DNA of 55,133 bases from an uncultured Bacilli bacterium (lineage in GTDB: Bacteria; Bacillota_I; Bacilli_A; RF39; UBA660), in contig CANQQX010000004.1 in the NCBI GenBank assembly GCA_947626115.1, positions 1 to 55,133 on the forward strand, read 5' to 3'. A program made the translations under genes and the position numbers. The notes below the pieces were generated by a model, which was not told the origin of the DNA, made no database searches, and saw nothing but the letters and a program-made list of their open reading frames with translations. This document shows, piece after piece, positions 1 through 55,133 of this stretch (positions are counted from its first letter, which is position 1; each line of letters begins with the position of its first letter).

Positions 1-34
1 AAAATGAATAGAAAAACTTTTAATTCATTTAAAA

Positions 35-60
35 AGAATAGAATTAAATTTTTCTATTCT
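35..60 (+). terminator. Possible stem-loop at the 3' end of an off-window upstream gene
   Basis: 9-bp inverted repeat AGAATAGAA (35-43) / TTCTATTCT (52-60) with an 8-nt loop; only a weak T tract follows. Confidence 0.3.
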
Positions 61-179
61 TAAGTTAATAACATTGGTGAAAAACTAATTTTTTTAACAC
101 TTTTATTACAAAAACATTAATTAAAACATAGACGGTAATTAAAATTTCGCTTATAATAAATAAATGAGGAAGTGTTATC

Positions 180-1868
180 ATGAAATTAAAAGGAAGTTTC
201 TTTTATACTTTAAGAGAAGATGCCAAAGATGAAGAAAGTAAAAGTGGTAATTTATTAGTGCGCTCTGGGATGATTAAAAAAGTGGGGGCAGGTATTTATA
301 TGTATCTTCCTTTAGGTCTAAAAGTTTTAGATAATATTAAAAAAATTATCAAAGAAGAAATGGATAAAGCTGGGGCAGAAGAAGTTTTAATGCCTAGTTT
401 AATACCAAGAGAATATTATGAAACTTGTGGTCGGGTTGAATCACTTGGTGATAGTATGTTTAAATTAGAAGATCGTTATCATAAACCTTATGCTTTAGGG
501 CCAACCCATGAAGAATTATTTACTTATGCTGCTAAAAATGTGATTAGAAGTTATAAAGATATGCCTTTTACTATCTATCAACAAGCTGATAAATTTCGTG
601 ATGAACCACGCCCAAGATATGGCCTTATTAGAGTAAGAGAATTTGTTATGAAAGATGCTTATTCTTTTGATCGTGATGAAGAAGGTTTGGATAAATCTTA
701 TCAAATAATGCGTAAAGCTTATAATAATATTTTTGATCGGATGGGAATTGATTATAAAATAGTTAAAGCTGATACTGGCGTAATGGGTGGTTCTCTATCC
801 GAAGAATATCAAGCTGTTACGGATATTGGCGAAGATGTTTTGGTATTGTGTGATCATTGTGATTATGCTTCTAATTTAGAAGTATCAGAAGTAGTTAGTA
901 AAGATGAAACAAACACAAAAGAATTAAATTTAAAATTAGTTGAAACGCCAGATAAAGAAACTATTGAAGAAGTTTGTTCTTATTTAAATATTGATGTTAA
1001 AAACTCAGTTAAAGCTCTACTTATGAAAGCAAATGATGAATTAGTAGTATTCTTTGTAAGAGGAGATAGAGAACTTAATTTAACTAAGGCTTGCAAATTA
1101 CTTGGTGTATCTGAAATTAATTTTGCTGGTGATGAATTAATTGCTACAAGTAACGCGGTCCCTGGTTATACTGGTCCAATTGATTTAAATGCCAAAATCG
1201 TAATTGACAAAGAAATTCTTACAATGCGTAATTTCTGTTGTGGGGCTAATAAAAAAGGATATCATTATATAAATGCCAATGTTAAAGATTTTAAATATGA
1301 TTTAGTTGGAGATATCGTAAATGTAAAAGAAGGAGATACTTGTCCAGTTTGTGGTGGCAAACTTTACTTTAAAAAAGGTATTGAAATAGGTAATATATTT
1401 AAACTTGGAACTAAGTATGCCGAAAAATTAGGGTTAACTTATTTAGATGAGAATAATAAATCTCTACCTGTTGTAATGGGTTGTTATGGTATAGGTGCAG
1501 GTCGTATTCTTGCTTCAATCATTGAACAAAACAATGATGAATTTGGTATGATTTTACCTAAATCTATTGCCCCATATCAAGTATGCATTGTTATAGTAGA
1601 TACTAAAGATGATAAACAAGTAGAAGAAGCTAATAAGATATATGAAGAATTAACTAATAAAGGCATAGATGTTTTACTTGATAATCGTGATGAGCGAGTA
1701 GGAGTTAAATTTAAAGATATGGATTTAATTGGTATACCTTTAAGAATAACTATTGGTAAAAAAATAAGTGAAAATATTGTTGAAGTTAAACCAAGAAGTG
1801 ATAAAGAATTTAAAGAAATTAATATATCTGAATTAGATAATTATATAACTAATTTTTTAAGTAAATAA
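180..1868 (+). CDS. proS: Prolyl-tRNA synthetase, bacterial type with insertion (editing) domain
   Basis: 562-aa ORF; class II aaRS motifs (GAGIYMYLPLG, FRDEPRPRYGLIRVREFVMKD, GCYGIGAGR); central INS-like domain; C-terminal anticodon-binding domain; GAGGAAG Shine-Dalgarno upstream. Confidence 0.95.
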   Translation: MKLKGSFFYTLREDAKDEESKSGNLLVRSGMIKKVGAGIYMYLPLGLKVLDNIKKIIKEEMDKAGAEEVLMPSLIPREYYETCGRVESLGDSMFKLEDRYHKPYALGPTHEELFTYAAKNVIRSYKDMPFTIYQQADKFRDEPRPRYGLIRVREFVMKDAYSFDRDEEGLDKSYQIMRKAYNNIFDRMGIDYKIVKADTGVMGGSLSEEYQAVTDIGEDVLVLCDHCDYASNLEVSEVVSKDETNTKELNLKLVETPDKETIEEVCSYLNIDVKNSVKALLMKANDELVVFFVRGDRELNLTKACKLLGVSEINFAGDELIATSNAVPGYTGPIDLNAKIVIDKEILTMRNFCCGANKKGYHYINANVKDFKYDLVGDIVNVKEGDTCPVCGGKLYFKKGIEIGNIFKLGTKYAEKLGLTYLDENNKSLPVVMGCYGIGAGRILASIIEQNNDEFGMILPKSIAPYQVCIVIVDTKDDKQVEEANKIYEELTNKGIDVLLDNRDERVGVKFKDMDLIGIPLRITIGKKISENIVEVKPRSDKEFKEINISELDNYITNFLSK

Positions 1869-1884
1869 TTATAAAATAAGCTAT

Positions 1885-1916
1885 AACGCTATACTGTAAA
1901 GGTTAGCGTTTTTATT
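1885..1916 (+). terminator. Intrinsic terminator after proS
   Basis: AACGCTA (1885-1891) / TAGCGTT (1904-1910) stem followed by a T run. Confidence 0.55.
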
Positions 1917-2070
1917 ATTCATACTTACTTTTTTATTAACAATTAAGTTGTATTTTTTTAAGCAAGATTTAAGTAAGAATTAAGCAAGATACATTTAAAT
2001 CGGTTAATAAACAAAATGTTCAACTTTATTTTCTCTAGACATACTATATAATATGTGATAATATATTTAT

Positions 2071-2090
2071 ATATGAACAGATATTCATAT
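2071..2090. promoter_or_regulatory. ArsR/SmtB-type operator (inverted repeat) in front of the metal-resistance operon
   Basis: ATATGAA-CAGATA-TTCATAT, a 7-6-7 inverted repeat with the TGAA..TTCA core typical of SmtB/CzrA/CadC operators, 18 nt upstream of the repressor start codon. Confidence 0.55.
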
Positions 2091-2107
2091 AGTTAAGGAG
2101 TATATAA

Positions 2108-2398
2108 ATGGAATTATTAGATGACGATAAAACAATAGATATGGCAGAATTATTTAAAATTTTTGGGGATTCTACCCGTATTAAAATTATTAATGTTTTA
2201 CTTGATAATGAACTTTGTGTTTGTGAAATAGCAAGTAAAATAAAGGTGAGTCAATCAGCTGTTTCCCATCAACTTCGAATATTAAAAACTGCTAAGTTAG
2301 TAAAATATTATAAAAAAGGAAATTGTATTTATTATTCTTTAGCGGATGATCATGTTAAAAAAATATTTATGTTAGGAAGTGAACACACAAATGAGTAA
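2108..2398 (+). CDS. ArsR/SmtB-family metalloregulatory repressor (CadC-like)
   Basis: 96 aa; ELCVCE alpha3 metal-site motif; winged-helix recognition helix SQSAVSHQLRILK; overlaps the downstream metal ATPase gene. Confidence 0.85.
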   Translation: MELLDDDKTIDMAELFKIFGDSTRIKIINVLLDNELCVCEIASKIKVSQSAVSHQLRILKTAKLVKYYKKGNCIYYSLADDHVKKIFMLGSEHTNE

Positions 2399-4424
2399 AT
2401 ATACATATAAATTAAATAAATTGGATTGTGCTAATTGTGCTAAAAGAATAGAAGATGCTTTAAATAAAAGTGATAAAATAAAAAAAGCCGTAGTTAATTA
2501 TAGTAAATTATCGGTAACTATTGATACTGATTTAAAAGATGGAGTTTTAAATGTAGCTAATGATATTATAAAACGAGTAGAACCAGATGTATTTGCTAGT
2601 GAGAATGCAAATATTCATACTAGTTACACATTTGATGTTATAAGATTGATTTTAGGAATAATTTTTATTATTTTATCTATGCTTATAAAACTTCCAATTG
2701 TTCATGAAATATTTATTATTCTTGCTTATTTAGTTTTATTATTTAGAGTGTTAAAGAAAGCAATTTTAATGTTAGTTAAAAATTTCTCGATAGATGAAAA
2801 TTTACTTGTTAGCATTTCTTGTATTGGGGCATATCTTACCAATAATATTCATGAAGGATTAATGGTAATTATTCTATATGAGATAGGTAAGATATTAGAA
2901 AGTATGGCCGTTAATAATTCACGTAAATCTATTAGTGATTTAATGGATATTAAACCAGAATATGCTAACTTAAAAGTAAATGATAAAATTAAAAGAGTAG
3001 ATCCAAGTGAAGTTAAAATTGATGATTTAATTATTATTAAAAAGGGTGAGAAAATTCCTTTAGATGGGACAGTTGTTGAAGGAGTTAGTAAACTTGATAA
3101 TAAAGCCTTAACGGGTGAAAGTAATTTAGTCAGTGTTAAAAAGGGAAGTGCCATTTTATCTGGCGGTATTAATGTTGGTGATATTCTAACTATTAAAGTT
3201 ACCAAAACTTATGAAGATAGTACAGTTGCCCAAATATTGTCATTGGTAGAAAATGCTACTGATAAAAAAGCTAAAACGGAAAATTTTGTTTCGAAAGCCG
3301 CTAAAATTTATACCCCAATTATTTTAGGGTTAGCTATTTTAATTGGTTTATGTCTTCCTTTAATTCCTGGCATAACTTATGAAGATTCAATTTACAGAGC
3401 ACTCGTATTTTTAGTAGTGTCTTGTCCTTGTGCTATTGCAATATCTGTACCTCTTTCTTATTTTTCGGGAATTGGTGCTTCATCTAAAAAAGGTATTTTA
3501 ATTAAAGGTAGTAATTATTTAGAAGCTATGGCTAAAATAAAAGAAATAATTTTTGATAAAACTGGTACTATTACAAATGGAGACGCTAGTAACTATGATT
3601 TAAAAGTAATTAATAAAAATTATAGTGAAGAAGATGTTATTAAGTATTATGTAAGTGGCGAAGTATTATCTAACCATCCAATCGCTAAATCAATTATAAA
3701 ATTATTTCCTAAAACTAAAACATTTAAAGTAAGTGATTACAAAGAAATAGAAGGAAAAGGAATTACTTTTAAAGTAAAAAAAGAAGAAGTATTAATTGGT
3801 TCTTCTACTTTAGTAGGTATTAATACGAATGATAATGCCATATATTTAAAAATAGATAACAAATTTATTGCTAAATTATCTATTAATGATGGTATTAAAA
3901 AAGATGCTAAAGAAACAATTAATTATTTAAATCAAATTGGTATAAATACCCAAATGTTTACTGGTGATAAGAAAGATATTGCAATGGAAATAGCAGATAA
4001 AGTAGGTATAAAAGATGTAAAATATGAACTTTTACCTAAAGATAAATTTGATTTACTAGATAACGAAATTAAAAAATATTATGGTGATGTTGCCTTTGTT
4101 GGTGATGGTATCAATGATGCACCAGCCCTAAGAATTGCTAAAGTGGGAATTTCGATGGGTAGCATTGGCAGTGCATCAGCTATTGAAGCATCCGATATAG
4201 TTTTAATGAATGATAATTTAAGTAGTATTATTGATTTATTTAAAATATCAAAAAAAACTAATCAAATTATTAAAGAAAATTTAATATTTGCTATAGGTAT
4301 TAAAATATTAATTTTAATATTAAGTGGTATTGGTCTTGCCTCAATGTGGCTTGCTGTTTTTGCTGATACTGGTGTTACATTACTTACTATTATTAATACC
4401 ACAAGAATATTAAAAAATAGATAA
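2391..4424 (+). CDS. cadA: Heavy-metal translocating P1B-type ATPase (Cd/Zn/Pb type)
   Basis: N-terminal HMA domain with CANC; TGES; CPC in a TM helix; DKTGT; HP (SNHPIA); GDGINDAP. ATG at 2391 sits 11 nt after AGGAAG; the ORF-track start at 2379 is a GTG. Confidence 0.85.
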   Translation: MSKYTYKLNKLDCANCAKRIEDALNKSDKIKKAVVNYSKLSVTIDTDLKDGVLNVANDIIKRVEPDVFASENANIHTSYTFDVIRLILGIIFIILSMLIKLPIVHEIFIILAYLVLLFRVLKKAILMLVKNFSIDENLLVSISCIGAYLTNNIHEGLMVIILYEIGKILESMAVNNSRKSISDLMDIKPEYANLKVNDKIKRVDPSEVKIDDLIIIKKGEKIPLDGTVVEGVSKLDNKALTGESNLVSVKKGSAILSGGINVGDILTIKVTKTYEDSTVAQILSLVENATDKKAKTENFVSKAAKIYTPIILGLAILIGLCLPLIPGITYEDSIYRALVFLVVSCPCAIAISVPLSYFSGIGASSKKGILIKGSNYLEAMAKIKEIIFDKTGTITNGDASNYDLKVINKNYSEEDVIKYYVSGEVLSNHPIAKSIIKLFPKTKTFKVSDYKEIEGKGITFKVKKEEVLIGSSTLVGINTNDNAIYLKIDNKFIAKLSINDGIKKDAKETINYLNQIGINTQMFTGDKKDIAMEIADKVGIKDVKYELLPKDKFDLLDNEIKKYYGDVAFVGDGINDAPALRIAKVGISMGSIGSASAIEASDIVLMNDNLSSIIDLFKISKKTNQIIKENLIFAIGIKILILILSGIGLASMWLAVFADTGVTLLTIINTTRILKNR

Positions 4425-4432
4425 CAAAAAAA

Positions 4433-4467
4433 ACAAATCCAAGTTAAAACTTAGGATTTGTTTTTTC
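4433..4467. terminator. Bidirectional terminator between convergent cadA and SDR genes
   Basis: A run, then ACAAATCC..GGATTTGT stem, then a T run; overlaps the last codons of the minus-strand SDR gene. Confidence 0.5.
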
Positions 4468-5206
4468 TTGTTTGGATGTGATATGCAATTATTAGCTGTA
4501 ACCTATAAGGTATAAGTCTTATACCAAAGATAGCTAATTTCATTTTTATTGTGGGAATAATAATCATTTTTCCTTTAAACATTTTATCTATTGCATACTT
4601 TGCTACATATTCACTAGATGCACCTTTAACATTGAATTTACCATGAGCAACTTTATTAAATTCAGTATTAACTGGTCCAGGACATAAAGCAGATATTTTC
4701 ACATTACTTTTTTTAACTCTTAATTCTTCATTAATTGCCATTGTTAATTTTAATAGATAATTTTTAGTGGCATAATATGTATTCAAATGAGGTCCAGCCA
4801 TAAAACCAGCACTAGATGCCACATTTAAAATATAACCTTTATCTTTTTCAATAAAATCTTTTAAAAATAATTTAGTTAAAATATGGGGTGCTTTAACATT
4901 AATATCAATCATTTTAAGTTCGGTATCTAAATCTGTTTCGTTAAAATCACCAAATAAACCAAAGCCTGCATTATTAATTAAAATATCGATATCATCGTTT
5001 TTCACATCTTCATATAATTTATAAACATTTTTTTCTATAGCTAAATCAAGAGAAATAATTTTTACATTTACTTTTAATTCTTTTTGTAGTTTTTCAAGCA
5101 TTTCTTTTCTTCGAGCTACTAAAATTAAATCAATATTTTTACTAGCTAAGTATCTTGCCATATCTCTTCCTATCCCAGAAGATGCGCCAGTTATAAGTGC
5201 TTTCAT
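4451..5206 (-). CDS. Short-chain dehydrogenase/reductase (SDR) family oxidoreductase
   Basis: TGASSGIGR cofactor motif, NNAG, catalytic YxxxK (YYATK); 251 aa. Confidence 0.85.
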
Positions 5207-7158
5207 AATTTATTTTCTCCTTTTAATTCAAATAGAATATCTCTTAACTCCATTGCTCTTTCAAAATCAAGATTACGAGCAGCTTCTCTCATTTCTTCTT
5301 CTAATTTTTCAATCATATTAATTGCTTCTTTTTTGCTTAATTTTTTCTTTTTATCTTTAGTTACAATTTGATTAGAGATAACTTCTTTTATTTCTTTACT
5401 AATTGTTTTTGGCGTAATATTATGTTCTTTATTATATGCTTCTTGTATTTCTCTTCTTCTTTTAGTTTCATCTATAGCAATTTTCATCGCTTCACTTATC
5501 ATATCAGCATACATAATAACTTTACCGTGTTCGTTTCTTGCACATCTTCCAATAGTTTGAATTAAAGATCGATCACTTCGTAAGAAACCTTGTTTATCAG
5601 CATCTAAAATACAAATTAAACTAACTTCTGGGATATCTATACCTTCTCTTAAAAGGTTGATACCTACGACTACATCATATATACCACATCTTAAATCGTG
5701 AATTATTTTTAACCTTTCTAAAGTTTTAATTTCATTATGAAGATAGGCAACTTTAATATTCATCTCTTTTAAATAATTAGTAAGTTCTTCGCTCATTCTA
5801 ATCGTTAGAGTAGTAATTAAAACTCTTTCATTTAATTTAATTCGTTTGTTAATTTCCCCGATTATATCATCAATTTGACCTTCAGTTTTTCTTACTTCAA
5901 TAATTGGATCTAAAAGACCAGTTGGTCTAATAATTTGTTCGACAACTTTATTGTCAGCTTTTTCTAGTTCATAATCACCTGGAGTAGCAGATACATAAAT
6001 AGCATTTTTAATTTTACTTTCAAATTCGTTAAATTTAAGTGGTCTATTATCAAGAGCACTCGGAAGTCTAAAACCATAGTCTACTAAAGTTTGTTTCCGC
6101 ATTCTATCGCCATTATACATACCTCTTACTTGGGGAAGAGTTACGTGTGATTCATCTACTACAAGTAAAAAATCATCAGGCATATAATCAATTAAACAAG
6201 GTGGAATTGAACCTTCTTCTCTTAAAGCAAGGTGTCTAGCATAGTTTTCAACCCCATTACAATATCCTGTTTCTTTAAGCATTTCGACATCATAATTAAC
6301 TCTTTCTTTAATTCTTTGTTCTTCAATGAATTTATTATTATCGTGAAAATATTTAACTCGCTCTTGGCATTCAGATTCAATTCTTTTAATAGCCTCTTCC
6401 ATTTTTTCGGGACTAGTTACAAAGTGTGATGCTGGTGATATGGCAATTGTTTTTTTAGCTTCTTTAATGGCTCCGGTTAAGGGATCAAAAACAGTTAACG
6501 CCTCAACTACATCACCATCAAGTTCAATTCTAATACCAGACTCTTTTTCATTTACGGGCACAATATCAATTGAGTTTCCTCTTACTCTAAAAGTGCCACG
6601 ATGAAAATCTAAATCACTGCGCTCATAAGTCATATCAACCAGTTTATCAATTATTTTATTTCTGGAAATAGTATCACCAATAGTAAGTACCAACATACTT
6701 TTTTCGTATTCTTCTTTTTCACCAATACCATAAATACAAGAAACAGACGCTACAACAATAACATCACGATAATTTATTAATGCTGATGTTGCTCCGTGTC
6801 TAAGCTCATCTATTTCATCATTTATGGAAGCATCTTTTTCAATGTAGGTATCACTTGATGGTACATAGGCTTCCGGTTGGTAATAGTCATAATAAGATAC
6901 AAAATATTCAACGTGGTTTTCTGGAAACAACTCTTTAAACTCACTATAAAGTTGACCTGCTAAAGTTTTATTGTGAGCAAGTACTAGAGTAGGCTTATTA
7001 ACTTCTTTTATGACATTGGCAATCGTAAAAGTTTTGCCTGTGCCTGTTGCACCTAGTAAAACTTGGTGTTTTTTGCCTTCATTGATACCATCAACTAATT
7101 CTTTAATTGCTTCAGGTTGGTCGCCACTAGGTTTATATTTTGATACTAATTTAAACAT
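5203..7158 (-). CDS. uvrB: Excinuclease ABC subunit B
   Basis: 651 aa; Walker A GATGTGKT; DESH box (VVDESHVT); helicase motifs; C-terminal UVR motif ([15 protein letters not shown]). Confidence 0.95.
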
Positions 7159-7267
7159 AATTACCTCCTTCGAATTTTTGGATATAAATTTACTAAAAAG
7201 TACTAAATAAAATTGAATAATAATAAATAAATTTCAATAATATATTTTATCACTGTTTTATAACTAA

Positions 7268-7297
7268 AACAAGAAAACTGCTACGTGTTTTCTTGTT
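7268..7297 (-). terminator. Terminator downstream of the Big_2 surface-protein gene
   Basis: 11-bp stem AACAAGAAAAC / GTTTTCTTGTT with an 8-nt loop. Confidence 0.5.
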
Positions 7298-7333
7298 ATT
7301 ATTCTTAACTTTTTTTGTTATTTTATGTTTATT

Positions 7334-8770
7334 TTATTTAATAGTATTACAAATTAAATTGGAGCTATTCATAGTTATATTTATTTCTTTGTCAGCTAAA
7401 TAATTTTGATTACCTCTATTTAATATTTCAATATCAGCTGTTAATGTTGTCATCTCATTTGCAGATACTTTATATTTTATTTGTTTTTTGTAACCACCTG
7501 TTTTTTGGGCATTTATAATGGCTTTTAAATCTACTTCAGTAGTGTCTATTATGCTATTCTTACCTCCGAAATATATTTTTCCATCTTCTTTTTCTATTAC
7601 ATTATCACTTACTAAACTTCCACTTGCTTTAATTGTTAAATCAGAAGTACATTCATATGTTTCTTTTTCATTTCCCCCTTGTACCACTATTTCAGAAATA
7701 ACATAATTTTGTTTATTTGTCTCATAGTCTAAATGTGAATATTTTGTGGCATAGAAATGTGTTCCTATTTTTGAAGAATCCATATCATCAGCTTTAATTT
7801 TAATATGAAATTTATTATTGGTTTCTTGTAAATATATTGATGTTAGACTCGAAGTAGATCCACTAACATTATTTGATGTAGAGTTTCCTAAAACTTCAAT
7901 TTCAATAGTTGCAATTTTATTACCATCATCAGTTTTTACTGTAACTTTGATAGTACCTTTAGCTTTACCAACTAATGTAGCATTTAATCCGTCAGCAGCT
8001 ATAATGCCTAAATCTTTTTTATCAACAGTCCAAGTTACCTTCTTATTACTGGCATTATTTGGATTAAGAACAGCTTGTAAATCGACTGTTCCCCCAATAT
8101 AAATTTTATTTTTACCAGTTAAATTTTTAATTGAAACACTATTAACTGCTACTGTTTTATCAGTTTCATTGTCTTTTGAATCTGATTTAGTTGGCTCTTT
8201 AACAGGATTTCCTTTAGCAGCTTTTACAGAAACATTAATAGTCTTACTATATTCACCATCTTTAGTTGCTACAGTAATTGTAATTTTACCTTCTTTTAAT
8301 GATTTAATGTTTCCTTTACTATCAACTGTAGCAATTTTCTTATTACTTGATTTCCATACAAGCTTAGTATCTTTTAATTCACCAGTTAAAGTTACTTTTA
8401 TTTGTTTAGATTCTCCTACTGTTAAACTAAGGGTTGTAGTATCTAATATTAAATCATTAATTTCTGAATCTTTCCATCTAGCTTCTAAAGTTATATCTTT
8501 AGTAACTTTTGTATTAAAATCAAATTTCTTATCATTATAATACCACCCATCAAAAATATAGCCTTCTTTAGTTGGAGTGGTTGGTTGACTAATTTTTTCA
8601 TTTTTTTTAATTGTCAATGAATTTATTGTTGAACCACCATTAGTATTAAAAAAAATTGTATATTCTTTACCACCAAAAACTTTGATTAATAGAATAATAA
8701 TTATGACAACAAGAACAACTAAAGCAAGAGCAATTGATAATTTTTTTATTCTGTTTGAATTTTTTTTCAT
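7334..8770 (-). CDS. Membrane-anchored surface protein with a Listeria-Bacteroides (Flg_new) repeat and Big_2 Ig-like domains
   Basis: N-terminal TM; FNTNGGS...GYIFDGWY repeat; at least two Big_2-like units (e.g. KLVWKSSNKKIATVDSKGNIKSLKEGKITITV; KVTWTVDKKDLGII). Confidence 0.7.
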   Translation of the reverse strand: MKKNSNRIKKLSIALALVVLVVIIIILLIKVFGGKEYTIFFNTNGGSTINSLTIKKNEKISQPTTPTKEGYIFDGWYYNDKKFDFNTKVTKDITLEARWKDSEINDLILDTTTLSLTVGESKQIKVTLTGELKDTKLVWKSSNKKIATVDSKGNIKSLKEGKITITVATKDGEYSKTINVSVKAAKGNPVKEPTKSDSKDNETDKTVAVNSVSIKNLTGKNKIYIGGTVDLQAVLNPNNASNKKVTWTVDKKDLGIIAADGLNATLVGKAKGTIKVTVKTDDGNKIATIEIEVLGNSTSNNVSGSTSSLTSIYLQETNNKFHIKIKADDMDSSKIGTHFYATKYSHLDYETNKQNYVISEIVVQGGNEKETYECTSDLTIKASGSLVSDNVIEKEDGKIYFGGKNSIIDTTEVDLKAIINAQKTGGYKKQIKYKVSANEMTTLTADIEILNRGNQNYLADKEINITMNSSNLICNTIK

Positions 8771-9121
8771 AATACTTTATTCCTTTCTTAAAATTACTTT
8801 TTGTTTTTGCTTAAAACTTAATTTTATTATAAATTAGGTTCTATTTTAAAGTCAATATAATGATATGTCTGAAATATTATTTCTCTTTGCATAATTAAAT
8901 TTTACTAAATTAAATAAAAAATTATAATAATCTATCTTCAATTATATTAAATTAAACATATAAATTATCTTTATTGTGAATATGTTTTAGTATATATTAC
9001 TGAAATAATAATTTATATTTTTTTAAATTGTGAAAATTAGGAAAAAATTTACATGAAAATATAAAAAAACAAAAAAAATATGATATATTATTAATAGTGC
9101 CTTATTATGGGAGGTTTTAAT

Positions 9122-12100
9122 ATGTTAGAAATTAAAAATATTAAAAAAGAATATAATACTGATGGCTTTAAGCAAAAAGCTTTAGATAATGTTAGTGTTA
9201 ATTTTCGTGAATGTGAATTTGCTAGTATCCTAGGTCCATCTGGAAGTGGTAAAACAACTTTCTTAAATATAATTGGGGGCTTAGATCATTATGATTCTGG
9301 TGATTTAATTATCAATGGCATAAGTACTAAGAAGTTCAAAGATGCTGATTGGGATAGTTATCGTAATCATCGCATTGGCTTTGTTTTTCAAAGTTATAAT
9401 TTAATTGGTCATCAAACAGTTTTATCAAATGTTAAACTTGCCTTGACTTTATCTGGTATATCTAAAAGCGAAGCTACTGAAAGAGCTAAAAAAGCCTTAA
9501 AAGAAGTAGGACTTGAAAATCATATTAATAAAAGACCTAATCAACTTTCTGGTGGTCAAATGCAAAGAGTTGCTATAGCAAGAGCCTTAGTTAATAATCC
9601 GGATATCATTTTAGCCGATGAACCAACTGGTGCTCTAGATAGTGAAACAAGTATTCAAATAATGAATGTTTTAAAAAAGATATCTAAAGATAAACTAGTA
9701 ATTATGGTTACACATAATCCCGAACTGGCTAATAAATATTCCAATCGAATTATTAACTTAAAAGATGGTAAAATTATATCTGATTCTAATCCATATAAAG
9801 AAAAAGATAAAAATAATGAAGAAGATAAATCGAAACAAAATAAAACGAAAATGAAATTTTTAACAGCTTTAAGTTTATCTTTTAATAATTTAATGACTAA
9901 AAAGGCCAGAACTATTTTAGTAGCCTTAGCAGGTTCAATTGGTATAATTGGCATTGCTTTAATTATGTCTGTATCAACTGGTTTTCAAAATTATGTTGAT
10001 TCCATTCAAGAAGAGACTATGACATCTTATCCTTTATCTATAATGCAAGAGACGGGTGATTTAACAAGTGCTCTTTTATCAATGCAATCAAATAATGATA
10101 ATGTAAGTGGTAAAAATATAGTAGAACAACAAACTATTACAAATATGTTATCAAGTATTAGTACTAACGATTTAAAAAGTTTTAAAAAATATTTAAATGA
10201 TAATTATAGCAAAGTAGATAAAGATATAGTTAATTTAAAATATACTTATAGCATTAGTCCTAATATTTATACAATTGATGTTACAAATGAAATTGTTAAA
10301 TTAAACCCAAGTAGTTTATTTACATCTTTAATGGGATCAAGTACGATGATGAGTGCATCTCCTTTCTCATCAGTTTATTCTGAGATGGTTGATAATACGG
10401 AGGAGATAGAAAAACAATATGAAGTTTTAGCCGGTAAATATCCAACTAATTATGATGAAGCAATAATTGTTTTATCTAGTAAAAATGAAATATCTGATTT
10501 ATTAGTTTATTCTTTAGGTTTAAGAGATAATAAAGAATTAACAGAAATGGTAACAAATATTATGAATGGCGAAGGAACAGATATTCATAATGACCCACTA
10601 ACTTTTACTTATGATGATTTAATGAATGTTGATTTAAGAGTAGTAATGCCAAGTGATTTATATAAATATAATTCAAAGTATGATATATATGAAGATATGA
10701 GTGAAAATAAAGAGTCATTAAAAACTATTTATAATAATGCTCTAAAATTAAAAATAGTTGGAATAGTAGCTCCGAAAAATGGTGGTATGACATCTCTTGC
10801 TTTAAGTCCAGGTATTAACTATACTTCTGATTTAACTAAGTACTTAATTGATTATGCCAAGGATCAAGATATAGTTAAAAAACAATTAAAAGATGAAGAA
10901 ACAGATGTTTTCTCAGGCAAAAAATTTAGTGATAAAAATAATAATAAATTAAATTTTGATTTTAGTGATTTTATTGATATTGATAAAAACAAATTACAAA
11001 ATGCCTTTAATATTAATATTGATGAAAATAAAATACAAAGTGAAACTGAACAATATATGCAAGATATTTCTAAATCTATCACTACTGATACAACACCTGC
11101 TACTCAAGTTTTTACTGATAATTTAAATGAATTTGCGGGTGGTATAATTGCAACTCTTAATAATGATGCCACAGTAAATGATATAGATACAATAGTAAAT
11201 AATTATTTAAATAGTGATGCTGTTAATGAAAAACTAACGCAAATGGAAAGTAGTTATGTAATTCCTAAAGATACATTTAAAACTACTTATATGGGAATAC
11301 TTAAAGGATTATTATATGCATATATTCCTACTATGAATATTCCAGGTGATAAAAGTGCTATTATAAATCAATATTTGCAAAATGCTGATATTCTTATTGT
11401 CGAAGGACAAATGGGTAGTGCAATGACGGAAGCATTAATGCAAAAAACTATTTTAACTAAAGTAGGAGAGTTAACTGGTAATATATCTGGTTCTATTGCA
11501 AGTGCCTTTAATGTTGATCAATCGAAAATAGCATCTGCTTTCAAACTTAAATACACTCAAGAAGAACTTACAAGAATAATATCTGCCATGATGACGAGTA
11601 GTGAAGCAAGTGCTAAAACTAATTTAGTATCTTTAGGTTATCAAGATATTGATGATCCAACCAGAATATCTTTCTATTTTAATGATTTTGACGGTAAAGA
11701 ACATTTCTTAGATTTCTTAGATGATTATAATAAAAGTGTTGATGAAGAAAAAGAAATTAAATATACGGATACTACTGGTATACTAATGGATTCCGTTAAA
11801 ACAATTGTTAATGCTGTAAGTTATGTTTTAATTGCTTTTGTATCTATTTCTTTAGTCGTATCAAGTATTATGATTGGGGTTATTACCTATATTTCAGTTT
11901 ACGAAAGAACCAAAGAAATTGGTATTTTAAGAGCAATCGGTGCATCAAAGAGAAATGTTTCATCTATCTTTAATGCGGAGACTTTTATCATTGGCCTTCT
12001 TTCTGGTTTACTTGGTATTGGTATATCATACTCATTAATTCCAATTATTAATGCTATATTACATCACTTTACTGGTGATATTCCCCTTTCTGCTTCCCTT

Positions 12101-12220
12101 GCAATAAGTAGAGCATTAATTCTTGTTATATTAAGCATAATATTAACTTTAATTGGTGGTTTAATACCAGCTAGAGCAGCATCAAAAAAAGATCCAGTCG
12201 AATCTTTAAGAACTGAATAA
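9122..12220 (+). CDS. Fused ABC transporter ATP-binding/permease protein (MacB/FtsX type)
   Basis: Walker A GPSGSGKTT; signature LSGGQMQR; Walker B ILADEPTGALD; long extracytoplasmic region; C-terminal FtsX-type TM bundle. ATG at 9122 follows GGGAGG by 6 nt. Confidence 0.85.
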   Translation: MLEIKNIKKEYNTDGFKQKALDNVSVNFRECEFASILGPSGSGKTTFLNIIGGLDHYDSGDLIINGISTKKFKDADWDSYRNHRIGFVFQSYNLIGHQTVLSNVKLALTLSGISKSEATERAKKALKEVGLENHINKRPNQLSGGQMQRVAIARALVNNPDIILADEPTGALDSETSIQIMNVLKKISKDKLVIMVTHNPELANKYSNRIINLKDGKIISDSNPYKEKDKNNEEDKSKQNKTKMKFLTALSLSFNNLMTKKARTILVALAGSIGIIGIALIMSVSTGFQNYVDSIQEETMTSYPLSIMQETGDLTSALLSMQSNNDNVSGKNIVEQQTITNMLSSISTNDLKSFKKYLNDNYSKVDKDIVNLKYTYSISPNIYTIDVTNEIVKLNPSSLFTSLMGSSTMMSASPFSSVYSEMVDNTEEIEKQYEVLAGKYPTNYDEAIIVLSSKNEISDLLVYSLGLRDNKELTEMVTNIMNGEGTDIHNDPLTFTYDDLMNVDLRVVMPSDLYKYNSKYDIYEDMSENKESLKTIYNNALKLKIVGIVAPKNGGMTSLALSPGINYTSDLTKYLIDYAKDQDIVKKQLKDEETDVFSGKKFSDKNNNKLNFDFSDFIDIDKNKLQNAFNINIDENKIQSETEQYMQDISKSITTDTTPATQVFTDNLNEFAGGIIATLNNDATVNDIDTIVNNYLNSDAVNEKLTQMESSYVIPKDTFKTTYMGILKGLLYAYIPTMNIPGDKSAIINQYLQNADILIVEGQMGSAMTEALMQKTILTKVGELTGNISGSIASAFNVDQSKIASAFKLKYTQEELTRIISAMMTSSEASAKTNLVSLGYQDIDDPTRISFYFNDFDGKEHFLDFLDDYNKSVDEEKEIKYTDTTGILMDSVKTIVNAVSYVLIAFVSISLVVSSIMIGVITYISVYERTKEIGILRAIGASKRNVSSIFNAETFIIGLLSGLLGIGISYSLIPIINAILHHFTGDIPLSASLAISRALILVILSIILTLIGGLIPARAASKKDPVESLRTE

Positions 12221-12244
12221 GAACTTCAAAACGAAGTTCTTTTA
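12221..12244. terminator. Bidirectional terminator between convergent genes
   Basis: GAACTTC-AAAAC-GAAGTTC followed by TTTT. Confidence 0.5.
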
Positions 12245-13045
12245 TTTACCAAATTTATATACATTTATGGAAGGACTATTAAATAGTCTAAAATTAAATT
12301 TATGATATCCTAAACCATTTACTATATATAATTTACTATTATTATCAGTATAATTACCATTTACATATTTTTTAGCCCCATCTTTTTTAATAATACCACC
12401 ATAAAAAGGAATATTTATAATACCACCTAGAGAATGGCCACTTAATACACAATCTATATTATAATTACTTATTTTACTAAAATTATCTGGTTGATGCGTA
12501 ATAGCTAAAGTATATTTAGCATCTACTTCTGTTTGCAATAATTCTTCTACTTTTGAAGTATCTGATAATCCCATTATTCTAATTGGATTTTCATCTTTAT
12601 AAAATAATAATTTACTTTCATTATCTAATAGAATAAAATCACTTTCATATAAAATATCTTTATATTCTTCTAAATATTTTTGATCATTATCCCCAATAAC
12701 AGCATATTTATATAAACTAGCATTCATCTTTTTTAAAGTATCTTTTAAATCTTTATAATCTTTATCTTGATATTTAACTCCTTCTTTTAGTAAATCACCA
12801 CTAAAAATAATTATATCAGCATCTTCATTATTTACTTTTTTCTCTAACTTATTTAATATTTTAACATCTTTAGGTTCATATAATAAATCTGAAAAATGAA
12901 CAATTTTAAGTTCTTTAAAAGATTCAGGAACATTACTACTAGATAAATTATAATAATTAACTTTTAAATTATTTACTTCAATATAATGACCATATAAAAA
13001 TATTAAAATTAAAAGGATAACAATAATTGCTAAAAACTTTTTCAT
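12242..13045 (-). CDS. Membrane-anchored metallophosphoesterase (calcineurin-like)
   Basis: HFSDLL, GDLL, IGDND and GHSLGG motifs; N-terminal TM; ATG at 13045 follows GGGGGA and forms an ATGA overlap with the upstream gene's stop. Confidence 0.8.
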   Translation of the reverse strand: MKKFLAIIVILLILIFLYGHYIEVNNLKVNYYNLSSSNVPESFKELKIVHFSDLLYEPKDVKILNKLEKKVNNEDADIIIFSGDLLKEGVKYQDKDYKDLKDTLKKMNASLYKYAVIGDNDQKYLEEYKDILYESDFILLDNESKLLFYKDENPIRIMGLSDTSKVEELLQTEVDAKYTLAITHQPDNFSKISNYNIDCVLSGHSLGGIINIPFYGGIIKKDGAKKYVNGNYTDNNSKLYIVNGLGYHKFNFRLFNSPSINVYKFGK

Positions 13046-13734
13046 AATAATCCCCCTATAAAAATTAATAAGATACATATGAAATTATGAAATGAATGGA
13101 AAAATATATTTATCCATATGTTATTAGAATCGGCATACATTTTAGCAAGAGCACAACCTAAAGCTCCATAAGGTATTATATATAATAGTTGTAATAAATT
13201 ATTACCAATACTTAACATATGTAGACTACCAAATATTAAACCAGATAATATTACATAAATAATAGTATGTTTAAAAGCATCTTTTAAATATACTCTAGTT
13301 AATAATTCTTCTACAATCGGAGCAATACCAATCATAGCTATTAAAGAGTAAATAGGCAGTGTCTTTAATATCTCTCTGTTACCAGCTTCATTAGTAGGCA
13401 TACTAATAAATGAACTAATAATTAAGTTACTAATTACCATAACAGCAAGGCCAATAATCCAATATATAAAATATTTATTAATATATTCTCGCCAATTTTT
13501 TTTAAAATCACTAAAATCAGGAATAATAATTTTTCTAAAAATAAATAAAAATATAATTAAAGTAATTAAATCAATTAATAAATAACTAAGATTAGCAATA
13601 TAAAAATTTGTACTAGTTAGTAATTTATTAAATAAAGCACTTAAAGTTATAGCAAGTCCTAAATATAATAATAAAATTAAAAATTGTTTAGTTATTAAAT
13701 TAATCTTTCGACTTAATTCATCTAAAACTTTCAT
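13042..13734 (-). CDS. CPBP-family intramembrane glutamic endopeptidase (CAAX protease-like)
   Basis: Polytopic protein; EELLTR, FGSLH and HSFHN motifs. Confidence 0.8.
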   Translation of the reverse strand: MKVLDELSRKINLITKQFLILLLYLGLAITLSALFNKLLTSTNFYIANLSYLLIDLITLIIFLFIFRKIIIPDFSDFKKNWREYINKYFIYWIIGLAVMVISNLIISSFISMPTNEAGNREILKTLPIYSLIAMIGIAPIVEELLTRVYLKDAFKHTIIYVILSGLIFGSLHMLSIGNNLLQLLYIIPYGALGCALAKMYADSNNIWINIFFHSFHNFICILLIFIGGLL

Positions 13735-13790
13735 TTATTATCACCAATTTAAATATATCACAAGTTAAAGAGATAAGCAATTTAAGAGAA

Positions 13791-14141
13791 CTAATTTGGC
13801 GCTCACTGCGCGCTAAATTAGTTAAATATTTATATATTGAATTGCGTACACAGTGTGTACGCTATTGTTATTAAATGCCCTCAATTATTGACACAGTGTG
13901 TCAACAATTGATAATTATAGTTTTGACTTTTTAGTTTTTATAATTGTCTCAACAATATTGAGACAAAATGATTTTATATAATAGATCTAATAGGTATTCA
14001 TAAAAAGTCCGCTCACTGAACGGACTTTTGATATTATATTTTTTTAAATTTGTAATAAATAAAAGGTGGCGCAATGAGCCACCTTTTGGAAAAAGTTAAG
14101 TAAAATAATGATTCCATTAATTGGGCCGACAGTGTCGTCCC
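13791..14141. repeat. Array of seven different near-perfect palindromes (19-31 bp), mostly centred on CA-N-TG
   Basis: Palindromes at 13791-13821, 13844-13862, 13882-13910, 13944-13966, 14002-14029, 14061-14087 and 14123-14141. Arms differ between copies. The last two carry flanks homologous to an internal segment of the adjacent DUF1016 genes. Confidence 0.8.
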
Positions 14142-14209
14142 TTTTTGCTTATATTTTTTGTTTTAATTCTATATGTAATGTTATTTTATATATCTAAAAT
14201 AATTTTTTA

Positions 14210-15136
14210 CTACTTCCTTTCTAATAAATAAGTAGTAATATATAAATTATTATTTGAAACATATTTAGTAACTAGTTTATTCTTTTCTCTAACTACTAAT
14301 ATTCCTTCTGTTTTATTGTGATAATTTTCTTTTATATTTTTATCAACATAATCCATATATAATTCTATTTGCCCTCTATCTTTGGGATTGTATTCTTTTA
14401 TCTTTACTTCTACTACGACAAAAGCATTTATTTTATAATTAAAGAATAATAAATCTATTTTATAAGTTCTATTATCTATTTTGCACTTATATTCATGACC
14501 TGCTAGTGTAAATCCTGCTCCTAATTCCATATAATGATTTTCAACCAATTCAATTAATATTTCATGTAATTTTTGTTCAGTTAAATTAGTAGTTTCTTTA
14601 TCAGTTTTAATAATTATTGGATCTTTTATCATATCACTTAATGTTATTGAATTATCATTATCTGTTATTAATCTAATATTATTTTTATCGGCATAAGATA
14701 ATCTGTCATAAGCTTTACTTTTTATTTCATTTCTTAACTCTCTAACAGATAAATTATTAAGTATTACTTGATTAATATAATAGTTTCTTTCGTTTTCATT
14801 TTTAATAGGAATTAACTCTACATAATGGGACCACATCAATTGGTGCGACAGTGTAGCACCTTTTTGGAACAATAAATAAAATTGTCTATATCTTTTTAAA
14901 TTACTATAATTATAATTTTTGCCATATTCTTGGGCTAATTTTTCGCCCCATTTCTTAATTAGATTTTCGCCATATTTGGCTCTAGATTCTCCACCTTGTG
15001 CATTTACTAGTAATCTACCTATTTCCCAATTAGTTTTTAATATTTCCGAATTTTCTTTAAATTCTCTAACAAACTTTTTAACTTCTCTTTCTTCAATTAA
15101 TTCAACTATTTCATTGTATATTTTTTCTTCTGTCAT
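14210..15136 (-). CDS. DUF1016/YhcG-family PD-(D/E)xK nuclease-like protein, full length
   Basis: YhcG_N-like N-terminal domain plus C-terminal restriction-endonuclease-like core (IDLLFF ... VVEVKIK). ATG at 15136 has AAAGGA 6 nt upstream; the ORF-track start at 15151 lacks an SD. Confidence 0.75.
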   Translation of the reverse strand: MTEEKIYNEIVELIEEREVKKFVREFKENSEILKTNWEIGRLLVNAQGGESRAKYGENLIKKWGEKLAQEYGKNYNYSNLKRYRQFYLLFQKGATLSHQLMWSHYVELIPIKNENERNYYINQVILNNLSVRELRNEIKSKAYDRLSYADKNNIRLITDNDNSITLSDMIKDPIIIKTDKETTNLTEQKLHEILIELVENHYMELGAGFTLAGHEYKCKIDNRTYKIDLLFFNYKINAFVVVEVKIKEYNPKDRGQIELYMDYVDKNIKENYHNKTEGILVVREKNKLVTKYVSNNNLYITTYLLERK

Positions 15137-15175
15137 AATTTTTCCTTTCATTTTTTGAGTTGTAATATTTATTTT

Positions 15176-15796
15176 TTATGATTGTCCAAAAAATCTGTTT
15201 TCTACATAATTTATTATTTCCTTATGTATAGTGGCTTCATCTAATGCAGAAATATCTTCATCAACATTAATAATAATTGGATCTTTTATCATATCTTCAA
15301 GAGTTAAGTTATTATTTTGCGTATCTGTAATTAATTTAATATTATTTTTATCTGCATAAGATAATCTTTCAAATGATTTGTTTTTTATTTCTTGAATTAA
15401 TTCTCGACTTGATAAATTATTAAGTATAACTTGATTTATATAATAGTTTCTTTCGTTCTCATTTTTGATAGGTAAAAGTGTTCTTATATGAGTCCATGTT
15501 AAAAGGTGACGCACTGCGTCACTTTTTGGAAAGGTTAAATAAAATAATCGAAATCTTTTTAAATTGCTTTCATCATAATTCTTCCCATATTCTTGAGCTA
15601 ATTTCTCGCCCCATTCCTTAATTAAATTATTGCCATACTTGGCTCTAGATGCCCCACCTTGAGCTTCTACTAGTAATCTACCTATTTCATGATATCCTTT
15701 TAATCTTTCTTCATTATCAACCATCATTCTTACTCGTGAATTGCTTTCAATTTCTATTACAATATTTTCTAATTGTTTAAATTTTTCGTTGTTCAT
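15176..15796 (-). CDS. DUF1016 N-terminal-domain-only paralogue (nuclease half missing; possibly a pseudogene)
   Basis: About 70-80% identical by eye to the N-terminal 200 aa of the neighbouring gene. Ends ...ENRFFGQS where the neighbour continues into the nuclease core. ATG at 15796 follows AAAGGAG. Confidence 0.7.
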   Translation of the reverse strand: MNNEKFKQLENIVIEIESNSRVRMMVDNEERLKGYHEIGRLLVEAQGGASRAKYGNNLIKEWGEKLAQEYGKNYDESNLKRFRLFYLTFPKSDAVRHLLTWTHIRTLLPIKNENERNYYINQVILNNLSSRELIQEIKNKSFERLSYADKNNIKLITDTQNNNLTLEDMIKDPIIINVDEDISALDEATIHKEIINYVENRFFGQS

Positions 15797-15803
15797 GCTT
15801 TTG

Positions 15804-15860
15804 CTCCTTTCACTTATATTATTCGTCACTCATAGGCCGATTTCCTTTTTATTTTGAAAA
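15804..15860 (-). promoter_or_regulatory. Promoter/leader of the truncated DUF1016 gene; left copy of an inverted repeat flanking the island
   Basis: Reverse complement reads TTTTCAAAATAAAAAGGAAATCGGCCTATGAGTGACGAATAATATAAGTGAAAGGAG and matches 53691-53760. Putative TCGGCC-16-TATAAG promoter plus SD. Confidence 0.6.
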
Positions 15861-16001
15861 ATTTCACAAAAATTTCATATTAATCAGTATTTTTCTTTTT
15901 ATAAATTATTTCAAATTTTTCTACTAATTTCCCAAAATATAATCTTGATAATGAAATGGTGGTATGATAAAATTAATAATAAGAGAGTAGGTGGATTTCG
16001 T

Positions 16002-16718
16002 ATGAAAAAAATTGTAACTTTACTACTTATGTTAATCTTAATAGTGGTACCTGTTAAAGCTGAAGAGTGTAGTTATACTGCTAAAGCTGATGCTATGAAA
16101 AAAGCTGCTAATGTTAAAGTTGATTATGAAGTTGTAGAAGATACAGAAAAATACGAAGATGGATCAACATCAACAGACGAATATTTTAAAATTTCTATTT
16201 TAAATGTAACAGAAGATTTATATGTAGAAGTTAGCAATGATGTAACAAGTGAAATTTTAACTTATAATTTTGCTGATGCTAAAGATGGTGTAATAACATT
16301 TGACTGGAGAGAAAATGAAGTAGTTACTAACTTTATTATAAAAGTATTTGCTTCTTATCAAACTCCATGTGGGGGAGAAGAATTAAAAACTATTAGAAAA
16401 CAAACTCCTAGATATAATGATTATTATAATAGAGCAATATGCTTAGAAGAAGATATGAAAGATTTTTATTTGTGTGAGAAATATACTAATTTAAAAGAAA
16501 TTGATGAAAGTATGTTTATTACTAAAATAGATAGTTTTATGGATGGAAAAATAGATGAAACGGGAAAGAGTACTGAAGAAGTAAAAAAAGAAGAAACTTT
16601 CCAAGATAAACTTGAAAAATATAAATATTTTATATTTGGTGGAATTATTATTTTAGTTTTAGGAACTACTACTGTTGTGGTTGTTAGAAAAAGAAACAGA
16701 GGGAAAAAGGTAAAATGA
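16002..16718 (+). CDS. Secreted/C-terminally anchored protein of unknown function, first gene of the Tad-like operon
   Basis: Signal peptide MKKIVTLLLMLILIVVPVKA; C-terminal TM plus basic tail RKRNRGKKVK; ATG at 16002 follows GGTGGA; ATGA overlap with the next gene. Confidence 0.55.
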   Translation: MKKIVTLLLMLILIVVPVKAEECSYTAKADAMKKAANVKVDYEVVEDTEKYEDGSTSTDEYFKISILNVTEDLYVEVSNDVTSEILTYNFADAKDGVITFDWRENEVVTNFIIKVFASYQTPCGGEELKTIRKQTPRYNDYYNRAICLEEDMKDFYLCEKYTNLKEIDESMFITKIDSFMDGKIDETGKSTEEVKKEETFQDKLEKYKYFIFGGIIILVLGTTTVVVVRKRNRGKKVK

Positions 16719-19700
16719 AAAAAGCGTTAAAATTATTAAGTTTGTTAATGTTGTCTTTACTTGTAAGCGTGATAAATGTAAAGGCTGCGATAGTTATAAA
16801 ACAAGAAGGAGATAAATATGGAGCAGCGCAAGGAACGGCGTATTATAATGGACGTAAAGTTGTCGGTGCCTTTGGTGGTTTAGATATTTCTAGGTATTAT
16901 TTTTATGTTGATAATGCAAAAAAAGATGCCTACTGTCATAACCCTGGAGTAACAGATTATCTTGATAGTGATTTACCAAATGGTGGTACTTTAACTTTTA
17001 AAAATATTAGAAATTTATCCGATCCAATTCAAAATGATCGTAAAGCAAGTATATATGATGCTGGGCTAATGTCTATAATTAATAATAATTGTGGTTCGGG
17101 TGATAAATGTTATGTAGCGAAATTTATAGCAATTAATATGTATGAGCATTTATTTCCAATGATGAATTCAAATGGTAATAACAATAATTCAGAAATTAAA
17201 TATATAAAATACTTAATTAATTCTATGTATGATGATATAAGTGGAGATTTAAAAACTTTAGCTAATGCTATGGGATCTTATAACGTTATAAGGGGAAAAT
17301 TTACAAGCGGAGCTAGCAATTGTACAGGAAATAAATGTGATGATTTAGGAGCTGTTTCTGACGCCAAAACAATGGTTAAATCAGCACTAAAAAAAGCTAT
17401 AGCGTATGCTGAAGATGGTGAAGCAACAACAACTATAACAAATGGTGTGCAAAAAAGAACAACAACAACTGATGATAATAATATAATTACATATACTAAT
17501 TCTGTAGTTCATACTGTAACAATTACTAAATTTATGGGAACTGATGGTAAGAAAGAAGGATCAGTTAAATTAAATTATAAATGTAATAGTAATTGTGCTA
17601 ATGTAAATACAAAATTTTATATTGAAGTAAATGGAGAATTTCAACCAATAAATGATTTATCAACAATAAATTTTGTCGATTATACTGATAATGGTACAGG
17701 TACCGTTAAAATTAAAATAGAATTTTCAAGTACTTCTGATAAATATAAAAATTGTGAACCAATAAAATATACATTAGGTGTAACATATACACATTATTCT
17801 GTTTCTCAATCAGGTTATTCTACTGGTAAATGTACAAATTCAGCAAAATGTCAAGGATTTTATGTAGCAAATGCTAGTAGTGATACAACAACAAAAACAT
17901 CATCTATTGATAACTCTATTTCTCTTTGCACCACTCCTGGAGATGTATCATCTTGTGCTGCAAAAATTGATAATGTTGAATGTATTGCATGTAAGAAGAA
18001 TGAACATGATATAGATATTAAAGAAGGATATCAATATGCTAATGATAATACTTGTGATACTTCTGGAGCAAAAGAAAATATAAAGGAATGCGTAGCTAAT
18101 AATAGTAGTGATGCGGCAGGACATACTTTAAGAAATAGTGAATTAAGTAATGATGTTACTGCTATAATGGATAAATATGGTTATAATGGTAAAGGTGTAT
18201 TTTGTAAAGAAGATTATCATTTACATTTACCAGGTTCTATTCTAGTTGATACAGGTAGGTATTTTACATTAAAATCATCTATAACTGGTACAGAATCTTG
18301 TTATACAAATGAACTGGGAAGTAATGGCACTGTTAAGTCTGCAATAATTAATGAAGGAAAAAGAACAGTAGATGTATATAATCAAAAATCCATGTATGAA
18401 GCAATTGGCAATTGTATTGGTGATCCAAATTGTTACAATGTTGATAAGGACATGAGAGTTTGTAAAACAATAAAACAAGTTAAAGCTGGTAATTTATTAC
18501 GTAAGAAACCTAATGATGATGATGCAGAGGCGCTTAATGATTATGCGAATGCGTGGGCGAAAACTTGTAAAGGTCAATGGTTAAATATAGATGGGATGAG
18601 TTTTGCTAAATGTATCACTGACCAAGGCGTAGAAGCTATTACAAAATTGCCTGATTCATATAAAGTTCGACGTATTGTTACAAAACGATTTTATCAAATA
18701 AGAGCAAAAGTAACATTAAATGCTGAATATACTGTTTATGAAGGGGGCACTACATGTTCGACTGGCAGTCGTAGATTAGATACGACTGAAGAAGAGAATG
18801 GACTTTTTTATGGTGATTGGTTGCCTTGTCAGTATTATAATGGCAAAGAAAATGAATTTGAGTGTGGTGAGAGTGCCGAATGTTCTGCAACTGTTGAAGA
18901 TTTAACAGCTGAGCAAAAAAGTGCAGCTTTGGCTCAAATTGGTAGAACTGCTAAAGTAACAGGCGGTGGCTCAACAGGTGGTGGTACAGCTGGTAAAGAT
19001 TCTGCAAGTTCTGAATATGTAGTTTCTAACGGATATGGTTTAAAAGCAAAGCTAGGTACTGGGGGAATATATTATTTGATGCAAGATTGGAACAAAGCTA
19101 CTGGATATAATGGAACTAGTGCATCTCAAGATTCAGCATATAACAATAGTTTTGATGATACACCATTTAATGAAGGTTGGAGAATGAATTATAATTTTGC
19201 ACCAGATATGTATTTTTGGTATCAAGAAGAATACATGAATAAAGCTAGAACTGATCAAATGGATATGTATGATAAAAGTTTAAGTGGGGTATCGTCTCAA
19301 TATTGTAGTGGTAGTGTAAGTGATGATTACTCACTATGTAATGGTAGCCAAAATAACTGGACAGATCATCCAACAGTAGATCGTGGCTCAGTTTGTGCAT
19401 GTACATCTGATGGATGCAGTAATTACAATTATGTCCTATCAAATGTTAAATATGTTAAACAATCCCAAAAAGCAGAAGCTAAATTTATTACACCAACACA
19501 ATTTTATACATTGCATCCATCTGGAAGTATTGTAGTAGGTAACCAAGGTCAAAGTGATAAAATTGAAAATAGTAAAGAACTTACTAATGGACTTCCTGTA
19601 GGTCTTGGATCAAATGGTACAAGAAGATATGTAATGTGGTTTGAAAATTTAGGTGAATATTTTGATAAAGATACTTTAGGACGTGTTTGGGGTGCGAATG

Positions 19701-20728
19701 ATAGTGTAGTATCTAAGTTACTTCAAGATAGAACTAAATGTAATGTTCCTGATTCTGCTTTAGTAGATGAAGATAATACTCAAGGTACTATTCATGATGA
19801 AGGTGTCTATGCTTGTAAGTATAGTACGGATTGTCCTGATGTTTGTAAAAAACCTGAAGAATCTAGTGATGGTAAATACCATTGTAAAGATGGTGAAGTA
19901 TGTGAAGAAGAAGATTACAATCGTGAATGTTGTCCAACTTGTCCACCTTCCGTATCATATATTTGTGCCGTAACAACTGATGAACAAGGAAATTTATTAT
20001 ATTATGATAAGAGTGGTACTGAAACTGATCCAGACACTTATAAATCCCAATGTTGTCCAAATGGTGAATGTCCAGTAACTTGCTCATTCTGCTTATATGA
20101 CGGTAATAAATTAAATGTTCAATATCGTCCAATTACTTCTGAAGATTTAAATCCAAATGATCGTGATCTTGGTAGAAACTGGAGATGGGAAGAGCCAATT
20201 AATACAGGCTTAGAATTAAAAGCTTATGTTACTACTGAAGAAATTCAAGAAAAAGGCGATGGCATTTATGATATACCAGATGATCACTTTACTAATCCAA
20301 ATTCTGATTATGAATATGCTGTTAAAATTACAATGAATGGTAGAATGATAAGTAAAATAAAGAGCCTTAATAAAAAAGATGAATACAAAGATGGCTATGC
20401 TGGTAATACATTAAAATGTTATGATTTAAAAGATGGCGATAAGGTATATGAAAATGTCTTCTGCTATAGTAACTTTATTGATGAATTATTAGAAGATGAT
20501 AAAGTTAAAGATAATATTCAATTTACAAGAGTAAGACCAAAAGAAAACGAGAGAAATAATACCGAAAATAATGAAAGATATTTCACTAGTTGGATTAAAG
20601 CCGATAGTAGTAAATGGCAAATTCAAACACAAAAAGGATTTGCATACTATAAAGAACATTATGGTATGGAAATAGATTATGATAATGATACAACAATAGA
20701 TTATCATCTTGGACCATCATGGAAATAG
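16715..20728 (+). CDS. 1337-aa secreted Cys-rich protein (candidate pilus-associated adhesin)
   Basis: Signal peptide; about 49 Cys by my count, including CCPTCP and CCPNGECPVTC clusters; Gly-rich linker; no recognisable catalytic motif. Confidence 0.6.
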   Translation: MKKALKLLSLLMLSLLVSVINVKAAIVIKQEGDKYGAAQGTAYYNGRKVVGAFGGLDISRYYFYVDNAKKDAYCHNPGVTDYLDSDLPNGGTLTFKNIRNLSDPIQNDRKASIYDAGLMSIINNNCGSGDKCYVAKFIAINMYEHLFPMMNSNGNNNNSEIKYIKYLINSMYDDISGDLKTLANAMGSYNVIRGKFTSGASNCTGNKCDDLGAVSDAKTMVKSALKKAIAYAEDGEATTTITNGVQKRTTTTDDNNIITYTNSVVHTVTITKFMGTDGKKEGSVKLNYKCNSNCANVNTKFYIEVNGEFQPINDLSTINFVDYTDNGTGTVKIKIEFSSTSDKYKNCEPIKYTLGVTYTHYSVSQSGYSTGKCTNSAKCQGFYVANASSDTTTKTSSIDNSISLCTTPGDVSSCAAKIDNVECIACKKNEHDIDIKEGYQYANDNTCDTSGAKENIKECVANNSSDAAGHTLRNSELSNDVTAIMDKYGYNGKGVFCKEDYHLHLPGSILVDTGRYFTLKSSITGTESCYTNELGSNGTVKSAIINEGKRTVDVYNQKSMYEAIGNCIGDPNCYNVDKDMRVCKTIKQVKAGNLLRKKPNDDDAEALNDYANAWAKTCKGQWLNIDGMSFAKCITDQGVEAITKLPDSYKVRRIVTKRFYQIRAKVTLNAEYTVYEGGTTCSTGSRRLDTTEEENGLFYGDWLPCQYYNGKENEFECGESAECSATVEDLTAEQKSAALAQIGRTAKVTGGGSTGGGTAGKDSASSEYVVSNGYGLKAKLGTGGIYYLMQDWNKATGYNGTSASQDSAYNNSFDDTPFNEGWRMNYNFAPDMYFWYQEEYMNKARTDQMDMYDKSLSGVSSQYCSGSVSDDYSLCNGSQNNWTDHPTVDRGSVCACTSDGCSNYNYVLSNVKYVKQSQKAEAKFITPTQFYTLHPSGSIVVGNQGQSDKIENSKELTNGLPVGLGSNGTRRYVMWFENLGEYFDKDTLGRVWGANDSVVSKLLQDRTKCNVPDSALVDEDNTQGTIHDEGVYACKYSTDCPDVCKKPEESSDGKYHCKDGEVCEEEDYNRECCPTCPPSVSYICAVTTDEQGNLLYYDKSGTETDPDTYKSQCCPNGECPVTCSFCLYDGNKLNVQYRPITSEDLNPNDRDLGRNWRWEEPINTGLELKAYVTTEEIQEKGDGIYDIPDDHFTNPNSDYEYAVKITMNGRMISKIKSLNKKDEYKDGYAGNTLKCYDLKDGDKVYENVFCYSNFIDELLEDDKVKDNIQFTRVRPKENERNNTENNERYFTSWIKADSSKWQIQTQKGFAYYKEHYGMEIDYDNDTTIDYHLGPSWK

Positions 20729-20744
20729 AAAGAAGGGACATTAA

Positions 20745-21161
20745 ATGAAGGAAGCTTATTGGGGTTATTGGTTAGTACTTTTAGGAGTATTTGTAGTAGT
20801 AATATTGCTTTTAATTCAAAATGTTACTTCTAATAATACAGAAAATAGTTATACTGTAAGACAAATAAATGAGGCAGCTTTAGTAGATGCAATAGATTAT
20901 GCTTATTATAGAGAATATGGTGAACTTAAAATAAATAAAGAAAAATTTATTGAAAGTTTTGCTAGAAGATTTGCTGAAACTGCTTCACTTTCTAGTGAAT
21001 ATCAAATTATAATTACTGGTGTATATGAAACACCACCAAAAGTAAGTGTTCAAATAACTAGTAAAACAAATACTTACTTTATTGCTAATGAACAAACTTC
21101 TTCAGAAGATTTTGATATGGAAAGTAGAGTAGAAGCAATACTAGAACAAAGTAATAAATAG
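20745..21161 (+). CDS. Small membrane protein with a pilin-like MKEA N-terminus
   Basis: MKEAYWGYWLVLLGVFVVVILLL: same MKEA start followed by a hydrophobic helix as in the downstream pilin candidates. Confidence 0.45.
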   Translation: MKEAYWGYWLVLLGVFVVVILLLIQNVTSNNTENSYTVRQINEAALVDAIDYAYYREYGELKINKEKFIESFARRFAETASLSSEYQIIITGVYETPPKVSVQITSKTNTYFIANEQTSSEDFDMESRVEAILEQSNK

Positions 21162-21172
21162 GAGGAATAAAA

Positions 21173-21937
21173 ATGGGAAATTTATTAGCTAATTTAAAAA
21201 GATTTATCTCAAATAAAAATACAGTTACTATTTTAGCTGTTTTAGCAGGAATTATAATATTATGGTATTTTTATAATTATCGGGTTAATCAAGCAATTAC
21301 AACAGTTAGAATTCCTTATGCACTTGCTAAGATTGATACAAAAGATAAAGTAGAAACTGATAATGTTGGTTTTAGAGAAATTACTAGAAGTTCTTTAAGA
21401 GATAATGATTTAGTAGAAAACATAGCTGAACTAGATGGTAAATATATTTGTGAAGGAACAAGTATTCCCCAAAATGGTTTCTTTCATAAATCACAAATAT
21501 GTGATAAAAGTGAAATTTCTAATTCAGTTAATGAGGATTTACCAAAGGGCTATACTTTGGCTAGTATAAAAGTTACAAATGAAACAACTTATGCCAATTC
21601 CATAGCACCAGGTGATTATATTGATTTATATATGTATGCTAAAGATACTAATGGTGCTATATATGGTAAATTAATTGAAAGTATTAAAGTACTTGAAGTA
21701 AGAGATAGTAGTGGACGTAATGTTTTCTGGGATTCATCTGCTGGTGATTCAGCTACACTATTATTTGGTGTACCAGATGAATATGCTAACTTATTAGATT
21801 TAGCTAATAGAATAAGTGGTATTGATATTCGTCCAAGACTTAGAGGTGCAGATTATTCTAAAAACCCTGGTGAAACAGAGTTAAAGAGTGAAGAATTACA
21901 AGCATTTATCTATAGTCAAGTAACAATTGTAGAATAA
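21173..21937 (+). CDS. CpaB/RcpC-like Flp pilus assembly protein
   Basis: N-terminal TM; SAF-like segment; GDYIDLYMY...IKVLEVRD...ATLLFGVPDEYANLLDLA pattern typical of CpaB. Confidence 0.6.
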   Translation: MGNLLANLKRFISNKNTVTILAVLAGIIILWYFYNYRVNQAITTVRIPYALAKIDTKDKVETDNVGFREITRSSLRDNDLVENIAELDGKYICEGTSIPQNGFFHKSQICDKSEISNSVNEDLPKGYTLASIKVTNETTYANSIAPGDYIDLYMYAKDTNGAIYGKLIESIKVLEVRDSSGRNVFWDSSAGDSATLLFGVPDEYANLLDLANRISGIDIRPRLRGADYSKNPGETELKSEELQAFIYSQVTIVE

Positions 21938-21967
21938 AAAAATAAAAAGGGAAGGGAAGATATAAAA

Positions 21968-23065
21968 GTGAATGATGCTATATTTTCACAAATAGATTTT
22001 GGCCCTTTAAAAGAGTTTTTAGATGATGATAACATTACCGATGTATCTTATGGTAATGGTGGTCAAATCCATTTAAAAACATTGGATAAAGGAGTTTATC
22101 GAATTGAAAGGCCAGATGTTAATAATGCTTTAGTAGAAAAGCTAGCGTTTCAATGCTCTAATGTTATGGGTAAAACATTTAATATGGCTCATCCATTTTT
22201 AGATGCTGAATCAGCTGAATTACGTTTAAACTTTATTCATGATTCAATCGCTACCAATGGTATAGCTTGTGTTATCAGAAAAACCCCAGCCAAAATAAGA
22301 CTTAATCGCGAAAAATTATTAAGTGAACAATATGTTTCCGAAAATATCTTAGATTTTTTACTTACTTGTGTTGATGGACATTGTAATATGATTGTTAGTG
22401 GCGAAACTGGTAGTGGTAAAACTGAACTTGTTAAATACCTAGCAAGTCATACTAAGGAAAATGAAAAAGTTATTACCATAGAAGATACTCTCGAACTTCA
22501 CTTAGATAAAATATTTCCACATCGGGATATAGTTGCCATGAAGACTAATAATATCGCTAGTTATTCAGATGTATTAGTAGCCTGCATGAGACAAGACCCC
22601 CGTTGGATTTTACTATCCGAAGTTCGTAGTGCTGAAGCCGTAACGGCAGTTCGTAACTCTATTTCATCTGGACATAACATTTTATCAACTATCCACTCTG
22701 ATAGAGCCTTAAATGTGCCAATGCGGATGTATTCATTACTAGAAACTAGTCAAGATATAGATCAATTTTTAAAATCAATTCATAGATATGTTCAACTGGC
22801 AATTCATGTTAAAGGTTATATGAGTGCCGAACTAGGACGTTTCCAAAGAGAAATTGTCGAAATCTGTGAATTTTATGTAGATGAAAATAATGAAGCAGGA
22901 TCTAATGTTATATATAAAAAGAATTTAGATGGCGCGATTCAATTTAATAATCCAACTAAATATTTACGAGAATATTTAGGAAGTCAAGGAGTCGTTATTA
23001 AAGAAAATTTATTTGTTGATGAAAATAATGATAATAATAGTACAGAAGTAATAGATTCACTATAA
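21968..23065 (+). CDS. TadA/CpaF-family secretion ATPase (VirB11 superfamily)
   Basis: 365 aa; Walker A GETGSGKTE; IEDTLEL; Walker B/Asp box RQDPRWILLSEVR; His box STIHSD; GTG start after an A/G-rich SD. Confidence 0.8.
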   Translation: MNDAIFSQIDFGPLKEFLDDDNITDVSYGNGGQIHLKTLDKGVYRIERPDVNNALVEKLAFQCSNVMGKTFNMAHPFLDAESAELRLNFIHDSIATNGIACVIRKTPAKIRLNREKLLSEQYVSENILDFLLTCVDGHCNMIVSGETGSGKTELVKYLASHTKENEKVITIEDTLELHLDKIFPHRDIVAMKTNNIASYSDVLVACMRQDPRWILLSEVRSAEAVTAVRNSISSGHNILSTIHSDRALNVPMRMYSLLETSQDIDQFLKSIHRYVQLAIHVKGYMSAELGRFQREIVEICEFYVDENNEAGSNVIYKKNLDGAIQFNNPTKYLREYLGSQGVVIKENLFVDENNDNNSTEVIDSL

Positions 23066-23085
23066 AGGAATAAGGAGGTGCAAAA

Positions 23086-23991
23086 ATGAGAACAATACCA
23101 GAACTATTTATAATGTTAGGTATAGCTATTTTCATTATTATGTATCGTAATAATAAAAATGGTAAATCTTATAAAGAAGTATTAAATAAAGTTGAAAATA
23201 TATACGATAAATATGCACCGTATTCTTTTAAAGTTGTTAGAGAAAAAACGAAAGAGTTAGGCCAAGAATTTACTGCTAAACAATATATTATGCAAATAGT
23301 TTTATTAGGTGGTTTTGCGGCTTTAATTGGTTATTTCTATTTTTATAGTATTATTTGGGCTGTAGTTTATGCTGTTGCTACTATTGCTTTTATTCCTTAT
23401 CTTGCATACCTTAGATGTCAAAGAGTATATAGCGAGTTTATTTTTGAACAAATTCAAACTTATACTACTAACGTTATAATGGAATTTAATACTACGCAAA
23501 GTTTTGTTAAAAGCTTAGAAGGTGTTAGAGATTCTGGCATTATTGAACAACCTGTTTTAGGGGACATTGAAAAAATGATTGAATTATCTTATCAAAATGG
23601 TACAATTGATGAATCAATTGAATATTTTAATCAAAAATATCCATTCTATATGGTTAAAAATATGCATCAATTATTCTTACAAATAACTAAAGAAGGTGCT
23701 AAAGATGCTGGTGAATCTTTAGAAAACATGTCTATGGATATCGATGCTCTAGTTGAAGGTGTTTATCGTGATCAAATGGATCGTAAAAATTTCCATAAAA
23801 GATTTTTAACTTTTGCCGTTGTTCTATTTTCTTTAGTAGTAGTAGTAGAATTTATGTTAGGTAAAGATAATTATATTGAACTTCTTAATATGTGGTATGT
23901 TCAACTTATTTTACACATTATAATTTTAATTAATGTATATTTCTTAATTACTGGTGAGAAATATTATAATGAAGATGTGGGGGCTGAATAA
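23086..23991 (+). CDS. TadB-like (T2SS-F family) pilus platform membrane protein
   Basis: TM, then a soluble helical domain, then a TM pair; lies immediately after the TadA-like ATPase. Confidence 0.55.
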   Translation: MRTIPELFIMLGIAIFIIMYRNNKNGKSYKEVLNKVENIYDKYAPYSFKVVREKTKELGQEFTAKQYIMQIVLLGGFAALIGYFYFYSIIWAVVYAVATIAFIPYLAYLRCQRVYSEFIFEQIQTYTTNVIMEFNTTQSFVKSLEGVRDSGIIEQPVLGDIEKMIELSYQNGTIDESIEYFNQKYPFYMVKNMHQLFLQITKEGAKDAGESLENMSMDIDALVEGVYRDQMDRKNFHKRFLTFAVVLFSLVVVVEFMLGKDNYIELLNMWYVQLILHIIILINVYFLITGEKYYNEDVGAE

Positions 23992-24779
23992 TGCAAGTAG
24001 AAATTATTATAATAGCTATTTTAATCTTTGTTGTAATGACTTATAATGGTCAAGTTAGTATTAAAGATTTAATTAGTGATAACTTTTATATATTTCGTAA
24101 ATTAAAAGAAGATGATTGGGATTTCTATGTTAGAGCTAAATATGGTGATACAGTTTCATCTGATGCTATTTTTATGAAAAGAATTAGAAATGGTTTAATG
24201 GTTATAGTTATTAGTATGTTTTTCTTTATTACTAAATTAGATGCTTTATATATATTAATATCATTTATTTTAGGTTTCTTAATATTTAAATTAGATTATA
24301 TTAATATTAAATCATATTATAAAACTCATATGTTTAAAATAGATAGTATGTTACCTCATTATTTAAAGAGTATTGAAATATTAATTCAACATTATACAGT
24401 ACCAGTAGCTATTGGTAAATCAGTTATCGATGCTCCAGATATTTTTAAAGATGGTTTACAAGAGATGATTAATGAAATAAATGCTGGTGATGATTCAATA
24501 AATCCATATATGAATTTTGCCAAAAAATATCCGGTAAGAGATTCCATGAGAATGATGCGTCTTTTATATCGTTTAAGTTTAGGTAGTCAAGATCGTAAAC
24601 AAGAGCAAATGCTTATGTTTTCAAGAACAATTTCTAATTTACAACAAAAAGCAAGAGAAACTAAATATAAAAATAGACTTGATAAAATGGAAGGTAAAAC
24701 AATGAGCATGTTAATGTCAACTGGTTTTGGGGTCATGGTTTTACTAGTTTTAGCGGTTTTACAAATGATGGATCTATAA
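23991..24779 (+). CDS. TadC-like (T2SS-F family) pilus platform membrane protein
   Basis: Same topology as the preceding gene; start overlaps its stop (TAATG). Confidence 0.55.
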   Translation: MQVEIIIIAILIFVVMTYNGQVSIKDLISDNFYIFRKLKEDDWDFYVRAKYGDTVSSDAIFMKRIRNGLMVIVISMFFFITKLDALYILISFILGFLIFKLDYINIKSYYKTHMFKIDSMLPHYLKSIEILIQHYTVPVAIGKSVIDAPDIFKDGLQEMINEINAGDDSINPYMNFAKKYPVRDSMRMMRLLYRLSLGSQDRKQEQMLMFSRTISNLQQKARETKYKNRLDKMEGKTMSMLMSTGFGVMVLLVLAVLQMMDL

Positions 24780-24802
24780 AATTCCTATTAAGGAATTTTT
24801 TT
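24780..24802 (+). terminator. Intrinsic terminator after the TadC-like gene
   Basis: AATTCCT-ATTA-AGGAATT followed by TTTTTT. Confidence 0.6.
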
Positions 24803-24920
24803 GTAATTGTTCAGACTAAAAGACATAATGAAAAGGAACTATAATATAAAATAGTTCTTTTATTATTGAAATAACAATTCATTTCTAAATACTTTCTGAA
24901 TAGATTCGTATGTGGTTATT

Positions 24921-24941
24921 TCTCTAGAAATAGAGATTTTT
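24921..24941 (+). terminator. TCTCTA-GAAA-TAGAGA hairpin plus T run, copy A
   Basis: Identical hairpin also at 29148-29169 and 53653-53676. Confidence 0.6.
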
Positions 24942-24957
24942 ATTGTTATTCATTGCT

Positions 24958-25022
24958 TTATTCCTGAAAGAGTTACTACAATTGCATATGCATTTTTTAA
25001 TAAGAAGAAGAACACGTAATAT
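24958..25022 (+). pseudogene. Internal fragment of an AbiEi-like antitoxin gene
   Basis: Translates IPERVTTIAYAFFNKKKNT*; about 80% nucleotide identity by eye to 29469-29535 of the intact AbiEi gene (IPERVSTITCATFDKKKKKQ). Confidence 0.7.
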
Positions 25023-25023
25023 A

Positions 25024-25120
25024 AAAAGTGAGTGCAAAAAGGTGTAAGTTTTGTTCAAAAGTGGGTGCAAAAAGGTGTAAATTTTACTCAAAAGTGGGTG
25101 CAAAAAGGTGTAAAAAGAGC
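25024..25120 (+). repeat. Three tandem 33-bp direct repeats
   Basis: AAAAGTG(A/G)GTGCAAAAAGGTGTAA(G/A)TTTT(G/A)(T/C)TC at 25024, 25057 and 25090 (third copy partial), directly upstream of a TATAAT box and the AAA ATPase start. Confidence 0.85.
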
Positions 25121-25151
25121 TATAATTATAATGAATTGGGGAGAAAATAAA

Positions 25152-26477
25152 ATGAAAAGAAAAATATATAATGATTTACTAGCTTGGAAAAATAGTTCAA
25201 ATTTTAAACCATTAATTGTACTTGGAGCAAGACAATGTGGTAAAACTTATATAATAGATGAATTCTGCCAAAAAGAATATAAAAAGTATAAAAAAATTAA
25301 CTTATTATATGATGTAGATATTGTTAAATTATATGCTTCAAATGATTCATCAGAGAAAAAATATAATGATTTAAAGATATTATTAGATTTTGATTTTGAC
25401 CAAAAAGATAGTATTCTATTTATTGATGAAATTCAAGAAAGTGAAGAATTAATTTCGGAATTAAAATTTTTTAATGAAAAGCATAGTAATGTTAGAATTA
25501 TATGTGCAGGATCATTATTAGGAGTAAAATTAGCTAGACTAAATAAACCTTTTCCAGTAGGAAAGATAACTAGATTATATATGTATCCATTGGATTTTGA
25601 AGAATTTTTAATTGCCCTTAATCAACAAAAACTTTTAGATAAGATTAAAGAGAGTTTTAGAAAAAATGAATCAATGGGAATACTTCATAATAAAGCAATA
25701 GATTATTATAGAATGTATTTATTATCAGGAGGTATGCCAGAAAGCATTAAGTCTTTAATAGAAAATATTAATGATTATTATAATTATGATTTATCTAAAT
25801 TAAATAATATTATTGAAGATTATAAAAATGATATGAATAATCATGTTAATAATTCATCTGAAACATTAAAAATTCGGAATTTATATAATTCTTTATCTTC
25901 ACAATTACAAAATGCTTCTAAAAAATTTCAATATTCGGTAATTGATACAAATGCAAAAAAAAGGGAATATATTTTGCCATTAAATTGGCTTATTGAAAGT
26001 AATATGGTTCAAATATGTAAATGTATTAAATTGCCAGAAAAGCCTTTATTAGGATTTGTGGATAATGATGTGTTTAAATTATATTATTCTGATGTAGGAA
26101 TTTTTAATAGATTAGTAAATAATGATATTAAAACTATTATGTTAGATGATATGAAAATATATAAAGGAATTATCACTGAAAATTATGTTGCTAATCAATT
26201 AAAAGCTCTTGGAATAGATTTGCTATATTGGAGAGGAAATAGAGATGCTGAAATAGATTTCTTAATTTCAACAAATGATGGTATAATTCCTATTGAAGTA
26301 AAAGCAGATGAAAATACCCAATCTAAAAGTTTAAAAATTTACAATGATTTATATCATCCTAAATATATGATTAGAATTAGTTTAAAAGATTTTGGCTTTA
26401 AAAATAATATTAAATCTATTCCTTTATATGCTATATTTTGTATAAAAGAATTAATATTAGATAAAGATAGTCAGTAG
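25152..26477 (+). CDS. AAA_14 / DUF4143-family ATP-binding protein
   Basis: Walker A GARQCGKT; Walker B ILFIDEIQ; C-terminal DUF4143-like nuclease-fold signature (DAEIDFLI...IPIEVK). ATG at 25152 follows GGGGAG; the 40 codons upstream are the tandem repeats. Confidence 0.8.
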   Translation: MKRKIYNDLLAWKNSSNFKPLIVLGARQCGKTYIIDEFCQKEYKKYKKINLLYDVDIVKLYASNDSSEKKYNDLKILLDFDFDQKDSILFIDEIQESEELISELKFFNEKHSNVRIICAGSLLGVKLARLNKPFPVGKITRLYMYPLDFEEFLIALNQQKLLDKIKESFRKNESMGILHNKAIDYYRMYLLSGGMPESIKSLIENINDYYNYDLSKLNNIIEDYKNDMNNHVNNSSETLKIRNLYNSLSSQLQNASKKFQYSVIDTNAKKREYILPLNWLIESNMVQICKCIKLPEKPLLGFVDNDVFKLYYSDVGIFNRLVNNDIKTIMLDDMKIYKGIITENYVANQLKALGIDLLYWRGNRDAEIDFLISTNDGIIPIEVKADENTQSKSLKIYNDLYHPKYMIRISLKDFGFKNNIKSIPLYAIFCIKELILDKDSQ

Positions 26478-26591
26478 TTAAACTATCTTACTTTTTTTGT
26501 GTCTTGCTTTGTCAAGTAATAGCAAATATTAATTGCTATTTTTATATAATTTGGTTATAATAATTATAGATAATAAAGGAGGAATGCATTT

Positions 26592-26876
26592 ATGAAAGAA
26601 GCAACAGGTGAATTAAATATGACAGTTGTAACAGTTGTAGCAATCGCAGCCTTAGTAGCGTTCTTTTATTTAGTTATATGGCCAGTACTTCAAAATGGTA
26701 TGACATTAAACTCTGCATGTAATGCTTCTAATGGTGGACAACTTACTTATACGACAACAGTTGATGGTGAAGCAGTTGAGTGTGGCGGTGGACAATGTAC
26801 TTACAAAGGTTCAACAAGACAATGTGAAACTAGCGCAAATACTACAACAGGCGGAACTGGCGGTACTACAGGTTAA
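26592..26876 (+). CDS. Pilin candidate 1 (Flp/Tad-like major pilin)
   Basis: MKEATGELNMTVVTVVAIAALVAFFYL leader plus hydrophobic helix; 4 Cys; Thr/Gly-rich tail; strong AAAGGAGG SD. Confidence 0.6.
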   Translation: MKEATGELNMTVVTVVAIAALVAFFYLVIWPVLQNGMTLNSACNASNGGQLTYTTTVDGEAVECGGGQCTYKGSTRQCETSANTTTGGTGGTTG

Positions 26877-26887
26877 TAGATTAAATT

Positions 26888-27136
26888 ATGAAAGAAGCAA
26901 CAGGTGAATTAAATGCTACAGTTGTAGTAATGTCGGCTATTGCAGTGCTTATAGCTTTTTTTTACTATACATTGTGGCCCATAATAAAATCCAATTTTCA
27001 ACGCAATTCTCAATGTAGTAAAGCAATATGTGAACCATGTAAAGCTGATGCTAGTGGCGAAAGAAATTGTGATTTTGTAATTTGCCACCCAAAAAATGAT
27101 CCGACAAATACATTTGAATGTGTATATAAAGGTTAA
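26888..27136 (+). CDS. Pilin candidate 2 (paralogue of 26592-26876)
   Basis: MKEATGELNATVVVMSAIAVLIAFFYY; 6 Cys; ends C.YKG, a motif also present in the paralogue. Confidence 0.55.
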   Translation: MKEATGELNATVVVMSAIAVLIAFFYYTLWPIIKSNFQRNSQCSKAICEPCKADASGERNCDFVICHPKNDPTNTFECVYKG

Positions 27137-27149
27137 GGAAGTGGAATAA

Positions 27150-27665
27150 ATGCGGGAAGCAATAGGTGGAATTTCCATTTTTCAAATTGTAATCTTTTTT
27201 ATATTGTTATTTACAGGAGTTATGTGTTTAACTATTAATCATTCTAAAGCCTTTGGGGTTAAAGATGAAATAATAACAATTATAGAAAATGAACCTTTAG
27301 GAAGTAATAATAATACTTCTTCTTTTGGCTTAAGTGAATCTACTAATCAAAAAATAGTTGAGCATTTAAATAAAGCAGGATATCGTATTACTGGTAAATG
27401 TCCTGATGGTTATGATGGTTACAATAGAAATGGTGAATTAACTAGTAGAGATGCTGCCTATTGTATAAGAGCCAATCGTGTTGAAGATAAATTTGTTGCA
27501 GATGCGAAAGAAAAGTGTAGTAATAATAAATGTACTGTTACTAGTGGCGATTTTCCTGATATGGTTTATTATGATGTAGTTGTATTTTTTCAATTAGATA
27601 TTCCTTTTATTAGAGAAATATTTAATTTTAATTTAACTGGTTCAACTAAGACATTATTTGGATAG
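27150..27665 (+). CDS. Minor pilin / TadE-like pseudopilin candidate
   Basis: MREAIGGISIFQIVIFFILLF N-terminus; C-terminal motif shared with the next ORF (LDIPFIREIFNFNLTGSTK). Confidence 0.5.
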   Translation: MREAIGGISIFQIVIFFILLFTGVMCLTINHSKAFGVKDEIITIIENEPLGSNNNTSSFGLSESTNQKIVEHLNKAGYRITGKCPDGYDGYNRNGELTSRDAAYCIRANRVEDKFVADAKEKCSNNKCTVTSGDFPDMVYYDVVVFFQLDIPFIREIFNFNLTGSTKTLFG

Positions 27666-27674
27666 GGTGGTTAT

Positions 27675-28133
27675 ATGCGAGAGGCAATAGGAACACAAAC
27701 AGTCTTTAAAACAGTCTTAATTTTTACTTTTTTATTTGCAGGTTTTATCGCGGTAGCAATTACTTATAATAAAGCTTACAAATTAAAAAGTGAAACAGTA
27801 ACTATTTTAGAGAAATATGAAGGAGTTAGTAATAAATCATTAAGTATTATTAATAATTATTTAGATAATAGTGGTTATTTATCTAAAAATACTTGTGAAG
27901 ATGGTGAATATGGTGTAAGTGATTTAAATAGTCCTACTTATGAAGCTGCTAAAAACAAAAAAATGTATTATTATTGTTTAAGTTATGAAACTAAAAATAA
28001 TCAAATATTTTATAATATAAAATTATTTTCTAGATTTAATTTACCCTTTATTGGTGATTTATTCTATTTTAAAATAACTGGCGAAACAAAGGGAATAAAA
28101 TTATATAGTGAAAGTCAAAAATTAAAAGGTTAA
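27675..28133 (+). CDS. Minor pilin / TadE-like pseudopilin candidate (paralogue)
   Basis: MREAIGTQTVFKTVLIFTFLF N-terminus; C-terminal FNLPFIGDLFYFKITGETK. Confidence 0.5.
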   Translation: MREAIGTQTVFKTVLIFTFLFAGFIAVAITYNKAYKLKSETVTILEKYEGVSNKSLSIINNYLDNSGYLSKNTCEDGEYGVSDLNSPTYEAAKNKKMYYYCLSYETKNNQIFYNIKLFSRFNLPFIGDLFYFKITGETKGIKLYSESQKLKG

Positions 28134-28152
28134 AAGAAAGAGGTATAAAAAA

Positions 28153-29133
28153 ATGAATGTAATTGTATCAAATAAGTATCAATCTTTATTAGGAACATTA
28201 AATATTGATGTAATAAAGACTATTAATGGCGAATTTACTGTCCAAGATTTAGTAAATCAATTTAGTAATTTCTTCTATAATAAAATGATTATAGATGTTA
28301 CTGCTATTAAGAATTATGAAAATATTAATATTATGCGGGAGTTATCATTAAATTTTGAAATGGATAAAATAATTTTATTATTAGATGATTCACCTAAAGT
28401 AAATAATGCTAATTATTTATCACAATTAGTATCATATGGTATTTATAATTTTACGAGAAGTGTAGATGCTATCCCATTCTTAATAGATAATCCTAATTCT
28501 TATAAAGATGTGGCAGCTTATCAAAATTTAAATCCTGATACTAATTTAGATAGTAAAAAAGTTAAAGAAATTGCACCCGTTAAAATGGAACAAAGAGTAA
28601 TCGGATTTAAAAATGTTACTGAACATGCTGGTGCTACTACTTTAATTTATATGTTAAAAAAACATTTACAAGAAGAATATAAAGTTAAAGCTATTGAAGT
28701 TAATGCAACTGATTTTGAATATTTTAATGATAAATCTCTTGAAAGTGCTGACTTTATGAATATATCTATAAGACTTGCTAATAATAGTGATGCTGAAGTT
28801 ATTTTGGTAGATTTAAATGATGGTCCTGAAACTATATGTACCGAAATTATTTATTTAATTGAACCAGGTATTTTAAAACTTAATAAATTAATTAGAGAAG
28901 ATCGTAAAATATTTGATAAATTAAAGAATAAAAAAATTGTTTTAAATAGAAGTGTTTTAAATGAAAAAGATGTTCATGATTTTGAAAGAGAAAGTGGTAG
29001 TAAAGTATTCTTTAATATTCCTTGTCTAGATGAAAAACTTGATAATAATAAAAAGATAACTGAATTTTTAATTGCATTAGGTTTCTCTAGATTAGATGTT
29101 GAAAATAATAACAAAAAATTTGGTATTTTATAA
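28153..29133 (+). CDS. TadZ/CpaE-like protein (receiver-like N domain plus degenerate ParA/MinD ATPase domain)
   Basis: Position at the end of the pilin cluster; VIGFKNVTEHAGATTLIYMLKKHL occupies the place of the deviant Walker A but lacks the Lys. Confidence 0.4.
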   Translation: MNVIVSNKYQSLLGTLNIDVIKTINGEFTVQDLVNQFSNFFYNKMIIDVTAIKNYENINIMRELSLNFEMDKIILLLDDSPKVNNANYLSQLVSYGIYNFTRSVDAIPFLIDNPNSYKDVAAYQNLNPDTNLDSKKVKEIAPVKMEQRVIGFKNVTEHAGATTLIYMLKKHLQEEYKVKAIEVNATDFEYFNDKSLESADFMNISIRLANNSDAEVILVDLNDGPETICTEIIYLIEPGILKLNKLIREDRKIFDKLKNKKIVLNRSVLNEKDVHDFERESGSKVFFNIPCLDEKLDNNKKITEFLIALGFSRLDVENNNKKFGIL

Positions 29134-29147
29134 TAAGTAATATAAAG

Positions 29148-29169
29148 TCTCTAGAAATAGAGATTTTTT
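29148..29169 (+). terminator. TCTCTA-GAAA-TAGAGA hairpin plus T run, copy B
   Basis: Identical to 24921-24941 and 53653-53676; lies 15 nt after the stop of the TadZ-like gene. Confidence 0.65.
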
Positions 29170-29208
29170 ATTTATATAAAATTATTCATCTTTTTTTAAC
29201 TTAAAGCC

Positions 29209-29237
29209 TTGATTTTCACCTTTCAATACCGTATAAT
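29209..29237 (+). promoter_or_regulatory. Sigma-70-type promoter of the abiE operon
   Basis: TTGATT (29209-29214), 17-nt spacer, TATAAT (29232-29237). Confidence 0.6.
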
Positions 29238-29256
29238 GGTATTAAGAGGTGAAAAT

Positions 29257-29841
29257 GTGATAATTACTAATAGTATGGCAAAGAACAATTTAAATAATTA
29301 TGCCAATAAAAATAACAAAATAAGTAGAGATATAAAAGATGGTAAATTATTTAAAATAATAACAGGATTATATGAAACCGATCCAAATACTCCTGGCTAT
29401 TTACTAGCAGGTAGTATTTATGGGCCATCATATATTTCTTTTGAATATGCTCTTTCTTTTTATGGACTAATCCCTGAAAGAGTTAGTACAATTACATGTG
29501 CAACTTTTGATAAGAAAAAGAAAAAGCAATATAATACAAACTTTGGGGTATTTACTTATAGAGATATACCAGTAGATGCTTATTCAGAAGAAATTGAATT
29601 AAAAATAGAAGGAGATTATTCATATCAAATAGCTAAACCAGAAAAAGCTTTATGTGATAAACTATATACTTTATCGCCTTTAAAAAATTATGAAAATCTT
29701 GAAAATATGTTATTTAATGATTTGCGCATAGATGAAATGGAATTTAATAAATTAGATGTCAATATAATTGAAAAATTAAGTAGTCTATATCATTCTACTA
29801 ATATTCTATTACTTGCAAAATATATGAGGAGAGAAAAATGA
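29257..29841 (+). CDS. AbiEi-family type IV toxin-antitoxin system antitoxin / transcriptional regulator
   Basis: Gene pair and 4-nt overlap with an AbiEii-type nucleotidyltransferase; AbiEi_4-like sequence (LFKIITGLYE...GPSYISFEYALSFYGLIPE). GTG at 29257 follows GAGGTG; alternative ATG at 29275. Confidence 0.7.
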   Translation: MIITNSMAKNNLNNYANKNNKISRDIKDGKLFKIITGLYETDPNTPGYLLAGSIYGPSYISFEYALSFYGLIPERVSTITCATFDKKKKKQYNTNFGVFTYRDIPVDAYSEEIELKIEGDYSYQIAKPEKALCDKLYTLSPLKNYENLENMLFNDLRIDEMEFNKLDVNIIEKLSSLYHSTNILLLAKYMRREK

Positions 29842-40547: not shown

Positions 40548-41387
40548 ATGAAAATGAAAAAATTATTTAATTTAATTTGTTTATTTATTTTAACAATGTT
40601 TATTATAAATTGTAAAGAAGTTAATGCTGAAGAAAAATGGATATGTAGCTGCGACTATTATGCTAGTCCAACGGGAAGTCAATATTTAACTATTGGACCA
40701 GTTGTAATACCTGCACATCCTGGATCAATAAGTATAAGCTTTAATAGAGAAAATGAGCCTAAAATAGATTTAATTGGTACAAACTATTTAACAGATATTA
40801 AAATTAAGAGAAGTGATTTAATAAATAACTACGATTTGAATACTGGTTTAAATGGGAGACATGGATGCCCAACGTCTTTATATGCAGTAAATACAAGATT
40901 ATATCTTAGTAAATCTGAAGCAGATAATGAAAATAAAAGCTTTTTAAAAGAAGTATGGGATTTTGCAACAGAACATTCAACTTCATATACATTAATAAAT
41001 GAAACTTGTCATCCAGAAAATGATACTAATCCACCAGATAGTACAAGTGATGATCCAACAATAACAGAAATAAATGATTGCGTAACACTATTGGGAAGTC
41101 CTAAAACAGAAGGGACACCAGCATACTATGTTTCAGTAGCTTTTAGAGTAGTTAAATATGTAGCGGTGGGATTATTAATAGTATTATCAACGATAGACTT
41201 TATAAGCGCAATAATGTCGCAAGATAAAGAAATATTAAATAAAACTATAACAAAAGTAGTAAAAAGATTTGTATTATGTGTAGTAATATTTATACTGCCA
41301 ACAATATTAGACCTAGTATTACAATATATAAATGATTCACAATACCTAGAACAAGTAAAATTAGGTTTGTGTGGTATTGGAGAGTGA
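40548..41387 (+). CDS. Secreted Cys-containing domain fused to a C-terminal VirB2-like two-TM domain
   Basis: Signal peptide; about 170-aa ectodomain; TIDFISAIMSQDKEILNKTITKVVKRFVLCVVIFILPTIL hairpin. Confidence 0.5.
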   Translation: MKMKKLFNLICLFILTMFIINCKEVNAEEKWICSCDYYASPTGSQYLTIGPVVIPAHPGSISISFNRENEPKIDLIGTNYLTDIKIKRSDLINNYDLNTGLNGRHGCPTSLYAVNTRLYLSKSEADNENKSFLKEVWDFATEHSTSYTLINETCHPENDTNPPDSTSDDPTITEINDCVTLLGSPKTEGTPAYYVSVAFRVVKYVAVGLLIVLSTIDFISAIMSQDKEILNKTITKVVKRFVLCVVIFILPTILDLVLQYINDSQYLEQVKLGLCGIGE

Positions 41388-41391
41388 TAAA

Positions 41392-43629
41392 ATGTTAATA
41401 TTAAATTGGATAGAAACAAGTGTTATAAGCATTGGTATTTGGATTACTAGTGGTATATATTATGTTGCTGCAAATACATTTAATATTTTTCTAATATTAT
41501 CGTCTGGAGATTTAATTGATTCAAGTGCTTATGAACTTATAATAAGAAATTTTTATATTATTTTGGGAATAGTAATGCTGTTCTTGATTTCGTTTGCTCT
41601 TTTAAGGGGAATGGTAAATCCAGATGATCAAAAGCAAGGAACAACAACGATAAAAAAAATAGTTCTCAATTTTGTAACTTCTGTAGTTATTTTAGGATTG
41701 TTACCAATTATTTTCTCATTTGCTTATGATGTTCAAGATTCTATAATTAGAGATTATAATGTTATCGGTAGATTCTTTGGCTATGGTAGTATTTACAATA
41801 ATAACAATAAAGATAATCCTGATGATTATGAAGATAGAATTAGACAAGGAGCTTATGGAATAGTAAATGGTGTATGGACAGCATTCTTTAATATAAAAAC
41901 GCAATATTGTGATGATTTTATTGCCGAAGAATTTAGTGACCAAATAAATGCAAGTTCTGCTACCAAACTAGAAACTTGTCAAAATAAAATTACTGCCTTA
42001 GGATATGATGATGTAGTGGGAACAAGTTTGATAAGTGATGATACAAAAGTAGCAAATGGTTATTCTTTTACAAGATTTTCAGAACAAGTTGAAAAAAATG
42101 GCGATTTTGGTTTATATTTAGCTTTTTCTGAAAATGTAGCTGAAGATCAAGTTCAATTCATGTTTATTTTAAGTTTTATTGGGGGAATACTTTTAATATA
42201 TGTAGCAATATCATTCTGTTTTGATATGGCATTGCGAATGATAAAATTAATTTTCTATCAATTAATTGCCCCTATTCCAATAATGTTAAGGGTTATACCA
42301 GATGGTAAATTAAGCGGAATGTACAAGCAATGGCTTAAAGTTACTGTTACTTGTTATTTAGAAGTATATTTAAGAATATTTATTATGTACTTTACAATAT
42401 ATTTGTGTGTTTTTGTAAGAAAAAGCGATTTTATGACAAAATATGTTTATAATTTTGGTGGCTTAACAGGATTATTTACAAATGCTTTTGTCTTAATGGC
42501 TCTTGTTATGTTTATGAGAAGAGCACCAAAACTTATATCTGAAGTAACCGGAATTGATTCTGGTAATATGAAACTTGGAATAAGAGACAAACTTGCCGAA
42601 GGTGGAGGTTTAACTGCTGCATCAATAATTGGCGGTGGTTTTACAGCCGGAGCAAGAAACTTAGTTAATTCTTTTGAACAAGATGAAAATGGAAGATGGC
42701 ATAGAAAAGAGGGGGCTCATACTGTTAGATCAACAATTGCTGGTGTAGTATCTGGTGGAGCTAGATCTGGAAGAGCTGGTTGGAATGCTAAAAGTTATGG
42801 TGATGTAAGAAAAGCGGCATCAAGTGGAGCAGCCGGAGCAATTAGAGCTCGTGAAAATAGAAAAGCATATAGAGAACAACATCCAAATGAAAATATTTTT
42901 GTGGCTAGAGCAAATGATGTAGTTCAAGGCATTAATGATTGGTTTCAAGGCGGCTTTGAGGCTGAAGAAGCTAAAATAAAATCTTACAATGATTTATTAG
43001 CTGTTCAAGATAGAGCCAAAGCTGCAACTGAAAAAGTCATGTCTAAATTTTCCACAAATTCTAAAATTGTAGGAATGCCACAAGAATTTAAAGGTGTTAG
43101 CGAAGATATGGCTAATAGGTTTAAAAATCTATTTGCTGGTCAAGATTTAGCTACAATGGAAAATACTATCTCATCTTTAAAAAATCGTGTAATTAATAGA
43201 GATGATTATGCAACCGATGAAGAGTATGAACAAGCAGTTCGTAATCATAACGCAATGGTTTCAGCTTATGATTCGATGTATCAACAAGTTAGAAAGGAAA
43301 CAATAAAAAAAGTTCAAAGTATGGTTTTTGCAAATGGTGTTGATGAAGACGGTACAGTAAAACCAGCATATGAAATAGCGGGATTAAAGGATTCTGATAT
43401 ATCAGCAATTAGAGCAGAGTTAACAAATGCTGAAAATATGCTTAATACAATGGGACGTGCTAGTGAAATCAATTTAAGAGAACAATATGATCCTATTCAT
43501 GAAAAAGGTGCTGGTTATTCATTTGATAAGGCTGCATCTGATGTTGAACAAGCTAGAAATAATTTACATGCCGATGTTGAAAGAAAGAAAGCTGCAAGAG
43601 CTGCTCGTAGAGGAAATAATAATAATTAA
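41392..43629 (+). CDS. VirB6-like polytopic T4SS channel protein with a long C-terminal soluble extension
   Basis: At least 6 predicted TMs in the first 400 aa; Gly/Ala-rich then coiled-coil-like tail; lies between the pilin-like and VirB3/VirB4 genes. ATG at 41392 follows GGAGAG. Confidence 0.5.
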   Translation: MLILNWIETSVISIGIWITSGIYYVAANTFNIFLILSSGDLIDSSAYELIIRNFYIILGIVMLFLISFALLRGMVNPDDQKQGTTTIKKIVLNFVTSVVILGLLPIIFSFAYDVQDSIIRDYNVIGRFFGYGSIYNNNNKDNPDDYEDRIRQGAYGIVNGVWTAFFNIKTQYCDDFIAEEFSDQINASSATKLETCQNKITALGYDDVVGTSLISDDTKVANGYSFTRFSEQVEKNGDFGLYLAFSENVAEDQVQFMFILSFIGGILLIYVAISFCFDMALRMIKLIFYQLIAPIPIMLRVIPDGKLSGMYKQWLKVTVTCYLEVYLRIFIMYFTIYLCVFVRKSDFMTKYVYNFGGLTGLFTNAFVLMALVMFMRRAPKLISEVTGIDSGNMKLGIRDKLAEGGGLTAASIIGGGFTAGARNLVNSFEQDENGRWHRKEGAHTVRSTIAGVVSGGARSGRAGWNAKSYGDVRKAASSGAAGAIRARENRKAYREQHPNENIFVARANDVVQGINDWFQGGFEAEEAKIKSYNDLLAVQDRAKAATEKVMSKFSTNSKIVGMPQEFKGVSEDMANRFKNLFAGQDLATMENTISSLKNRVINRDDYATDEEYEQAVRNHNAMVSAYDSMYQQVRKETIKKVQSMVFANGVDEDGTVKPAYEIAGLKDSDISAIRAELTNAENMLNTMGRASEINLREQYDPIHEKGAGYSFDKAASDVEQARNNLHADVERKKAARAARRGNNNN

Positions 43630-43651
43630 AGTATAAAGGAGGAATAGAAAG

Positions 43652-43972
43652 GTGAAAAATTATTTAATACCAGCAAATACCAAAAAATCACAATTGCTAT
43701 TAGGATTTTTTACACCACTAGATTTAATTATATTTGCGGTTGGATGTGTATGGACATTAATAATGTTATTAATTATAAAAAGTACTAATATTTTTGCTTT
43801 AATATTATTAATGCTGCCAGCATTAGTAGGAACGTTTTTAGTAATGCCTGTACCACATTATCATAATGTATTACAATTATTAACAAATATATTTAATTTC
43901 TATACAAATAGAAGAAGATATTATTGGAAAGGATGGAGTATGTATGAAGAATTCAACTCAAACAGTAAATAA
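43652..43972 (+). CDS. VirB3-like / PrgI-type small two-TM T4SS protein
   Basis: 106 aa; LLLGFFTPLDLIIFAVGCVW plus a second TM; immediately precedes VirB4, as in Gram-positive T4SS loci. Confidence 0.55.
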   Translation: MKNYLIPANTKKSQLLLGFFTPLDLIIFAVGCVWTLIMLLIIKSTNIFALILLMLPALVGTFLVMPVPHYHNVLQLLTNIFNFYTNRRRYYWKGWSMYEEFNSNSK

Positions 43973-44507
43973 TCCAAAATTTACGAGTACTTGGTTACCA
44001 ATTAGACAAATTATGAATGGGATGATTCAACTTGATGATGGAACTTTTGTTACGGGAGTAAAAATTTCTCCTAAAAATATATTTATTATGGGTGCTCAAG
44101 CGCAAGATAATATGGTATATAATTTAAGAAATTTTTACAATACTATTGATTATGAATTTTGGCTTATTATTGCAGATCGTCCTGTTGATATCAACTTGTA
44201 TCTGGCTGAGTTACAAAAATTATATAATAATACTTCTAATAATGAAGCTAGAAAATTAATTTTACAAGATATCAATAAAGCTAATCAATTTATGAGTATA
44301 GAATATAATGTTGTTGATACAGAGTATTATTTAATATTTCAAGAGAAAAAATTGGAAATATTACAAAAAAAACTTCATAATATGATAAGTGGTCTTGCTA
44401 ACAGTGGTTTACAAGCTAGTCAAACAAGTAATGATGATTTACGAATGATTTTAGATAATCTTCTTAATGGCGGAGATGCTATTAATTTTGGGACGGTGAT
44501 GAGTTAA
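43944..44507 (+). CDS. VirB4-family ATPase, N-terminal domain as a separate ORF
   Basis: WLPIRQIMNGMIQLDDGTFVTGVKISPKNIF resembles the start of Gram-positive VirB4 proteins (Tn916 Orf16/CD1110 type). 187 aa + 595 aa = 782 aa, the usual single-protein length. Confidence 0.6.
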   Translation: MKNSTQTVNNPKFTSTWLPIRQIMNGMIQLDDGTFVTGVKISPKNIFIMGAQAQDNMVYNLRNFYNTIDYEFWLIIADRPVDINLYLAELQKLYNNTSNNEARKLILQDINKANQFMSIEYNVVDTEYYLIFQEKKLEILQKKLHNMISGLANSGLQASQTSNDDLRMILDNLLNGGDAINFGTVMS

Positions 44508-46294
44508 TGAGTACTGTAAAAAATGCTATAGCACCAAAAGGTATGGAATTTAAACCAACTGAATTTAGAATTAGTGGTAAATATTCTACAATTATTACTA
44601 TTGTTACTTTTCCTAAAAATATCTATGTAGGTTATTTATCTGATATTACAAATATTTCTGGTGTTAAAATTGTTGTTAAACATATACCAATTCAATTTCA
44701 AGTATTACAAAAAATGATTAATAAAGAAATTGCTGATTTAAAAACAAGATATCAATCAGAACATGATCAAACATTACAAGAAAAAATTCGTCAAGATTAT
44801 GAATCATTAGAGCAATTCATAAGTATGCTTGCTTCTACTGATGCTCGTATATTCGATTTTCAAATGCATTTAATGCTTACTGCTGATAGTAAGGAAGAAC
44901 TTGATAATAAAAAAATGGAAGTTAAAAGTTATTTAAATGCAATGGGAATGGCAGGAGTAGCTTTAATGTTTGAACAAGAAAAAGTACTTAAAAGTATTGT
45001 ACCAATATTTCCACCACAAGATATTGAACAACGAATTGGTACACCAATTCCTTCAGTTACTATTGCGGCCATGTATCCATTTGTTTTTGATAGCATTAAA
45101 GATCCTGGATTATCTTGCTTATTCGGTGTAGATTTTTCTGGTGGAGTTGTTTTATTTAATCAATTCTTGTATCAAATAAGAAAAGAAAATAACAGAAATA
45201 ATGCTAATATGATATTACTAGGTACATCAGGGTCAGGTAAATCAACTGCAGCTAAACTATTACTTCGTACACATTTACGTAACGGTTGTAAAGTTGTAGC
45301 AATAGATCCTGAAGGTGAACTAGGTGATATGACTGAACTTATGGGTGGAGATTTCTTAGACCTTGGTAAAGGTGGAGATTTTGGTATGATTAATCCACTG
45401 GAAATAGTAATGGATGTTGATGAAGAAGAAATATCTCAAGGCTTAGGATATACTGTTTTAACAAGAACACTTCAACAATTAAAGGCATTTATGAAATATT
45501 ATAATCCATCAATTGAAGAAGATGTTTTAACATTATTTAGTGAAGTAGTACAAGATACTTATAAAAGATTTAAAATAGATTTTGATACAGATTTTACTAA
45601 ACTTACAAGAGATGATTATCCAACATTTGATGATGTTTATGCTACTATTCAAGGAAGACTTTTATCTATGGTCGATGCAACTCATGAGCGAGATGTAATG
45701 GAAAGACTTGAACTTAAAGTAAGACCTTTAGTTAAAGAATTAAGATATTACTTTACTGGTAAAACTACCATTCAAATTCAAAGTGATTTTATAGTATTTA
45801 ATATAAAAGAGTTAATGAATAGTGATGAAAATATTAAAAATGCTCTATTCTTTAATATATTAAAATTTGCTTGGGGTTTATGTCTAGATAAAAATGTTAA
45901 TACAGTTATGATGGTTGATGAAGCCCACGTACTTTTAGCTACACATAATGAACTTGGGGCAGAGTTCTTAGCTCAAATTCAAAGACGTAGTCGTAAATAT
46001 AATACCGGTACAATAATTATTACACAACAACCAACTGACTTTGCTGCACCATCTGTTATTCAACATGGTAAAGCAATATTTGATAATGCATCTTACTATT
46101 TAGTAATGGGGCTTCGTAAACAAGCTGTTGAAGATTTAGGCCAATTAATAGATTTAAATGAAAGTGAAAAAGAAGGAATAAAATATTATCCACAAGGACA
46201 AGGACTATTTATCTGTGGTAATAGAAGAATGCGTATCAATGTTGTAGTAACTCAAGAAGAACTAGATTCATTTGGCTCTGGTGGCGGTTATTAA
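44507..46294 (+). CDS. VirB4-family conjugation ATPase, C-terminal ATPase portion
   Basis: IAPKGMEFKPTEFRISGKY start of the middle domain; Walker A GTSGSGKST; Walker B MMVDEAHVLL; start shares 1 nt with the upstream stop (TAATG). Confidence 0.85.
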   Translation: MSTVKNAIAPKGMEFKPTEFRISGKYSTIITIVTFPKNIYVGYLSDITNISGVKIVVKHIPIQFQVLQKMINKEIADLKTRYQSEHDQTLQEKIRQDYESLEQFISMLASTDARIFDFQMHLMLTADSKEELDNKKMEVKSYLNAMGMAGVALMFEQEKVLKSIVPIFPPQDIEQRIGTPIPSVTIAAMYPFVFDSIKDPGLSCLFGVDFSGGVVLFNQFLYQIRKENNRNNANMILLGTSGSGKSTAAKLLLRTHLRNGCKVVAIDPEGELGDMTELMGGDFLDLGKGGDFGMINPLEIVMDVDEEEISQGLGYTVLTRTLQQLKAFMKYYNPSIEEDVLTLFSEVVQDTYKRFKIDFDTDFTKLTRDDYPTFDDVYATIQGRLLSMVDATHERDVMERLELKVRPLVKELRYYFTGKTTIQIQSDFIVFNIKELMNSDENIKNALFFNILKFAWGLCLDKNVNTVMMVDEAHVLLATHNELGAEFLAQIQRRSRKYNTGTIIITQQPTDFAAPSVIQHGKAIFDNASYYLVMGLRKQAVEDLGQLIDLNESEKEGIKYYPQGQGLFICGNRRMRINVVVTQEELDSFGSGGGY

Positions 46295-46296
46295 GC

Positions 46297-46332
46297 AAAA
46301 AATTTCACATAAATATGTGAAATTTTTTATTT
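46297..46332 (+). terminator. Intrinsic terminator after VirB4
   Basis: AAAAAATTTCACAT-AA-ATATGTGAAATTTTTT perfect hairpin with a T run. Confidence 0.7.
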
Positions 46333-46347
46333 TAAGTTAAATTATAA

Positions 46348-46656
46348 GTGGTGATTGTTATGAAAAGGGATTTTTATAGAGTGTTAGAAGATTGGCAAAA
46401 AAATGATATAGAAATACCTCTTATGATAGTCGGAGCAAGACAAGTTGGTAAAACATATATAATAGATGAGTTTTGTAAAAATAATTTTGATGATTATATT
46501 TATATAAATTTAAAAGATAATAAAGAAGTGTGTAATATATTTAAAGAAGAAGAAGATTCAAAATGTGGAATAGAGATAGAAAGAGATATAAATGCTAGTA
46601 TAAATATAATGTATGAAGGAATAATAAGTTACTATAAAGGAATTATTCAAATTTAA
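46348..46656 (+). pseudogene. Chimeric remnant: about the first 70 codons of an AAA_14/DUF4143 ATPase fused to the last 30 or so codons of an IS605-family TnpB
   Basis: MKRDFYRVLEDWQ...MIVGARQVGKTYIIDEFC parallels 25152-26477. From about 46560 it switches to KCGIEIERDINASINI, the TnpB C-terminal zinc-finger/RuvC-III signature. Confidence 0.75.
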
Positions 46657-46762
46657 TAATAAATAATAAATAAAAAAACAAGTACGGCAGCGACTGTTGG
46701 AAATATGGTCTGTGGAGAAGTGAAATCCTAAGAAGCAGAAAAGATAAGCCGTGATGCTTATC
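46560..46762 (+). mobile_element. IS200/IS605-family right-end remnant (tnpB 3' end plus putative omega-RNA/RE region)
   Basis: TnpB C-terminal codons followed by a locally GC-richer roughly 100-nt stretch ending in the hairpin GATAAGC-CGTGAT-GCTTATC (46743-46762). No tnpA or left end present. Confidence 0.5.
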
Positions 46763-46853
46763 AAAGTAAAATGAAATAAATGTTAATTTATTGAATTTTA
46801 CTTTTTGTTCTTTGAAATATATGTTAAAATAATAAATAGAAGAAGGTGGTAAA

Positions 46854-49514
46854 ATGAATTTTGATGAAAATAATGAAAATGATAATAGCCAAAATTCAAA
46901 GGTATCACCGGAAGAAAATAATAGTTTAGCTGTAGTAGATAATCAAAGTGCAGCAGAAAATGAAAATAACTCTGATTACAGACCAAAAAGTAATAAATTT
47001 ATTAGAAGAAATGTTATCAATAGTAAAGCTAGTAATCCTTATGAAAAAATAAAGAATATAATTAATAGAAATAGTAAAAAAGTAGCTGATGAAAATATTG
47101 ATGAAAATGCTGAAACAGGTAATGTAGATGATACTAATAAACAATTGGCTTCAGCTGCCAAAAAGCAAATGGTTTCTCAAGCAAAGAAACAAGTTTCTTC
47201 TGCAACTGTCAAAGAAGTTACGGCAGCGGGTATTAAAGCAGTTGTTGGTTTTGTTGCATCAAACCCAATTGTTTTAGCAATTATATTAGGTTTATTATTA
47301 TTGATTATCATTTTTATGTTTTTCTTTGCCTTTGATTATGGTACTAATGAAGTTGAAGGCTATTTTGATATTACATGTGATTTTAATATTACAGCGGTTT
47401 CTTGTAGTAATGGTAGAACTGTTGATATAAAAGATTATGTTATTGGTAAAGTATATTCTGAAACGCAAAAAAGAAAATTTTCAGAAGAACAAATAAAAGC
47501 TCTCATGATAATAGTTAAAACTAATGCCTTAGCAATTGGTAATTATAATAGTGAAGGAGATAAAATTATATCTTTAAATGATTGTAATATTGTAAATGAA
47601 GATAATGTAGAAGATAAAAGTACTTATGAAGATTTACTAGATTATTATGATGATATTAGAAATTATTTATTTGTTTCAGTATCTTACACTGATGATATTA
47701 CTGATTTGGGTAGCGCAGATATTCTTGAATATAATGATGATATATTGGATAGATTAAGTAATATAATTAGAAGTGATTATAAGGAAATTTTAGAAGAATT
47801 ATATCCTAATACCGAAGGTGGTGATTCTGAGACAGTTACAACAGCCAATAATAACCCTTCTATTTTTGTTGGTGATTCTAGAACTGTGGGAATGAAAAAT
47901 TCTGTTAGTGAATTAAACGATAATAATACTGTTGCAGAAGGATCAAAAGGATATGATTGGTTTGTTAATACAGCAATTGATAGCATTAATAGTAAAGTAA
48001 GTGGAAATAATGCTTATAACATTATTAGTTGGATGGGTGTCAATAACTTAGCATCTAATGGTTCAACTTGGGCTCAAACTTATTTTGATAAATATAAAGA
48101 TCTTGCTCAAACATCATGGAAACAACATACAATTTACGTTGTTAAAGTAGGTCCAGTAGTAGATGAAAAAACCTATTATGTTGATAATAATGAAATAGAT
48201 GCTTTTAATTCCAAAATAAAAGAATTAATTACTAATGCCAATATTAGTAATTTGAAATATTTAGATATTAATTATTCTATTAGCAGTTATGATGCTGAAG
48301 GGTTACATTATGGTACAAGTGATTATCAAAAAATATATGATGATATAAAGAATGAAGTAAGTAGTACCAAAACAATTAGTAAAAATAAGGCATTATATAA
48401 CAATGCAGATTATTGTTCTTATTATAATTATAAGCAAGGTTGTGAAGCGGGATGGTGGTATCCAATAGGTGAAAAAGGCAACTTTGAAAAAGGTGCTATA
48501 TTACGTGGAGATCCAGAATTAGTAGATACCGGTCCTGATAATTTTGGATGGCGTAATGATCCAATTAATGGTGGTAGAGCTTATCATAGTGCTTCCGATT
48601 TGTGGGCAAATCTGGGAATGAATGTAATTGCAACTAGAAGTGGTACAGTTGTTGTTGCGGTAGATGGTCATAGAGATAATGCTGGTTTAAATGATGGTGA
48701 AGGTTGCGGTAATTATATTAAAATAGATCATGGTGATGGATTTACTTCTTTATATTGCCATTTAAAACAAGGTTCTGTTTCAAAATATGTTACAGTTGGT
48801 ATGAGTGTATCGCAAGGGCAAATTATTGCTTTATCAGGTAATTCAGGTAGAACAACCGGACCGCATTTACACTTTGGAATTAGTGAAGGTGGTACTGTTC
48901 GAAATCCTTTTGATTTTATTAGCACAGAAATGCCACGTCCAAAAACTAATAATTGTAAAAATTATGAAGCGGATACTGCTGGAGTTTGTCATGCTTTGAA
49001 AGATTTGGGATTTAGTGATAATGCAGTTGCAGGTTTAATGGCTAATATTATTAGTGAAGGCGGTTTTGATCCTACTACAGTGGTTCCTAATGATAATGGC
49101 GGGCCAAGTTATGGTATGATTGGTTGGCATGATGCGTCTGATTGTAGTACTGTTGACGTATGTGAAGTATCAACTAAATTGCCTGGATTAACTTGCAATG
49201 GTAGTAATTTAAAATGTTTCTGTAGACAAAATGGTATGGAATGGGATACAGTGGCTTGTCAAACAGCATTTTTAAAAAAATATATTGATGATCATGCTAA
49301 TACACCAGGTTTTGATGCTGCTAAAGAAATATATGGTGACTATAGTGCTTATGATATAGCGGTTCAATTCAGTTTTAAGCTTGAAAGATGTAGCCAATGT
49401 TTTACATATTCAGGTAAACACATAGTACCAGGAGTACCAGGGCCAGCGTGCTATATTCGTGGAAGTAGAGCTAATGAGTTTTTGCCTTTTGTTAAAAATG
49501 GTTGTAAAGATTAG
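46854..49514 (+). CDS. Multidomain T4SS-associated cell-wall hydrolase (VirB1 functional analogue)
   Basis: Disordered N-terminus plus TM; SpoIID-like segment (EEQIKALMIIVKTNALA); SGNH-like block (FVGDSRTVG ... EGLHYG); M23 peptidase (YHSASD, GPHLHFG); C-terminal Cys-rich lysozyme-like module (GLMANIISEGGFDP). Confidence 0.75.
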   Translation: MNFDENNENDNSQNSKVSPEENNSLAVVDNQSAAENENNSDYRPKSNKFIRRNVINSKASNPYEKIKNIINRNSKKVADENIDENAETGNVDDTNKQLASAAKKQMVSQAKKQVSSATVKEVTAAGIKAVVGFVASNPIVLAIILGLLLLIIIFMFFFAFDYGTNEVEGYFDITCDFNITAVSCSNGRTVDIKDYVIGKVYSETQKRKFSEEQIKALMIIVKTNALAIGNYNSEGDKIISLNDCNIVNEDNVEDKSTYEDLLDYYDDIRNYLFVSVSYTDDITDLGSADILEYNDDILDRLSNIIRSDYKEILEELYPNTEGGDSETVTTANNNPSIFVGDSRTVGMKNSVSELNDNNTVAEGSKGYDWFVNTAIDSINSKVSGNNAYNIISWMGVNNLASNGSTWAQTYFDKYKDLAQTSWKQHTIYVVKVGPVVDEKTYYVDNNEIDAFNSKIKELITNANISNLKYLDINYSISSYDAEGLHYGTSDYQKIYDDIKNEVSSTKTISKNKALYNNADYCSYYNYKQGCEAGWWYPIGEKGNFEKGAILRGDPELVDTGPDNFGWRNDPINGGRAYHSASDLWANLGMNVIATRSGTVVVAVDGHRDNAGLNDGEGCGNYIKIDHGDGFTSLYCHLKQGSVSKYVTVGMSVSQGQIIALSGNSGRTTGPHLHFGISEGGTVRNPFDFISTEMPRPKTNNCKNYEADTAGVCHALKDLGFSDNAVAGLMANIISEGGFDPTTVVPNDNGGPSYGMIGWHDASDCSTVDVCEVSTKLPGLTCNGSNLKCFCRQNGMEWDTVACQTAFLKKYIDDHANTPGFDAAKEIYGDYSAYDIAVQFSFKLERCSQCFTYSGKHIVPGVPGPACYIRGSRANEFLPFVKNGCKD

Positions 49515-49526
49515 GAGAAATAAAAT

Positions 49527-50438
49527 ATGACAAAAAATAATCAAAAATTTATACTAATTTTTATTGTTATACTATTGGTTCTTACTTCAGTTATGGCAGT
49601 ATTTATTAATATGAATATAAAAGATAATAATAACGATGATCAAAATAATAATATTCCATCTAATGAACCAGTAATAAACAAAGAAATATCTAGATTGAAT
49701 AATGACGAAGAATATTTTGCTGTGCAAAAAGCAATAAATGATGTATTTGGGCTTATAAATAACACGAATGAATTATTAAATTATTTTGATGAAGATTTTA
49801 TAAATGAAAATAATTTAAATGAAAGTAATATTTTAAATTATTTAAAAGTAACTCAAAAAAATAACTTAGATTTTATAGTCGAAGAAATATATTATAATGA
49901 TAATAGTAACATAACTTATTATTTTACTAAATGCTATTCTATGGAATATGAAGTAGGAGAAGATAAAGTTAGTTATTCTCCTAACAAATATTATTTATTA
50001 ATTGTAGATATGAATAATCATTTTGTTTTAAAACCATTAGATAATGTTGATAATTTAGAAACATATGCTAAATCTTATGATATAAAAGAAGTTGCTATAA
50101 ATAATAATACTGATTTTAAAAAACAAGAGACATCAGATAAAAATAGAATTATAAATTACATAAATAATTTTGTAAATTTACTTTATTTAGATACTAGTAA
50201 AGCATATGATATGTTAGATGATGAAACTAAAAAGCAATATACTAATTTAGATAGTTTTATAAATGATATTGATAATATTTACTCTAAATTATTTACTAAT
50301 TTTAAAGCTTTAAATAAGGAAGAAAATGCTGATAATATTATTTATAAAGCACAAAATAAAGATATGGAAACAATATCTATAACAGAATATTATCCTAATG
50401 ATTATAAAATTGGCTTTAAATTTTTAGAGGGAGTATAG
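49527..50438 (+). CDS. Bitopic membrane protein, candidate VirB8/TcpC-like T4SS component
   Basis: N-terminal TM plus about 250-aa ectodomain; tandem paralogue of the next ORF; position between hydrolase and coupling protein. The assignment is architectural only. Confidence 0.35.
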   Translation: MTKNNQKFILIFIVILLVLTSVMAVFINMNIKDNNNDDQNNNIPSNEPVINKEISRLNNDEEYFAVQKAINDVFGLINNTNELLNYFDEDFINENNLNESNILNYLKVTQKNNLDFIVEEIYYNDNSNITYYFTKCYSMEYEVGEDKVSYSPNKYYLLIVDMNNHFVLKPLDNVDNLETYAKSYDIKEVAINNNTDFKKQETSDKNRIINYINNFVNLLYLDTSKAYDMLDDETKKQYTNLDSFINDIDNIYSKLFTNFKALNKEENADNIIYKAQNKDMETISITEYYPNDYKIGFKFLEGV

Positions 50439-50439
50439 A

Positions 50440-51360
50440 ATGAAAAAAGATAATCAAAAAATATTATTATTCATAATAATTGGTATATTATTGTTAGTAT
50501 CTATAATGGCGTTTATTATGGGAACTAAATCAAATAAATCAAATAATGATACAACAGAAAATCCAAAACAAGAATTACCATTAACTCCTGTGTTAAATAC
50601 AGAAATAGTAAGATTAGATGATACTAATACAATTTTTGCTATTCAAAAAACTATTAGTAATTTTTATACTGAAATGTTTAATAATAAAGCAAATGCTATA
50701 TTATTACTGGACAAAGATTTTGTATTTAAATATACAATAAATGAAAATAATATAAATAATTATGTTAATAGTACTAATGAGAATGTTAATTTTATAGCTA
50801 CGGAAGTTTATTATAATCCAAATAGTAATATGACTTATTATTTTATTAAAGGCTATACCATTGATGGAACTAATACTGGAGATAATTTAAAATATACTAA
50901 TAATTTATATTATATTTTAAAAGTAGATATGGAAAATAATTATAATATTACTCCTTTAAAAGATATTGAAAATTTAGAAACTTATATTAAAAATTATTAT
51001 TTCAGTAAAATATATATTGATAATACAACTAAATTTGAAATTAAAGAAGTAGATGCTGTTGATAAATTAATTGCTTATATTACTAATTTTAAAAGTTTAA
51101 TGTACATAAATAGTAATGAAGCTTTTAATATATTAAATGATCCAACTAAAAGTAAATATGCTAATTTAAAAGCTTTTATGGATGATAGAGAAAATATTAA
51201 TGAAAAATTAAGCTTAAAATTTAATAAAATTGATGTTAAAGAAGAAGGTAATATATTAATTTATAATATTATAAATAATAATAGAAATAGTATAACTATT
51301 ACTGAATTTTATCCTAATGAATATAAGATAGATTTTAATTTTTTAGAGATAACTCAATAA
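50440..51360 (+). CDS. Bitopic membrane protein, paralogue of 49527-50438
   Basis: Collinear similarity (e.g. ITEYYPNDYKIGFKFLE vs ITEFYPNEYKIDFNFLE; EIYYNDNSNITYYFTK vs EVYYNPNSNMTYYFIK). Confidence 0.35.
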   Translation: MKKDNQKILLFIIIGILLLVSIMAFIMGTKSNKSNNDTTENPKQELPLTPVLNTEIVRLDDTNTIFAIQKTISNFYTEMFNNKANAILLLDKDFVFKYTINENNINNYVNSTNENVNFIATEVYYNPNSNMTYYFIKGYTIDGTNTGDNLKYTNNLYYILKVDMENNYNITPLKDIENLETYIKNYYFSKIYIDNTTKFEIKEVDAVDKLIAYITNFKSLMYINSNEAFNILNDPTKSKYANLKAFMDDRENINEKLSLKFNKIDVKEEGNILIYNIINNNRNSITITEFYPNEYKIDFNFLEITQ

Positions 51361-51418
51361 TATTAATTTATTTTTAATTATATTTATAGTATAATAATGG
51401 TGAATTGGGGAGATAAAT

Positions 51419-53641
51419 ATGAAGTTTAAAGTAGAAGCTAAAGATTTTTTCTTATTTGTTGTATATTGTATTATACTTCTTTATTTGTGTGCTTTAGCAG
51501 TATCTAATTTGTTTTGTTTACTTAATACTGGAACTTTTTATGGTCTTTTACCCCTAAGTGCTTTTTCTTTACAATATTTACCATTTACTTTAGGATTATT
51601 TTTTGGTGCTTTAATTTTAATATTTACTAGTGTATCATCTTATATTTTTAATAAAGAAAAAGGTAGTGGACTTGGCATAAAAGTTAATAAGGAAAAAGCC
51701 AGTGATGGTTATGCTAGATGGGCAAAAGATAAAGAAATTAAAAATGCTAGTAAAGTAGTTAAAATAAATCCATCAGAAAAAGTTCTTACAGCTGGTGGTA
51801 TTCCGTTAATTAGTAATACTAAAGAAATTTGGGTTGATAATAGTGATTATCATAATTTAGTTATTGGTTCAACTGGTTCAGGAAAATCTGAAAGTTTAGT
51901 TTTTCCAATGATTAATATTTTAGCTAAAAAGGGTGAAAGTATGATTATTACTGACCCTAAAGGTGAAATATATAGTAAAACAGCCAATAATTTAAAAGAT
52001 CGTGGTTATAAAATTATTGTTTTAAATTTTAGGGAACCAGGAAAAGGAAATGCTTGGAATCCATTAGATTTGCCTTATAAATATTATAAGGAAGGAAACT
52101 TTGATAAAGCTACTGAACTTTTAGAGGATGTTTCATTAAACATTTTATATGATCCATCTAAAGGTAATGGTGATTCTGAATTCTGGGAAAAAGGTTCAGC
52201 TGATTATTTTTCAGGACTTGCGATTGGTTTATTTCAAGATGCTAAAGAAAAAGAAATTAATTTAAATAGTATTAACTATATGAGTACAGTTGGAGAAGAG
52301 AGATATGCTACAAGTAACTTTATTAAAGAATATTTTAATTTAAAAGGTAAAGATTCTAATGCATATATGTTTGCTAATACAGTTATTAATGCTCCAAGTG
52401 ATACTAAGGGTGGACTACTTTCAACATTTAGTCAAAAGATAAGAATGTTTTCAACTAAAGAAAATTTAGCCGAAATGCTTTCTTATAGTGATTTTGATAT
52501 GCGTGATATAGGTAAAGGTAAAACAGCAGTATTTATGATTATTCATGATGAGAAAAAAACATATCATACTTTAATGACTATTTTTATAAAACAAGTATAT
52601 GAAACACTTATTGATGTAGCCCAAGCCAATGGTGGTAAACTTCAATATCGTACTAATTTTATCTTAGATGAATTTGCTAATATGCCACCACTTAAAGATG
52701 TTGATAGTATGGTTTCGGCAGCTCGTAGTCGTGATATTAGATTTACCTTTATTATTCAAAACTTTGCCCAACTTAATGATGTTTATGGGGAAGAAGTGGC
52801 TCAAGTAATTCGTGGTAACTGTGGTAATTTAGTTTATTTAATTTCAACTGAACTTAAAGCTTTAGAAGAAATAAGTAAAATGTGTGGTGAAGTTAAATCA
52901 AAAGAAAAAGATAAAACAGCATCAACACCTTTAGTAACAGTTAGTGATTTACAAAAATTAAAATTAGGAGAAGCTATTATATTAAGACTTAGAATGAATC
53001 CATTTAAAACAAAATATGCGCCTAATTTTAAAATAAACTGGGGAGAAGATTATCCACCAGCTACTTATCCAACTAGAGAATTTCATCAAGTTGAATTATT
53101 TGATTTAAAAAAATATGTTACTGAAGAAAAACGTAAAAGAATGATGAATAATTCAAATAATGATGTTGGTTCAATGATGGAACCAGGTGGAATGGGGGGA
53201 ATTAGCCCATTTGGAATGGGTAGTGGTTTTGGGATGCCAAATATCCCAGTTGGTAATCCAATAAATCCTTTAAATACACCTTCTTCTAATCCATTTGCCA
53301 GTGGCCTTCAAAATATGGATATCGATGCTATGATGAAGGATATTGATCAAAAGTTAAAAGAACTTGATGAAGAAGAGAAAAAGCAAAAAGAAAAATTGAA
53401 GAAACAGGAGCCTAAAAGTAATGATAAACAATTAGAATCTTTAGAAGAAACAGAATTACCAGAATTAAAAAATAACAGTCCTAAAGAAGAAAATAATACT
53501 AATGGTGATGAAAAAGAAAAAATTGATGAAAATCAAAAATCAGATAAACCAAAAGTAAATATTGATGTTGATAGTGTTATTATGAATGAAAATGTCATAA
53601 CTGATGATGAATTCTTTGATGATTTCTTTGGCGATGAATAA
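51419..53641 (+). CDS. VirD4/TraG-type type IV coupling protein
   Basis: Two N-terminal TMs; Walker A GSTGSGKSE; DPKGE; Walker B FILDEFANMP; low-complexity Gly/Met/Pro, then Lys/Glu, then acidic C-terminal tail. Confidence 0.85.
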   Translation: MKFKVEAKDFFLFVVYCIILLYLCALAVSNLFCLLNTGTFYGLLPLSAFSLQYLPFTLGLFFGALILIFTSVSSYIFNKEKGSGLGIKVNKEKASDGYARWAKDKEIKNASKVVKINPSEKVLTAGGIPLISNTKEIWVDNSDYHNLVIGSTGSGKSESLVFPMINILAKKGESMIITDPKGEIYSKTANNLKDRGYKIIVLNFREPGKGNAWNPLDLPYKYYKEGNFDKATELLEDVSLNILYDPSKGNGDSEFWEKGSADYFSGLAIGLFQDAKEKEINLNSINYMSTVGEERYATSNFIKEYFNLKGKDSNAYMFANTVINAPSDTKGGLLSTFSQKIRMFSTKENLAEMLSYSDFDMRDIGKGKTAVFMIIHDEKKTYHTLMTIFIKQVYETLIDVAQANGGKLQYRTNFILDEFANMPPLKDVDSMVSAARSRDIRFTFIIQNFAQLNDVYGEEVAQVIRGNCGNLVYLISTELKALEEISKMCGEVKSKEKDKTASTPLVTVSDLQKLKLGEAIILRLRMNPFKTKYAPNFKINWGEDYPPATYPTREFHQVELFDLKKYVTEEKRKRMMNNSNNDVGSMMEPGGMGGISPFGMGSGFGMPNIPVGNPINPLNTPSSNPFASGLQNMDIDAMMKDIDQKLKELDEEEKKQKEKLKKQEPKSNDKQLESLEETELPELKNNSPKEENNTNGDEKEKIDENQKSDKPKVNIDVDSVIMNENVITDDEFFDDFFGDE

Positions 53642-53652
53642 ATAGTAAAATT

Positions 53653-53676
53653 ATCTCTAGAAATAGAGATTTTTTT
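53653..53676 (+). terminator. TCTCTA-GAAA-TAGAGA hairpin plus T run, copy C
   Basis: Identical to copies at 24921 and 29148; 12 nt after the VirD4 stop. Confidence 0.65.
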
Positions 53677-53690
53677 AATTTTTAGCACTT

Positions 53691-53760
53691 TTTTCAATAA
53701 ATTTTTGCGAAAAAAAAGGAAATTGGCCTCCTAGTGCACTATATATATAAGTGAAAGGAG
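53691..53760 (+). promoter_or_regulatory. Promoter/leader of the Rpn-like gene; right copy of the inverted repeat flanking the island
   Basis: TTTTCAATAA...AAAAAGGAAATTGGCCTCCTAGTGCACTATATATATAAGTGAAAGGAG matches the reverse complement of 15804-15860. Putative TTGGCC-17-TATAAG promoter plus SD. Confidence 0.6.
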
Positions 53761-53772
53761 GTGTGAAATCAT

Positions 53773-54636
53773 ATGGTAACTAAGATTCAAAATGAACAAT
53801 TTTTAATGCATGATTCAATCTTTAAAGCCATTGTTGTTAATGAAAAAGATACGAGATTACTTGATTATATATTATCCGATATTTTAGAAGAAAAAGTACA
53901 TGTATTTAAGTTTGTACCAACTGAACTAAAAATAAGAAGAAAATCTGAAAGAATCAAAGTAACTGATTTAATTGTTGAGTCAGATAGTGGTAAGCATATT
54001 CTAGTTGAGTTAAATAGTAATTTTAGTAAGAGTACCAAAGTAAGAAACTTATCATATTATGCATCATATTATTCGCAAATAATAGAAAAAAGTAAAAAAT
54101 ATGATGAAGACTTAGAAACAGTACTTATAAACTTAAATAACGATAGTGAAGTAGAATTAGCAAAAAAGACATATTTAATAAAATGTAATGAAGATGGAAG
54201 TATCTATACAAATACATTTAAGATAATTAACATCAATCTTGTTAAGTACAAAAAGCTATGTTATGATGAATGTATAAAAGGAAACAAAGAACATATACAT
54301 TTAGTAATGTTAAATGCCAATATGGAAGAGATGAAAGAATTAGGCAAAAAAGATAAAGTAGTAAAGGAGTATGAAAAAAGAATGCTAACATTAACAAAAG
54401 ATGGGGTAGTATTAAATCATTTAAGTTATGAAGAAGAGCAAGAGAAATTAAGAAGATCAGAAATATCTGAAGCAAGAGATGAAGGCATAACAAAAGGTAT
54501 AGCAGAAGAAAAAGACAATATTGCTATTAATATGTTAAAAGATAATATGCCAATAGATGTAATAATAAAATATACATCATTAACAGAAAACGAACTTGAA
54601 AAACTAAAGAAAAAAATGCATATGCAATTAAAGTAA
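53773..54636 (+). CDS. Rpn-family / PDDEXK_2 recombination-promoting nuclease-like protein (annotated elsewhere as PD-(D/E)XK nuclease family transposase)
   Basis: MHDSIFKAIV start; VTDLIVESDSGKHILVELNSN nuclease core; helical C-terminal tail (IAEEKDNIAINMLKDNMPIDVIIKYTSL). Confidence 0.7.
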   Translation: MVTKIQNEQFLMHDSIFKAIVVNEKDTRLLDYILSDILEEKVHVFKFVPTELKIRRKSERIKVTDLIVESDSGKHILVELNSNFSKSTKVRNLSYYASYYSQIIEKSKKYDEDLETVLINLNNDSEVELAKKTYLIKCNEDGSIYTNTFKIININLVKYKKLCYDECIKGNKEHIHLVMLNANMEEMKELGKKDKVVKEYEKRMLTLTKDGVVLNHLSYEEEQEKLRRSEISEARDEGITKGIAEEKDNIAINMLKDNMPIDVIIKYTSLTENELEKLKKKMHMQLK

Positions 54637-54692
54637 TGTATAAAATCATTACTTTTTTATTATCTGCAATTTTAAAAAATACATAAATTATA

Positions 54693-54956
54693 ATGGTGAA
54701 TATAATGAAAAGCATTAAGGAAAATGAATATCAACCTTATATGGGTATTTTAATAGATGTAAGAGATCCTATAAGTTATAAAGAAGGACATAATTCGAAT
54801 AGTATTAATATATATTATGATAAATTACTTATGAATCATAAAACTATGTTAGATAAAAATAAAAAATATTATTTAATTTGTGATAAAGGACATAAAAGTA
54901 AACAAGCAGCTCGGATATTATCATTTTACGGTTATAATGTAACATATGTAAGATAG
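54693..54956 (+). CDS. Single-domain rhodanese-like protein
   Basis: 87 aa; IDVRDPISYKEGH; active-site loop CDKGHKS; alternative start at 54705. Confidence 0.7.
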   Translation: MVNIMKSIKENEYQPYMGILIDVRDPISYKEGHNSNSINIYYDKLLMNHKTMLDKNKKYYLICDKGHKSKQAARILSFYGYNVTYVR

Positions 54957-55025
54957 TGTAGAATAATTACGGGTGAGAGATTAAAATCAAACACCAAATA
55001 ATTAAGTTAATTAAATATTAAAACA

Positions 55026-55063
55026 AAAAGAATAATAAATCAATAAAAATTATTCTTTTTTTT
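55026..55063 (+). terminator. Intrinsic terminator
   Basis: AAAAGAATAAT ... ATTATTCTTTT stem followed by a T run. Confidence 0.55.
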
Positions 55064-55084
55064 ATATAATAGGAAAGTTATAGA

Positions 55085-55133
55085 ATGGAAATAGCAGGCA
55101 AAATAAACAAACAAATGTTAGATAAGAAAAAGA
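55085..55133 (+). CDS. 5' end of an unidentified ORF running off the window
   Basis: TATAAT box, AGGAAAG SD and ATG at 55085; only 16 codons visible. Confidence 0.25.
   Translation, partial: MEIAGKINKQMLDKKK

Follow-up and report, generated by a model that had tools for sequence, protein, structure and literature searches.

What keeps a row of short palindromes, each with different arms, within and beside two tandem DUF1016 genes of an uncultured Bacilli bacterium? The genes lie in a stretch of 55,133 nucleotides (the window), for which the original prediction listed nine variable-arm palindromes; all nine were recovered in place. DUF1016/YhcG genes are frequent passengers of restriction-modification operons and mobile elements, and to our knowledge their function has not been known for 20 years. 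Searches of the literature on DUF1016 and yhcG gave no earlier account of the palindrome. The locus lies where core genes meet a conjugative element.

Palindromes in and beside two DUF1016 genes

The whole window was scanned for palindromes whose arms match at 8 positions or more with no more than 1 mismatch, enclose a loop no longer than 6 nt, and include 4 or more G:C pairs. Eight were found, seven of them inside 13840-15527, and all seven have a 1-nt CA-N-TG center. The clustering at 13840-15527 is far above chance. A covariance model made from related genes, with both window genes in the training set, matched the window at E<0.03 only at 13792-15532, and its best match outside the locus had an E value of about 1. 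There was no Rfam match in the whole window at the gathering threshold, and a tRNA search of the window found none.

Gene 1 (14210-15151, minus strand) encodes a full-length DUF1016/YhcG nuclease of 313 amino acids, in which Pfam recognizes a DUF1016_N domain and a YhcG_C PD-(D/E)XK domain (PF17761, E=3e-32, 111.9 bits; PF06250, E=1e-30, 106.6 bits; cut-offs near 33). PADLOC placed it in the candidate defence family PDC-S02 (E=9e-72). Gene 2 (15176-15829, minus strand) encodes a DUF1016_N-only paralogue (104.3 bits) of 217 amino acids without the nuclease domain, and the two genes are 80% identical over 428 nt by blastn. Related loci are labeled here L001, L002, L004, L017, L021, L036, L048, and L052. 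Positions 223-846 of L002 are 87% identical to gene 2, within an HSP of 312 amino acids, and gene 2 is truncated, since its L002 orthologue is full length.

Each gene carries one palindrome on the minus strand. That of gene 1 (14842-14860, GGTGCTACA-C-TGTCGCACC) encodes K-G-A-T-L-S-H, with 8 of 9 pairs formed and a model score of 43.6 bits; that of gene 2 (15501-15527, AAAAAGTGACGCA-G-TGCGTCACCTTTT) encodes K-S-D-A-V-R-H, with 12 of 13 pairs and 51.5 bits, has a DNA hairpin energy of -8.5 kcal/mol, and is identical in L048. The two lie at homologous codons and encode KGATLSH and KSDAVRH, as had been predicted. The encoded segment had been called a helix; in the AlphaFold2 model of gene 1 (pLDDT 77), residues 95-106 are coil between helices 82-94 and 107-113, and the palindrome is predicted to encode a surface loop of the N-terminal domain. 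Because residues 95-106 are predicted coil, protein constraint at the palindrome is probably low, and in homologues the site tolerates insertions of 12 to 26 codons.

Evidence for nucleic-acid-level selection across the DUF1016 family

In the 78 related loci, 97 of 122 CA-N-TG palindromes fall within DUF1016 matches, and 73 are exactly at residue 101. A second sample, for which E. coli YhcG served as the query and which comprised 80 loci from many bacterial phyla as well as archaea, had target-region arms of at least 9 nt in 85% of cases, against 1.9% of control windows. The remaining 12 of these 80 loci have cores of 5 to 8 nt, with a GAC-N3-GTC core in 11. The element is a palindrome of 19 to 27 bp in which, typically, CA-N-TG stands between seven variable bases and their complement, with AATT at both ends. 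Its consensus, TTCCAGACA-N-TGTCTGGAA, is the same in different phyla and in lone copies.

Alignment of 191 DUF1016 segments on the invariant Trp codon gave 9.4 of 13 complementary pairs in a fixed register, compared with 3.8 of 13 at other centers and 5.45 ± 0.10 after synonymous-codon resampling. All four pair types occur at arm positions 3-8. Among the 98 homologous in-register segments, 90.1% of cells were paired, compared with 61.1% when shuffled and about 36% when partners were slid; double-change cells numbered 352 versus 132, and the covariation score was 0.651 versus 0.150 in shuffles. This covariation bears out the idea that arm changes are compensatory. Codon choice is fixed as well: in 56 genes of 26 to 65% GC, Ser is TCT in 56/56, Gln is CAG in 55/56, Thr is ACA in 46/55, Leu is CTG in 25/25, and Val is GTG in 26/26, so that the palindrome constraint is strong enough to fix synonymous codons over this whole GC range.

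The nine window palindromes are copies of one element of the DUF1016/YhcG gene family. Its base pairing is maintained by selection on the nucleic acid and not on the protein, with arms that change only in compensating pairs. The proposal of a structured element selected within the coding sequence is strongly supported and holds across the DUF1016 family; the refuting condition given with the original prediction, homologues elsewhere without the symmetry, was checked and did not refute it. For this family of Bacteria and Archaea, it means a second, nucleic-acid-level constraint at one fixed place of the reading frame, and we know of no other gene family with an in-frame palindrome that is conserved in structure and variable in sequence.

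A covarying stem with a conserved loop-proximal C-A-N-U-G is reminiscent of protein-recognized RNA hairpins, and the site always travels with the ORF. Both features would suit an mRNA hairpin that acts in translation, decay, or autoregulation of a potentially toxic nuclease, with extragenic (orphan) copies as 3'-UTR stabilizers or terminators. However, the mismatches (17 of the G:T type versus 29 of the A:C type) lack the bias to G:U on the sense strand that such a hairpin would favor, which fits DNA read on both strands, and pairing reaches the A:T beside the center, which a hairpin cannot use.

Orphan units in the spacer

The spacer, for which a length of 470 bp had been given, measures 475 bp (13735-14209). 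Successive distances between its unit centers are 58, 58, 61, 59, 43, and 47 nt. P1 (13791-13821) has 13 of 15 pairs, and its core is the same as the palindrome that the gene 1 orthologue of L002 expresses (1764-1790) and as a silent fragment in L001; at the orthologous position of the L002 spacer, another palindrome core stands between conserved flanks. P2 (13840-13866) has a perfect core at 13844-13862, which is the intragenic palindrome of the L017 DUF1016 gene (2244-2270). P3 (13881-13911) is perfect over 13888-13904, and its 28-nt core matches the intragenic palindrome of a full-length gene in L002 (505-532; 96% over 28 nt). P4 (13944-13966), with 9-nt arms and a 5-nt loop, is missed by the covariance model; its L002 orthologue has a CA-A-TG center, and P4 is a derivative of the CA-A-TG palindrome still present there. 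P5 (14003-14029) has a DNA hairpin energy of -8.8 kcal/mol; relative to its L002 orthologue, two of its pairs carry compensatory changes, within near-identical flanks.

The next two units, both on the minus strand, have coding flanks. P6 (14055-14113, palindrome 14061-14087) reads in frame with the flank LFYLTF.K-GGSLRHLL, and palindrome and flank together are 84% identical to gene 2 over 50 nt (E=2e-9). P7 (14115-14147, palindrome 14123-14141), with the in-frame flank QKGTTLSAQLM, is 82% identical over 33 nt to nt 286-318 of gene 1 (E=1e-3) and 94% over 33 nt to a DUF1016 fragment of L021, and its L002 orthologue is a perfect palindrome. An eighth spacer palindrome (14177-14204), AT-rich, degenerate, and absent from the original prediction, corresponds in L002 to a CA-A-TG palindrome with a GC-rich core, TAATTATTGCGACA-A-TGTCGCAATAATCA, and the same outer arms.

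The spacer had been interpreted as tandem partial copies of one gene segment of about 55 bp. This holds for P6 and P7; for P1 to P3, the palindrome alone is common to the genes. In P1 to P5, homology to genes is confined to the palindrome proper, and P1 to P3 share 23 to 33 nt with genes elsewhere. Orphan palindromes remain perfect beside decayed flanks. The window spacer is a row of orphan units, left over or copied from DUF1016 paralogues, beside an intact gene 1 and a truncated gene 2.

The spacer RNA would form a string of hairpins (z=-8.6), with 4 terminator-like sites against 0.5 expected, and E. coli orphans lie 15 nt past stop codons, all of which speaks for the mRNA hairpin. On the other side, a U-tract is missing at most intragenic copies, and breakpoints, unit indels, and lone palindromes in gene-less alleles would be left unexplained. 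The suggestion that decayed gene ends are reused as terminators fared poorly: the units are internal gene segments, P6 alone scores as a terminator on the gene strand, and the intragenic copies and most family members have AATT flanks and no T-run. We consider the mRNA hairpin rather unlikely.

Mosaic genes and lone palindromes in related loci

Indels at the level of units and core replacement distinguish the window from L002. Differences among three gene 1 orthologues are confined to a palindrome-centered segment of about 150 nt: identity is 90 to 100% gene-wide, with isolated 30-nt windows at 76 to 86%, and drops to 53 to 66% at about nt 240-330, with edges (nt 210-360) at 60 to 76%. A silent fragment located upstream of the L001 gene matches the segment expressed in L002 (97% over 71 nt), and a fragment in L004 matches the segment expressed in L052 and L001 (94% over 81 nt). 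In L036 and L021, fragments of about 100 nt that have coding flanks stand in tandem, and several orphans retain decaying coding flanks. Nine isolated gene fragments were detectable, and five of these nine, a small number, cover residue 101.

These mosaics, the matching silent fragments, the tandem fragments of L036 and L021, and the identity of the P1 core with a palindrome expressed in L002 are what would be expected of programmed diversification, in which orphans are silent donors and gene conversion replaces the expressed segment, varying a surface loop. Against this, P1 to P5 are without flanks usable for homologous recombination, most lineages, including E. coli, have one gene and no donors and keep the palindrome nonetheless, the loop is near-invariant outside the window lineage, and paralogue recombination of the ordinary kind yields the same mosaics. 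We consider programmed diversification unlikely. The earlier idea of silent donor cassettes is partly supported: it agrees with the orthologue mosaics and the near-identical silent fragments elsewhere, but most window units are without the flanking homology that donors require.

In uncultured gut Bacilli with the locus, 1 of 41 orphans matches the palindrome of a same-locus gene. Some lone consensus palindromes lack a DUF1016 gene in the adjoining 8 kb or so, and these include copies in one family of viral contigs, where the ORFs next to the palindrome have no Pfam match and no integrase.

Instability at E. coli yhcG

E. coli genomes have 2 to 5 places with the element each, all at one locus, and yhcG of K-12 contains three in-frame tandem units. 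Two O157:H7 strains show a clean difference of 78 nt, the loss of two units, and unit copy number can serve as a microevolutionary marker. Unit indels are bordered by short direct repeats, and the edge of unit 3 is the breakpoint of one disrupted E. coli yhcG. The palindrome explains why DUF1016 genes are frequently annotated as fragments broken near residues 100 to 130. Strains without yhcG have a lone palindrome between gltD and nanQ, a junction covered to at least 80% by 947 genomes. In K-12, an 8.3-kb segment is bounded by two palindromes, and the fimbrial segment adjoins palindromes, as does a foreign gene. The arms of E. coli orphans are common to intragenic units. In E. whittamii, the orphan has the same arms as intragenic unit 2 of that species, and both differ from E. 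coli by compensating changes. Derivation of the SK1144 allele by a simple crossover between the K-12 flanking palindromes was rejected, since its arms are incompatible with just one exchange.

As DNA, the element is unstable: it is duplicated in frame, gives rise to extragenic orphans, and marks the boundaries of deletions, insertions, and mosaics. Evidence from E. coli and from related gut-metagenome assemblies (MAGs) supports the proposed recombination hotspot.

Palindromes are hot spots for slippage and templated mutation. A quasi-palindrome with no function, self-perpetuated by replication template switching, with orphans as debris of decayed paralogues, would agree with this, with the short direct repeats at unit indels, and with the decaying coding flanks of orphans. 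Such a palindrome would not account for nucleotide conservation across Bacteria and Archaea with synonymous sites fixed in genes that are only 40% identical, and, if useless and in a tolerant loop, it would be removed by in-frame deletion. Perfect palindromes persist amid decayed flanks, and several Kluyvera-type loci keep one G:G mismatch, whose persistence argues against fast self-correction. We regard the absence of function as highly improbable.

The junction position of the window locus, the K-12 fimbrial segment and a foreign gene that adjoin palindromes, and the lone consensus palindromes of viral contigs could point to an attachment site at which phages, ICEs, or islands integrate, as at tRNA genes. 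No integrase was found, however, among window ORFs of at least 110 amino acids or beside the viral palindrome; the flanking copies are complete and not hybrid, and integration would leave the origin of the palindrome in the gene unexplained. An attachment site is scarcely credible.

A possible cis site of the DUF1016 enzyme

Foldseek matched the gene 1 model through its PD-(D/E)XK domain only, to NucS, XisH, and Card1/Can2; the N-terminal domain had no structural match, and a sequence search of solved structures gave no homologue. The nuclease domain is nearest to NucS and archaeal junction resolvases (PMC1189080).

The N-terminal domain has a weak HTH_ParB match (E=5e-4; 20.5 bits, below the Pfam cut-off of 22.6). 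With dyad symmetry up to the center, a consensus that is the same across phyla and lone copies, and the arms shared by E. coli orphans and intragenic units, this match would agree with a sequence-specific duplex operator or centromere-like site bound by a dimeric N-terminal domain, like parS in or beside parB. However, the arms vary freely if compensated, and the predicted helix-turn-helix SVRELRNEIK is invariant among paralogues with differing arms and therefore cannot read the arms sequence-specifically. Orphans of gut Bacilli also mismatch the neighboring genes, and a duplex operator is very unlikely.

The best explanation, which we put forward tentatively, is that the recombinogenic palindrome of the DUF1016 family acts at the DNA level as a hairpin or cruciform and is the cis site of the nuclease. 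The link between palindrome and enzyme is drawn from their co-location and co-inheritance, and we infer that the DUF1016 protein cuts the palindrome site. The element would work as DNA, in a hairpin or an extruded cruciform with a C:G-closed A-N-T triloop, and would be the cis-acting site of an enzyme with a putative Holliday-junction-resolvase-like nuclease domain. Stems of 12 to 13 bp are close to the lower limit for cruciform extrusion. With binding or nicking at the palindrome, the gene would have a self-site that is portable and serves in autoregulation or loading. Local recombination would start there, as a side effect or as the purpose, and might lead to gain and loss of units, copying between gene and orphan sites, and swapping of the surrounding segment of about 100 to 150 nt among paralogues. 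The rarity of gut-Bacilli orphans matching same-locus genes, the lone copies far from DUF1016, the invariant helix-turn-helix, and the lasting G:G mismatch of Kluyvera-type loci argue against this reading, and the mosaic segments could also result from ordinary recombination within the flanking conserved blocks.

It is doubtful that every DUF1016/YhcG gene holds the hairpin or cruciform substrate of its own enzyme, with nicking or resolution of the structure that starts recombination at the gene itself and, given paralogues or fragment arrays, rewrites the surface loop from silent cassettes. If true, a candidate anti-phage gene would contain a diversity generator that targets itself and is triggered by a DNA structure, with conservation from E. 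coli to archaea, and lone palindromes would be its footprints. The palindrome offers a concrete, testable idea of the DUF1016/YhcG substrate or control in a model organism, and it may be a new way to focus recombination on a gene segment.

Comparison with known systems

Like REP sequences with their RAYTs, the element is a short hairpin palindrome with conserved foot and tip and variable stems, in regularly spaced clusters next to a gene whose product, an enzyme of nuclease type, presumably acts on the repeats. However, REPs are extragenic, have tens to hundreds of nearly identical copies in a genome, and depend on a Y1 HUH transposase, whereas the DUF1016 element has 2 to 5 copies per genome, its primary copy is in frame in the ORF of the enzyme, the enzyme is a PD-(D/E)XK nuclease, and copies within an array all differ. 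With one E. coli locus, one window site, different arms, and no Y1 (HUH) TnpA-REP domain in ORFs of at least 110 amino acids, REP/RAYT was rejected. Integron attC sites share with the element conservation of structure over sequence, covariation, recognition of folded single strands, and the bounding of gene-sized cassettes. The DUF1016 element is far shorter, perfectly symmetric, and inside an ORF, and it has no R and L boxes or extrahelical bases; attC was rejected, as no integron integrase was found among window ORFs of at least 110 amino acids and the palindromes are symmetric with a 1-nt center.

Tandem partial copies beside a full-length gene, and mosaic expressed genes in related strains, are also known from pilE/pilS in Neisseria, vlsE/vls in Borrelia, and tprK in Treponema. 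Non-B DNA has been implicated in initiation, a G4 at pilE and an inverted repeat at vlsE. Homologous flanks with a variable core, as in silent cassettes, are present in P6, P7, L001, L004, L021, and L036 and absent from P1 to P5. Those systems vary surface antigens of pathogens, whereas the DUF1016 protein is a cytoplasmic nuclease, the variable segment and the structure-forming sequence are one and the same, most lineages have no donors, and the mosaics observed are between genomes.

A palindromic site co-inherited with the gene of its binding protein is found in parS-parB (spo0J in B. subtilis), and sopC of plasmid F consists of tandem 43-bp units with one palindrome each. Unlike the element with its variable arms, those sites are sequence-specific and identical throughout an array, and ParB includes a CTPase domain. 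ParB-parS was rejected, given an HTH_ParB match below threshold, no ParB N-terminal domain, and sites that differ where the 16-bp parS is identical. A CRISPR array was rejected (the palindromes all differ and the intervening sequence is AT-rich gene remnants), as was a ToxIN-like type III toxin-antitoxin system (the units differ from one another, are located downstream of the genes, and match no Rfam family).

The quasi-palindromes that act as template-switch hot spots, as in E. coli thyA, resemble the element in that replication uses one arm as the template for its partner, with local indels and compensating changes as the outcome, but they are incidental, unconserved across homologues, and without orphan copies. 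Rickettsia palindromic elements (RPEs) are likewise in-frame palindromic DNA in coding genes, tolerated in protein surface regions. RPEs, however, are 100 to 150 bp long and occur in many unrelated genes of one genus, whereas the DUF1016 element, at 19 to 27 bp, occupies one codon position of one gene family in two domains of life.

Palindromes in and beside two DUF1016 genes

On the minus strand, the AT-rich window (GC ~27%) carries a full-length DUF1016/YhcG nuclease gene (gene 1; 14210-15151; 313 amino acids, with DUF1016_N and YhcG_C domains) and, directly upstream of it, a paralogue with the DUF1016_N domain only (gene 2; 15176-15829, minus strand; 217 amino acids). The nearest relatives of the window are uncultured Bacilli MAGs from gut metagenomes, mostly from rabbit, some of whose records are labelled "Tenericutes" or "Mycoplasma." Downstream of gene 1, a spacer of 475 bp separates it from a gene for a CPBP-family membrane protease (13042-13734, minus strand). 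The protease ORF overlaps a metallophosphoesterase ORF on the same strand (12242-13078) by 37 nt; for the metallophosphoesterase ORF, the upstream start call may be wrong.

The original prediction described seven palindromes in this spacer and two within the genes. All of them are present, and the intragenic pair occupies the same codons of genes 1 and 2. Scanning the whole window for GC-containing palindromes (arms with at least 8 matches and at most 1 mismatch) gave eight, of which seven lie within 13840-15527, each with a single-base center between CA and TG; this clustering is not due to chance. A covariance model derived from segments of homologous genes matched, at an E value of <0.03, only both genes and six spacer units (single palindrome copies) in the window. 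Every unit, as single-stranded DNA, folds into a stem of 8 to 14 bp (-4.5 to -12.5 kcal/mol), closed by C:G around an A-N-T triloop.

The palindrome is a conserved feature of DUF1016 genes

In the 78 loci retrieved with gene 1, the CA-N-TG center is present in 122 of 168 palindromes. DUF1016 matches contain 97 of these 122, and 73 fall precisely on residue 101, invariably on the gene strand. Typically, the palindrome consists of AATT, seven variable bases, CA-N-TG, the seven complementary bases, and AATT, encoding Ile-x-x-(S/T/P/A)-(L/V/M)-x-x-(Q/K)-Leu. To avoid selecting for palindromy, we aligned 191 distinct gene segments on an invariant Trp codon 3' of the palindrome. Pairing in this fixed register reached 9.4 of 13 positions, compared with 3.76 of 13 at 148,324 other centers in the same genes and 5.45 ± 0.10 of 13 after synonymous-codon resampling; at least 12 of 13 pairs were present in 38% of the segments versus 0.04% after resampling. 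Covariation was analyzed in the 98 segments that were in register, after exclusion of those with indels. Paired cells made up 90.1%, versus 61.1 ± 1.0% when shuffled and ~36% with slid partners, and changes on both sides were seen in 352 cells versus 132 ± 7. All four Watson-Crick pair types are used at each of arm positions 3 to 8, the C:G pair two positions from the center is invariant, and the A:T pair adjoining the center varies in only 12 of the 98 segments.

The same site is marked far beyond the gut Bacilli. Three in-frame palindromes stand in tandem at the homologous position of Escherichia coli K-12 yhcG, where the RefSeq annotation shows no repeat feature. The 80 loci found with YhcG come from bacteria (Enterobacteria, Planctomycetes, Acidobacteria, Cyanobacteria, Bacteroidota, and Bdellovibrionales) and archaea (Woese-, Nano-, Micr-, and Altiarchaeota and Methanosarcinales). 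In 85% of these loci, the target region has arms of at least 9 nt, versus 1.9% of control windows; the other loci have 5- to 8-nt cores there, with the same GAC-N3-GTC core in 11 of 12. The commonest core is TTCCAGACA-N-TGTCTGGAA. Synonymous sites in the core are fixed across 56 of these genes, whose GC contents range from 26 to 65%: Ser is TCT in 56/56 (background, 21%), Gln is CAG in 55/56, Thr is ACA in 46/55, Leu is CTG in 25/25, and Val is GTG in 26/26. At least 120 stretches of the genome collection contain the exact consensus 19-mer; from the size of the collection, we assume roughly 10 to 20 occurrences by chance in the whole of it. Among the 137 exact matches listed from the genome and viral collections, 97 fall within DUF1016 genes, at the canonical codons.

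Pairing, covariation, fixed synonymous sites, and wide phyletic spread together show that it is the nucleic acid that is constrained and that the constraint is either old or retained universally. At a single codon position of this nuclease gene family, selection at the nucleotide level acts on a palindrome that is conserved in structure and variable in sequence. The original prediction is confirmed, and the phenomenon is considerably larger than was visible from the window sequence alone. In a Gemmataceae DUF1016 gene (locus L110, 2777-2801), the center is inverted to TG-C-CA (ATTCGGCAGATG-C-CATCTGCCGAAT) with the palindrome still perfect, so even the CA/TG step is replaceable as long as symmetry is kept.

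The main rivals include an mRNA hairpin, and as RNA, the spacer folds into a string of hairpins (z = -8.6). We favor an element acting at the DNA level, because mismatches show no sense-strand G:U bias, the symmetry runs to the center, and the rearrangements described below are DNA events. A duplex operator, in which the palindrome would be read as double-stranded DNA, is another main rival.

Encoded protein

Residues 95 to 106 form a coil between two helices in an AlphaFold2 model (pLDDT 77), and homologues tolerate 12 to 26 extra codons at the palindrome site. Among gut-Bacilli paralogues, the palindrome-encoded segment is the hypervariable part, and a predicted helix-turn-helix, SVRELRNEIK, does not vary. 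At the C terminus lies a NucS-like PD-(D/E)XK nuclease domain, which an earlier profile analysis placed nearest to archaeal Holliday-junction resolvases (PMC1189080). In PADLOC, the DUF1016/YhcG family is listed as candidate defense gene PDC-S02. Many PDC-S02 profiles (PDLC04797, 04800, 04805, 04808, 04821, and others) are only 107 to 133 positions long and end near protein residue 105 to 130, just past the palindrome, which points to frequent breakage at this place in the DUF1016 genes of databases. A literature search found no paper mentioning a palindrome in DUF1016/yhcG.

Instability in E. coli

E. coli genomes have the palindrome family at two to five places, all at the gltD-nanQ locus. 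Between O157:H7 strains 4276 and NE1127, 223 flanking nucleotides are identical (L163 1150-1450 versus L161 9914-10136), and their yhcG genes differ by a clean 78-nt in-frame indel comprising exactly units 2 and 3. This indel within a clonal lineage shows very recent instability, and it could serve as an O157:H7 typing marker. In strain 04A19CPO007, the break in yhcG coincides exactly with the right edge of unit 3, beyond which the gene runs into unrelated DNA.

Both K-12 and O157 have an extragenic (orphan) copy 15 nt past the yhcG stop codon, and K-12 has a second 15 nt past the gltD stop codon, such that the 8.3-kb gltF-yhcADEF-yhcG segment of K-12 lies between two orphan palindromes (L079 633-657 and 8971-8995). 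Strain SK1144 is without yhcG and has a single palindrome between gltD and nanQ (L160 10001-10029), located at the downstream-orphan position and identical to unit 1 of O157 yhcG in 27/27 nucleotides; this yhcG-less junction is covered to at least 80% in 947 of 5,426 genomes, SK1144 included. The orphan and intragenic unit 2 of Escherichia whittamii have the same arms, and both differ from those of E. coli by compensating changes. The palindrome element has extragenic copies and is repeatedly associated with rearrangement boundaries. At least four gltD-nanQ alleles were seen in E. coli: a lone palindrome; yhcG alone; yhcG and a fimbrial operon, with a palindrome on either side; and a truncated yhcG with a foreign ORF after it.

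Arrays and mosaic genes in gut Bacilli

In the gut Bacilli carrying the locus, the DUF1016 gene is multicopy, often in tandem arrays with a period of ~910 bp, and the array genes each have a different palindrome (L026, L035, L037, and L051). Orphan arrays adjoin DUF1016 genes in L002, L021, and L036. Many gut-Bacilli orphans retain decayed coding flanks, which identifies these as palindrome-centered gene fragments of 60 to 130 nt. The window spacer aligns with positions 3265-3790 of the related locus L002 with unit-level indels of 67 nt and 92 nt, the latter flanked by the direct repeat ATCAATTGT. Relative to L002, spacer palindrome P5 (numbered from 13791 upward) shows compensating changes, and P1 and the AT-rich unit at 14177-14204 have their cores wholly replaced.

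The genes themselves are mosaic. In most 30-nt windows, the L002, L052, and L001 orthologues share 90 to 100% identity with gene 1, and isolated ones have 76 to 86%; around the palindrome (roughly nt 240 to 330) identity drops to 53 to 66%, and it is 60 to 76% at the edges of a wider segment, nt 210 to 360. Three different versions of this palindrome-centered segment exist. The L002 gene expresses a version that shares 97% identity over 71 nt with a silent fragment located upstream of the gene in L001, and the version expressed in L052 and L001 matches a fragment in L004 (94% identity over 81 nt). Genuine diversification from silent cassettes, in which such fragments would be donors for the expressed segment, is a main rival that fits these gut-Bacilli lineage data, but most window units do not fit it. 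The palindrome that L002 expresses has the core of P1, the other L002 gene has that of P3, and a palindrome in L017 has that of P2; these matches are confined to 23 to 33 nt.

The DUF1016 gene itself also moves: in L052, a copy with 90% identity lies directly downstream of the M26 peptidase gene, which corresponds to position 38223 of the window, and its homology ends at the ORF ends. The region upstream of gene 2 (15830-15944, promoter/5'-UTR) is conserved ahead of the gene 1 orthologues (L052 2860-3000 and L001 2950-3160); the upstream paralogue is absent in L052 and is represented in L001 by a 130-nt palindrome-centered fragment.

The DUF1016 genes and the palindrome array are located at the junction of a conjugative-type element and core genes (ProRS, UvrB, and an ABC transporter). 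Nearly all ORFs from 15945 to 54636 are on the plus strand. They encode RcpC/CpaB (21173-21937) and a T2SSE ATPase (21968-23065) of a Tad-type pilus, a type IV coupling protein (51419-53641), a VirB4-like ATPase (44507-46294), and an M23/lysozyme wall hydrolase (46854-49514). Neither an integrase nor a relaxase was detected in the window. The element also has two defense- or mobility-type genes, for an AbiEii nucleotidyltransferase toxin (29838-30698) and a PDDEXK_2 "nuclease family transposase" (Rpn-like; 53773-54636). Two very large proteins are also encoded in the window: a 2,471-amino-acid protein with IgA1-protease-type M26 domains (30769-38184) and a 1,337-amino-acid Cys-rich protein (16715-20728) that has no Pfam match and, as judged by eye, an N-terminal hydrophobic, signal-peptide-like segment.

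Possible mechanism and relation to known systems

We favor the DUF1016 enzyme itself as the putative reader of the palindrome, for three reasons: no other gene accompanies the site without exception, the nuclease domain of the enzyme resembles a resolvase, and its helix-turn-helix does not vary, just as the hairpin keeps its tip and foot constant. The ORF is the one location from which a site is not left behind when the gene hops between operons and mobile elements, which would suit autoregulation or loading. Nicking at the palindrome would account for unit duplication, orphan copies, and focused mosaicism; a main rival is that the units are functionless quasi-palindromes that perpetuate themselves. 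Evidence against the DUF1016 enzyme as reader of the DNA is that gut-Bacilli orphans do not match the neighboring genes, that a mismatch persists across Kluyvera-type loci, and that viral contigs have lone consensus palindromes with no DUF1016 gene nearby. The latter are related IMG/VR contigs of one family (L284-L296), in which the exact 27-nt consensus palindrome lies between genes (e.g., L295 3114-3132); no DUF1016 gene is present within the flanks covered, and neighboring ORFs have no Pfam match. The lone viral palindrome may serve as a decoy or as an attachment site, or it may be a footprint, and an attachment site for mobile elements is also among the main rivals for the palindrome in general. 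The element is directly testable in E. coli K-12.

Compared with intrinsic terminators, the palindrome element gives a mixed picture: terminator-like sites number 4 versus 0.5 expected, with only P6 on the gene strand. For REP/RAYT, attC, CRISPR, parS, and type III antitoxin repeats, the comparison in each case breaks down on one or more hallmarks, and no known repeat family accommodates the element.

Follow-up and report, generated by a model that had tools for sequence, protein, structure and literature searches.

What is the function of a chromosomal locus that joins Tad-related genes to a monoderm T4SS and encodes no relaxase? The question is raised by a contig of an uncultured Bacilli bacterium (GCA_947626115.1, CANQQX010000004.1) that was analysed over its entire 55,133 nucleotides (here called the window) and leaves only 1.5 kb downstream of the VirD4 gene. 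Between 16.0 and 53.6 kb the window encodes, all on one strand, a Tad-related set consisting of CpaB, a CpaF-family ATPase, two T2SSF platform proteins, four pilin-like proteins and a ParA-fold protein, and a monoderm T4SS set consisting of three VirB2-like proteins, VirB6, VirB3, a split VirB4, a wall hydrolase and VirD4 (Table 1). The preliminary description of this DNA had named both gene sets, and their presence was confirmed using Pfam, NCBIfam, profile-profile comparison with hhalign, and AF2 models searched with Foldseek. In the following, we argue that the locus probably goes back to a pLS20/pAW63-class mating-pair-formation operon that became fixed in the chromosome, is inherited vertically and works as one host contact-and-translocation apparatus.

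Table 1 Features of the locus in the 55,133-nucleotide window
Feature	Coordinates	Strand	Evidence or characteristics
Small surface protein, ~240-257 aa	16002..16718	+	Signal peptide and C-terminal membrane anchor
Secreted Cys-rich giant, 1337 aa, 49 Cys	16715..20728	+	No family match
DUF5411 protein, bitopic, MKEAYWG N-terminus	20745..21161	+	Pfam DUF5411, 1.5e-49
CpaB/RcpC-like protein	21173..21937	+	Pfam RcpC, 31.7 bits (cutoff 28.8)
CpaF/TadA/VirB11-family secretion ATPase, 365 aa	21968..23065	+	Pfam T2SSE, 1e-29
Putative TadB-type platform protein, T2SSF-like, polytopic	23086..23991	+	Profile-profile comparison
Putative TadC-type platform protein	23991..24779	+	Profile-profile comparison
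AAA_14/DUF4143 ATPase	25032..26477	+	Pfam; interrupts the Tad-like set
Two small pilin-like proteins, 94 and 82 aa	26592..27136	+	MKEATGE leader, one TM segment, Cys-rich head
Two larger pilin-like proteins, 171 and 152 aa	27150..28133	+	MREAIG leader
TadZ/CpaE-like candidate	28153..29133	+	Alpha/beta N-domain and ParA/MinD-fold domain, degenerate P-loop
AbiEi-like/AbiEii toxin-antitoxin pair, inserted cargo	29209..30698	+	Pfam AbiEii, 1.6e-29
M26 (IgA1-protease/Zmp-like) surface metallopeptidase, 2471 aa, inserted cargo	30769..38184	+	Pfam Peptidase_M26_N, Peptidase_M26_C
Three VirB2-like proteins, 127/536/279 aa	38343..41387	+	Two-helix hairpin domain
VirB6-like polytopic channel protein, 752 aa	41371..43629	+	Six TM segments
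VirB3-like protein, 106 aa	43652-43972	+	Weak Pfam TcpE/PrgI matches
Span of the VirB3-like gene above and the gene of the 187-aa protein (equivalent of VirB4 N-terminal domain)	43652..44507	+	Mbov_0397 alignment
VirB4 ATPase, 595 aa	44507..46294	+	Pfam P-loop_TraG, AAA_10, CagE_TrbE_VirB
AAA_14 remnant fused to TnpB-like fragment, insertion scar	46348..46656	+	Pfam
Cell-wall hydrolase, M23 and lysozyme-like domains, bitopic	46854..49514	+	Pfam
Two paralogous bitopic proteins, 303 and 306 aa	49527..51360	+	One N-terminal TM segment each
VirD4 coupling protein, 740 aa	51419..53641	+	Pfam T4SS-DNA_transf, 3e-53; TraG-D_C

Tad-related genes and surface proteins

The conserved block opens with the gene of the small surface protein, which has TM segments at its N- and C-terminus according to hydropathy and whose ortholog precedes the giant in L085, L090, L091 and L092. 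The mechanical ORF of this gene begins at a TTG at position 15945. For the Cys-rich giant, no match was obtained in Pfam, NCBIfam or the PDB. Its orthologs (1067-1373 aa) hold the same position in relatives, and its slot is that of the big adhesin (thioester, SpaA or Ig-like) in plasmid operons. The DUF5411 protein is linked to the pLS20 gene-36-like proteins (hhalign 94%), and a Priestia plasmid encodes a 'DUF5411 family protein' at the equivalent position. The CpaB-like protein matches TIGR03177 of NCBIfam under the model cutoff (4e-8) and aligns with SAF/CpaB proteins of Tad loci (hhalign 98.8%, 1e-16). The top solved relatives of the ATPase are CpaF (66 bits), FlaI (64 bits) and VirB11 (52 bits), and the enzyme is 30-33% identical to 'CpaF/VirB11 family' proteins on Gram-positive plasmids. 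Because it scores under the NCBIfam equivalog cutoffs for both TadA and VirB11, it was assigned to the CpaF/TadA/VirB11 family as a whole.

The next two genes encode putative T2SSF (TadB/TadC-type) platform proteins, an assignment that comes only from profile comparison, the T2SSF domain having been missed by Pfam and by sequence matching. The TadB-type protein aligns with bona fide T2SSF proteins (hhalign 96-97%, E 1.6e-10) and with the plasmid gene-38-like family (86%); its AF2 model is all-helical (pLDDT 89) and found no fold match in the PDB. The TadC-type protein aligns with the plasmid gene-39-like family (97%, 7e-11) and, when pooled with it, with T2SSF (90%, 1.6e-6). Reversed sequences and VirB6, which served as hhalign controls for these calls, scored 18% at most.

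Four further proteins had been proposed to be major and minor pilins. They are pilin-like, but hhalign comparison with Flp and TadE remained at background, without detectable homology. Moreover, the leaders read M[KR]E[AS]xxG and not G/XXXXEY, which is the canonical class III signal motif. The MKEATGE leader of the small pair is kept in four relatives, and the larger pair has a weak hhalign link to pLS20 gene-40-like proteins (65%, 6e-5). There is no Peptidase_A24 match among the scanned ORFs of the window; an A24 prepilin peptidase (TadV/CpaA) may sit elsewhere in the genome. The TadZ-like candidate has no sequence-level match in Pfam, NCBIfam or hhalign searches. Its AF2 model consists of two domains (pLDDT 71) and was matched by Foldseek to ParA, ParF, MinD, FleN and HypB (E 2e-4 to 2e-3).

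The core genes are under purifying selection (dN/dS ~0.1-0.3), and the surface proteins evolve fast. The values are 0.09-0.28 for the ATPase, TadB, TadC and TadZ (0.09-0.12 for the ATPase; 0.15-0.28 for the TadZ-like candidate, which is 60-78% conserved among relatives) and 0.6-0.86 for the giant, all of them rough because dS is close to saturation. The small surface protein retains 17-35% identity among relatives.

T4SS genes

Weak Pfam T4SS_pilin matches were found for the VirB2-like genes at 38343 and 38821, and 8 of the 24 members of this family match the same model (best 3.5e-5). Their alignment reveals a TM - loop - TM arrangement with conserved Cys residues, and relatives carry arrays of one to three such genes per locus. 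The VirB6-like protein matches the NCBIfam models MMCAP2_0566, pLS20_p028 and Mbov_0396, each under the cutoff, and aligns over a short stretch with the pLS20_p028 family (hhalign 78%). The VirB3-like and 187-aa proteins align to consecutive N-terminal stretches of the Mbov_0397 VirB4 model and reach 74% and 92%, respectively, in hhalign comparison with their plasmid counterparts; the L092 ortholog at this position matches Pfam TraC-like. The VirB6-like and VirB3-like assignments are thus supported by sub-threshold family matches and hhalign values of 74-78% only. Along its entire length, VirB4 shares 29% identity with the pAW63-type plasmid VirB4; identity to its counterparts in relatives is 78-98%. 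The hydrolase combines Peptidase_M23 (5e-22) and Phage_lysozyme2 (1e-13) domains (both Pfam) with a TM segment at residues 139-157. VirD4 exceeds the cutoff of the NCBIfam model conju_CD1115 (293.9 bits; cutoff 250) and has 408 relatives with ~61-96% identity.

The 303- and 306-aa paralogs had been labelled VirB8-like. Position and topology fit this slot, but a sequence link is absent, since nothing was found in Pfam, in the PDB or in comparison with plasmid VirB8-like proteins; the label is not backed by these comparisons. In other species, unrelated-looking bitopic proteins (clusters c21 and c22) take their place.

Inserted genes

It had been stated that the two modules lie on the same strand and are separated only by a cargo cassette. 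Strand and cargo are as described, but the AAA_14/DUF4143 gene also interrupts the Tad-like set. This gene is a lineage-specific insertion outside the machine and is missing from the corresponding position in L085, L090, L091 and L092. Likewise, the AbiEi-like/AbiEii pair is missing in the relatives examined, and the M26 gene is missing between the modules in L085 and L092; L027 has a 54% homolog of the metallopeptidase in the equivalent locus. The AAA_14, AbiE and M26 genes are regarded as local insertions because the T4SS genes of relatives directly follow the Tad-like genes. At the position of the AAA_14 remnant, L005 contains an intact AAA_14 gene (434 aa).

DNA-processing genes and chromosomal position

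Relaxase, recombinase and Rep families are absent from the 40 main ORFs covered by the Pfam scan (a truncated YhcG copy at 15176-15829 was set aside), and tblastn searches of the window with relaxases (MobP2, MobP3) and tyrosine recombinases as queries gave nothing at E below 1, in agreement with the preliminary description. The 82 related chromosomal loci also lack matches to MobP2, MobP3 (tblastn) and tyrosine recombinases. As neither the window nor the related loci examined encode a relaxase, self-transfer appears to be excluded; the data are draft contigs, and a relaxase could lie elsewhere in the genome.

The region had been called an island, but it does not resemble an acquired or mobile element: its GC content is that of its flanks in the window, its chromosomal neighbours are conserved and recombinase matches are lacking. 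In many uncultured gut Bacilli species, the locus is located between the same housekeeping genes, with a uvrB side and a rhodanese side. Downstream of VirD4, 74 of 80 related loci carry the same rhodanese gene and housekeeping genes, which are syntenic, and uvrB or proS is found on the left side in several species. Furthermore, VirD4 has diverged about as much as the adjoining housekeeping genes, for instance in L028 (proS 74%, uvrB 88%, VirD4 76%).

These data bear on the alternative that the locus is an ICE, or a recently immobilised one, whose relaxase, oriT and integrase would lie beyond the 55-kb contig or elsewhere and which would still transfer itself or chromosomal DNA. The close plasmid homologs are all conjugation systems with MobP-type relaxases, the coupling protein is retained and well conserved, some MAG bins contain 2-3 copies, and the window stops shortly past VirD4, all of which would suit an ICE. 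However, the genes following VirD4 in 74 of 80 relatives are not DNA-processing genes, the left neighbour is uvrB or proS, the 82 related loci gave no MobP2, MobP3 or tyrosine-recombinase matches, the GC content is unremarkable, and the one integrase encountered is part of a prophage that has inserted downstream of VirD4 in L005. We consider an ICE quite unlikely.

Linkage of the two modules

The co-occurrence of the Tad and T4SS modules across relatives, which had been proposed for comparison, was observed. The modules are contiguous in cargo-free loci, in which the VirB2-like and later T4SS genes come directly after the TadZ-like gene (L085/L087 and L092), and they show the same order on Gram-positive plasmids. 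At the left edge of L039, a TadZ fragment is followed by VirB2-like genes. Physical linkage is not obligatory because in at least one relative, L090, unrelated genes come after the Tad-like block and its one VirB2-like gene, and because VirD4 lies apart from the remaining T4SS genes in about one third of the species.

The broken linkage would be expected if two functionally independent machines were mere neighbours, namely an adhesive Tad-type pilus for gut or mucus colonisation and a separate T4SS. Indeed, Tad pili work alone in adhesion in many bacteria, and the functional link was left open for the Cutibacterium acnes plasmids (PMC5696575). This alternative is unlikely in view of the same-order adjacency in several chromosomal species and on plasmids of Bacillus, Enterococcus, Listeria, Priestia and Paraclostridium. 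Moreover, a VirB2-like gene stays with the Tad-like block even in L090, and no terminators are predicted on the + strand between 15 and 35 kb, although the latter is weak evidence. The modules are physically and evolutionarily linked, which speaks against independently inherited neighbours, the counter-explanation raised at the outset.

A probable domesticated machine and its possible substrate

The locus is best read as a conjugation-type machine for contact and translocation that has been domesticated and lacks a relaxase. It would have lost, or never possessed, the functions of relaxase, oriT, replication and integration. The ATPase, the TadB/TadC platform, CpaB, the ParA-fold organiser and the pilin-like proteins might build a short, wall-spanning filament or pseudopilus, which would present or position the variable Cys-rich surface proteins so that these engage a partner cell. 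The cell wall would be opened by the hydrolase, VirB3, VirB4, VirB6 and the VirB2-like proteins would form the channel, and VirD4 would feed the substrate into it. As substrate, a protein or another cargo that is not piloted by a relaxase is slightly ahead of DNA. The pilin-like proteins without class III motif or Flp/TadE homology, the lack of a prepilin peptidase among the scanned ORFs, the platform call made by profile comparison without PDB fold or sequence match, and the separations seen in L090 and for VirD4 weigh against this reading.

An apparatus without a relaxase could also serve competence-like DNA uptake or exchange, the filament capturing DNA or a donor and the T4SS importing DNA relaxase-free, comparable to archaeal Ced/Ups and to Micrococcus. 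Import needs no relaxase, and the DNA-binding-domain family of VirD4 is well matched (Pfam TrwB_AAD_bind, 6e-21). VirD4 aside, however, the locus contains no DNA-specific gene. The T4SS-based uptake system ComB of H. pylori is not known to include a VirD4 coupling protein, which also counts against DNA uptake. As precedents, transformation of Micrococcus luteus requires a Tad locus, according to work cited in PMC5696575, and Ced-mediated DNA import in Sulfolobales requires type IV pili (PMC12102498). DNA uptake is improbable and the least probable of the alternatives considered here.

Comparison with known systems

The coupling of Tad-related and T4SS genes had been viewed as unusual, but it is the standard layout of pLS20/pHT-beta-like/pAW63-like conjugation operons. 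The plasmid order is big surface protein, DUF5411-like protein, CpaB and ParA-like protein (on some plasmids), ATPase, two polytopic proteins and small bitopic proteins, followed by VirD4, VirB6, VirB3, VirB4 and the hydrolase. This order is shared by a Paraclostridium plasmid, pZB18, a pLS20-like plasmid, pCT72, pLGUG1 and a Priestia plasmid, all six of which carry, or are typed with, a relaxase. Gene by gene, the locus is homologous to these operons, and the hhalign links to plasmid or Tad families are 86-99% for the TadB-like, TadC-like, DUF5411, CpaB and 187-aa proteins. The coupling is not unique to the locus. The architecture matches a described plasmid family; the preliminary description had considered a match to a known ICE family together with a relaxase or integrase, neither of which was found. 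The searchable literature names the ATPase of the plasmid operons 'VirB11' and describes these conjugation systems as pilus-less.

The pLS20 family (genes 34-54), pZB18 (a conjugative plasmid of Enterococcus faecium) and Listeria pLGUG1 share with the locus the adhesin, the gene-36-like protein, 'VirB11', genes 38/39 and small bitopic proteins, and, in the T4SS part, VirB6 (pLS20_p028), VirB3 (DUF5592), a 190-aa protein, VirB4 and the hydrolase. In contrast to the locus, they have a MobP2 relaxase together with genes for replication and regulation, CpaB and the ParA-like protein are missing from them, and their VirD4 gene precedes VirB6 instead of being the last gene. The ATPase identity to this group is only 21-33%. 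The pAW63/pXO2-like plasmid pCT72 and a Priestia koreensis plasmid have a fuller Tad-like set, which comprises DUF5411 or a small bitopic protein, SAF/CpaB, a ParA-like ATPase, CpaF/VirB11, T2SSF, a second membrane protein and small pilin-like proteins, with a VirD4/VirB4 T4SS on the same replicon. The best match of VirB4 in the plasmid collection is with pAW63-like B. thuringiensis plasmids, which are of the type of pCT72. These systems differ in being plasmid-borne and in having MobP3 or replication-relaxation proteins; moreover, the T4SS lies ahead of the Tad-like genes in pCT72 but after them in the locus.

The canonical Tad/type IVc pilus (Caulobacter Cpa, Aggregatibacter Tad; monoderm examples compared were Alkaliphilus L093 and Brevibacterium L094) also has a CpaF-family ATPase, two T2SSF proteins, CpaB and a ParA-fold protein. 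However, it possesses a Flp-type pilin with the G/XXXXEY leader, TadE/TadG and an A24 prepilin peptidase, for which the locus has no detectable counterparts. On linear plasmids of Cutibacterium acnes, which are resembled by the Brevibacterium plasmid pAP13, a tad locus adjoins VirB4-, TcpC- and FtsK-like genes, and the functional link has been openly questioned (PMC5696575). These plasmids are actinobacterial, encode a canonical Tad system (Flp, TadE) and are neither chromosomal nor lineage-wide.

By analogy, the chromosomal T4SS of the Patescibacteria is probably the closest published parallel. In this reduced-genome, uncultured lineage, a monoderm-type T4SS is fixed in the chromosome, mostly without a relaxase, and accompanied by arrays of divergent VirB2-like pilins, and it was read as co-opted for a host function (PMC12102498). 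The Patescibacteria are another phylum, and their type IV pili are encoded apart, no contiguous Tad-like module having been described (PMC12102498). The likeness is architectural only and comprises the chromosomal fixation, the VirB2-like arrays and the absence of a relaxase.

Gene content of the locus

The presence of a Tad-like set and a T4SS set in one locus could be confirmed, and the genes listed in the preliminary description were mostly recovered by Pfam and NCBIfam family searches (see the table). The window covers the entire contig (55,133 bp), and what lies beyond the locus was read from relatives. The GC content is about 26% across the whole window, no shift in composition marks the borders proposed for the island, and all substantial ORFs between 15945 and 53641 are encoded on the plus strand. 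The window contains no tRNA genes, and scans for promoters and terminators gave counts equal to chance expectation in AT-rich DNA. An exact-protein look-up with the PDDEXK_2 and VirD4 proteins returned no record.

Features of the window and the basis of their assignment
Feature	Position	Strand	Basis or remark
proS, ArsR regulator, P-type ATPase, SDR, uvrB	1-15.8 kb		ordinary chromosomal genes
ABC/FtsX transporter, metallophosphoesterase	1-15.8 kb		
Rce1-like/CPBP (CAAX) intramembrane protease	13042-13734	-	left neighbour of locus
two adjacent YhcG/DUF1016 nucleases (one truncated)	14210-15829	-	between CPBP protease and first locus gene
DUF5411	20745	+	family search
RcpC/CpaB	21173	+	Pfam, over cutoff
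T2SSE ATPase	21968	+	family search
33-bp unit, 2.8 copies (93% matches)	25024-25114		repeat
AAA_14/DUF4143 gene	25032	+	cargo/scar
AbiE toxin-antitoxin pair	29209-30698	+	cargo/scar
M26 peptidase, 2471 aa	30769-38184	+	cargo/scar
VirB2-like domain proteins	38343-41387	+	T4SS_pilin at 38343 and 38821, weak matches
VirB6-like	41371	+	sub-threshold matches to pLS20_p028 and Mycoplasma ICE families
VirB3, TcpE/PrgI-like (weak matches)	43652	+	family search
187-aa protein	43944	+	alignment with N-terminal part of Mycoplasma ICE VirB4 model
VirB4	44507	+	family search
AAA_14 remnant, 102-aa ORF	46348-46656	+	cargo/scar
hydrolase, M23 + lysozyme	46854	+	family search
VirD4	51419	+	over NCBIfam cutoff for CD1115 family
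VirD4-small rhodanese gene pair	51419-54956		most conserved gene pair of region

Genes for processing DNA are absent, as had been noted from the sequence: no relaxase, Rep or tyrosine, serine or DDE recombinase family was matched by Pfam in the 40 main ORFs scanned. Moreover, tblastn searches with relaxases (MobP2, MobP3) and two tyrosine recombinases, all derived from the homologous plasmids, found nothing in the window, and the relaxase queries had no match in 82 related chromosomal loci.

The Tad-related module

The two polytopic proteins encoded 3' of the ATPase gene are unrecognised by Pfam, and Pfam and NCBIfam searches with the platform proteins, the pilin candidates, the TadZ-like and VirB8-like proteins, the small surface protein p257 and the giant Cys-rich protein gave nothing above noise. 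Distant relatives of the TadB- and TadC-like proteins were gathered from a library of 1.84 billion proteins. The family is narrow because only 256 relatives were found at E <= 1e-3. In Pfam, T2SSF was matched by just 1 of 32 TadB-like relatives. For profile-profile comparison, the T2SSF reference set consisted of annotated proteins of canonical monoderm Tad loci from an Alkaliphilus and a Brevibacterium plasmid. The 301-aa TadB-like family matched this set at 96-97% (E 1.6e-10, with some 215 columns aligned in register), and the 262-aa TadC-like family, pooled with its plasmid counterparts, did so at 90% (1.6e-6), while the controls (reversed sequence, VirB6) did not exceed 18%. The CpaB-like family matched SAF/CpaB of Tad loci at 98.8%. 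The ATPase scored highest against CpaF among solved structures (66 bits), followed by FlaI (64) and VirB11 (52). A confident model was obtained for the TadB-like protein (pLDDT 89), for which neither Foldseek against PDB nor a search with the family profile against PDB sequences revealed a match.

The 326-aa TadZ-like protein gave no sequence match and only background in hhalign against plasmid ParA-like proteins. Its model (pLDDT 71) comprises an alpha/beta domain, a disordered linker and a second domain grouped by Foldseek with ParA, ParF, MinD, FleN and HypB. The predicted fold is consistent with, but does not prove, a TadZ/CpaE identity. The giant protein likewise had no match in a PDB sequence search and gave background against plasmid adhesins in hhalign.

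Each of the four pilin candidates and DUF5411 has a single N-terminal hydrophobic helix, which is preceded by a common M[KR]E[AS]xxG N-terminus (window 20745-28133). The motif is kept in four other species (related contigs L085, L090, L091 and L092), whereas the plasmid counterparts lack it, and it is unlike the class III signal. Homology of the four candidates to Flp or TadE was undetectable by hhalign (background). The window does not encode an A24 prepilin peptidase, and because of this the neighbouring CPBP protease could, speculatively, be considered as a processor of the M[KR]E[AS]xxG leaders. In two relatives, this protease is likewise the left neighbour of the locus; CPBP protease genes are located at 3570-4265 in L085, 4071-4694 in L090 and 13650-14096 in L002, and L092 has none. 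A CPBP protease is also encoded upstream of the adhesin in the transfer region of plasmid pZB18. A literature search for DUF5411 retrieved one incidental mention. In summary, the module is a Tad-related type-IV-filament module with non-canonical filament subunits and differs from a textbook Tad locus.

The T4SS module

VirB4, VirD4 and the hydrolase are the secure assignments of the T4SS set. In the alignment, the VirB2-like domain forms a hairpin of two transmembrane helices joined by a loop, with conserved cysteines. T4SS_pilin is the commonest family match of its members (8 of 24, best 3.5e-5), and hhalign against plasmid VirB2-like proteins gave background. One cysteine lies ahead of the first helix and an invariant one past the second; moreover, G-T-C-G-I-G is the C-terminal sequence of many 279-aa-type orthologs. 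These cysteines and the C-terminus may indicate that a disulfide forms or that the terminus is modified. The position expected for VirB8-like proteins is occupied by two bitopic paralogs (303 and 306 aa). They gave background against plasmid VirB8-like proteins in hhalign and no match in a PDB sequence search, and their label is a guess. VirB3, the 187-aa protein and VirB4 (43652-46294) can be aligned one after another along one 894-aa VirB4 model of Mycoplasma ICEs (Mbov_0397 family). Judged from this alignment, the fused VirB3-VirB4 of Mollicutes ICEs corresponds to three separate genes in the window.

The locus is real and intact, and its core is under purifying selection. VirB4 is 78-98% identical in relatives, and the hydrolase, the VirB2-like, VirB6 and bitopic proteins are about 24-68% identical. 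The dN/dS values, which are rough because dS is near saturation, amount to 0.09-0.12 for the ATPase, 0.10-0.28 for TadB, TadC and TadZ, 0.16-0.71 for the pilin-like proteins and 0.6-0.86 for the giant protein. Overall, the motor is conserved and the exposed parts are variable.

Chromosomal position and distribution

When one genome per GTDB species was scanned, 408 VirD4 relatives were obtained, of which the best 80 are about 61-96% identical. Nearly all belong to MAGs that carry the labels Bacilli, Tenericutes, 'Mycoplasma sp. CAG:776' or Candidatus Caccenecus and originate from rabbit, goat, sheep, chicken and human guts. The bins probably fall within the GTDB order RF39; no paper on T4SSs in RF39-type bacteria was found. 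A Clostridium plasmid or ICE, as might be guessed from the 26% GC, was rejected since the relatives are uncultured gut Bacilli.

Many species have inherited the locus at one fixed chromosomal site. On the right flank, the gene next to VirD4 is the same rhodanese gene in 74 loci of the best 80 among the 408, and a syntenic housekeeping-looking run comes after it. In 29 loci, the VirB2-like array, VirB6, VirB3, the 187-aa protein, VirB4, the hydrolase, a bitopic protein and VirD4 are found in this order within 10 kb. The left flank is revealed by the contexts of the ATPase homologs, which are very numerous and 80-90% identical. In L085 and L087, uvrB is followed by genes for a 346-aa protein, the metallophosphoesterase, the CPBP protease, the small surface protein, the giant protein, DUF5411, CpaB, the ATPase, TadB, TadC, four pilin-like proteins, the TadZ-like protein, VirB2-like proteins, VirB6 and VirB3, without cargo. 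The same order extends from proS to VirB4 in L092, and L091 carries the same Tad-like block. Moreover, VirD4 divergence tracks that of the neighbouring housekeeping genes (for instance, proS 74%, uvrB 88% and VirD4 76% in L028). The modules are contiguous in L085, L087 and L092; however, their linkage is not absolute. In L090, the Tad-like block and one VirB2-like gene are followed by unrelated genes, and housekeeping genes lie between VirD4-rhodanese and the rest of the T4SS genes in about one third of the species. This incomplete Tad-T4SS-VirD4 linkage appears to reflect a long stay in the chromosome and not mobility. The VirD4-rhodanese pair persists even where other T4SS genes are lacking inside 10 kb.

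In the related contigs L020, L025, L028 and L053, uvrB is followed within 3-5 kb by the hydrolase, a bitopic protein and VirD4, and neither Tad-like genes nor VirB4 lie in between. Some of these contigs are from MAG bins that also contain a full-length locus, and they could be explained by a second copy with a deletion, by strain variation or by an assembly artefact.

Insertions into the locus

Judged from these gene orders in relatives, the AAA_14, AbiE, M26, PDDEXK_2 (3' of VirD4) and YhcG genes of the window are local insertions. The 33-bp repeat directly precedes the likely true start of the AAA_14/DUF4143 gene and is included in the mechanical ORF, which starts at 25032. In the 102-aa ORF between VirB4 and the hydrolase, the N-terminus of an AAA_14 ATPase is fused to a Cas12f/TnpB-like zinc-finger fragment; the related contig L005 carries an intact 434-aa AAA_14 gene in the same gap (3289-4590). 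The family was therefore inserted twice in the locus, and one copy has decayed. The M26 (IgA1-protease/Zmp-like) peptidase, which has a dockerin-like segment, is encoded between the modules. A 54% identical gene is located upstream of the hydrolase and VirD4 in the relative L027 (4-2505), which suggests that a host-facing M26 protease is recurrently associated with the locus. The second YhcG/DUF1016 gene lacks the C-terminal PD-(D/E)XK domain, and both genes are absent from this place in L085. In L005, a prophage-like block (12372-21401) lies directly 3' of VirD4 in the VirD4-rhodanese gap, in place of the rhodanese side; by their N-terminal sequences, its products include integrase-like, XRE repressor, Cro-like and DNA methyltransferase-like proteins, besides many small ORFs.

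Homologous operons on Gram-positive plasmids

The locus as a unit is homologous to the mating-pair-formation operon of pLS20/pAW63-class plasmids. Megablast of both halves of the region against plasmids gave no match, and the TadB-like protein was too divergent for tblastn (one marginal match). The best plasmid matches of the ATPase are 'CpaF/VirB11 family' proteins from Priestia, Paenibacillus, Enterococcus, Listeria, Bacillus and Paraclostridium, and that of VirB4 is found on pAW63-type B. thuringiensis plasmids. The recurring plasmid order starts with a large adhesin, a bitopic protein of about 125 aa, the ATPase, two polytopic proteins (about 270 and 240 aa) and small bitopic proteins, and continues with VirD4, a pLS20_p028-type VirB6, a DUF5592 VirB3, a protein of about 190 aa, VirB4, the hydrolase and, further on, a relaxase. 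The relaxase is annotated in the compared stretch of pZB18 and a pLS20-like plasmid, and the Paraclostridium plasmid and pLGUG1 are typed MOBP. Plasmid pCT72 and the Priestia plasmid additionally contain SAF/CpaB and a ParA-like gene, and the NCBI annotation of the latter itself gives 'DUF5411' and 'type II secretion system F family protein'. The profiles matched those of the plasmid counterparts for TadC-like (97%), DUF5411 (94%), the 187-aa protein (92%), TadB-like (86%), VirB6 (78%, short stretch), VirB3 (74%) and larger pilin-like (65%). Gene order and these one-by-one matches therefore make the Tad-T4SS coupling a family trait of this plasmid class. The reading given in the preliminary description is thus supported in part: the coupling is real and conserved, but the region is neither an island, since its GC equals that of the flanks and its site is fixed across many species, nor unique, since the plasmid operons are alike.

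Among the papers searched, the one on the pLS20 family named the ATPase VirB11, noted only this VirB11 homolog and described the family as being without pilus components; the pAW63 papers also named VirB11 alone. According to a 2025 review, VirB11 is universally missing from Gram-positive T4SSs, as is VirB2 with the exception of Patescibacteria, and Gram-positive conjugation systems have been reviewed as apparently without a pilus. In C. acnes plasmids, a tad locus is located beside VirB4 and TcpC genes, and the link was left open (PMC5696575). A further Tad-conjugation neighbourhood in a monoderm is present on the Brevibacterium plasmid pAP13 (L094 1-13436), in which a canonical Tad locus (SAF, CpaF, two T2SSF, TadE/TadG) lies a few kb from a divergently transcribed block with the annotations conjugal transfer protein and ATP-binding protein.

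Possible function and comparison with known systems

The locus would encode one apparatus. Its filament module might reach or hold a partner cell and perhaps breach the wall, the fast-evolving Cys-rich proteins would form the contact surface, and the VirB/VirD4 part would move a substrate other than the element itself. Protein or other cargo is ranked slightly above DNA because there is no relaxase anywhere nearby. By analogy to the archaeal Ced system with Ups pili, relaxase-free DNA import would be a live rival explanation.

The main value of the locus is comparative, in that it brings to light a Tad-related filament module within the Gram-positive conjugation systems of a well-studied class. 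The 'VirB11' gene of pLS20-type plasmids belongs to a Tad-related set with a T2SSF platform and pilin-like proteins, to which CpaB and a ParA-like protein are sometimes added. Since pLS20 is tractable and its mating occurs in liquid, the reach of donors to recipients and the crossing of the wall are directly testable.

The nearest published parallel is the chromosomal T4SS of Patescibacteria, which is mostly relaxase-less and has VirB2-like arrays (PMC12102498). It is conceivable, though we consider it rather doubtful, that the Tad-related filament machine and the VirB2-array T4SS form a clade-wide hybrid organelle of uncultured gut Bacilli with reduced genomes, encoded at a fixed chromosomal site, which engages other cells and moves macromolecules as one unit, parallels the essential T4SS of Patescibacteria and implies by homology that the pLS20, pHT-beta and pAW63 plasmids build a mating pilus of the type-IV-filament type. 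If it is one machine, it points to a contact-dependent lifestyle of its hosts, which are common gut bacteria of animals and humans. It would also be the second monoderm T4SS to be independently domesticated by a lineage with reduced genomes, the first being that of Patescibacteria.
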